DNA from: Fimbriosthenelais zetlandica
Taxonomy: Eukaryota
DNA: 64,000 bases
NCBI GenBank assembly: GCA_977030845.1
Contig: OZ365109.1
Location: 9,858,001 to 9,922,000 of the forward strand
Direction of reading: 5' to 3'
Numbering within the stretch: position 1 is the stretch's first letter; every line of letters begins with the position of its first letter. Made by a program: the position numbers and the translations under genes. Under the pieces are notes generated by a model, which saw only the letters and a program-made list of their open reading frames with translations, was not told the origin of the DNA and ran no database searches. Shown in pieces: positions 1 to 64,000 of this stretch.

Positions 1-2169
1 TTTATTAGATTAAAATTAATTTAAACGACGTTTTATATATATGTAGGCCCCTTAATTTTGCATGTCGGTTTAGTTCATATCTTACGAAATGTTTTTTTTA
101 AAGTGAACAGTTACATCACACTATTCAGAGTATTTTCAGAACCGTCTATAACTCAAAATTGATATGGACAATTATTTCACTTTTATTTTCATTGGATTAT
201 CTACAATTTGAACTTTAAAATTGCTGTAATATTAATTATTCAGGAAAAATTCATTACATTATATATTAGATAATATATAACATAAGGAGGTTAATCAAAA
301 TTTAAAAAAAAAAATATATTTATTATATTACTTAAGTAATTTGGCATCATAACACCACACAGTGTTACGTTGCAAATTAAAAAAATATTTGGCTACAGAA
401 ATTCCGGTTTTTAACATTGATATTAACATATAAAGTACCATTCCGTTTCAAGTTTTCATCGCAGTTTCAGATTACATAGTGATTCAACCGTGAAGAGTTT
501 ATCCTCATTAAAAACACATCTAGTCCCAGGACGATCTTATCATTCAACATTCAACCCCCTTCCTATTTTCCTTTTAATCCATTTTTCTCTCTTGCTTAAA
601 GTATCGTATTTTTCTAGTCAGGTAATCGTACAATATAGGAGATCGACTCTGCAGCTAATCTCTAAATGCTGATGTTCATGTCGCCCCTTTAAAAATGTGT
701 AATTTTAGTTCTGCATCGCCGACAGGTGTCACGGGGGTATGGGAGACCTCACATGACACAGCACCACCTTCAGGCTGAAAGTTACACTACATGTAAGACG
801 CCACATAGCGGCTAAAGAGAACAACACCCCGGGGCTCCAGCCCAAAGTGAAAAAAATGTATACAAGGGTCGTTGGTGAGTCGCGGTGTATTCTAGACAGC
901 AATGGGAGGGTGTCTGTATGATGCAAAAGACTCTATGTAATCCTATATGTCTCTCAAAGACATCTGCGTTTTCTGAAAGAACAAAGATGGGAAAATGGAA
1001 ATGTTATAATCACAAAAAATGATCTACAGTAGCCTAGTCGGTATAGTATAGGAAACTCATTCCGTGGGATTTTTCACACAAATCAAAATCACCAATTTCA
1101 ATAAGGTGTTATCGCCATTTCCTTTGGTGAGAAATAGAAGGGGTGGAATCCATTGAATGGACTCAATCTTAAAGAGATTGAAGGGAATTACTTTGGTCTG
1201 GTCTTCTACTTAATTACATAGTAAAAGTGGGTGCTGAGACAGGGCTATTTCTATATCTATTGAAGTGGATGGGGGATGGAGGCACTTGAAACTTTCTCAG
1301 GTGCGTGAAAGTGTCCCCCACCCTCCTCTTTAACTCCCCCCTATTTCCCATACCCCCTGGACAACCCCCACTTTCACACACACACACACACCCCACCCAT
1401 CACCCCCTGACCATATGAGTGAGTGTTAAGCTACATTATACCTGCAGCACCTGGTCTTGAGGTAACCGGTCCTATCTCGGACAGGTCTTGAGTGTCCGCC
1501 TTTCACTCCACAGCAAAAAAAGGCTTCATCAACCTGACACTCACCACTGGCAGTGCTTAGAATTAAGGTCTACCAACCTTTTTATAAGTGCATGATTAGC
1601 CTAAGGTTAGGAAAATGTGAAAGCTGGAAATAGAATTTTTTTAAGTTTTCCCCATCTGATCCAGAATATTTCCATTTTGTTTCGCTCCTCGCTTTGTCAT
1701 ATGCCTATTTACTTGCTGCTCCTTTAAGAAAATATTGGCTTTACAAGTTCATATGGATGAGTTGTTCGGGGGCTGTGTATGAAGGGGGAGGGGGTGGTGT
1801 GTGTAAAAGGGGTGGGGGTGTATGCGGGTGGGAGTTGTTGGGGGGGGGGGGGGGTGCATGGTTGGTTGGTATGGACCCTTGTCACAGAATCTAAGATGAG
1901 ATGCTATCATTGTGTACTATAAGAGAGGCCTATATTGTCCCAATCTCCCTCACATCTCTATGCTCGGTTGCCCCTCTTTTGTTAGCGGGCAATCACCACC
2001 CTTGCCCACCCCCTTTTTAAACACCCCCATCGTACCAAAGCACTTTTCTTAGACCACTTGGCGTTCGAACTTACCCACACACCCTCTCCCCCACCTGTCC
2101 TTTCCCTTGTCTTCTCCCTTCAAAGTCACGCCTTTTACGACATCAATCTGAAACCAGGCCCCACCTGCG

Positions 2170-2490
2170 GCACATCTACTCAGCCAATCACATCAGAGCT
2201 ACTGGAATCCATTGGGATCGATCTAACCAATCACAAACATTCTTACTAACAAGCTGACCAATGAGAGCGCTCCCGGCCGTCGTCATGGATAGGTAACCAC
2301 GCGTGACGTCACACCAGCCGGCAGGTCCGCCATGACACTTGGGTCAGAGCTGAAGGGGGGAAACTTTTCTTGATTATACAGCTTTAATCACTCTAATCGT
2401 TAGCGACTGTCACGGTTGGCGGCAAGATGAATACCGTCCCGAGGTCACCCAACCATGACGCGTGACCCCGGGGTCAAAGATCCGAGACAG
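2170..2490. promoter_or_regulatory. CpG-rich promoter-like module (triple CCAAT + CRE)
   Basis: CCAAT boxes at ~2184, 2227 and 2258; TGACGTCA at 2304-2311; CpG-rich; C-rich tract immediately to the left (~2000-2160). Confidence 0.6.
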
Positions 2491-4179
2491 AGATTTAGAA
2501 ACAAATGACAAGGTGTAAAAGTTTGCAGGGGATATTATTCTAATAGAATCACTGTTTTCTTTTTAATTACGGCCCGGGTTCTTTATTCTTGTGTCTACCC
2601 CTCGGGGTATTATCTGACACTGGCCTTTTTTCCACGTCATTTGAATAATTTGTTTTGGAAGATATTTTTTGTTGGTGCATATAGTATATGGGAAACGAAA
2701 CGGATCAGTTGTATTCAGATTTGTGCAATTTCCTCCGAAACTATTCATTAAGCAAAGTTACTTTCAAGCCGCAAGTTGCTTCATAACAACTCCCAAATAT
2801 AGATCTACTAGCAGAGATGAAAGCGATCAGACGACAGATCTATTGGCCTTTCAGACAAGAAGAAAAATTGTTATAGATAGTTTGATTAATGGCGGGAAAG
2901 ATGAACGTCAGGATAAGAAAATAGTTCTTAAAGGGCTTCAAACTGACATATTATGGTTGAATAATGGTGTGTCAAACTACTTGTAGGCTACTTCCTATAA
3001 TATAATAATATAGCCTTGGGAATGAATATTATGATAAAATTATAGGGTACCGTACCGGTACAAATATAAAATAATTATGTAATTTTAGGCCTATTACACA
3101 CGTATAATTATTATATGCCTTAGGCCTAGACCTATAATGCAACTAAGAACATAGGCCTACAATACTATTAGGCCTATAAAGCCCCATTTATGAAATTGCA
3201 TGGAGTCAAATTAAAAATAATTAACTTTCATTATCATCCTTCAATATATTAGCCTAATTAAATTGCATGAATGTTAACCAAGTAGCCTAGCTACCGTAGC
3301 CCCTAAAGATGAAATAATATTAAAAACCCTCAAGTATGAAACGCAGATAAACTAGGGGAGTAATTAACCTATTCGTCTAAATGTATTATCCACAATCTGG
3401 ATCGAGCTTGTTTCAAAACGAATGTTAGCCATACACTTAGCATTGCTAATTTCCCTATGAAACGGGCTTCTGGTCCCCAACTGTTGACAATTTCCTTAAT
3501 TGTTCCTTCGATGGGGATTGATGTAATTATTGACCTATATCATAATTCTTCAGACTAACAATCCCTGCTTCCCACAGGGTCAACCCTAGTTACCCTATAA
3601 TGTCTGCCCTCCTCCCCACCCACCACCTCCACTCACCTGTCCCTGTCAAAAGCCTTGTTTCCCATTGTCTATATAATATGCATCATGAGAAACATGTAAA
3701 AGATCCCAGCGAAAGAACAGACAATTGTGCGCCAACAATGTGTCCCTACATGTTGAGTTGGAATAACAAATTGTCCTGAAATAGCTGCAAATAGGAGATT
3801 TGATATAGGCCTAAATAATTCTTGAATAGCTTTTAGATCCAGGTTAGCTCCAATGGGCCTATATCTTTGCAATTTGCCAAGAATTTATTTCTCAAGTAAA
3901 CAATATCACCAGCGAAAACCCAAACCCCCAAAAACACCCCATTAGTTATTAGACGCACCTTAAAGTGCCCCACACTTCCCTCCATAAACAAAATAACCCA
4001 TGACCCTCTTTAACCAAATATACCCCCTTCAAACCCCGAAGACAACCATTAAAAATAAACCCCCATCAAGTACCCCCATTACCCTTAAAATACCCCCTGT
4101 ATAGCCCCCTCCCCCAACAAGTACCCCCAGCCCACCCCCCTCGTTGAGCCTCCCCACTCTCCCACGCCCCCACACCCAG

Positions 4180-4330
4180 CTATGTCACTTTTCACAATTG
4201 TCTCTGTCTCCGTGGTAGCACAATGCCCCTCTTGATTGTTACCTATGACGGGAGCTCTTTGATTTCCCTAGATACACGTCTCACATGTCCCCGTAAAACG
4301 CACCTGTTGCTTAGTAACCACACCCCTCCA
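4180..4330. promoter_or_regulatory. RFX X-box module
   Basis: GTTGCTTAGTAAC at 4306-4318 matches the RFX palindromic X-box; flanked by C-rich tracts. Confidence 0.45.
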
Positions 4331-6639
4331 CACCTCAGGCTTTCTGCTCTTCACCTCTCCCCCCTCACACTCTCTCTGTTACCCTAGTATTGTCTAACTT
4401 CCTTCCCCTTATATATAGCGTATCATGGGAGGGTGGCACTGGAGTTTGGGGTGTGGGTGTGTGTGTGGGGGGGGGGGGGGGGGCACTCAGGAAGAAAGTG
4501 GGTATAGGCCTGCCTTTGCTTTTTACAACCCTAAACTACTCATCACAAAGTGCAAAAATTATGTGACGTCAGCATGTTACCTATACTTGTTGAGTTTGAA
4601 TATAATCCTGAAATACATATATAGATGAAAACTTTCTGACCGGTGTCAAGCAACTACAAATATACTCACTGAGAATGGACCAAGCTTTAGGACCCACTTT
4701 GATTCTGAGTGCCCTCCCACCCACGAGTGTACATTTATATACCCTTCCTATCTATCACACACTCATGCACACCCCGACTCACTCATGCATTATCAACTTT
4801 CTTCTACTTGATCGACTTGATATATTTTCATTGTAGATACTTACCTTTAGGAACCTGACACAGTTGCTTTTCCACTTCATATCATTCTATACCCTTTCTT
4901 CTAATGTGCACTGGTAGGCATATATAAAAACATTCGATGTTTAATAGGCCTAATATCGCCAACAACAATTGCATAAATTGTGTAACAATTGCGTAAGTTC
5001 ATGATTTATATTTCTATAAATTATATTGTGAAATTGGCAAAAAAAAAATCTCAAACAAGTTTCAATTAAAAGATCTGTATCCTGCAATTTTATGGTCGGA
5101 TGAATCTCACAATTATAATATTAAAAATTGAACATCACGTAAAGAAATTCTAGGGAACTTTATTGAAACATTTGATAAGTAATCTCTTGAATATTTTAGA
5201 AAAGGTTTATTGGGGGAAATTATTTAGTCAGGTTATCAGCAAATTCATCAAATGCAAATTTAAAGGTGGTGGGTTGGGGGCTAATGCCATGGTTGATCAA
5301 AATCTGTCGTTAAAGGAGCTCTATTCAGCGCTGAAACACTGATGTAATCTCACTAATTAAAACAACTTGTCAAAAGAAATTCAAAATGCTCCATGAACCT
5401 GCCACGATTTACTGGCGTTCTGAATAGATACCTATCTGCATTCATTCACCCTATACCGCCTTTCACCCCAATAATTTTTAACTACACCCCTTTTCCCATA
5501 TCTTCACCCATCCCCCCCCCGCCATCTTCATTCCATCAACCCCTACCCCCCCCCCCCCCCCACCCATAAACCCAATCCTCTTTTCCCAATTATCCTCCCG
5601 CATTTTGAACCCCTCACTCCTGTCAACCCTTCCCCTCCCTCACCAGACTCTCCCCCCCCCCCCCACAACCCCTTTCCGCACTCCCTCTCCTCTTCCTCCT
5701 TCCCTCCTCCCTCTTTCATCTCCATCCTTACCCCGACCCCCCTCGATCCATCCCAGCCCCTTCTTCCCATCTTCCGCTTCTTCTCCCACCCCATTTACTT
5801 CACCTTCTCCTCCATCTCCACTCCCACCCCCATCCCAAAATCCGTAGCCACCTACACACCCGTCTGATAACTATTACAATGTATTATGAATACCTTGATT
5901 TACCCTTTAGTCATAATACACATAATTGTTGATAAACATCACCTGCCTGTCTCCATTTAGTGTCACCCGCGTGGATACACATCACTGCCCCTCCTTTACG
6001 ATATTGTTTTCCCCTCAAAACCACCAAGTCTGGTCCTTTTATGCGGTTCTTATTTCTTTCACCTCATTTATAAGCAAAACCATAACTATTTAAATTCACC
6101 CTTGGTTGTGCCTGCCCTTTAGTACCCTCATTATCCACTAGAGGGACCTATACTTGATGTATTTTGTATATTGAGACCTGATTGTTGACGCCCATTTAAC
6201 ATTCCCGGTGTTCACTGGACCGTGTCCCCCTAGTGGCAAGGGTAATAACAGAGACCTTATATTAGGCACATTTAGGGTCTCTGGTAATAACCACAACCAT
6301 AGCCCAACCCCCCCCCCCCCCGAATATTCTGCAGTAATATATTTCACAAGTTATCCTAAAAATGAATTAACAGAGAAATAATTGTTTCTAATTTGTTATT
6401 AACGTTTCCAAGTTTGGAATAGAAAAGTTAATATAGGGCCTATTTGGAATAGTTTTATAATTTGTAGATTATTTTAGTGGAATTAAATCTTGTGGAATTA
6501 AATCTATACTAATTTGTCTCTGGCATACCACCATTTCCCTTAGCTCCCACTAACCTCCGACCCCCCCCCCCCCCCCCCCGCACCACCCACCTTAATTGCC
6601 CATTGCCCTCCTTGCCCCCACCCACCTTTAAACAGATCG

Positions 6640-6960
6640 TTCGAGCAACCATAATGGTGAACAATCAGCCCCCTTGTGGTCATATGAAGCACTATTTACA
6701 GGTGTAGCCAATAAGATGGCAGTGTTTGGACATAGGCCTACATCAGCCCCCTCGTGGTTAGTGTTGACACTATTTCCAGGTGTCGCCAATCAGGGGGCTG
6801 TATTTGGGAACCATCAGTTGTTGATGTGTATAATTGTACTATCATAGGCCTAGAACTTCGTCCATTTGTTTGTATAAGTCACTAGCGACGCCTACCAACG
6901 TGACTCGAGTCACCGTTGTTAAAGATGGCGGATGTTTGTTCTCCTCTATTACGTTATTTT
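6640..6960. promoter_or_regulatory. Promoter-like module with duplicated CTCF-like + CCAAT unit and YY1 site
   Basis: ~50-bp unit CAGCCCCCT(T/C)GTGGT...CACTATTT.CAGGTGT.GCCAAT at 6664 and 6742; palindrome TGACTCGAGTCA 6901-6912; AAAGATGGCG 6921-6930. Confidence 0.6.
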
Positions 6961-7313
6961 ATATCTGAATATTTGGTGTAGTCCGAAGAGATGGCCAACC
7001 ATGCCTGGGTATGGGTTTCCTTTTGTGTAACGTCAGCTCATGGACTGAAAATCACACTTGGGTCAAACCAGCGTAACTCACTTTGCCATACATAGGTGAC
7101 TCCAATCTATTGGTGGGTCATTACCACGGTAAATCAGCAAAATAATTACCAACGTAACTCATTCCTGGTATACTATACTTACAATGATGCAGTGATTGAA
7201 AATTATAACCATAACGTAGCCTAGGCATGTAAATGTGTAGGCTTATAACGTGCATGAATTATTAAATGTTCAAACTTCAATATTACGTGGCATTGTTTTC
7301 CCTTTGTAAATCA

Positions 7314-7530
7314 CTTTGCAGCAAATAACTTGTAAGCTTTCCAGCATCACTTTGCAGCAAAGAAAATCATAAGCTTTGCAGCAACATTTTGCAGCAAATC
7401 ACCAGCAACACCTTGCAACAACAGGTGGCAGCAATATTTTGCAGCAACAGCTAGCTTTTGCTCAATACTTTGCCACAAATAGTGCATTTTACAGCAAGTA
7501 AGCTTTGCAGCAACACGTCTTAGCAGCAAC
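7314..7530. repeat. Degenerate array of TTGCAGCAA
   Basis: Exact TTGCAGCAA at 7316, 7352, 7376, 7389, 7439 and 7505, plus degenerate copies. Confidence 0.8.
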
Positions 7531-7554
7531 GCCTGAAATCAAAAAGCTGTGTAA

Positions 7555-7808
7555 TGGCCCTTGTCCACGAGGCGACAAAATCCACATTTTTTGTAGTTGA
7601 GCGCCAAAAATGCTGTCGCTGGCTTTTGTAGCTTTATGACAAGACACAAATTATTGATGAACAACATGATTACCAATAGAAAGTCGCTACGTGAGCCTGA
7701 TTTCTCAGCGATAGAATGTGCTTAATTAGGTCGGCGCCAATGTTAGGGTCATCAAAAGTAAATTAGGTCAAGTCGCTGACGATTTTGTCGCCTCGTGGAC
7801 AAGGGCCT
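7555..7808. mobile_element. PIF/Harbinger (Tourist-like) MITE
   Basis: Terminal inverted repeat GGCCCTTGTCCACGAGGCGACAAAATC at 7556 and its reverse complement ending at 7807; TAA on both flanks (7552-7554, 7809-7811). A TAA/TTA target duplication with GGC-starting TIRs is characteristic of Harbinger/Tourist. No ORF. Confidence 0.8.
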
Positions 7809-8094
7809 TAAAACACTTTGAAGCAAAAAACCATGCAAAATCAGTTCTATAATATTTTAATTTTGACTTTTCACACTTTTATTTGTTTCGCTTGATTCTA
7901 CATTTTTAACTATTTTTTTTATACATGTATAGGAATTACTGGATGTGGGGGTGGTGTTGTATGGGGGTTTTTTGGTGGTCACTGTGTGTGTGTGGGAGGG
8001 GGCGGGGGTAGGGTAGTAACGAAGGTTGTTGGAGGGGAGGTGGTGGTGGCGGTGGGGGAGGGGGGGGGGGTGTAGGAGTAGGGTGATGGGTGGA

Positions 8095-8260
8095 TGTACA
8101 TGACACGCATGCGCCCTGGGAGCACTGTTTACATGTAGCGTCATGCTTGACTTAGAGGTCTAATTTCCGGGCGTCCAATGCGCATGCTCTAACGCGCAGG
8201 GTGGGGTGCATTACTCGCTCTAGTCACGACATTGTGGCTGGAGAGTGATCAATTGATGGA
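8095..8260. promoter_or_regulatory. NRF1-type promoter-like module
   Basis: CGCATGCGC 8106-8114, TGCGCATGC ~8179, TTTCCGGG ~8165; G-rich tract at 7940-8090. Confidence 0.5.
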
Positions 8261-9039
8261 ATAGACAGTGTTAGATTATCCCACCCCCAACCCCATCACC
8301 CCAGTCAAACCCTTTGGATCACCAAAGGTGCTGGGCTTTTTTGTTGGTGTTTTTGTGGGGCGGGCGCGACCCGAAGGGCATTGTGTTGCTTAAAATAGTA
8401 TATATTTTGGACAACTGGAATTTGCTTGGCATGGAATTCCCCAGTTTCCAAAGAAGTCTATATTATTATATTTAGATGCCATATATAGGCCTAAAAGCAT
8501 ACTATGTATTTTCGATTGAAGCTGGGCCTATATAAAATTAATAGAAGGCCAAAATGGATTTAGTATAAGCTATTATAATGATTATTTTATATTTAATGGT
8601 TCGATAATAGTACCAGTACATAGTGTTTTTTTGCTCCACTGAACACTTAATGGCATTGAAGTGCAGTTGTCCTGTCTCTTTACGCATGTTGTCAATATTA
8701 ATTATAGAACAGATTGTAAAATATTAGATCATGATCACAGAAATGTGTTCCATTATACCCTTTTACATTCTCCTGATTTTGCATTTTAAAATATTGTAAA
8801 TGGCGCCGTAATCTTTTTCTCTGAAGATGAGACAGCTTATATTGTCTGCAGAGCAGGTGAGTGACAAGATTCTTGTACCAGGTACAAAAATAAGTATCGT
8901 CTGCAGGTGTGTAGTGAGCTCAAATAACAAGAAACACGTACAGAATTAGAGGCAGGGGGAAGGTCTGCTTGTTATTATTACAATTATACAGACGCTGGCC
9001 TTGCTTCTAGCGCCACCAACCCACTCCCACCCCAACTAC

Positions 9040-9370
9040 ATTGTCACGAGACCTCTAATCAGCTCTCGTCACCATGGAAACCTGAAGTAGGCGAGAGCGA
9101 GCCTGGTTGATGGTCACGTGGTGGAAACTCAGGTGCCTGATTGGCTGAGTGATTGATCTGTCGCCGGAAGTTCTGAGACAAGGAAGCGGAAGTCAGGAGA
9201 CAGACGCCGTTGCTGGGTCTCGCGAAACTGCGCAGATTCTCGTTGTGGTAGCGAGTAGGACGAGACTTGAGTGGAGATTAAATAGTGGGCGCGAGATGGC
9301 GATCTAGGCAGCGGGGAGAGTGGTAGCAGGTAGGGGGCGGTGTGGGGCGGTGTGGGGCGGTGCGGGGCGG
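9040..9370 (+). promoter_or_regulatory. Strong housekeeping-type promoter-like module with possible first-exon donor
   Basis: RFX-like GTCACCATGGAAAC 9068-9081; GTCACGTG ~9113; TGATTGGC ~9138; CCGGAAGT 9164-9171; GCGGAAGT 9186; TCTCGCGAAA ~9218; AGATGGCG ~9294; CAG|GTAGGG at 9330 followed by GGGGCGG repeats. Confidence 0.65.
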
Positions 9371-9864
9371 TGGGGGCGGAAACTTGTATACAGTATGAAT
9401 TGTTATGCTAGAATAATACGATGGGAAATATGCACTCTGAAATCTGAAAAAGTACCCCCTTTTCTCAAATTTCGATATTGGGAACGAGCCCTACTACCCA
9501 CTTTAATTCCCTCCATGGCGGGGCGGTGGGGATGTGGTTCGAGATGTGAAACCATCACGCCTGCCACAGAATATATGGGCACTGAATGTGGCCCCCCAAT
9601 AGGTAGATAATGGAGGTAAATTTCCGATCCATGTCCTATCCTCATGAATAATGATTGTAAAAATCTTTAGTAGATTCATATCCCAAAAGGACAATTATTG
9701 GGCTTCGAAAAGGGCACTTAGGGTCCCAAAAGGGCATGCATTGGGTGTGAAAGGGGTACCCACCCCATCACCTCCTCCCCTTCTCCGACCCCTTTCAACC
9801 TCCCACCTTTTAGATCCACCACTTGTGGTGGTCTGGTGGGAGGGGGTGTTGCCATAGCCACATC

Positions 9865-10080
9865 ATTAGAGAAAGCAAGATGGCCGCCTGTCGGCCGTGT
9901 TCGGTTGAGAGAATAAAGATTTCATGACTATCTTATTCATCACATTATGGAGCTCTGCGATGGGCGCTATTTATTGAGTGGAAGAGAAGAGGTTGACAGC
10001 AGTGTTGACAGATGGTTGACAGCAGCCTGGCAGCTCACTGTCAGTTATATGGGCAGGCGGGAGTGGAGCAGTGACAGATG
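9865..10080. promoter_or_regulatory. YY1 + clustered TGACAG module
   Basis: AAGATGGCC 9877; TGACAG at 9994, 10006, 10017 and 10072, and CTGTCA at 10038. Confidence 0.5.
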
Positions 10081-10657
10081 ATGGGGAGGGTTATCATTTA
10101 TTCAGTGCCGATATATTACATCTCCAATTAAACCTAGACATCAGATTTTTTATTATATCGCTGGATCCCGACGCTAATGGGGTCTGAGTTAGTAAAGAGA
10201 GCCCTCTGTGAAAGGGAAGATAACAAGTAATAGGACAAAAAATGAGCCATGTGAGTTTTCAGGTGTTACACTTTGTAAGAAGTTATTTATAAATCCACTA
10301 ATAACATCTTTTCGGGAAATTATCGACGTCATAGGAGATATAATGAAAGAGGAAAAATACTTAAAGAGTCTATGCCCGATCAGTAAAGAGCCCTGAAAGT
10401 CCCCTCTTTGGGTCAAACTATATGCCAGATTGACCTAGATTGATGCAGGTTGACTCAAATTGTCGGTTGGGCATTGGCTGAGAAAATTTGCTTCGGTTTT
10501 ACTTAGTTCCCGCCATAAATGGGTTTCTATTTAGTACTTAGTGTAACATATTTGGTTCTGACCATTAGTAACCTAATTGCTATAGATTCTTGTTTTGGTC
10601 AGTTTTTCTTGTTCTGGACCATGTGAGATTAATATGTCTCACTTAGTGGTTATTATT

Positions 10658-10972
10658 AATGCTTTAAGATGTTCTGCTGCCTCTTGCCGGCTTGGGTGTC
10701 TCTGTTTCCTCCTGCAACATGTTTAACATCCTCAAGCTGAGCAAGATGTCTCCAACATGCAATTCATGAGCACCTAGATTTGAGAGAGAATGTTCCCGGA
10801 ATATGGTTTGATTATCTAAGAATTAAAACAGAATGCAGCCCGACTATTAGCACAATGTCGTGCCAGTTGCCTGCATGGAGACATCTTGCTCAGCTTGAGG
10901 ATGTTAAACATGTTGCAGGAGGAAACAGAGACACCCAAGCCGGCAAGAGGCAGCAGAACATCTTAAAGCATT
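10658..10972. repeat. Inverted repeat (~100-bp arms, ~110-bp spacer); MITE/foldback-like
   Basis: 10658-10761 is near-perfectly reverse-complementary to 10872-10972 (AATGCTTTAAGATGTTCTGCTGCC... / ...GGCAGCAGAACATCTTAAAGCATT). Confidence 0.9.
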
Positions 10973-11237
10973 CAACAACACGGTATATAGGAGCTGTGCC
11001 ATGGCAGGACAGAATGATTGATGGGAAAAGATTGATATGATTTTTCCATAGCAGTAATATAGAATTCTTACATATTTATGACACAATTGTATTTTGTGTT
11101 ACAGTTATAACATAATCATTCAGCTTTAAAGGGGAGAGAAATGCAGTAAATAAATATTTATATGTTACAATTGTTCTAGAATTGAGACCGGGCTTGGACG
11201 GAAGGCAATCTACGGGCTTATTTTGGGCCCGAGCTGA

Positions 11238-11306
11238 CATTATTTCCCCCATGTACATTATTATTTCCCCCATTTGACATTATTTCCCCCATGTACATCC
11301 CCCATT
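11238..11306. repeat. Short tandem repeat ATTATTTCCCCCAT
   Basis: Three full copies and one partial copy. Confidence 0.8.
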
Positions 11307-12039
11307 TTCAGTTTATACAAGCTAACAACATGATATAAAAGACTTTGTTCTGACCATTTCAGTTGTCGCATTTTGAGATGGTCGCCTCATTGATGATGTC
11401 GATCTTAGTGGTGTTAAACATATTGGTCGTATTATTAAAATTAATGGTCGTTTTAGTGAGGTGGTCTCTAAGTGAGGCGCCACTGTATTGTTGTCGTAAA
11501 GTGGATTAAGAATGAATTGTCTGAACGTTGCCCGCCTGGGCGTGGCTGGGGAACGAGTCAAATATTTCATCAATATCTATTGAGCGGGTAATTGGGGGGC
11601 CGCTAATTACACCTAATTATTCTCCATCTTTTGCCGAGCACAGTGTAAGCCACTCCATTCCTAAAATCTCGGCTCTTTACTCCCAGGTTCTGAAGAAAGA
11701 GAAAGTGGAGGAGAGAAGGTATAAGGGTCTACATATATAGGGCCTGGTGTAGGCCTAGGGTACATAGGCCTAGGGGAGGGGGTCCACAGATGCAGTTCTA
11801 TATGCAGGATTCGATGTGCAGGGATTGGAGACATGCGAAAACATGAATTTAACCCTAGCCATTGTGCATAAATAGGATGCTTAATTTTACAAAATTTTAA
11901 TCGGATAAATGAAGATGCCTTAAGGCCGTCTGTAAAATTTAACGTGGAGTGGAATCTCACGGTCAACAGTATTGAACTTTACTAAACAACTAGATGTATG
12001 ACAGCGTTTAATGCAAATCCATTCACTGACGTGGACTCA

Positions 12040-12360
12040 GTCCTTGAAATTGGACGCCGCCCCCTCGCGGTGTTCATTTTACTAACGTTGTAACGGGTCT
12101 CACTTGGTGTTCTCTTTTCCCCCGACACGTTCATCGTGACTTCCGGTTCAAAGAATCCCGCCGTCTTTGTCTAACGAGGAGGGAAAGAAATCTGATTGGT
12201 TGGCCCCTCACCTCTCGTCAAGTCTCGTGCGTTCCGTGACTTTGAAGCTGTCACGTGATTAGTGGAGGGGGAGGCTGTATATCGGTTAGTTAGACATTGC
12301 CACACCAGGTGTCAGGCCTGAGTGGCGTCTATCTGTCACGTGGTCCAGGGAAGCTGACGG
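12040..12360. promoter_or_regulatory. Promoter-like module (CTCF-like, ETS, CCAAT, E-box)
   Basis: CGCCGCCCCCTCGCGG 12055; ACTTCCGG 12139-12146; TGATTGG ~12193; GTCACGTG ~12250 and ~12334. Confidence 0.6.
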
Positions 12361-13440
12361 TGCATTGTTCTGACAGTCATTTTCAGTCGCATACGACTTT
12401 CATAATTATAAAAATGAGCGTAAAAATTAAGCAGTTTCACTACGCTCTGCGACACCTTAAACTCAAACTCATATTCTACACATTTATAGGCCATGCATAA
12501 AAAAATGTTGGGTTACTTTTGTTTTATATACGTCTATCTTCCAACCGGAAATTTATGGACAAAGGAAATAGATATTCCCATAACGTCTATTTATGAAAAC
12601 ATACAAAATATTGTATTGTACTGTTTCTAAAAAGTAAACAGGAATTTTTGAAAATATAAAAGAATTACAAACGTTTTAAAAGTGGTCACAACAAGCTAAA
12701 TTCAAATATTATGCGGGCCTACTACACGAGCTTTTTCTTGTGATTTTGAAGAAACCAAATTAAAATTAACATTAAAATTATACCATACGCTTATCAACAT
12801 TTTCAATACCGAAAATCATGTACATGTAATTAATACGCCAACAATACATGTATATAATAGGCCTAACTAGAATATTGATGGCATACAGTATTTTAGGTCT
12901 GAATGGAACCGCCTCGCTCGATTTGCTCGTGCATGCAGCATAAGGCAAACAATAAACCGGTTTTTGTGAATATAATACAGTTTTTGTGAGAGTGTTTTCC
13001 TTTTGATATCCATTTTTGATCCCTAAAATATCAAATCGTTATAATCAATAAGATTCTTTCAAATTTGCTGCTTGTTTCACATTTTGCTCGCATTTGATTG
13101 CCAATTATAATGCATACACCATTAATTATATTTTGCCTATTCATCATTTATTGATGCGTTATTGTTATGCATTTTCAATGGAGAATCATATCAATGGAAA
13201 AAAACGATTATGTATTGTTTGGTACACTTTGGCAGATTTGGATGTACCGAGAACAATTATGGACGTCCCCGAACTTAAACAAATAATTTTGATTAGGTCA
13301 GCATTTTTTATCTCATAGCATGTCATAAACCTTTTGCTATGCATTTAATTTTGGCTTAATTAATAATTTCTTTTTAAATGTTCAGAAAATCCTCTTGTTT
13401 CACTCTTGCAGTTTATGAGGTCTCAGATAGCACTTCTTTC

Positions 13441-25640: not shown

Positions 25641-27814
25641 GGGAAAATATTGGTTAGACCAGGGAGCCCCCGGGAACGGGGGTGGGGGAGGGTAGGGGTG
25701 TGGTTTTGGGGTCCCAGGGGGCGTTGGGAAATCCCCCCAGTTGTGACACCAAGTCCGTATCTAAAAGTTGATCTTAATTGTGTTTTTTGTGTAAAAAAGT
25801 TCAGCATCGGTTGTTGACGGTTGAAAAATGGATTCTAGGAGTTGCTCGATATATTATGTAAATTTTCAGAATTTTGATATAAATGTACCTTAATATAATT
25901 ATAGTTTAAGATTTAATAAATTATACATAAATTCTGGATCGGCATGATACATAAATGATGTGCTCTTAGAGAGGAAAATGAGTACTCTCGCAAATAGAGA
26001 GGCAAATGAGAGCTCCAGCAATTAGATAAGCAAATGAGTAGATCTAATTTGAGAGGCAAATGTGTGCTCCATCACCTTCATCATTCAGTGTCCGTAACCT
26101 TTTGTGAGAAAACTATATGGAACAATCAATAAGAAATATATTGCGCCTGTCTCTAACTTTCTGCGGCCTATAGGATATGATTTGTGTCCATAATGTCATG
26201 CCGTCTGTCTGGCCAAGGAGCTCTTGAAAGGTCATTAGCTAGGAAGGTTTGTGGACAAAGTTACCATTGCCTACTTCTCAACAGCTGAATATTATCAACA
26301 GTGTCTTTTTTAAAGTGCTCTTCTTCCACATCTGCCATGCATCTCTCCTGGGCACTTTTACTTTGGACATCGCTGTCTCTGTCTGTCCGTTTCTCTCTAT
26401 CCCTGTTTCTGTCTCTTTCTCTATGACTGTATCTTCCATACATGTATCTCATTCTCTCTTTTTCACTCACTCACCCCACCCCTAACCTCACTCACTCACT
26501 CACTCACCCCCGCACTCGCTCTATATCCCTCGCTCTCACTCAGACTCTCACATATTGTCTCTCCCTTTTGTTTTCTTCTCTCTTTCTCCCTCTCTGAGGG
26601 GGGGGGGGGGGGGGGCGGGCGTGAGTAGGAGGGAATGAGGTGATGGGTCGAAGGGGACGTTCGGGGCAGAATACGAGGGTCGAATGGGGAGGGTTGGGTT
26701 GAGGGCCCAAGATCGAGGGAGGGCGATGGAGACAGTGGTGAGGAAGGGGTTACTGTGTATTATAGGGGCCACGCAAGAGGGCGAGGGAAGACGAGGTGGG
26801 TAAGGGGAGTGGGAGGGGACGAGGGAATATAGTGGGAGCTGGAGGGGGAGGGGTGAGTGGGATATAAGAGTGGGAGACCTGACAATCTTGGACATGAATG
26901 TGGTTTTTGTCTGAGAGTGTTTCCCATATTGATTTTGTGTGACACGTTACCGGCTGCTCGTGGCTGATAGTATCGGCCAGTGACTGCCGATATTATCGGC
27001 ATCCACTGCTTGATTGCATTCAGAATGTTGGCTATTGTGAAATATGGAGGCAGTCGAGTAGACTACAACCCTCGCTCACCAAAAAAAAACAGGAGGATCA
27101 AGGCCGGTGGGGGCACCTCCCGGGTTAACTTATGATCAATTAGCACAGGCATTTGGCATTGTTCACCCCAAGCACCACAATTTATGGCATTCTGTAAAAT
27201 GTCATAATTTTTTGAAACCCTAAAACAAAAATATAGTCTAATATATATTATCATTCTGTAAAATGATAACTATATTAACTATATTAAAAAAAACCCCACT
27301 AATTTAACTGTTGCCGCCAAAATGTGATATTATGTGGTACTATAGCAAAAATGAAAGTACATTGTAGTTAGCCCTATACAATAGTGATCAAATTCGGTGC
27401 CCAATCCTATAAGTAGTATAGAAAAATGGGGGAGACGCCCAGGAAAGCTTTTACTGTTATGTACACATGTACTGTACATGTACTGTATAGGGACAACAAT
27501 AAGCCGAGAATTTAAGTGATAACAAAAGAGAAAAGGAGTTTTAAACCCTATAAATCATGTCTTAATATCATAGTGGGTTTGGTTAGCACTTGAAGTTTGC
27601 CTGGATCTTATTACCTCTGGTCAGGTCCATATGCAAATAGGTTATATGAAACACTTTTCTGCCCCCATCAATCCCAAACCACTACAGGTACATGCACATT
27701 CATCAAAGGAGTAAAAGGAGTAAATTATGAAAGGTTTGGGTGTACCCCCCCCCCCCCCTCAACCCACGACCCCCTCCACTCCCCACTTGGGTGAGTACAC
27801 CCCCGACGTTCTAA

Positions 27815-28075
27815 ACCCATCAAAATGGCGGGGAGGGATGCAGTGAGCGCTATTGTTCTTACATCACGTCTTTGTTTATGGGCTGCCATGGCCTGACATC
27901 ACCCATGTAAGCCGGGCTAGGATTGGCTGACTCGCTCCAGGTCACAGATATAAGCTGAGATTGGATTGGCCAGCTGCTCCTGCTAGCCTCCAACCAAACG
28001 CTGACCTCTGAGATGAACTTCCGGTGATGTGTGATTTCCACTGTAGATGGCGCTGCCGCCGGAAACTGTAATGTT
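27815..28075. promoter_or_regulatory. Promoter-like module (YY1, CCAAT, ETS, CTCF-like)
   Basis: AAAATGGCG 27822; GATTGGC 27921 and ~27964; ACTTCCGG 28017; CCACTGTAGATGGCGCTG 28038-28055. Confidence 0.65.
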
Positions 28076-29054
28076 AATCACAGATAGAGAGACAGGGCGT
28101 CCCCACCGCCCCCATAAATATACACTACTGTCCAAAAGTCTTTTAGGCCGCCATCAGATTTGACGTTTATCAACGTTCCAGTATTATCATTGATCAACAA
28201 ATGTTTGGAAATTTGTTTCCAAATTACATGTTTTTAGACTTATAAATGCTCCCCATTACGTTCTTTGATCGAGTGTATATGAAATATTTTATTTTACACT
28301 ATGTTATGGCATTCTTTTAGGTGTTGTTTGAATACATAGGCCTAGATGACATTGTGTAGATCATCAAATCCTTAATATTGTGGAAATTTAGAGATCTAAA
28401 TCATTTGAGATTTTGTTTTCTTTATCATTTACATGTATTTGTTGCACTCTATTTATTTACACTTCATTACAATTTAGACCAACATGACTGAAATATCTTG
28501 TTTTATATAACTTTTTTAATGACATTTTATTTTATTATCAGCAAAAATTTAACACTTCACAATAATATAGGCCTATAATATATGAGTCAGTCACAAACTT
28601 GTATAAAACTGCATTAGTGCGACGGCAGATGTTTCACATACCCTATCTGTACCTATACATGTACCTGTATGTCTCCATTTTGAACTCATATCCAGCGAGA
28701 TAAAAATTAATGTATGTTTGATATCCTCCCTGTTGATATAGGTGTGTCACTGGTACATAACATTTATTGCCTTTTATAGACGTAGTATGTTAATATTATT
28801 TCATGTACTCAAATATTAAAATAACTGGGGCCTATATTCTGTAGCTGATATTAAAATTGTACTGAAGTGCTTCAATTATTATGTAACATTGCTTACCCTT
28901 ATGACATCTTTATGTATTTTATATAAGTTTTTAAGTTACATTTTATTATACATTTAAAGCTGAACTATATGAACTGCGTTTTTACGCACCAAATACGGTG
29001 ACTTAAATCTAGTCACAGATACAGACCCCATAAATTTTGTATCCAAAATATGGA

Positions 29055-29235
29055 CACCATCGTCGACGCCATTTTCTGTTGCCATGGCGACCCTGAAACA
29101 TTGAGCACTGTCCCCTGGTGTGATAAGGCATCTAAGAGCCCTCTGGCGGCCCCGGGAAGAGGCTGTGGTTTGGGATTATGGGGGATATGGCGGGATAGAG
29201 GTTGGGTAATCTAGATCCAGGGGGCGCTAAGGGCG
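29055..29235. promoter_or_regulatory. YY1 + RFX module
   Basis: CGCCATTTT 29067; GTTGCCATGGCGAC 29078-29091; TCCAGGGGGCGCTA 29216-29229; long G-rich tract follows (to ~29560). Confidence 0.55.
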
Positions 29236-29789
29236 CCGGGTGATGGACAGGGGAGGGGGGGAGGAGGTTCTGGTGTTCATTTTGGGCAAGATGGGGGTCG
29301 CTGATGGGGGATGTGGAGAGTGAGGGAGAGGGCAGTGGGATTGGGATTGGGGTAGAGGGAGAAGGAGTGGGCAAGGGGGTAGGGGGGCAAGATGGGAGGG
29401 AAATGGAATAAATGGCATGTGTATGAATGATAGATGTACGGCGCCAGAAGGGGGTAGGTGATGAGCATGGGGGTAGGGGGAGGAGCAGGTTCTGAGGAGG
29501 GGGTGGGGGTACTGTAGTTAGAGGGGCAAGATGGGAGGGAAATGGGATCAATATTGGGATAAAAGGAAGCGCTGCGACTAAACATAATTTTAGAAATAAC
29601 CTAAGATGCTGAAGTATAGGTCCCTCATATGCCCATTGCTAGCACATAAATGTCTGTTCAATTTTCATATAGGCAAAAGACAGAGAAAACTTTAGGTCTA
29701 GCTTTTCAATGCTACGCATGTTGCTCTGGAAGATCAAAGGGTCTTGGGATGCAAGGACACTGGGGAATAATGGGAGAAGATAAGTGGAA

Positions 29790-29934
29790 GGGGGTGGGGA
29801 GACAATGAGAGAGATGGAGAAAGAAAGAAATTTGCAGGGGCAGGGAAGTTGAGAGACAGAGAGAGAGACAGTGAGGAGAGATGCCGAGGGGACAGAGAGG
29901 CGATAGAAAGAGGGGACAGGGAGGAGAGAGAGAA

Positions 29935-29965
<31 letters not shown>

Positions 29966-29980
29966 CAGAGATAGAGGCCA
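29790..29980. repeat. (GA)n/GACA purine-rich tract
   Basis: Direct reading. Confidence 0.85.
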
Positions 29981-30289
29981 AGGTGGTATTACCAACATCA
30001 CACTCACGATAATTATAGCCGCTTTGACAGTTCCCTTAATGAATAGAATAATCAGTCAATGTGACTGCCTTACATGACAATCCTGCTGCTATAATCGCTT
30101 TATGCGCACCCTGACTCATTTCAGAGCCACCCGCGAATGGCCAGAGATAGAAAAAAGTGCACGCCTAAGGGTTTTATTGCGCTACAATGGTGATGCGCCC
30201 CACGCAAAAAAATAGTCCCATTTTCATAGACTACTCTCTGAGTATCTATGCTTCGCTAGTCGGAACGGTTATGTGGCACAATGGAAGCT

Positions 30290-30475
30290 GACAGGCAGGC
30301 AAGTGTCGGCCACTTCCGGTGGACTGCGCATGCGCAGAAAGTAGTTGGGGGGGGGGGGCTTCCGGTATAGAAAGGATTGTTATTCGCTGTTATTGTTGTG
30401 TTGGGAGCGGCCATTTGTTGGTACGTGGTTACATATTGATATTTTCAACATGTTGAGATCCCAAATGGTAAGGGT
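30290..30475 (+). promoter_or_regulatory. Promoter-like module with candidate short first exon
   Basis: ACTTCCGG 30312; TGCGCATGCGCA 30325-30336; CTTCCGGT ~30359; GCGGCCATTT ~30407; ATG at 30450 and ATG|GTAAGG donor at 30468. Confidence 0.6.
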
Positions 30476-30639
30476 GTTGCGATAAAAAGTGTTGTACGTT
30501 TGTATTATTTTGTTACATTTTTCCCGAATGAGGCATATATGTTTAGATTAACTTCAATATTAGTTTTAAATAATTTGCAACTTCCATGACTATTCATAAA
30601 ATTAATATAAAAATTGTCGCTACCTTTTCCATCCTATTC

Positions 30640-30890
30640 TTCCCAGGAGTCCTATACCGCCCTTCCCTTCGCCCTCCCCTTCCACCCAAGCCTCCCCCTT
30701 CCACCTTCCCCTCCTTTCCCCCTTTCCTGGCCTTGCCCCCCCCCCCCCCCCCCCTCTCCTGGCCTTGCCCCCCCTCTCCCCATCCTCCCCTTCCCCTCCC
30801 CACCCCACCCTTTCCTGGCCTTGCCCCCCCTCTCCCCATCCCCCTCCTCCCCTTCCCCTCCCCCCCCCACCCACTCCACCCTCACGGTCC
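30640..30890. repeat. C-rich low-complexity tract with repeated TCCTGGCCTTGCCCCCC
   Basis: Three copies embedded in poly-C/CCCCT sequence. Confidence 0.8.
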
Positions 30891-30894
30891 AGCC

Positions 30895-31225
30895 TAATGG
30901 CTGCGCCTAAGCCGGCCTGGTCAATATAAACAGGAAGTGTGTATTCTGAGCATGCTCACTCTGCCCTCTACTATTGACCTCAGTCACCATGGCAACCTCA
31001 GCCTCATTCTGGTTGTTATACAGCCTCGTTCTCAGAGTAATACAGCCTCACTTTGGATGCAGAGCGTCCACTGTTCGCACCTCGCCCTCTCCACTCACAC
31101 ATCTTAAACAACTTATGCTCGCTCTTTCCCAACCTGACATATTCCACCTAAATTACCCTGGACAAAAGGTGCCCACTGGGCATGCGCAGGATGCTGGCTC
31201 CTGATTGGATGAGAATCCACAGAGT
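30895..31225. promoter_or_regulatory. Promoter-like module (TATA-like, ETS, RFX, NRF1, CCAAT)
   Basis: TATAAA ~30925; CAGGAAGT 30931; GTCACCATGGCAAC 30983-30996; GCATGCGCA 31180; TGATTGG ~31202. Confidence 0.6.
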
Positions 31226-32579
31226 GAGTGCTCTGAGCTTCTCACAGATTCTCGTACCTTACGAGACTAACGTTATCTACAATACCCCAAGGAGACGGGA
31301 GACAGAGCAATAGAGAAAAGATAAGAAAGAGGAAGTCCTACCTAGCCCTAGGTTAGGTATAAGAAAATACATAATTACAATACAACTTATATAAGCCTAT
31401 AGTTGAAATGAAATTTCAAAATGTCAAAAATAATATAGTTTTCTAAAATGAATTGCAGTGCATCGTCTCTCGCCAAAACTTTGGAAGTATTGGATCTATT
31501 CAAGATTCTTTATTTGGATGCAAACTAGTATCTATTTTTCTTGTTATTTGACAGAGATTTCTCAATACAAAACGCAGCTCTTTAGTGTGGCCTTTGTGGC
31601 ACAGGTTATATGCTGATAAACAAACGCCTAGTTCTCATTGAGTCCGTTAGAGGACTCTCATTACTCTCTCCATACACTTGGCAAACACTCACCAAACATA
31701 GACGCACTACAATAATCCATACTTCCCAAGAGACCCGCGTGGTGGCGCTAAAGGTACCACCCCTGGGGCCTGTGTCAATAAGCTGGGGCGAGTAGCATGT
31801 GTAGGGGTGCGTGCATGCGTGTGCGCACTCACGCGCGGCTCATGCTTTGATACCATTAATCTGCTGATGATATTGACTATATGATCCTTGTTGTGCTCTC
31901 TGTATCAGATGGACTAGGTAATTTACAGTAGGCGAGCTGTGATAACTTGGTATACTCTAGCCAGTGCTCGGTGCTTAATTTCATACTATATTGTGCACTT
32001 TCTGTGCTTATTGCAAATAATATGGGCACATCCCAATGAAACGGTATGAATCATTTATTTATTCTAAGGCATTTATATTTCCTTGGAGGCTCGTAAAGAT
32101 AGGGTGTGAAATAACACGGCGAGAGCTACTACAGATACAGGTTACTAATTATTGGTTGTTCAATGACATTCATGCAAAGGAGTGATTATATTTCAAATTA
32201 AGCAATTCTTAGAAATTTTAAAATAATTATCAAAGCATTAAGCGGTAATGAAATTTTCAATATTTGATCGACCTTCAAATATAAAAGCAAGCAGTCGAAG
32301 CTCTAAAATGATAAAACCTACTAGATAATTATCATAATAGAGCTTAGGACCTCCGGTCCATTAGTGAACCAGAAGTAATAATTTAGGTCTATTTAGCTTT
32401 ATAATCTTCAGTCTGACTTTTGATTGTAGGCCTACAGAATAGCATTGATCCTAGCTATTGTATGTAAATGATAGCGAAAATCAATACTGACAATGTATAT
32501 TCATGTAGTGTATTAGCGCATGGTTCGCAAGGTCGCCCGGGAATAAAGATAGAGAGTACAGACAATAGGGGCGAGTAGG

Positions 32580-32830
32580 CACCCACTCACCATAACCTAG
32601 GATTACCCGAAGCCACGCCCACCTCACACTATTTCAACCAATCAGGAAGGCCGAAGTCCGTGGCTGCGATTGGTGCGGACCTGCTGTCATGACGAGAGCA
32701 GTTCCGCATCAAATATAACAACAGCAGCCCCGCACAGAATGTAATATGGGGCGGGGATTTGCATATGAAACGCTTGGCGGCGGGGGGATGGGAGAGAGCG
32801 GTGGCAAGACTGAACAAAAAGCAGTATTAT
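32580..32830. promoter_or_regulatory. Promoter-like module (CCAAT x2, GC box + octamer) with minus-strand donor
   Basis: CCAATCAGGAAG 32638; GATTGG ~32668; GGGGCGGGG 32748-32756 abutting ATTTGCAT 32757-32764; minus-strand ATG|GTGAGT (32590-32585). Confidence 0.6.
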
Positions 32831-35800
32831 AATCTACTATCGTTCTCTTCCGGCGCTATGGAAAGAGAGTGGGGTGAGGGAGGGTGGAATGACTCTACTG
32901 GGGGATCAAAACGTCACGGGGGACGAACAGGGTGAGGGAAGAATGTGGAAAATGCAACGGGAGCAGGTGGGAGGCTTTTCTCTGGGGTTATATTCGTAAT
33001 TACGAATGGGTCACTGTATATGCTAGAAGGTGAAAAAACACATTATTCATAATCTGAAACCTTCCTACAAAAACTAGGAACAAACCATGCATTTAGAAGT
33101 AGCGAGCTCGGGGACAGAGTTAGGGAGGGGTGGGCCTGCGCTTTCCCCTTCATTTACTTGTTGCCTGTTTTTATGCATTAAATGAACGCTGCATAAATGA
33201 TATTATTTCTCTTGCCTCATTTTCTTTAGAAGACAAATGTGACAGCTTTCTGTAAGGCCCATGATTAATTGAATGTCACTTTTTTGAAAATCTACTTCGT
33301 TCAACATTTATAACACAAGGCCCTCTATTCATATGCCTATACGTTATGCTTCTATAGCTTTTCCTGTTTTCAATTAATTTATATACTGAATAAGGTCTGC
33401 TATTAGCGGCAAAATAATCCTATCACAATTATTATATGTATGGGTAACTTTTGTATTTGTTTCTGATAACATAGGCCTAGTATGAAAGATAAAAACATAA
33501 TTTAAATGCGTTTATAAAATACAGTTATAAATATAACATCTGTATATTTCATAATAATATATAAGTAAATTAAGCAGGTGCAATTTGAAAATACCATGTA
33601 TCTCTAATCTAAAGTAGGCCTAAATGATTTTTCATATTCCCAAATGTTGTATAAAGTATAGTGATATTTGAGAAAAATATAAAAATAGTGAAATGTAGGT
33701 AGACATGTTCTCAGAAATAACTATCACAATCTGCTAACATGAAATATTAATTTGAAATCCTTTTCAAGCCCTTTCTATGCATCCTGCGGGGCATTCGATG
33801 GAAATATATACAATGGAAATCAATAAAATCTAATGGTTGCATTATAGAATTTGAAGTCACAGAATTTAAGGTAGTGAGTCCTGAATAGCTTGCCTCTGGC
33901 ATGATACAAATGGGCGCGATGTAAAATGTCCTGAGGCACAGTGTGGGATATGATGATTGAACAAAATTAACAACTTGTAAATGCGGACGTTTTCTATTGA
34001 ACATATTCAGATCATTAATAATTCAAGGACCATTTAAAAGGGAGCAAATCATTCCACTCTCTATCCCACAATATTATGGGGGTTTCTCTCCAATTGGTAC
34101 TGCATATGGGTGTTCAACCTGAATGTCAGAGTTTTCTGGTTCAATTCCCCAAGCATTTGTCATTGTCTTCTCGATTAACTGTATGTACATGTATACATGT
34201 ACCCAGGGCTGCTAACTGGGATATAATGAAAGGCCTGTCCATATCTCCCATTGACCAGCCATGTCTACCATTGTCGATTGTGAGAGACACATAAATGAAT
34301 CATAATTGCTGCCGTTCGAGAAGAGCAAGCCAGGGAGCGTGTGACGACAGCGTATTCCCTGAGATATTCAGTCATTAAACATGACCTGAGAGTGAGAGGC
34401 ATTTTCATATGCTACTAACTGAGTATATTCATGGGACTGTAAACATTCATTCAGTACACAAATAATCGCGTTCCATATGAAAACGGGGTCTTTTCTTTTC
34501 AAATTATTTTGCTTCCCTCGGAAAACTAAAATACGCCAATATTAGATGCACAATAATTATTTAGAAAAGTAACTGTTGCATAATTATAATCCTCCCCGCC
34601 CCCCCCCCCCCCTCCATCATAATTGCTGACCCGGCCCTCACTCGTTCATATCATAAAGGCCACGGATGCTCATTCCCAGTCTGCTCGGTTCAGGCGATGT
34701 TGCATGCCAGGATATGACACAAGCCACCAATAACCCCTTTTTTCGCTCATTTGTCTCATTCTCTCCTCCCTCTCTCTGCCCCCCCCCCCCCTCTCACTCT
34801 CTCCTCTCTGTGTGTTTATCTCTCCGTTTTCTATCTCTTACTCTCAACCCTCCCACTCGGGGTCCCACTCTCTTCTCTCTCAGTGACTGTCCCATCTCTG
34901 TCCCTCATTCCCTTTCTTCCCCCTCCTTCTATTTTGCATGAACTTCCTCTTCTCCCCTCTCCTTATCTTTCCCCATATAGTATGTTTTAACTCCGAACTA
35001 ACTACTTTACAACAGTTTCTTTAACTGTCATGTGGAAAGAGTATTTACCGAAATATGTTTAATTTACATATAATCGCATATATATGTCTCTATCTCTTGC
35101 ACCTTAAACTGGTATGACATTGTACTCTAACTTCCAGATCAATGTGCATCATCAGTCAAATAAATCCAAGTCGTAAAAATAATTACATATAATACTGAAT
35201 AATAGAGGCAATAACAGATAGCCAAAATCGACTGTCCTGCCACCTAGTGTATGAAGAAAAACCTCCACATGAAGTCATGGCTACTTCCGGTTTATGTGTA
35301 TTGCCATTAGTTGGAAGGTTGGATACACAAATGGTTCACAAAAAAAACGTTCCAAAAGATGTATTTATGTCCCCTTTCCACTTTTCAGTGGATGACATGC
35401 CTTTTACATTCAGTTCTTCTCACAGTAATTGCACAGGGAAGTCCTTTAAATCAGCCATGTTATTTATACATAACTGTCCTTGGGTACCTTACAGGTCTGA
35501 GGCCTTATACACTTTGACTGGTGAGAAACAGGAAGCGGAAATATAGGTGACTCCTTGTATAGCTGACGGTAGCGCCACTGACAATGACTGGTGTTAAGTG
35601 GGGAATCTATCTATAACTAAAAGTTGAAGAATTATACACAGTATGTCGCAGAAATATCAACAAACATGTAATGTGTACACGAAACTAAATGTAGGCCTCC
35701 ATTACAAAAAGGTATTCATCTTTATCTTCAATTTATGTATATTTACATGACTCGCCCCAGCTCATTTTTTATAATATCCTCAATCAATATAATAATTAAT

Positions 35801-35954
35801 GCTTATTTGGGGATGTTATATTTAGCCTATAGGTCCCAGCTATATCAACACACATTGTACGAAGGCCCACGATGTTCAGTACCTGTAAAATTTTATACGG
35901 ACACGAGCAGAATAAATATTTATCCTGATTAAATATTTACGTCTACATTAAAGC

Positions 35955-36130
35955 AGGCCTGCTGACTGTTTCAGCCTTCGTCCCGCCGTGACCTGTTATC
36001 AAACAATCAATATTGTACTTAAGATTAATGATCCGCGCATGCGTATTGATTATTAGCCGCGTCCCGCCAGCGTCCGCCCCGCGTCGCGCCCGGACTATTT
36101 CCTGACAGTTTATCATGCGATTACAGCTGT
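35955..36130. promoter_or_regulatory. CpG-dense promoter-like core truncated by the gap
   Basis: GCGCATGCG 36035; very CpG-dense 36056-36093. Confidence 0.5.
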
Positions 36131-36372
36131 NNNNNNNNNNNNNNNNNNNNNNNNNNNNNNNNNNNNNNNNNNNNNNNNNNNNNNNNNNNNNNNNNNNNNN
36201 NNNNNNNNNNNNNNNNNNNNNNNNNNNNNNNNNNNNNNNNNNNNNNNNNNNNNNNNNNNNNNNNNNNNNNNNNNNNNNNNNNNNNNNNNNNNNNNNNNNN
36301 NNNNNNNNNNNNNNNNNNNNNNNNNNNNNNNNNNNNNNNNNNNNNNNNNNNNNNNNNNNNNNNNNNNNNNNN
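36131..36372. other. Assembly gap (242 N)
   Basis: Run of N. Confidence 1.
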
Positions 36373-36560
36373 GGAGGGAAGGGAGAGGGAAAGGGAAAGG
36401 GAAGGGGGAGGGGGGAAGGGGAAGGGAAGGGAAGGGGACAGGGAAAGGGAAGGGGGAGGTTTAGGGAGATGGAGGGAGGAAAGGGGAGGAGGGGGAGGGA
36501 AGGGAAGGCGGGAGGGAAAGGGTAGGGAAGGGAAGATGGGAGGGAAGGAAGGGGGGAATC
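36373..36560. repeat. GGGAA/GGAGG purine-rich low-complexity tract
   Basis: Direct reading; abuts the gap. Confidence 0.9.
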
Positions 36561-39479
36561 ATATGATGGCATTGTCATGGGAGGTGAAAAAAAGAGTGGT
36601 AGTGTAAGGAAGGAAGGGAGGGGAGTGGAAAGGGAATGCATGGGAAAAGGACAGAAAAATAGAAAAAAGCAGGATGGAGAGAAAGAATGGGAAGAGATGT
36701 AGTACGAAGAGTGTAATCAGGAAGTAGAGGCGTGGTTGGGGGCAGAGCGGGTGCCAATCTGGGCTTACTTTGAAACCCCCACAAGGGGCACTTACTCTAG
36801 CCGCGGTCTTCTCGTTCCACCACGAAGCTATACTTTACACTAATAGGGCCTAATAGGTTTTCATTTGCATCTTAATACAGGCTATGATAGAAAATTACAG
36901 TTTCAACCAGTAAACCTAGTCATGTATACATTCATTTATCATCCCTCTGTAAAAGGGATGGGATCTGGCCCTGTGGACGCAAACACTAACAGCAGGTCTT
37001 TACTTACAAGCCTCTCCCCCTGGATGACCACACTTTCTATTGGGGCTAAATTAAGCTATGAATCTCTACTGCATGGAGCTACACTCAGCTACAGTGTGCC
37101 CCTTCCCCACCCTGATGGCCAGCCCATGTTCAACATGCTCGAGGCGACGCCATACCTGCGCGCGCACCATTCATCATGTGACTAGCAAGCTGGTCATGTG
37201 ACCTGGTGCTTGTACGATGTAGTGTAATGAGGCTAGGTGTCGCTGCTTAAATAGACCGCCCGGCTGTGTCAATATAAATTCACCCTCATCCCGGATCTTA
37301 CTAGGGTGTTGCTCCACTGGGGTATTTTTTCCCCTTTTTTTCATAATACATTTTTCTTCAGGATTTTGTTTCAACATAAAGACACATACGGTCTCGGGCT
37401 TAGGCCTAGGCCCGGTTTTTATCCCGCCTCCTGACCAGTATGTAAACCATATGTTAAACTAAAAGAATATATCCACATCATTATTTAAAAAACTATTTAC
37501 AACAATACTTTTGCATTTTCTGCAACCTCATATATTTGTCATATTGGACTATTTTCCGATACCAGCTATGTTAATTAGGTCACCGGAAGTGGCCCTTTCT
37601 AGCCTCCTTTTTGTAGGACCGCAGAAGAAATTTACAGGTCTTGTTTCTTTTGCCTCTTTAGGATCATCAACCTCTAAAATTATTTATCGATATTGATCAT
37701 TCTCGATATATCATGTCAAATCATGGATCTTGGCATTTTACCTGTTTTTCACTGGCACGATTTCTCGACCTTCTAATTGTAGGCTACATGTATCCAAAGT
37801 AATAAATCATGAGCTACTTGGCTCCTAAATTATACCATCCCTTCACAATTAAGTCGTGTGTAGAAAAACAAATATTGGTCCATTTGAGATACTGTATAAT
37901 TAAAAGGTTTCGGGTTTTCAAAATCCAATGCAGAATTTGACATTTTCTATTTTGTTTTTTCAGGCGTTTTTTCTTTCTCATGCATGTCCATGTCCATGTC
38001 TTCGAAGAAGAGGTCAAATTTTCCATTGTCCTTCTCAGCCCAGCCATGTCTCCCACTGTCTATGGTGAGAGGCATGTAAAAGAACCATTGCTGCCGTTTG
38101 AGAAGAGTAGTTGATTGTATGCTGACAGCGTGTTTCCTTCTCGTCTTGAGATAGCCAAAATAATTCATCCATCCATCTTTGAAAAAGAATGGCCTCTTAT
38201 TTCCCCTGCTAATTTCTCGGGGATTTTAAACACCATCTAGTAGCTAGAAGAAGTTAAGTGAAGGAGACTGCTACGTGACCTTCATACGACCTTGACCCCG
38301 TTAACTTGCCTTAAGTGTAATTGCTCCCCTGCCGGTTAGTGGATACAGACGGTAGCGCCTCCACGCGGGGCCTGGTGGAATTAGCTCTCAGCTATTATAC
38401 TAAATGTACCACCTTGTGAGCAGGGCTCAATAGCTCGGTCACTGATCCCTTTTATGGGATGCCTTCTTCTTTATCTCCTCTTCCTTTCCCTCCATGGTCT
38501 TCCATTCTTTAGTACCCTCGGATCACTTTTTTCCACAAACATGTTTGAAATGGTAACATATCTATATCTGCTTCATTGCCTCCATTCCCTTTTAATATTC
38601 TTTTACTTGCACTTCAATTTTGCTTCATTTCTACCTCTTTCTCTCTCCCTTTCTTCTGGCCCCAAAAGATGGTCATTTTTGACTTAGTGGTATTAAGAAT
38701 ATATAAATTAGAAGTCACTTAGTGAGATGGTAACTTCAACGACTTGGTCGTTAAGCCTCCCCATCTTACAGCTCTTCCCCTTCCCCATTGCCTCTTCCCT
38801 TCCTTTTTTGTCCTCACCCATTCCCCATCCACACCCATCCATTCTCCATCCTCCCCTCTAATCTCCCTATCCCCAACCCTCCCATCTACACCACCCTTCA
38901 CATCCTCTTCTTCCTTTTTCCACCATTAGCTTCCCCTCCTTTTATAACCCTTCCTATTCTCCATCCCTCCCCTGTCCCCTCCTTTCATTCTCCCTCCTCC
39001 CTTCTAAATCTCCCTATATCCCCACCCTCCCTGGCCAGGTCCAGGTGTGGCCAAACTGGCGAACGGAGTTACAGGGCTGTATACGTATAGAAAAGACAGC
39101 CCCATCCCCCCCTCCACCCCCTCTCATTTCACCACCCACCTATCCCCACCCCGCTCTTTCCAGCCGATCAAGCCCGCCTGTCTGACACCCCCTCCTTGCC
39201 CTAATTCCCTCCCCCTGTACCAGCAACAGCCTCACGCTAACACGCCACCACCCTCTGTACTTAAGAGCTGCTCCCTCTCTCTATCCACATGCCAGAGTGC
39301 GTTATACAAGTGACTCACTCATTGCCATGCGTGGCTACTTGCGGCTAGTAGTGGTAGTAGCTTTCACTCCCAGTACCACACATGTAACCCCCACCCACCC
39401 ACATGCACACCCCCGACCCCCGTCACACACCCACCCCCCACCACCACCCCCCGAAGAGAGCAGTTATTTGGTTGGAGCT

Positions 39480-39815
39480 GGTGAGAGAGTGAACGAGAGA
39501 GACAGAGAGAGAGAAGGGAGAGAGAGACAGAGAGAGAGAGAAGGGAGAGAGAGACAGAGAGAGAGAGAAGGGAGAGGGAGAGGGAGAGAAATAGATGAGA
39601 GAGGAGAGAGAAAGGGAGAGATGAAGGCAAGAGACTGGAGAGGAAGAGAAAGACGGGGAAATGAGGAGAGGGGAAAATGGGGCAAGAAAGAGATTTAGAG
39701 AGAAGGGGACAAGAAAGGGAGAGAGGGGTGACACGAAAGGAGAAAGCTAAGAACATGGAAGAGATGTAGAGGGGGAAAGAGAGGTGGGACAAGGGAAAGA
39801 GAGAGAGCGATAGTG
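39480..39815. repeat. (GA)n purine-rich tract with AGAGAGAAGGGAGAGAGAGAC duplications
   Basis: Direct reading. Confidence 0.85.
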
Positions 39816-41139
39816 AGAGAGATGGGGTTGGGGTGGGGGGGGGGGGGGGGGGTGGGGTTGGTGAGGGAGGGGGAAGTTTATGTGGGGAACTGGGTGAGTG
39901 GTTGGCGTTGTTGATCGCCTGATGCAGCAGCAGCTAGAGGAGTAGTCGGAGTAGGGGGAGGGAGCAGTAGTGGGGAGCGGCTGGTTCCAGCAGCACCACC
40001 ACCATCAACCAGCAGCAGACCTAGCAGCGTCCCCTTACCATACCCAGCTTTTGATCCTTCCACCGACCACGCGTTGATCCACCACCAGGGCACACTGACC
40101 TAAACCAGAGCAGTTGCGGACATATGTAACCACCACTACCACACACACATATATGTGTATCTAACATCAAACTATACCTGAAATAACTCAACCCGAACGG
40201 TAACTGCCTACCACTCACCCCCCCAGACAGTGTGGAGAAAGCCTTACGGATCTAGGTCGGAAGATCGCAGCGGATTTATTCGGATCGATTACAAGATGTT
40301 GAGGAGGAGGATCAATTGACCTGCCCACCAAGTTAAACACAGACGCTGGGGTGGGATACGGACGCGAGAACCACACATGTGATGTATTAACACCTGGACT
40401 ACCCCGCGGTATATATTTACCCTACTGATTACCTTTGGTGGATGTAAACAAAGCCAGGGACCGTATTGGTGGTTAAACATTTACTGCCAGTCTGATGGTG
40501 GGTGGTGGTGGGTATTGTCCGTAGCACAAGGTTGATTTAAATGGATCAATTACATTGTGGACAAAGTGAGGGCCGGTGGTCGCACTGACTAACTAAACAA
40601 GTGAGCCGAGCAATTCAACCCAACTGACACAGAGCCTAATTATCTCACTTATTGATAGCCAATATTTGTATTCTGGTCTCAACTCGGTTTCTATAAGGTA
40701 TTGACTGCAATACTGCAACTGGTCAATCTTCAACTGCCTCATTAAATTACTATATCTATTTGAAATTCATTGGTAATAGTATTCTCAAAACTGCTGTTGC
40801 AATCTTGTCAGCATTGAAGAAAGGGGCAAAATTAATCCAGTCAAAACTTATTGTTACCAACAGCCACCCTCTTCAACATTACAACTTTTGCAGATGATAT
40901 TTAATCATACTTCTAGTTGCGAAAACTTTTAATTCAAATTAATGCCTTTTTAAGAAATTGATTCTTCTCTTAAGTGGATTCTGGTTAACCATTGAATGGA
41001 TAATCATCGTATTTTCATGTTTTAAGTGAAAAACAGACCAAATCAATATATTGTAGACTTAAATTTGTCTTCATCAAAAGACTTATGGAAGGACAAGGAC
41101 TGTGAACTGAGCGTTGGATATTTAAATCAGAATCAAGGG

Positions 41140-41231
41140 ATGTGATTGGACTAAACTCAGCGTTCATCTGGATATAAAAAGACCCCAAAATGGCTTTTGG
41201 ATTGTTTCATGGCAGTGCAGGAAAGGTAAGC
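41140..41231 (+). promoter_or_regulatory. CCAAT-TATA promoter with candidate micro first exon
   Basis: GATTGG 41144-41149; TATAAAA 41173-41179; ATG at 41209 (and 41190); AAAG|GTAAGC donor at 41226. Confidence 0.55.
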
Positions 41232-42659
41232 CTAATTACTGCTTTTCCTATCAATTAGTATTAAAATACCATTATTGTTTAAGTGTTTATCATATAATTG
41301 TTATATATGATTCCACAATGCAAAGAATGGAATCCCATTAATGAAGAATCATTGTGACATTGGTTTTGTTAAATTTAAAATATTTTCCCATTTCTCTGAA
41401 AACAAAGAAAGGGACATCTCTGATAAGAATCTGACTATGCAACAATAGTATCTTTTTAAATCGCCTTTTATCTGTTTGTTTACATCTTCTTCCTATCTAA
41501 CCACCTTAGAAACTTCTATTAAAAGAAACACTTTAAAGGAAGTTGGGGGAGGGGGGGGGGGGTACGTTCCTTAAAGGTAACACTTGTAACGCACTCTCGC
41601 TATATGGGAGTGCCGCAGGGATCTCATGTAAGTTCTTCTAGCCTGATTTTCTCAGATAGTTCAATGGTCTTAGGTTAATTGATGGGTGGTTGATGTGCTG
41701 GCACATTTATGTGAACACTTGCTTTGACACTCGTCAGACAGTTTAACCTGGTGTAATTACATTAATGTACTACATCATTGCAATCCCAGGTATGTTAAAT
41801 GTATGCTATAATTTTCCATCGTGAAATTTTTGAACCAAGTTTATTGGACTTATTAGCTGATTCTTTTAGTCCATCGTTGGACCATTGAACACAGTTAAAT
41901 CGACCATGTTATTCTTCAATGGAAAAACTTGGTGAACTATTGAACTATTGAACATTGACATTGTTGGTCTTGTTTGGTTAGTCACAAGTTGGACAAATCT
42001 CATTAAACTTCATGTATTAGTTTAAATGAATTTCGATCTCCTTCTTCCTCTCCCTGCATTCTCTCTCTCTCCAATCACAGAGTATAGACCTACACTCACA
42101 GTCACCCTCTCACTCTCTATCTCTCCTTCTCCATGTGCCTCCGCTCTCCCTCCCTCTCCCATCCCCCTCTCTCCTCTCTCCCTCTCTGTCCTCTTAACTC
42201 AATTGATTGGCTCTCGTAGGACAAGAGGACTCACTCTCGGGTGGAACTCTCTAGGGAGGAGGCTCGAATCCCACATGTCACCCACTTAACGCCGCCATCT
42301 TGTTCCCTCTTTGTTCTGATTGGTCCATTCACACACGCTAACAACCTATCATTCCCTTTTTCCTTTTCCTGAAACTTTGTTTTTGATTCTCGTTATGAGG
42401 CAGTGATGCCAAGATGTTCTAATTATTCTCAAATTTCTCTTAATAATCCAAATAATGTCATAAAGTTCTTGACTAGAACTATGAATGTTAATTAATTCTG
42501 AAAGGATGCAGAATTGATTTCATTTCAAATTGAGAAATGTTGACTACTTCAAACGGTATTTATCCATGATCAACAAGATGTGGTAAATACGATACAATAT
42601 GACTTTTACTCAGGAGTTAATTATTAGAGGAACATTTGCGGTAGGAAATACTGGGCCTA

Positions 42660-43050
42660 CCCCTGCTTTTAAAAGGCCACGTTAGGGACGCTCTAAAATG
42701 CTGTCATTACAGGAAGTAGTTCTCTGGGGGAAGTAGATGACGCTGCAGTAGCAGCGTCCATGACAATGAATATTTGATACCAGCATTAGAGCATGGATTG
42801 CTAGCTGGGCATTCTGATTGGTTGAAGGAGGTCACGTGACCAAGGTCAGACCAAGGGTCATGGTAATTACATGGCATATCTCATGATTTAGGCTGCGCAT
42901 GCGCAAAACCTCATAGCTGTGATGTAGTGCAGAGAGATAACATGGTTTTATGATCGCAACATGCGAGAAAATATGATCTTATGATCTTACACGCCCATCA
43001 CAAATCATGCACGACAGGGCCGTGGACGGGGAGGGGCCGGCAGCTAAAAT
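42660..43050. promoter_or_regulatory. Promoter-like module (ETS, CCAAT, USF E-box, nuclear-receptor half-sites, NRF1)
   Basis: CAGGAAGT 42710; TGATTGG ~42815; GTCACGTGAC 42831-42840; AGGTCA 42843; TGCGCATGCGCA 42894-42905. Confidence 0.65.
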
Positions 43051-43924
43051 ATTAATGTATTGGTTTTAGCATGAATTGAAAATCACTGTAGACACAGTGA
43101 GGGAGAGAAAGAGAGTGAGCGAGACTGAAAAAGATAATTATCTCATATTTATGACAGAAATATAATTATGCAAGTTAGAGACATGATCAATAGAGAATAA
43201 AATTAATATTGGAGTTTGAGGCATTTATTATTGAAGAAATAACATTATGAAACATTTCTCTATATCAAATCAGAATCTATTGGATTCTGTCATATAATTT
43301 CAACTATTGATTATACTTGAAGGACATAATACTATATCAGCAGACCACTGAATATATTATTATGAAGGCCCACCTCAGAAGCACCTCCTATATGCCTTTG
43401 TGACATCAAATTTGATTGTTACAATACAGTTATCCCTCTGAGAATATTGTTTGATAATTTAACCTTTAATCCCCTCTGAGTCTCTTTCTGCCCCCATCCC
43501 CTCTCTTTGCTCCCCTCTCCCCATTTCTCTCTCTCTCTCCTTCTCTTCACTCCCTGTACCTTCTCTCACGTCTCTCCTTTTCGCTTCCTCCATCACTCCC
43601 AAGCCATGCAGGGGAAGGGTGCACCCTTCCGCTCCCAGCAGATCATAGACCATATAGACCTCCCCACCCTATCCTTCTCTCCTCCCTCTCCTCTCCTCCC
43701 CTCTCATTCTCCCTCTCCTCCCCAGCCACCCATCATCCCCACCTGCCCTATATATAGTTATACCTCCATTATATCCCACTCCTGCATATTCACTCCTTCT
43801 TGTCTGGAGAATTCTACATCCAGCCCGCCCACCAATAATCTGATTTATCCCCGCCCCTTCCCCCAGCTCCTACTACAAATCCCATTACCATTCAAATCCA
43901 ATACCCTGACCTAACTTGATTTTT

Positions 43925-44035
43925 CACGCCGGACTGAGTCAGGTTGCCATAGCAACGGATCTAAATTCATTATGGGTGGTTACCATGGTAGGGGCAGGAT
44001 GATGGAGGAGGGGGGAGAGTGACACCTCTAGTGGG
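43925..44035. promoter_or_regulatory. RFX + CTCF-like module between C-rich and G-rich tracts
   Basis: GTTGCCATAGCAAC 43943-43956; GACACCTCTAGTGG 44021-44034. Confidence 0.5.
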
Positions 44036-45308
44036 GAGAGGTGAGGGATGGGGGAGCGTCAGAGAAACGTCACTCTCCCTGTCACCTTCATTTGGCACTC
44101 GCTGAGGCAAAGACCTTTAAACCTTTCCTTATTTATTTGTTTGTTTTATACTATCTGCATTATATCTTCTGTAGTTAAACGTTTGGTATTTAATATTCAA
44201 ACCTCTGTTCCGATCCATCCCTTCCCTACCTGCCTTCCCACGAAACTCACCCTTTCCCTTCCCTTTCCTCCCATGTCCTCTCCATCACTTCCTTTGCATT
44301 CCCCACTCGTATAATATACAGGTTCCTACTATCTCCCCATTCCCTTTCTTTTCCACCACCCGCCATCATCTTTTTCATCCCCTCGCTCTCATCCCCTCCT
44401 ATTCCCTCCCCTCCCCTTCCCACACCAAACCCTTCCTCAATCTGCTCTGTGGATGGCTTCCCGTCCATTCTCTCCTCATGCACCACCGTTCCCCACCTTC
44501 CTCTCCCCTTTAAGGCGAAGAGTCTGTGGCCTATCTAAGTACTACCATTCTCGAAAGTTCAAAATTAGAATAACCTAAATAAATAACCATTAAATTATTT
44601 AAGAAATAAAACACAATATTTAGAACTAGAAATTTTTAATGAGTGAGTAGATGAAAATGCCTCTCAGTCTAAGGTCATTTACATAATGATGTACTAATGA
44701 CTTTAACACCTCCCCAATAGAAGTGAGCCTTTTCCTACATGTCACTCCCCCTTCCCCTCCCACTCCCCACCCTCCACATTCCACCCCCACCCCCACACCC
44801 CCACCCCCACACCCCCACCCTCACACCCCCATAGGTCCAGGGCTGAGAGACCAGAGTACCTCCTGGCCATAGAAGCCCATGCCAAATTAGATGTAAACAC
44901 GGACTGACCATGTAGCCACAAATGGCAGTGGTCGCCTGCTCCCCACCCATCCCACTTCCCTCCTACCCACTCCTCACCTCCCCCTCCCCCCTCCCTTCCC
45001 CCGCCTACCCTCAGGGAGACTCTCAACTAAAGCCTACTCTTCCATTTTAAAGGTATATATATTGCTCGGTATCTCACTTTCATCACTCTCTTGTTCTCTC
45101 TCCATCTCTCTAGTTCTCTAGCACTTTCTCTAGCTCTCGCTCTCTTTTACTCTTTTCTCTCCCCCCCCCCCCTCTCTACCTCCTCTCTAGCTCCCTCTAT
45201 CTACCTCTCACTCTTTCGTTCTCCCTCTCACTCTCTCTGGCTCTTTATCGCTCTCGACTCATTCTCTCTCTCCCTCTCTCTCTACTTTCATGGGCAGTAC
45301 TAACCCCC

Positions 45309-45513
45309 TGTTGTACAAGGAACCTCGCCAATGGCGAGGGTTGGCGAGGGCAACCTCGCCGAGCGTTTGCTTTGTTCAAGTACTGTTTTCTTGAAAAACT
45401 TCCTTGTTGCATTGTCCAAGCTCTGTTTTCTCAAAAATATTGTTTGTACAATACAACCGCTCGGCGAGGGTACCCTCCCTCACCCTCGCCATTGACGATT
45501 TTCTTGTACAACA
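45309..45513. mobile_element. Small TIR element (MITE-like), family unassigned
   Basis: Imperfect ~55-bp inverted termini TGTTGTACAAG...CCTCGCCGAGCG / CGCTCGGCGAGG...CTTGTACAACA; internal palindrome CCTCGCCAATGGCGAGG; no target-site duplication seen. Confidence 0.65.
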
Positions 45514-47759
45514 TCATGTATATAGCTAAAAGAGCCTATTATCCAGATAACTATTCACCATTACATTATAACAAATTATATATCTTTGTTCTCCATCATG
45601 TACAATGGAGTTACTAATTTCTCAAGTCATTTTTGGAAGGAACAGTGTGTCGTCTTGAGGGCCTGAAACGAACACGGGTACCCACTCTGGTTGCGAGGGC
45701 CCCGGCCTCCCCACGCACCCACTCACTCATACATGGCCTACAGGAACCTGTGACAATAATCTGAATAGGCCTACTGGTTGGAGAACAGTTGTATCAGGTC
45801 TGTCCTCGAGGGCATTTTAATGGCATTTTGTTCTCTTTGGGTCATTATGCCCACCCACTTATTGGTTTTGTTCTGAGAAATGGCCATTTAAAGCACAAAA
45901 ATGTAGGTGATCTAGGTCCCTTGAGTCTGATTGCAATTGGTACTATAGGAGCAGTTATAGAGGTGACGAAATGTGGACAACAAATTTCATATGTAAAGTC
46001 GCATTTTTTTTTCTTGGAACTAGGAACATTTATTTCTAAGCCTACGACCGGGGAATACCCGGGTTCTTAGCGGTAATTAATATTTCAAGGGAAAAAAAGA
46101 AAGAAGAGAAAAGAAACAAACAACAAATCAGAGTAGCCCCTTCGCAATCCTAGTCCACAATAAAATCGACAGAGAGAAGTAGGTTACAAAATGTAGAGTG
46201 AGGGGTGACAGGGCAGGCTCGTGACTAGTGGTGAGAACTAGTGGCTCCCCCTACGGACTGCCCACGCCTCACAGATGTCATTTACTACCGCTGCGTGTTG
46301 CCACCTCCTTCCCTAGCTGCTCTACCAGGCTGATGATTGCTGGAATGGTGGCTTTACAACTTGCTGAAATTCAACAACAAAAAATATTAAAAAAAATAAA
46401 ATGGCTATCGATGTTAAGTATAAAGACTGTGCGACGCAAAACGTCTGAATTATTATAGAAGGAACAACTGAAATGGTTGCACACAATGCCCAGTTTCACT
46501 TTGTTAGTATTTTGTTATTATGAAAATGAGCATCGTCTGATTGGTATGGTATTTAAGGTTGTAGCAATATATTTAGTCCTGTGTGTGATGATTCCTCACT
46601 CCTCATTGGTCCTTTCTGTGACTGGTTGACTTACTAACTGACTGACTGGCTTGCTGCTTGGTTGCTGCATTGACTGAGTTGCCTGGGATTGGGAAGCATT
46701 TCCATAGACTACTCATTGAGCAGTATATGTGTGCATTATGTACATGTATGAGAAGTCTTATTCTGACGAAACTTTCTGAAATGCTGACAAGTAACCACAT
46801 TGAGGCCATTCAAGTAATTTGAAAAACAATTTTTTAAGCCCGAAACGAGATTGTGATTAGCACGATAATAATGGACTGGGACATGTTGATTTCATAGGGG
46901 GAATGTAATGTATTTACTTAAGCACATTGTTGCACCAAAGCACCACTTTGTTCTATTTAAAAACATTGGAAATTGGACCATTTTGTAAGCTGCGAAATAA
47001 TCCCTGTTTGACCTATATCTGAGATTAACCCTTTTGACCCGGAGATTTGCATTATAAATTAGTATGCATTGAAGCAATGAACACCCAACAGCCAGCTCTC
47101 TCCTATGATTAGGCTTTATGAGCTATAAGAGTCAATGTAACTAAAGAAACAAGTCAGCCAAGCCTGTCATTATGGCGAGTGTGGAGACGCCCCCTTGTGA
47201 CAGTGCTCAGCACCAAGGACTGCCTTCAGCAAGCAGTGATAGAATGGGTGCAGGTGGTGGCGGCGGGGGGCTCTAGGGGCTTAACCCTCCCCCCCCCCCC
47301 CCTCCAACGCGACTCACACACACACAAACGCCCTTCCAGCTGAATCTAGATGTAGGGATTATGCCTAAATAGGCCTACAGTTTGTATATTGTATATTATA
47401 TTAATAGTATAGGCCTTTCCCCAAGGCCATCACAGGACTGATTTTAAGATTCCACTAGAATAGGCTTACTTTGAATTAAATTAAAGTTTTTTAACGGGTG
47501 GAGGATGGGGTTTTAGGTCTAACACAAACAGATCTAGCCCGCACCCCTGTGATTAAGACCCCATATAATAAGAGATTGAAATGACAGATTTTGTAAGGGG
47601 GTGGTTGGAGGGGGGGGGGGGTTAGAATACCAACCCATGCAATGGGGCTTATAGATCTATATCCCCCGACCACCACCTCCTTGGAAGTGGGGGTAGGTTA
47701 CATAGGCTCCCCCCCCCCCGACATCCCCCCCCCCCCTGTATTACCCTTGCTCTGCCAGT

Positions 47760-48050
47760 GGCCAGTCACCACTCGTGGACGAGCTGAGTAGTTTTGATGA
47801 GGATTGTTTCTCTTGCTGTTTCCTCTCTCACTGAAATTACCACTCAACAGGCGATAGGGGACGCTCGGCGCACACAATGTAGCTTTTTAATGATGGCGGC
47901 CATGTTGGACTTAGTCACGTGTCTCGAGGGTCCTCCAACAAACACACTAATAATGCCGCCTGGTGGCCGTCGTGTTCCCATAGCAACGCGTGCGGGCTCA
48001 GCCGCGAATTAAGGCAAGTGAGAAGTGCACACTCGTAGTGACAGCGCTGG
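47760..48050. promoter_or_regulatory. Promoter-like module (YY1, E-box, CTCF-like, RFX)
   Basis: ATGGCGGCCAT 47893; GTCACGTG 47914; TGCCGCCTGGTGGCC 47954-47968; GTTCCCATAGCAAC 47974-47987; G-rich right flank. Confidence 0.65.
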
Positions 48051-48199
48051 TGGGGGAGTGGGGGGAGTGGGGGTGGGGGGCGGGGGGCACTGTCAGAGCA
48101 GAGGCAGCACTTAGGGAAAGGCTGGTCGCGGTGGCTACAGTACTCTGATTGTCACTCTTAACACTAGAGAGAGCCGCCATGGCCCCAGACGCCCCACTC

Positions 48200-48640
48200 C
48201 TACCGCGCTCTCTCATCTCACCGCCCTCCTCACAGTCCTCCTCCTCCTACTCTATCTCCCTCCTTCTATCTCTCTCTCTCTCACTTCTCAGGTCTCACTT
48301 CTCTCGTTGCTCCCAGTCTCTCTTCCTCTCTAAATGTAGCTTGCCACTCCCAGTACTCCTGGCTTCGTGTAGGCCTAAATAGGCCTACTCTCCTTCCTCT
48401 CTTTATCTTCTTTCCGTATACTCTCTCCCCCTCTCCTTTATATTCTCTCTTTAATCTCTCTTTAACCTTTCTTATCTCTCTGCTCCCCCACCCCTCCTCC
48501 TTCTCAGTCCCCTCTCTCTTTCCCTCTCTATCCCTCTCTCTCTCAACCTCTTCTGAAGGGTCTCTCGCCTCCCCCTTTACTCTCCCTCCCCTTCAATGTC
48601 CCACTCAAGCCGTGCCTCTCTCTCCACTACTCCCTCATGT
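48200..48640. repeat. CT-rich low-complexity tract
   Basis: Direct reading. Confidence 0.85.
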
Positions 48641-49234
48641 TTTTTTCCAATCTGGTGTTATCGCTTCTCTTGGCTGCCTATCTTTACTTTGTAGCAACGT
48701 TACCCTGTGGTAGAAAAACTTGGTGGGAACACAATTCAGACAGATCATTTATTGGAAACCATGGACACCAAAAGTCTTATCTATTGCTCCAAATTCTTTT
48801 CTATTGGTTATATTCATGAAATTTTGAGATTAGGCCTATATTAAAAATTAGATCCCTTTTTCATCTCTCGCCCTGGATCATTTGTTAGAAACCATGAATG
48901 ATTTACTCCGAGATTATTTTTCATTAGTTCCATTTATCAATGACAATTTTAAGATTATCTTTTGATTTATATTAAACTCAAAAGATCTCTCTAAACACTT
49001 GACTTGACATTATCAACATTTTTCCTTTCCTCTCTCCATCAATCTGCCTGACATCTTCATTATACTTTCCTTCCCTTTACTTTTCTCCTCCGTTTAGATA
49101 GTTCCTTCCCTTCCCACCTTGTCATTTTCTCACCTCCCCCTCCCACCTCCTCCAGCCTCTGTCTCTCTCTCACTTACTCTCCCATCAGGAGTAGTTCACT
49201 AGGAGACACAAAAATAGGGCCAATTCCCACCGAT

Positions 49235-49600
49235 TCATTCCCATTGTGCGCGTTTCTTGCGCCTGCCTAAATAAGCCCTGGGCAATCTGTGTCGGGAGTG
49301 TAGCCGTCGGCCCGCCCACTGCGGTAATTCTGCGCGTCGCCCATGGAAAATGATGGCGAATTGTTCTGGCGTTTGCGGAGAGTGGAAAAAGTGCGCGGGA
49401 TGACTACCGAGTATTTATGGCTGATTGACACGGGAATCGCGCCCACAAATTAGCCCCCATTCTCACGCGGCCCCCGAGATGCTGCTCACCGCCACCTCGC
49501 GACAATCCGAGAACTCCAACAAGGCCCAGGCCCTGTTACTACTGCTGCCAGCGGCGGAAATACTGCCGCTCGAAAACGTAGTCCCCAGAGTCCTAATGCC
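49235..49600. promoter_or_regulatory. CpG-island-like promoter module
   Basis: High CpG; ATGGCG 49353; TGATTGACA 49422 (PBX/PREP-like); G-rich right flank with GAG|GTAAGT at 49715. Confidence 0.55.
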
Positions 49601-50787
49601 CCAGGGCTGGTAGGTATTAGTACGCCATCGTCCTTGACACACGAGGCATCCTTGAACATGGCAAGGAAGTGGGTGATGGAAGGGGGGATGGTGGTGGGTG
49701 AGAGGGAAGGGGAGGTAAGTGGGAGGGGGAAGAAGGCTTAGAAGGGATCAGAGGAGAGACAGGAATCCGTTTGCATGTAGACCGAGAGAGTGAGATGAGT
49801 CGTGGAGGGCACATGAGTCAATGGAATGGGGTCACGAGGGAGCGCTCCATTAACAATGGGCATGGGTATGGATGAGTGCTTAAATTAATGTAAACACTGA
49901 CATGCAAAAAAGCAAAAAAGCTTTAAATCATTAATGATAATGCAGGCATCACTCTATTACAGTCCATGCTATAGTCAACATGGTTTGGATACTATGTTCA
50001 GCAATTGATCAGCAATTGTTTGTCTTTATTAATCTAGAGTAACCAGGAGGAAGAAAGAAAATGTCAGATAAAATACAGAATTTTTCTTAGCTGTATATCA
50101 GGCCGAACCTCTTCTTCTCGTGCTTCCTGGTGCCATAATATAAAACATATTAAAATTTGATAATTAATGTCGAACGGGCCAACGCCATTCTTTTGCTAAT
50201 ATCCTACAGCTTGGAAAACATCATGCATTATTTTACAGTGATTGTTACATGAGTAAACTGCATGCATAACAGACGACAAGGAGCCGAAAATTATTTGTAC
50301 ATGTATACCTAATATTAAATAAAATATTAGTCATAATATATCATACCTTTACAATTGATTGCAAAGGAAGTTGCAACAATTCTGTTAGTTTCATGAAAGA
50401 TCACTTTCGTTAGTCCAGAAAGAATGTAATCATTATATTGGAGTTTCAATGTAGTTTCCATGTAGTGAACTCCCTTTGAGATGACTTTCAAATGACATTT
50501 ATAAAAAAGCCAGAATTAGACATAGGCCGGAATCATCGTGAAATGCCAGAGGTCTGAACAAGTCAAGTTGTTGTCAGATATGCCCTGACATTTGCCTTGC
50601 TGTCATTTCATTCAAACAATTATTCTATTGAAAAGTTCTCTGGGCTGAAAGGAAACTTGTATCTGGAATACATGTACAGTATATTACCTGAGCTATTAGG
50701 ACCATGGCAGAGTGGAACTCTCCGCCGAGGAGGTTGTAAGTATCACACTTCCGGTCTGAGAGTTACCAATAGGTTCTTTTTAGATAC

Positions 50788-51633
50788 ACAAGGGCCTTCG
50801 GCCACTAAGCAAATAGAAAATAATTTGTTTAAATTTAAGTGTAAAAGACTAAATTTAAAAATAAAATCGATCAGCCCCTGTAGGCAAACTAAGAAAATAC
50901 AAAGTAGCCTAGGCCTACATTGATTACATGCTAACACTAACAGCAGTTTGAATTTTCCCTATAGGCCTAGATCATATAAATGCCTGTAATATTATAATTA
51001 TATTAAATTTAGGGCCTATCGGTGACACTGAAATCGCAATAGCCCATGGTTTACCGGTATATTACGGATTTATCTTACGGAAATACTAATTATTATTAAT
51101 TTATATTGTCAGTGACATAGTGTATCTGATTGAAGACCAAAATTTGGCAGGGCCTAATATTTAGCCTCGGTGTTATTGTCATGTTTTAATATTTGTTTGC
51201 GAATTCCCTGACATGCACTGACATGTATTAAATGAAATATTAAACAAAATATATATCTGAAGTCACTGACAATATAAATCAATAATAATTAGTATTTCTG
51301 TAATATAAATCCGTAATATAAACCATATTGCGATTTCACTGTCACCGATAGGCCCTAAACTTAAGATAATTATAATATTACAGGCATTTATATGATCTAG
51401 GCCTATAGGGAAAATTCAAACTGCTGTTAGTCTTAGCATTTAATCAATGTAGGCCTAGGCTACTTTATATTTTCTTAGTTTGCCTACAGGGGCTGGTCGA
51501 TTTTATTTTTAAATTTAGTCTTTTACACTTAAATTTTAAATTTAGTCTTTTACACTTAAATTTTAAATTTAGTCTTTTACACTTAAATTTAAACAAATTA
51601 GTTTCTATTTGCTTAGTGGCCGAAGGCCCTTGT
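50788..51633. mobile_element. Long foldback element (~330/370-bp inverted arms, ~145-bp spacer)
   Basis: 50788-51116 is reverse-complementary to 51262-51633 at high identity; the right arm carries three tandem copies of a 27-bp unit present once in the left arm. Confidence 0.85.
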
Positions 51634-51739
51634 TTATTTTTAAAAATCCTCCGCCCCCCCCCCCCCCCCCCCCCCCCCCCCCGCCATCTATAAGGTGGTC
51701 CCACCATTTGGAATCAGTCTACAGTTGGCTTTCCATAGG

Positions 51740-51855
51740 AGGTTAGTTTTCAATGATGCCGTTCACGAAATCCGAATGATGTTCTGCTTGTCTGAAAAGG
51801 TTAGTTTTCCATGATGCCGTTCACGAAATCCGAATCATGTTGTGCTTGTCTGCAA
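51740..51855. repeat. Tandem duplication, 58-bp period
   Basis: AGGTTAGTTTTC(A/C)ATGATGCCGTTCACGAAATCCGAAT... at 51740 and 51798. Confidence 0.9.
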
Positions 51856-51974
51856 ATAGCCTCGCCCTTTTCGGCAATTTTCTCGTTTACTTTTTATAGA
51901 ATAGGGAGTAGGGTAAGTAATCAATTTGTACAGAATGAACATTCGCCCGCTCAAGTACAAAAAAACGTGTATAT

Positions 51975-52215
51975 AAACAAACTCTCGCCGGGCGATAATA
52001 GAGGTTCATGGGGGTTCTTTCACTTCCGGCCGAATCGCCCATCATAGCCCCATGTGTCTTAAATAAACATCGGGTCGGCTGGCCGCTGTTGAATGAGAGA
52101 AGCCCGGTGATTGGCCGATTTAACAGTTGTGGGCGGATTCAATCCAATCCGGGCCAATCCGGGCCGTCGTTACAAATCAGTCATTCAACGGGCTTCTCTC
52201 AACGGGCTTCTCGAA
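51975..52215. promoter_or_regulatory. Promoter-like module (ETS, CCAAT cluster, GC box)
   Basis: ACTTCCGG 52022; GATTGGC ~52109; GGGCGG ~52131; CCAATCCGGG twice in 52144-52163. Confidence 0.55.
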
Positions 52216-55200
52216 ATTCCACCTTATTCAATGTAGCCTTAATAAAAGAAGTACTGTTGCCGGTCTTGTCCCTCTTTTTCGCACGTCTCTGCATGTTCCA
52301 CTGCCATTTTTGCATAACAAATGTACATGTAATTCTGGTGATACACATATAGGCTATATGGACTTAGACATACCTATATACATGTCTTTTCTTTTATTGT
52401 TAATTAAACTTGGATGAACATGACCCTTTTTCAGTAAAATGCAGGAAAGAAATTTCACCATAAAAAGGAAATGAAAATGGAAAGAAAGGCTTTAAATTTA
52501 ACACAACAGGGAGAGGAAACGGGGAATAATAAGCATGAAAAAGGTTTCCAAGTACAATTTTACAAGACAGGAATGCACATTAAGAAAATCTCCTTTCCCG
52601 AATCTTCAAAGACATTTAAGATGAAAACAAAAAGGAACCTAAATGAGAAGGCAGAAAGAAAAACCCTTTATAAGCAAAGGGAATTAAAATTCAACATTAT
52701 TGAAGATGACAAATCCGCTCTAGCTCCGCCCATCTCATACAAGCATGAAAATTAAATGAAATCATCTGCCAAGAATCAAATCATGATTTAAGGAAGAGCG
52801 TTCAATTACTTTGATTAAGACTGGGAGGCTATTTCTAATTTTCTTTAGTCCATGAGAAAACATTACTTCTGGATTCAATACATGTTTGCACGGCATGGGT
52901 TTTTTCATACCTTGGACTTATTTGAGCCTGGAATATTATTTTTGCATTATGTAAGATGCAGGAAGCAATAACATTAAGAGAGCAGAAACTGAATTCAAAA
53001 GAAAGAATCAAAAATTAAAATGGATGGGGGAAAAGGGATAAGATTTGAACAATGGAGCAGACTCGGCTTCGTATTTTTTGTTCTTGCTACATGATTAAAT
53101 TGTAGTTTTATCTGTGTCTTTGGCAAGAGAAATGAGATAAGCACAATTTGAATCACTCAAAAATAATTATAGAAAAAAATCCTTAAATTAAATTTATTTA
53201 TATGTAAGGATGACTATATTAGGTATTAGATCATTTTCCTCCGAGCCTTTGTAAACGATAGTTATAATAATTATTGTTGAAATCAATGATTGGTTATTAA
53301 GACCGAATTTTGTTAAAGGTGGCGTGGGTTGGGCTAGGGGGTATTGGTCTTTATTTATTTTTATTTAAGTCGAGTTTTTCACATCTAAATTTATCTCACA
53401 TTTTTAAAGAAAATCCTATTTGTACATAGTAACATGGAATTTTTAACCATAGTTATTCATCTTTTGGGCTGGGAAACCTTTGAGCCAATGAAACAGGACA
53501 ATGTGGACACTGAATTGATTTTTGTTAAACAGTTTTATTCCTCCATGGCCCTAATCAAGAACTGACATAAGACTGGTGGAATTTCTTCTTCTTGACAAGT
53601 TTAAAAAAAATGGTTTCATTTCAAATGCATGAATTTCAATATGGGTTATTGCCTCCTTAATAAATGAATGGGTGTTAAAATGGGAGTTCAAATTTTACGA
53701 CATCGTAAATTTCTGATCCCATCAGCAAAATGAGAACCATCTGCCAGTTTGGAGATTGAAGAAGAAATAGGTTTTGAGTCGCATTAAGATTTCACTTTGT
53801 TAACATTATCATCAAATTTAAAGTAAAGAATTGTTTGTATTGTTCGAGATCTACTTTTCTGAAAAGGTGATCTAGTTTCTGGGTTCGGTGTTGGCAAACA
53901 GCTTGGTGTGACGTCACTGATATGGCAGTAGCAGCTACCCTTAAGAATGGTTCAAAGTATATCCTATTTTCTAAGTTAAATCTGTTTTGAGTTTAGCAGA
54001 AAATGAAATGATTTGAGAACGAATCAGGATCACGAAATTAGGTCAAAAGTCGTATCTGCCTTGGACGATACCAGATACCTACCTGACTGTCCATGAACGT
54101 CAATACAGCCAGTAGCCTATATTATATGCTAAACCTATGAACTATCCATATTGGGGGTATAACAATACATAATATATAGCATAAGGCTGTTGTCTCAACT
54201 GTTGCTTAGCAATAATGACTTTGATGTTATCCTGCAGACTAATGGACAGACAATGAACAGACACGTTTATAGAGTGATATAAATGACTTATTTATAAATT
54301 AAATGTAGGTTTATACCCCAGTCTTAAAGTTTCAAATTTATTTAATTAAATTAAATTTGATATCAAAGTTTCAAATTGATATAAAACGACCGCAGGAATC
54401 TTATTTTGATAAACTGATTAAAAGACTTGAGCACTGAAATTTCATAATTGTATTTTCAGAAACCATAAACTTATCAATTATCGCTTATGGAATTGATTTA
54501 AAGGTGACAAGCTGAATTTCATGTGATAACAATCTCTACTAACATTTATAGGCTAAACGAGCTTTTTTTTATCCTGTTATCGCTTCAATTTTCAGCCGAG
54601 TAGAAACCCTACATTAATTATTCTGAAAAGCAACGCTACTTTAAGCAAGTGTAAAAACAATGAAGCAAAGCATTAAGAAATTGCGTGTGAGGTTTCTTGT
54701 AAAGTCCTTGATTGGAGTATGCTCTTGTAAGCTGACGGGGGGAAGTCAGTGTAGCCGTGAATACAAGCCAAATGACCGATTGATGGATCGATATTCATCC
54801 ATTATTTAACACCAAAAACAACTTTATGACTTCTCCCCCGATTATCGCTCACCGCTGAGGAATGGGAATGTCACCTTCAGGAATTCCATGTGACGTCATC
54901 AGATAAATAAGCCTCTGTTTGGCATTCAGGATAAGCGTCTCTGATTTGTCTGAACATAGTAGTAACAAAACATTTAAGAATTCCTCCGATAAACTCTGAA
55001 GGAATTTCTCAGCTAAGTTTTTAATCTATTATAAAGTCAGTTAGGCCTATTAGCTCACTACTGCTATACACTAAGTTTACCATTTAGACGGCGATCTTTC
55101 ACCATAGAACTACTATATCTATGCTTTCACAACATCATAAAATCTATCCATTGTTCACAGAATTTTAGAATATAAAACATAATAGAGAATATAGCTTTTC

Positions 55201-55226
55201 TATTTGGACCTGATAGATATATAATT

Positions 55227-55315
55227 AAATGGTTTTTCCAATAACATTTTCAATCAATTATAGCGCAATTCATCATTACTATAATTGATTGAAAATGTTA
55301 TTGGAAAAACCATTT
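55227..55315. repeat. Perfect 37-bp inverted repeat with 15-nt loop
   Basis: 55227-55263 is the exact reverse complement of 55279-55315. Confidence 0.9.
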
Positions 55316-56074
55316 ATTATTATATTATAGGCCTAATCTATCTAGAGCTCTATCGACGGGGTAATTTTGGAGGTTGCAACCTCGACCTCCCTTAGAAAAA
55401 AAAAAAATAAGAGAAAAAAGGAGAGCAAATTTACAAATTTAAGGAAAGAATAGATAAGGAAAGGATGGCTTGTAAAATTGTAAAATATGCCCACCTCCTC
55501 TGATTTTGGGACTGTAAAACATTTATAATTGCAGATCAAACCAATCCTAGACATGCTAGATAAAAATGCACCCTTTCATGTTTTTGCCCCGCCAGCTTAT
55601 TTGACAGAGGAATGCGTGGTGAATTTCACACTTTTATAAATGTGTAAGAGACACTTTTTAGAGGAATTCTTTTACTACATGCAATGGCGATTTAATTAAT
55701 TTTGTCTCCATTTGTCACAGCCCCAACAAACGCCTGGACCAATGTCCAATTTCCATATGCTACACCCTGGATTTATGTGAGTAGTGTAGACAAATTTACC
55801 ACTGTCCCGGGTTCAATGTATTCTACTCTAAATTCTCATTACTTTGATGCATTTTTACAGGTATCTCAAGACGTTAAAGTTTTCTATTCAAATAGTAGGA
55901 AATACATTCTGGCAGTGTGAGACATGATTGGCCTTTGATGACCAAGTTGACAGCACGGGGCTATACTCATATCCCCTTATTACATGCTGCAGTCCCGTTG
56001 ATATGCTTGTATTTAGGCCATTTAGTACAAGCCAAGAGCAGGGGTACATTGAATATAATAAAATTAGTAGCCTG

Positions 56075-56280
56075 TAGGCTTGTATATACAGGGTATTACA
56101 TTAATATTTAAGACTATAAGGTTGTATACAGACCATTATATACGGAAATGGAAGCCTAGGCTTCCATATAGGCTTGTATATTAATTTATATGGGTTGTTA
56201 CAGGAATATAAGTCTAGGCTTGTATATGGACCATTATGGTAATAGAGGTAGGCTCGTATATGGGGCATTATGGTAACAGA
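56075..56280. repeat. Degenerate repeat of TAGGCT(T/C)GTATA
   Basis: Copies at 56075, 56169, 56215 and 56249. Confidence 0.7.
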
Positions 56281-57869
56281 AGCCAGAGATTGGCATGGCG
56301 TCAGATGTTGGAGAATAAAACCTGTCATTCCATTAGGCACATTGTTTTTCTCCCATCATTTTCCACGCATGGCTGACCTCCCAAACATCGAGACTGGACG
56401 CTTGACCATATGAAATTTTCCATATGGTCAACTCATTGATTCGCTTACACTCATGTGGGAGGCAATAAAGGAATAGTATTGGGGAGTGGGTTGGTCCAAA
56501 TAAGATTCTGTTTGAACAATGCATCAGAAAGTCATTCAAGCAAAACATTGTGAAATAAAGGGGAAATGTCAGCTTAACTCACAAAGATGTAGTATATTGA
56601 TCTTTTTCTCAAAACTGAATGTTCAGGGCTTTGTTTCCTTTGTTCGTGCCATATCCCATGGTCACTTCTGTGTGTCTATAGGCCTACTTAATGATTTTAT
56701 CTTCACTGTTAGTATACCTTAACTGCCTATTTTCCAATGAGATAATTTATTGCATTCTCTATTGCCCATCCCTTCCCCTCCTCCCACCCTCCCTCCCTCT
56801 CTTACATACCCTCCCCCCATCCTCCCCCCCCTATATCCTTCCTTCCTCCCTCCCTCCCTCTCTCTCATACCCTCCCCCCATCCTTCCTCCCTATCCTTCC
56901 TCCCCCGCTGTACCCCTCCAACCCCTATGGCTAACACTAAAAGGACTGCCATGTTTGACAGTCGCCCCACTGGCAGAACCAAATCCTTTACATTCTCTCC
57001 CTACATGGGAAAGACCAAGACGTAATCCCTTAAAATTGCGTCTAATCCCAGCCCCTCACCGGTACCAGAGTGGGTTCCCGAGTCCTTAGATTTTACCTTA
57101 ATAGTTAGATGATCAAGCTAAGTCCTACTCTCAGTAATCTCAGGAATTGCCTTGAGTGATAGCCTCAGATGAATCTCAAAATATAACAAACAAAAAATCC
57201 CCGGGGGATGAACCGTTTAATGATCATCTCATTTTTATCAAGGATAATTTGAGTAAGGTATAAAATTTTGATGGATGGGGATCATATAGTTTTGGTTGAT
57301 CGATTCTCCAATGGAAGGTTAGCCTACATCATAGACCTTACAATATTTTGTATCTAATTTTTAAAAATTATAAAGTGAATCTTTGAAGTGCAGAAAGTAA
57401 AAGTGTAGACATAAATAGTATTTAGATATTGTACAGGTAACTCCTTCAATTCGTCAGTAAGGCGTGCGTTAAAGCGGTTCTATCACTGATCTTTTCATAA
57501 TACAAAGTGTCAGAATATTAGTCCATCTCTGCTCCACTGCTCTCACCTCCGACAACACGTATGCTGTGACAGGTATTTCCCAGAATGCCCCAGCCAAGTA
57601 TATGGCTCAATCTGAAAATCAGTAGCTTGACCCTAAGTGTGAACTTTAAAAGTAATAGCTAATCAGCATTCCTTTGATATTTTTATATATAAGCCTATAT
57701 AGTAAAAACACTCCACTGCTGGAGTCCCAGCTTTAGCGATAATGGTGCTTTAATCAACTCCATTATGAGTATATACCACCCTGTTCAATCAAAACCTGCT
57801 CGTATCCTAATGTCCCCAACCCACACAACAATCAATAATTGCCCATATATAAACATTAATGCACCCAGC

Positions 57870-58200
57870 AGTCACTAGGTGCGCCACTAGCCACAAGCTG
57901 CTAATCAATTGCCACACGTCGCTGCAACTGTCGCAAACTTCATTACTTCTGCCTGACTTCCCTCATCCTTTCCCACTACTAAAACTTCAAATCATCGCCT
58001 TTGATGTCTCCAAGCAAGCGTCGAAAGCCCTCGCTCCGTTTCACCGCTCCATTATATTTACATCCGTCGATATGGCCGCCATTAAGGCAAGATCAACGTC
58101 AGTCACTTCCGACAAATTTGAGCGTATCAACGGGTAGTAATTGGATATCCGGGCAGGGGGATTTTTCACTCTTTGTGCAGTGACCGGAAGGTCTATATTC
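57870..58200. promoter_or_regulatory. Promoter-like module (YY1, ETS)
   Basis: ATGGCCGCCAT 58072; GTCACTTCCG 58102; ACCGGAAG ~58183; purine-rich right flank. Confidence 0.5.
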
Positions 58201-58879
58201 TAGACTGATATTGCAGGAGTAGGAGGTTGAAAAAGCTGCATTATCAATGAGGGGGGAATGGCTGAGGAGGAGATGACAGGAGGGAAGTATAGAACAACCA
58301 GCGAGGCCAAGACTTGATATCACACTTCATTAAATAAGAGGCATGACTGGGAAAGGAATCATAAAAAAAATATTAAAAAAAAGGTAATTCAGATAGAGGA
58401 GCAAAGACAGGCCTAACTCGAGAAACATAGTCACAGTGGGATATGCATCAGGCGATTTAAATGTCTTTCACCTTAGGCAGTAGGCTGGTAGTTTGGTTCC
58501 CGCCTACTGTCTAGGTGGCGCTAGGGGCGCCCAGTAGCCTCTCAGTTAGGTCTTGGGACAAGGCTAGTAGGCTGGCTTTTAAATGCCTCTCACCTTATGC
58601 AGTGTATAAATGGCTTAAGCATGCATGCTTAACTCTTGTTATAAAATGAGACTTTGGTTGACACCTTTATTCTGTAGGCCTAACAGTCCCTGTTGCCAGT
58701 TATTTTGCATTATGCAAAGTTTGCTATTACCTCACTTCCACAAAGTATCTGCTGTATAATTTCATGGACCAGCTTGCCATTGTTCAATCTCTGGTATAAT
58801 ATACCTTAAGCAAACAGAATGGAGCTGCGTCTTTGGGCTTTTTCACAAATCTTCATGCAGCAGCTAAAGGTAAATGTAA

Positions 58880-59120
58880 ACAAAGTGCGTGCCGCCATAT
58901 TGACGAACAGGTATCTCCCCCTATCAGCTTTTGCGGGCGATCAGCAAAGTCTACAAACGCCATTTTAAATGGACGACCATGAATCAAGTGCAAATTGTTT
59001 AGTCAATCCGTGGCTGACTACACATTTGCTGCGGGCTAGCTATTTGCTGGCCCACTTACTGCGGGCCTGCTATTTACCAAGTACATAGACGCCATGTTTG
59101 TAGAAACGCTCGGCCAATCT
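58880..59120. promoter_or_regulatory. YY1-rich promoter-like module
   Basis: GCCGCCATATT ~58891; CGCCATTTT 58958; CGCCATGTT 59090; GGCCAAT ~59112. Confidence 0.5.
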
Positions 59121-62100
59121 ATGCCATTACCAAACCTAATGTAAATGGTGCATCAATTTGTGCCAGTCAACAGACCCACGTTCGCCTAATAAGGCCCACG
59201 AAATGAATCACAAAAGTAAATTGTAATACCACTGGAGCATGTAATCGAGTAGGTTCGCCTACTGAGCACACCCAGTGGGGATCTGAGGTCCATCCCCTCT
59301 CCCCCAAAGACAACAGGGGCGGATCTATATTTTTGCAAGGGGGAGTATGTTTGAGCCCCCACCCCCCTCCACCCACTACCCACCATCAACCACAGACACA
59401 CAACAAATGTTTTTAACAAATTATTCTGCAAACGCTTTCCTGCATTCTAGTGCATTCAGGACTATTTACAATATTGTAATGAGAAATTATAAAGGCCTAC
59501 AAAATACACTATTACAAGATAAGATTTAGGCCTATAATCCCTCTGACAAAATGATAAATTTGGAGTCAGCTGGGGGCAGCCCCCACCGACCAAAACCTCC
59601 CGCCTTTTTTCCTCTACACCCAATGGATCCAACACCGCACAAAAAACCCTAGTAATAATCAACAGAACTAAATCCAACATGGCCGACATGACGTAGCACG
59701 TGATCTCGGGGCAATGAAAGCATGAATAAATGAGAGAATAGTTGGAGGGGAGGGATTTGGGATGTTTTAATGTGCGTGTTGGTGGGTCGTGCTTCAATGC
59801 TATATCTATATCAACATCCTTTCCCACTACTAATCATAGGGATGTTTAGGGTCTAGAGAGAAACAGGGGTTGTAAGTGCACAGTTCAATTATATAGGGGT
59901 ACGTGGGCTACGGTTCCATTCTCTAATTTTGGGAAGGAACGATGTTTTTTTTCCAAATGAGTTAGAATCGAGCACTAATTAACAACCCGGGATGGATTCT
60001 TCAGTAGTTGAAGGGGTTTCTGCAGTCGAAAGTCACCTATATCACTTAGGGGGGTTAAATGACCATCATGCATGATTGTTTTTCTTGTTTACCAACAGTA
60101 TAAAGGCAATGACAGTTGACAATTGAAATACTTTTTTTCAAGGGTACTGAATTTTGTCTACATTGTAGGTATTGACTCCATCAGAATAATTTTAGCGTCA
60201 AACGTAATTTATACATAAATGAAAGGCAAATAATGTGTTTTGAGTCTCTTTCGGAAATCGATCAGGCATGAATTATTGATAGACTTGAAGAGAGATGGGC
60301 GGAAGCTCTCGCCCCTATCTCAGCCCTGGGGAAGGTGATGTTGGGTTGGCTGATAGTTAAGGGACTACGCTGGCCTTGATTGGGTGGGAACATCATTAGC
60401 GTTGCTCATACAGATAAGAGTTTTTGTCATCGCCCGCGCAAATTGCCATCAGCTTCTGAGATATTGGTATGGCTTATCTTTGCCTTCTAGCGAATAGGAA
60501 AATATTGTCTCGTTTTTACATGAGAGATAAATTATATAAGGTAATATGGGGCATTTATAGCTTGGATTGACTAACCAAATAACCGAACTGGTAATAACCG
60601 AACTGCCGTAATTTTTAATTTACATAATGCTTCATTGTTTATCGTAACGTGTTAGGCCTAAGTGAATTCGCTCCATTGTGAAGATGAAAATAATAAATTA
60701 CTACGAGAAGAAAGAAATCTGTTGCTAATAAGTACATTTATGTTGGCCTATAATGTAAACAGCCTAGTGTGAAGCAACTTCGTTCCCGTTACAAAGCAAC
60801 ATAATAATTTTACAATGCAAATCTTACTATTGGATCTTCAGTATCTATAATATAGGATAATACCATCAGTTTTAAACATTTTTAATAATTTTTATAAAAC
60901 ATTTTTTGTCATCCGTTGGACTTCCAGAAAGTAAAAAAAAAATCCATTGGGGGACCGATTTATACACAGGACAAGTGGAATGACCTTAGAGAATGGTAGT
61001 GTTATTTGGCCCGGAGCCAATCTGCTATTTTTATTGTCAATAGAAGTCCAGAGTAATGGATATCCTTCATTTAAAGGTGTCTTGTTTATGATAGCTCTCC
61101 TGGCAATAAGGCTGGGTTTAAGACTGTGCAAGCTCTATAAAAGTAACTATAGTCAAGTGACAGATACACTGGGGAGTCGGCTTTATGAGTCTTATAGAGT
61201 TTTACTGTGGTATTTTGTGGAGAAGAAACTCCATGTAGCATACATACATTCGTATACGATATCTATACAGTAGTAGACAATGTATATGACTTGCTCCGGG
61301 CCAGAACCAGGAGGGGGGCCCAATGGAGTTCGTCCCCCTTTGGGGGATAATTTGTTGTCACTCAAAATTAATAATAATCTGACCTCCTCCATGTGGATGT
61401 CATGACACAAGGAGTTACACACCCCACACACTCCCTACATGGGAGATTTTGGATCACATTTTGTATTAAGTTCGTAAAACCAAATTGTGGTCAAAGACTG
61501 GATGACTCAAAGCAGAAACGCCCGTCAAGATTCTTAAATGTCAGGGCTCTTTCCTTTTTCCTGACCCCAAATGCCTTCCTGCCAATTTCTGCCATAAATT
61601 GATGCGGGAATGAAGAGCCAGCATTTCTTATAAGTCAATTAACAATGATTGGGGAAATTAATTATCAATAATTAATACTGACTTGCAATATTATTTTTAA
61701 CTTTTGTTTCTGATTTTTATTCTGGTGATTTTTTTAAACCGAGAGTCACCCTTCATCAGTCATTTGTCATTAGGTGACCCTTTCATAGTCTCAAGGTCAA
61801 ATCCTGGGTCACATTTCTTTCTGAGACTCCGATATCCCAGTAAGACAAAAATGTAGAATGCATATATAGTGTGGTACAGGGTTCTTTCTGCCCTGTCTGT
61901 TTTGATTTTCCCATTACATGTCAAATTATTAAATCAACCTGGCACCAATACAATATAATTATTGATACACATACATGTAATAATAATAGTATCACCCCCA
62001 CCACCCCTTTTCCCTTAATTCACAAATCAAAGCACTGGTTGATACAATGACTGAATCACCCACTGATGGCTTAGGCATCCGTTGTGTTACCCAGTGATTC

Positions 62101-64000
62101 AATGGCACACCAGAAGTGGTTGAGTTGTTCTGAGGCCTGAACCAGTTAAAGTCCAACATGCGAAAAGTGGCAACCAGAAGGTGTCCCGGGCTAAGCCTGG
62201 ACCCCACTCAGTATGTCTAATGGCAGTAATATGGCCTATATAATTCACCATAGAGTAAGGTTAAGTACAGATTGGTTATGACATGTGGTCCGTGGGGTGC
62301 CATCCTTCATCTTGCCTCCAGCGGGCCTTGTACACAATCATCTCTCACCCATCAATATTCCATATGCCTGGGTCCTTACCCTGCCAGCCCACTGCCTCCA
62401 GCCCCTATATACCTGCCCACCCCTACCATCAAAACCCTGTGGTTGATCCAGAGGGGGGCGGTGGGGGTACAACCCCCCTCCTCATTGACAATCACCAACC
62501 CCTCTCTCATCATGCTGTATGGCATGGGGATGCAGACTCACTCCCACCATACATTTCCTATTAGACATAACGGGCCTGGGTTAGTTTTTAGGATGAGGTT
62601 AGTTTTTAGGATGAGGCTTCATTGAGCCCCAAAGGGCTGGAGCTGGAGCGACGTCACCCTGGGATAGAAATAAGGAAGAAAGTGGCAGGAACAGTGGAAG
62701 TGTCCCTTGATTTTGTTTGCTGCAAACTTTTCAAAAGCAAACGAAGTGGGAGTACTTAGGCTACATCGGAACCCCCACAACCCCCCTCTTGAGGAGGAAG
62801 ACCTGAATCACCCATACCATCGAGACCTATGTCCCCCAGACCTCAGTTTGAGCGGATAAGAATGTGGGACCTTGATATGAACAATCCTCGCTCGGAGACA
62901 CAAGCGGCGAGTTTTTTGAGCGAACTTATTTCCAAAATTGCTATTGATTTTATGTCTCGTCGTGTGGGCTTGTTTTGGGGAGGTGGCAGTAGGGCTGGGC
63001 AGGGTAGGGCTGTAAGAGGCCTGCCATGGGAGCCCAGGGAGAGACAGAGAGATTGCTGAATAATTCAACTATGAAATTGCCCGAGTGAGATCAGATCGTC
63101 TGTCAGCTGACTTGGGTCCGTAGGGCATGAGCGCCATCGTCATTTTGTCTGCAAATTAAGCCAGTGACATGGGCCCGGTGGGCAAGAGGCTCCGGGTGAA
63201 AGAGGGATACGGGGAGGGGGGTTGGCTTGAGGAGAAGTTTATACGAGGTTTTAGAAGAATCCATATGATAGCAAGAGACAGCACTGACTAAGTCATAAGA
63301 TGTGCCCTCACTGACTCATCTCAGAGGAAAAGGTGAATGGTTTGCGGATCCAAGGAACCTCACAATTTGGAATCGAGCACAATGATTGACTTGAACCTCA
63401 CTTGGCCTACATGCCTTTTAAGTTGCCTAGGTGTTAGGAAATTTATATGAAGAAAAACATTTTATCCCCCTGGCCTATAGTGGGTCATCAAATTCAGCTA
63501 TTTGACCCACTGTGTTGAGAAGCATGCTAATGGCCAGCAATGTCTCCCAATATCTCCAATATCTAGGTACCATGTTTCCAACTGTCTATGCCATAGTCTA
63601 TGGTGAGAAGCATATAAAAGAACAGCTATATATGTACCTCCCAATGTGGTGAGAGGCAGGCATGTGTTTTGGGTTTATCACAGTACTGCAAAATGTTCGC
63701 GATGCGCGAAACATGGGATTGGGGTTCACCTACTATATAGCTGACTGCATGTATACATGGTAGTATTGAGGCAGTAAAACAAGCCACGGCAGCTTAAGTA
63801 CTGCTGACAGTAATTGTTGCAGTGAAGTATTTGTATACATACATGTATTTGTATGTATACAACAACATTTTACAACCACAGGCTAAGCATTGTTGTGCAA
63901 CGCATCATATACTTCCCTTTCCCATCGCAGGACTGAAGGAAAACAATAATTGCGATAATTTTCAGAGGGGAGAGGACTTACATTAGATCTAGTTAAACAC

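Follow-up and report, generated by a model that had tools for sequence, protein, structure and literature searches.

In the clustered protocadherins, UGT1A, CYP19A1 and NR3C1, many promoters follow one another, and each has a short first exon of its own that is joined to common downstream exons. The type I piRNA (21U-RNA) clusters of C. elegans are large gene-free stretches in which autonomous mini-promoters, marked by one upstream motif and lying a few hundred bp apart, each produce one non-coding RNA. Ginno et al. reportedly described, in 2012, GC skew and R-loop formation at divergent CpG-island promoters. Orphan or unannotated CpG islands are rich in CpG and factor sites, lie away from known genes in CpG-depleted surroundings, and are retained through bound factors that exclude methylation (PMC8286816). 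Where invertebrate genomes are methylated in a mosaic pattern, transcription units make up most of the methylated, CpG-poor DNA and islands require factor sites to stay unmethylated, and NRF1 and YY1 sites have been reported at unmethylated promoters in an invertebrate with a methylated genome (PMC8286816). In the Helitrons of vesper bats (PMC4224331) and the rice Pack-MULEs (cited there), promoter, 5' UTR and first-exon fragments of many unrelated genes come to lie side by side outside genes, within elements that share 30-bp ends and have been amplified to many copies.

Here we describe a 64-kb stretch of DNA from the invertebrate Fimbriosthenelais zetlandica (the window), in which CpG-rich modules of 100–450 bp recur every 1–3 kb. 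As with orphan CpG islands, factor-site-rich islands (CpG observed/expected, o/e, 0.8–1.5) lie away from known genes in a CpG-depleted background (0.2–0.5), and their retention may likewise depend on bound factors that exclude methylation. Orphan islands, however, are described as scattered singles, whereas about 15 composite modules, that is, clusters with two or more motif classes, are packed here into 30 kb without detectable coding sequence. The window also resembles the 21U-RNA clusters in being a gene-free stretch filled with putative promoter units, although these units carry differing mixes of general promoter motifs at wider spacing. To our knowledge, a gene-free 30 kb with about 20 promoters of the housekeeping type has not been described, and for this reason the prior for the reading that we prefer is low. 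The main features are as follows; no strand is assigned except where one is given.

2162..2486: module 1; three CCAAT (NF-Y) boxes and a full CRE TGACGTCA at 2304; CpG o/e 0.94
7979..8210: module 2; mirror-oriented NRF1 cores at 8107 and 8180 and a GC box; adjoins a G-rich tract
9093..9551, plus strand: module 3; USF E-box, inverted CCAAT, three ETS sites (9164 exact), GC boxes; 29 CpG, o/e 1.0; donor-like CAG|GTAGGG at about 9328; a short ATG 3' of the sites meets a stop after 3 codons
12007..12367: module 4; ETS 12139, CCAAT, two USF E-boxes, CRE half-site; CpG o/e 0.95
15373..15488: module 5; ETS 15393, perfect NRF1 palindrome 15434, E-box
15730..15794: module 6; ETS 15750 and USF E-box
16964..17170: module 7; CRE-like sites, several ETS (17111 exact), NRF1 core 17140
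18340..18779: module 8; ETS 18350, CCAAT, NRF1 core 18544, GC box
19226..19466: module 9; two CCAAT, ETS 19303, ETS/CRE composite, full minus-strand YY1 19385
20405..20492: module 10; ETS 20425 and inverted CCAAT; edge of a CpG island at 20001–20500 (29 CpG, o/e 1.09)
22200..22420: CpG island; CRE 22287 fused with an ETS core, two CCAAT-type boxes upstream
23941..24100: module 11; minus-strand YY1 23961, ETS 24004, three CRE-type sites 24042–24060, then a plus-strand TATA box at 24090; CpG o/e 1.55
25490..25573: module 12; CRE, USF E-box and CRE, in that order; CpG o/e 1.32
27820..28191: module 13; YY1-type 27822, inverted CCAAT boxes, ETS 28017, GC box
30292..30388: module 14; ETS 30312, perfect NRF1 palindrome 30326, G12 run, second ETS 30358
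32616..32779: module 15; CCAAT and ATTGG boxes, GC box abutting the octamer ATTTGCAT
35940..36130: CpG-rich island; NRF1-like core 36035; ends at the assembly gap
36131..36372: assembly gap of 242 N; the right flank opens in an (AGGGA)n purine tract, 36373–36553; left and right flanks have no sequence in common
37563..37700: isolated ETS 37583 and a TATCGATA palindrome at 37685
42184..42347, minus strand: module 16; two inverted CCAAT around a full minus-strand YY1 42291
42718..42927: module 17; ETS-like site, inverted CCAAT, USF E-box, perfect NRF1 palindrome 42895
47860..48000: CpG island; YY1-type ATGGCGGC, E-box-like site, RFX X-box-like site 47974
49200..49620, plus strand: CpG island; 27 CpG per 500 bp; 43-codon ATG frame 49479–49609 ending at a GTAGGT donor, without a Pfam match
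52002..52161: module 18; ETS 52022, inverted CCAAT, GC boxes
60175..60330: module 19; weak cluster of CRE, ETS and GC box

The sequence-only reading that drew attention to this locus counted more than 30 modules, which is generous, but 19 composite modules do occur among 37 CpG peaks. At least two of the peaks (7620 and 45372) sit within small inverted-repeat elements without promoter motifs. The array is uneven and denser to the left of the gap: 15 of the 19 composite modules lie between 2.1 and 32.8 kb, about one per 2 kb, and four lie to the right, while 12 of the 15 ETS sites are on the left. Because module 19 falls outside the span first noted, the pattern extends to the end of the window.

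The motif excess is large. The exact ETS core CCGGAAGT/ACTTCCGG occurs 15 times in the window against 1.19 expected, a count reached in none of 100 shuffles, and the exact CRE TGACGTCA occurs six times (0.37 expected). For NRF1, GCGCATGCGC with at most one mismatch is found eight times (0.24 expected) and GCATGCGC 12 times; the YY1 word AANATGGCG is found 10 times, and RFX X-box-like sites number nine (3.2 expected). All 15 ETS and all six CRE positions given in the sequence-only reading are exact, its NRF1 cores are displaced by 1–2 nt at most, and its estimate of about 10 YY1-type sites agrees with our count; ZNF143, which it also listed, is weakly supported, with a single match per pattern. 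When all 8-mers with a CpG are ranked without bias, words of ETS, NRF1, Sp1, ATF/CRE, YY1 and USF lead the list, which is the vocabulary of housekeeping promoters. When dinucleotides were shuffled within 100-bp blocks, so that the local CpG content was kept, the excess persisted for ETS (16 observed, 1.2 in shuffles), NRF1 (12, 0.8), YY1 (10, 1.2), CRE (9, 1.3), USF (8, 0.6) and NF-Y (20, 8.9), and CpG clustering alone is therefore no explanation. Under the same control, clusters with at least two motif classes number 19 against 0.6 expected (highest shuffle, 3), and those with at least three number six against 0.0.

The state of the individual sites is equally informative. The 15 intact ETS cores outnumber every one-base variant (two and three for the CpG-deamination variants, 0 to 7 for each of the others), which suggests that the sites are protected or selected rather than decaying. 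The ETS sites have only the high-affinity consensus (A)CCGGAAGT in common, with unrelated flanks, and they occur in both orientations (six plus, nine minus). Because the flanks are unrelated and intact sites are in excess, these are independent, maintained sites and not repeat copies; self-BLAST of the window likewise confirms the earlier impression that no module is a copy of another. In other words, these clusters consist of genuine, independent sites that are being maintained.

We tentatively favour, at somewhat less than an even chance, the view that the modules are the native regulatory islands of this locus, a cluster of unmethylated promoters of the CpG-island type that would give rise to non-coding or far-spliced transcripts. 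Each island would be an independent cluster of sites for the ETS/GABP, NRF1, YY1, CREB/ATF, NF-Y, USF, Sp1 and RFX families, and the bound factors would keep it free from germ-line DNA methylation. The CpGs and sites of the islands would thus have survived because factor binding excludes methylation, while the CpGs between islands were lost. RNA polymerase II would most likely fire from each island, often in both directions, and the products would be short or unstable transcripts, long non-coding RNAs or small-RNA precursors.

There are weak signs of such divergent transcription: the GC skew flips at the islands, and a handful of splice donors point outward. Across the 37 CpG peaks the skew passes from negative to positive, with a mean difference of 0.152 (null 0.002, sd 0.053; p 0.0015) and a positive difference at 26 of them; at the 19 composite modules the difference is 0.19 within 200 bp (p 0.017), and the flip weakens past 300 bp. 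Divergent CpG-island promoters show this kind of asymmetry, with a G-rich outward-reading strand on both sides, as is the case here; the effect in the window is, however, modest and local (about 300 bp), and G-quadruplex motifs near the modules show neither enrichment nor orientation bias. Strong donors (GGTRAGT) within 250 bp number seven outward and one inward (null 2.4), but a GTGAGTGAG microsatellite at 26470–26507 inflates this excess, which is marginal without it. A depletion of outward poly(A) signals was tested for and is not significant. The layout of module 11 probably reads as a divergent promoter.

Non-coding units and alternative first exons had both been proposed, and both fit the maintained sites, the CpG-rich islands, the weak skew and the outward donors. 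In the second of these readings, the modules would serve as alternative promoters, each with a short, mostly non-coding first exon that is spliced onto the shared downstream exons of one or a few genes beyond the window, probably on the minus strand. We regard this as unlikely. Coding exons are absent from the window and the module pattern reaches both of its ends; donor-like GTRAGT is found 38 times on the minus strand against 19 on the plus strand, with a minus-strand donor 50–320 bp to the left of eight or nine islands and a plus-strand donor to the right of three; and the plus strand contains more C than G overall. YY1 sites lean the same way (eight minus, two plus), but this bias is not significant (one-sided p about 0.055), nor are the strand biases in general. 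The ETS sites face both ways, module 3 seems plus-oriented, the TATA box at 24090 is on the plus strand, and neither a shared acceptor nor a downstream gene is visible within the window. The window resembles the known first-exon banks in its row of promoters; theirs, however, are related or tissue-specific and point in one direction, whereas the modules here are mutually unrelated, of mixed orientation and written in a uniform housekeeping vocabulary.

It is improbable, in our estimate, that the window stores promoter or 5'-end fragments of many host genes, copied by a Helitron-like or Pack-TIR-like transposon or inserted as small open-chromatin fragments during break repair. The small size and mutual unrelatedness of the modules, each like a different housekeeping promoter core, are what such capture would give, the region accepts insertions, as its young small inverted-repeat elements indicate, and bat Helitrons favour the carriage and amplification of promoters, 5' UTRs and first exons (PMC4224331). 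The structural support expected of transposon capture, as first suggested, is nevertheless missing. Shared ends and other recurrent termini are absent (no 14-mer occurs at least three times outside one foldback element), self-BLAST detected no composite module enclosed by inverted repeats or TIRs, Helitron-type ends (hairpin plus CTRRT) number zero on both strands, and no transposase, helicase or reverse-transcriptase remnants were found among 546 ORFs. The ATGs beside the sites reach stops within a few codons, so that captured coding first exons are not evident. Staggered capture followed by methylation should also leave many decayed copies, but no population of CpG-decayed 'ghost' motifs was found, and the one-base ETS variants are at background level over the whole window.

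Just as improbable is the view that these are orphan CpG islands acting as enhancers, tethering elements or boundary elements of distant genes, and not as promoters of their own transcripts. Vertebrates commonly have orphan islands apart from annotated starts, and these can be developmental enhancers (PMC8286816), and the signs of productive transcription are weak here (donors, poly(A) signals, G-quadruplexes). On the contrary, the islands have features of core promoters in their ETS/NRF1/YY1/NF-Y/CRE/USF vocabulary, in the TATA box at 24090 and in the skew flip, and the four CTCF-like sites (1.45 expected) are not a significant excess, since six of 100 shuffles reach four.

We consider it slightly less probable again that each module serves an ordinary small gene that was missed, a lineage-specific one whose exons are very short or whose ORF is small. 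Open frames are slightly in excess over local shuffles (604 against 552, sd 16, for at least 45 aa; 156 against 124, sd 10, for at least 75 aa), the 43-codon frame in the island at 49200–49620 terminates at a good donor, and a TATA-led 12-codon start at 41190–41225 runs up to a donor. The excess frames, however, lie mostly within stop-poor pyrimidine and purine tracts, the longest non-repetitive ORFs resemble random translation, and the search for a relative of the ORF that spans module 5 yielded none. None of the 546 ORFs of at least 45 aa in the window has a credible Pfam match, no 240-bp window shows codon periodicity (period 3), and tRNA and Rfam families were not found in the window. The earlier statement that no coding sequence lies between the modules is thus borne out by the Pfam, ORF and codon-periodicity tests within their reach, which would miss very short or lineage-specific exons.

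An assembly artefact, whether a chimeric mosaic of unrelated pieces, as had also been proposed, or a misjoin at the gap, is very improbable: the single gap in 64 kb does coincide with the drop in modules, but the 36 kb to its left are unbroken and already contain 15 of them, the genome-specific palindromes TAGGCCTA (38 copies) and TACATGTA (21) are spread evenly between modules on both sides, and the adjoining (AGGGA)n tract is an ordinary cause of read dropout.

We therefore return to the native promoter cluster as our preferred reading. From the site content, the CpG retention and the skew, we infer that the islands would be unmethylated, that transcription would initiate at them and that its products would be non-coding. 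On this reading, the stretch would be neither a set of protein genes nor transposon cargo, and may instead consist of autonomous non-coding transcription units.

Fifteen exact copies of the ETS word CCGGAAGT/ACTTCCGG were found against 1.19 expected, and TGACGTCA was found six times against 0.37; no shuffle reached either count, and each coordinate that the sequence-only reading had given for these two words proved exact. GCGCATGCGC with at most one mismatch occurs eight times (0.24 expected), AANATGGCG occurs ten times, and a further class, the RFX X-box-like sites, occurs nine times (3.2 expected). When all CpG-containing 8-mers were ranked without prior choice of motif, the highest places were taken by ACTTCCGG, CTTCCGGT, GCATGCGC, GGGGCGG-type words, GTGACGTC, GATGGCGG/AGATGGCG, and GTCACGTG; in other words, by ETS, NRF1, Sp1, ATF/CRE, YY1, and USF words. 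Because whole-window shuffles ignore CpG clustering, the motif test was redone with dinucleotide shuffles within 100-bp and 200-bp blocks, and the excess over these local shuffles was still 7- to 15-fold. Clusters with at least two motif classes inside 300 bp, designated "composite modules", number 19 (0.6 expected, and 3–4 in the largest shuffle), and six clusters hold at least three classes (0.0 expected). The clustering of motifs is real and statistically robust. CTCF-like sites were rejected as a feature of the modules.

The estimate of more than 30 modules in the sequence-only reading was too high for composite modules, since only 19 were counted among 37 CpG peaks. At least two of these peaks (7620 and 45372) lie within small inverted-repeat elements that carry no promoter sites. 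The inverted-repeat elements of the window are as follows.

7548–7815: small inverted-repeat element, CpG-rich, one of the two CpG peaks without promoter motifs
10658–10972: arms of 97 nt, 100% complementary, enclose a 121-nt loop in a perfect inverted repeat; a hairpin element or MITE that is very young
45320–45503: small inverted-repeat element, CpG-rich, the other CpG peak without promoter motifs
50771–51650: 880-bp foldback element; its nested arms are 91–96% complementary, and the right one includes a 27-bp unit perfectly repeated three times in tandem; the element is bordered on the left by an exact ETS site (50747) and on the right by a C29 run
55217–55325: small inverted-repeat element

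Two local arrangements of promoter elements were also observed. At 6664–6807, a 78-bp unit is present in 1.8 copies with a CCAAT box in each, and a YY1-type site lies beyond them at 6922; a promoter element seems to have been doubled here by local duplication. In the region of module 15 (32616–32779), a GC box immediately adjoins an octamer at 32740–32765 (ATTTGCAT), a pairing known from histone H2B and snRNA enhancers.

When the 15 ETS sites are aligned on their core, all that is common to them is (A)CCGGAAGT, and the flanks are without information. Self-BLAST of the window found no similarity among the modules, the sole repeats being microsatellites and one foldback element. Intact CCGGAAGT (15 sites) outnumbers its deamination products CTGGAAGT (2) and CCAGAAGT (3), as well as every other one-base variant (0–7 each), and the intact forms of the CRE, NRF1, and YY1 words likewise exceed their variants. 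In CpG-depleted DNA, such an excess of intact sites means either shielding from methylation-driven decay or selection. A graveyard of old copies was considered and rejected, because it would show many decayed versions and the window does not. Over the whole window, the GC content is 0.42 and the CpG observed/expected ratio 0.53; this ratio is 0.6–1.55 in the modules and 0.8–1.5 in the islands, against 0.2–0.5 in the spacers. The modules have both the near-1 ratio in a depleted background and the clustering of general promoter-factor sites beyond chance that are expected of CpG-island-type RNA polymerase II promoters. According to a review of CpG islands, methylation in invertebrates with a mosaic pattern falls mostly on gene bodies, and islands are kept unmethylated by factor sites, not by CpG richness alone (PMC8286816). 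Supported by these points, we infer that the spacers may be methylated in the germ line, and perhaps transcribed, while the islands would be bound and unmethylated. The reading that fits the modules best is one of native, maintained promoter islands of the CpG-island type in a gene-free stretch.

Across the CpG peaks, the GC skew passes from negative to positive, a change that divergent promoters would be expected to show. Skew to the right of a peak exceeds skew to its left by 0.152 on average (null 0.002, sd 0.053, p 0.0015), with a positive difference at 26 of the 37 peaks. Measured within 200 bp of the 19 composite modules, the difference reaches 0.19 (p 0.017), and it has faded at 400–600 bp. 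Strong donors (GGTRAGT) within 250 bp point outward in seven cases and inward in one (null 2.4), a result that is suggestive only, because several of these donors belong to the GTGAGTGAG microsatellite. The depletion of poly(A) signals was not significant, and the G-quadruplex motifs, of which the window has 69, are neither enriched nor oriented at the modules. The apparent signs of transcription at the modules are weak.

The minus strand carries 38 donor-like words against 19 on the plus strand, and eight YY1 sites against two, and this majority would fit the view that the modules serve some gene beyond the window as a bank of alternative first exons, in which the promoters should share one direction and each have a splice donor after it. 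Against this view, the orientation of the ETS sites is mixed, plus-strand TATA boxes occur (module 11, at 23941–24100, has one at 24090), and no common downstream exons lie inside the window; we regard such a bank as unlikely.

Among known categories, orphan CpG islands come nearest to the modules; the window differs from them in its density, about one module per 2 kb over 30 kb, and in its uniform housekeeping vocabulary. An enhancer-type role of such orphan islands seems improbable. A small-RNA cluster of the 21U-RNA type has one conserved upstream motif at a fixed distance from each small RNA, whereas the modules in the window vary in motif mix and spacing and have no common extended motif.

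Bat Helitrons preferentially carry promoters, 5' UTRs, and first exons, and their copies have the terminal 30 bp in common (PMC4224331). Transposon capture had been one of four options in the sequence-only reading; we consider an archive of captured gene fragments to be just as improbable as enhancer-type islands, and its structural marks are absent, based on the following observations: (i) no 14-mer occurs three or more times outside the foldback element at 50771–51650, although this test is blind to single copies of many families; (ii) a scan of both strands for Helitron 3' ends (a GC-rich hairpin followed by CTRRT, with perfect stems of at least 7 bp) gave no candidates, with 0.17 in shuffles; (iii) none of the five inverted-repeat elements lies around a composite module, as a Pack-TIR (Pack-MULE-like) element would; and (iv) the ATGs that adjoin the sites run into stops within a few codons. 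Indirect searches for parent copies, namely exact-product look-ups with two ORFs of the window, a homology search with an ORF across module 5 (15373–15488), and an exact 30-mer scan of metagenome contigs, gave no match. Remnants of transposase or reverse transcriptase are absent from the 64 kb, which is notable in itself.

By ORF and periodicity tests of the window, no gene body or coding exon was found downstream of the islands. The 150 stop-to-stop ORFs of at least 75 aa gave a single Pfam match, to low-complexity Atrophin-1, and the four matches among 396 further ORFs of 45–74 aa (E values of 0.0045–0.0084) are at chance level for this number of queries. Codon periodicity rises above the shuffled level in no 240-bp window. 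The window contains no tRNAs and no Rfam family at the gathering score, and a permissive Rfam threshold gave chance-level matches only, on an AT-rich hairpin. Open frames are slightly commoner than in local shuffles; the long ones are located in stop-poor pyrimidine or purine tracts, and those that are non-repetitive read like random translation. The tracts themselves were rejected as coding sequence, because they have no period-3 signal, contain unstable C/G homopolymers, and gave only the low-complexity Atrophin-1 match. Two possible first exons were found.

41170–41227: TATA box at 41170, ATG at 41190, 12-codon frame at 41190–41225, and GTAAGC donor at 41226; a tissue-specific gene that has nothing to do with the CpG-rich modules may have its first exon here
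49479–49609: ATG-started 43-codon frame that ends at a GTAGGT donor

The 43-codon candidate was compared with Pfam only, within the ORF at 49425–49610, and a HMMER search with the 95-aa ORF at 49454–49738, which overlaps it in a different frame, returned a single, low-complexity match. That the modules belong to small genes missed by these searches is, in our judgment, quite improbable.

The only run of N in the window (242 N, 36131–36372) is bounded on its left by a CpG-rich island (NRF1-like core at 36035) and on its right by an (AGGGA)n purine tract that starts directly at the gap, and self-BLAST found no sequence common to the two flanks. The finding is independent of the gap: of the 19 composite modules, 15 already lie in the uninterrupted 36 kb to its left, as do 12 of the 15 exact ETS sites. 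An assembly artefact is very improbable indeed. A dispersed 70-bp repeat (82% identical) has one copy on each side of the gap, at 34255–34325 and 38040–38107, and is probably part of an interspersed element.

Several other features were noted in the window. The palindrome TAGGCCTA occurs at 38 sites (1.1 expected) from 3086 to 60660, and TACATGTA at 21 sites (1.3 expected) from 788 to 63847, both scattered in unrelated contexts; a search of the literature yielded nothing of relevance on TAGGCCTA. At 14190–14240, CCCTAA and TTAGGG units stand head-to-head in a short interstitial stretch that is telomere-like. About 15% of the window is taken up by 67 tracts that are C-rich, G-rich, or purine/pyrimidine. 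Despite 58% A+T, there are 29 G or C runs of at least nine bases against eight A or T runs; examples are as follows.

6561–6579: C19
26598–26615: G18
51654–51682: C29

A set of housekeeping promoter sites is normally the mark of a single gene. Taking the modules as native, maintained promoter islands, we tentatively propose that they would be autonomous non-coding units. I would go further only as speculation, and with more doubt than belief: about 20 independent, selectively maintained housekeeping-type promoters over about 30 kb without genes, a "promoter field", might form either an autonomous non-coding array (e.g., of germ-line precursors of small RNAs, each under a general promoter of its own) or a place where ETS/NRF1/YY1-class factors and polymerase are kept in reserve or titrated away. 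We know of no animal in which either arrangement has been described. If the modules were instead copies of gene 5' ends, this lineage would have its first promoter archive, from which regulatory rewiring could arise. If about 20 such promoters are kept intact where there is no gene, it would follow that the promoters themselves are the target of selection or of protection from methylation. If the modules fire, an invertebrate would here show non-coding transcription in a new layout, and this would bear on the upkeep of CpG islands outside the vertebrates.
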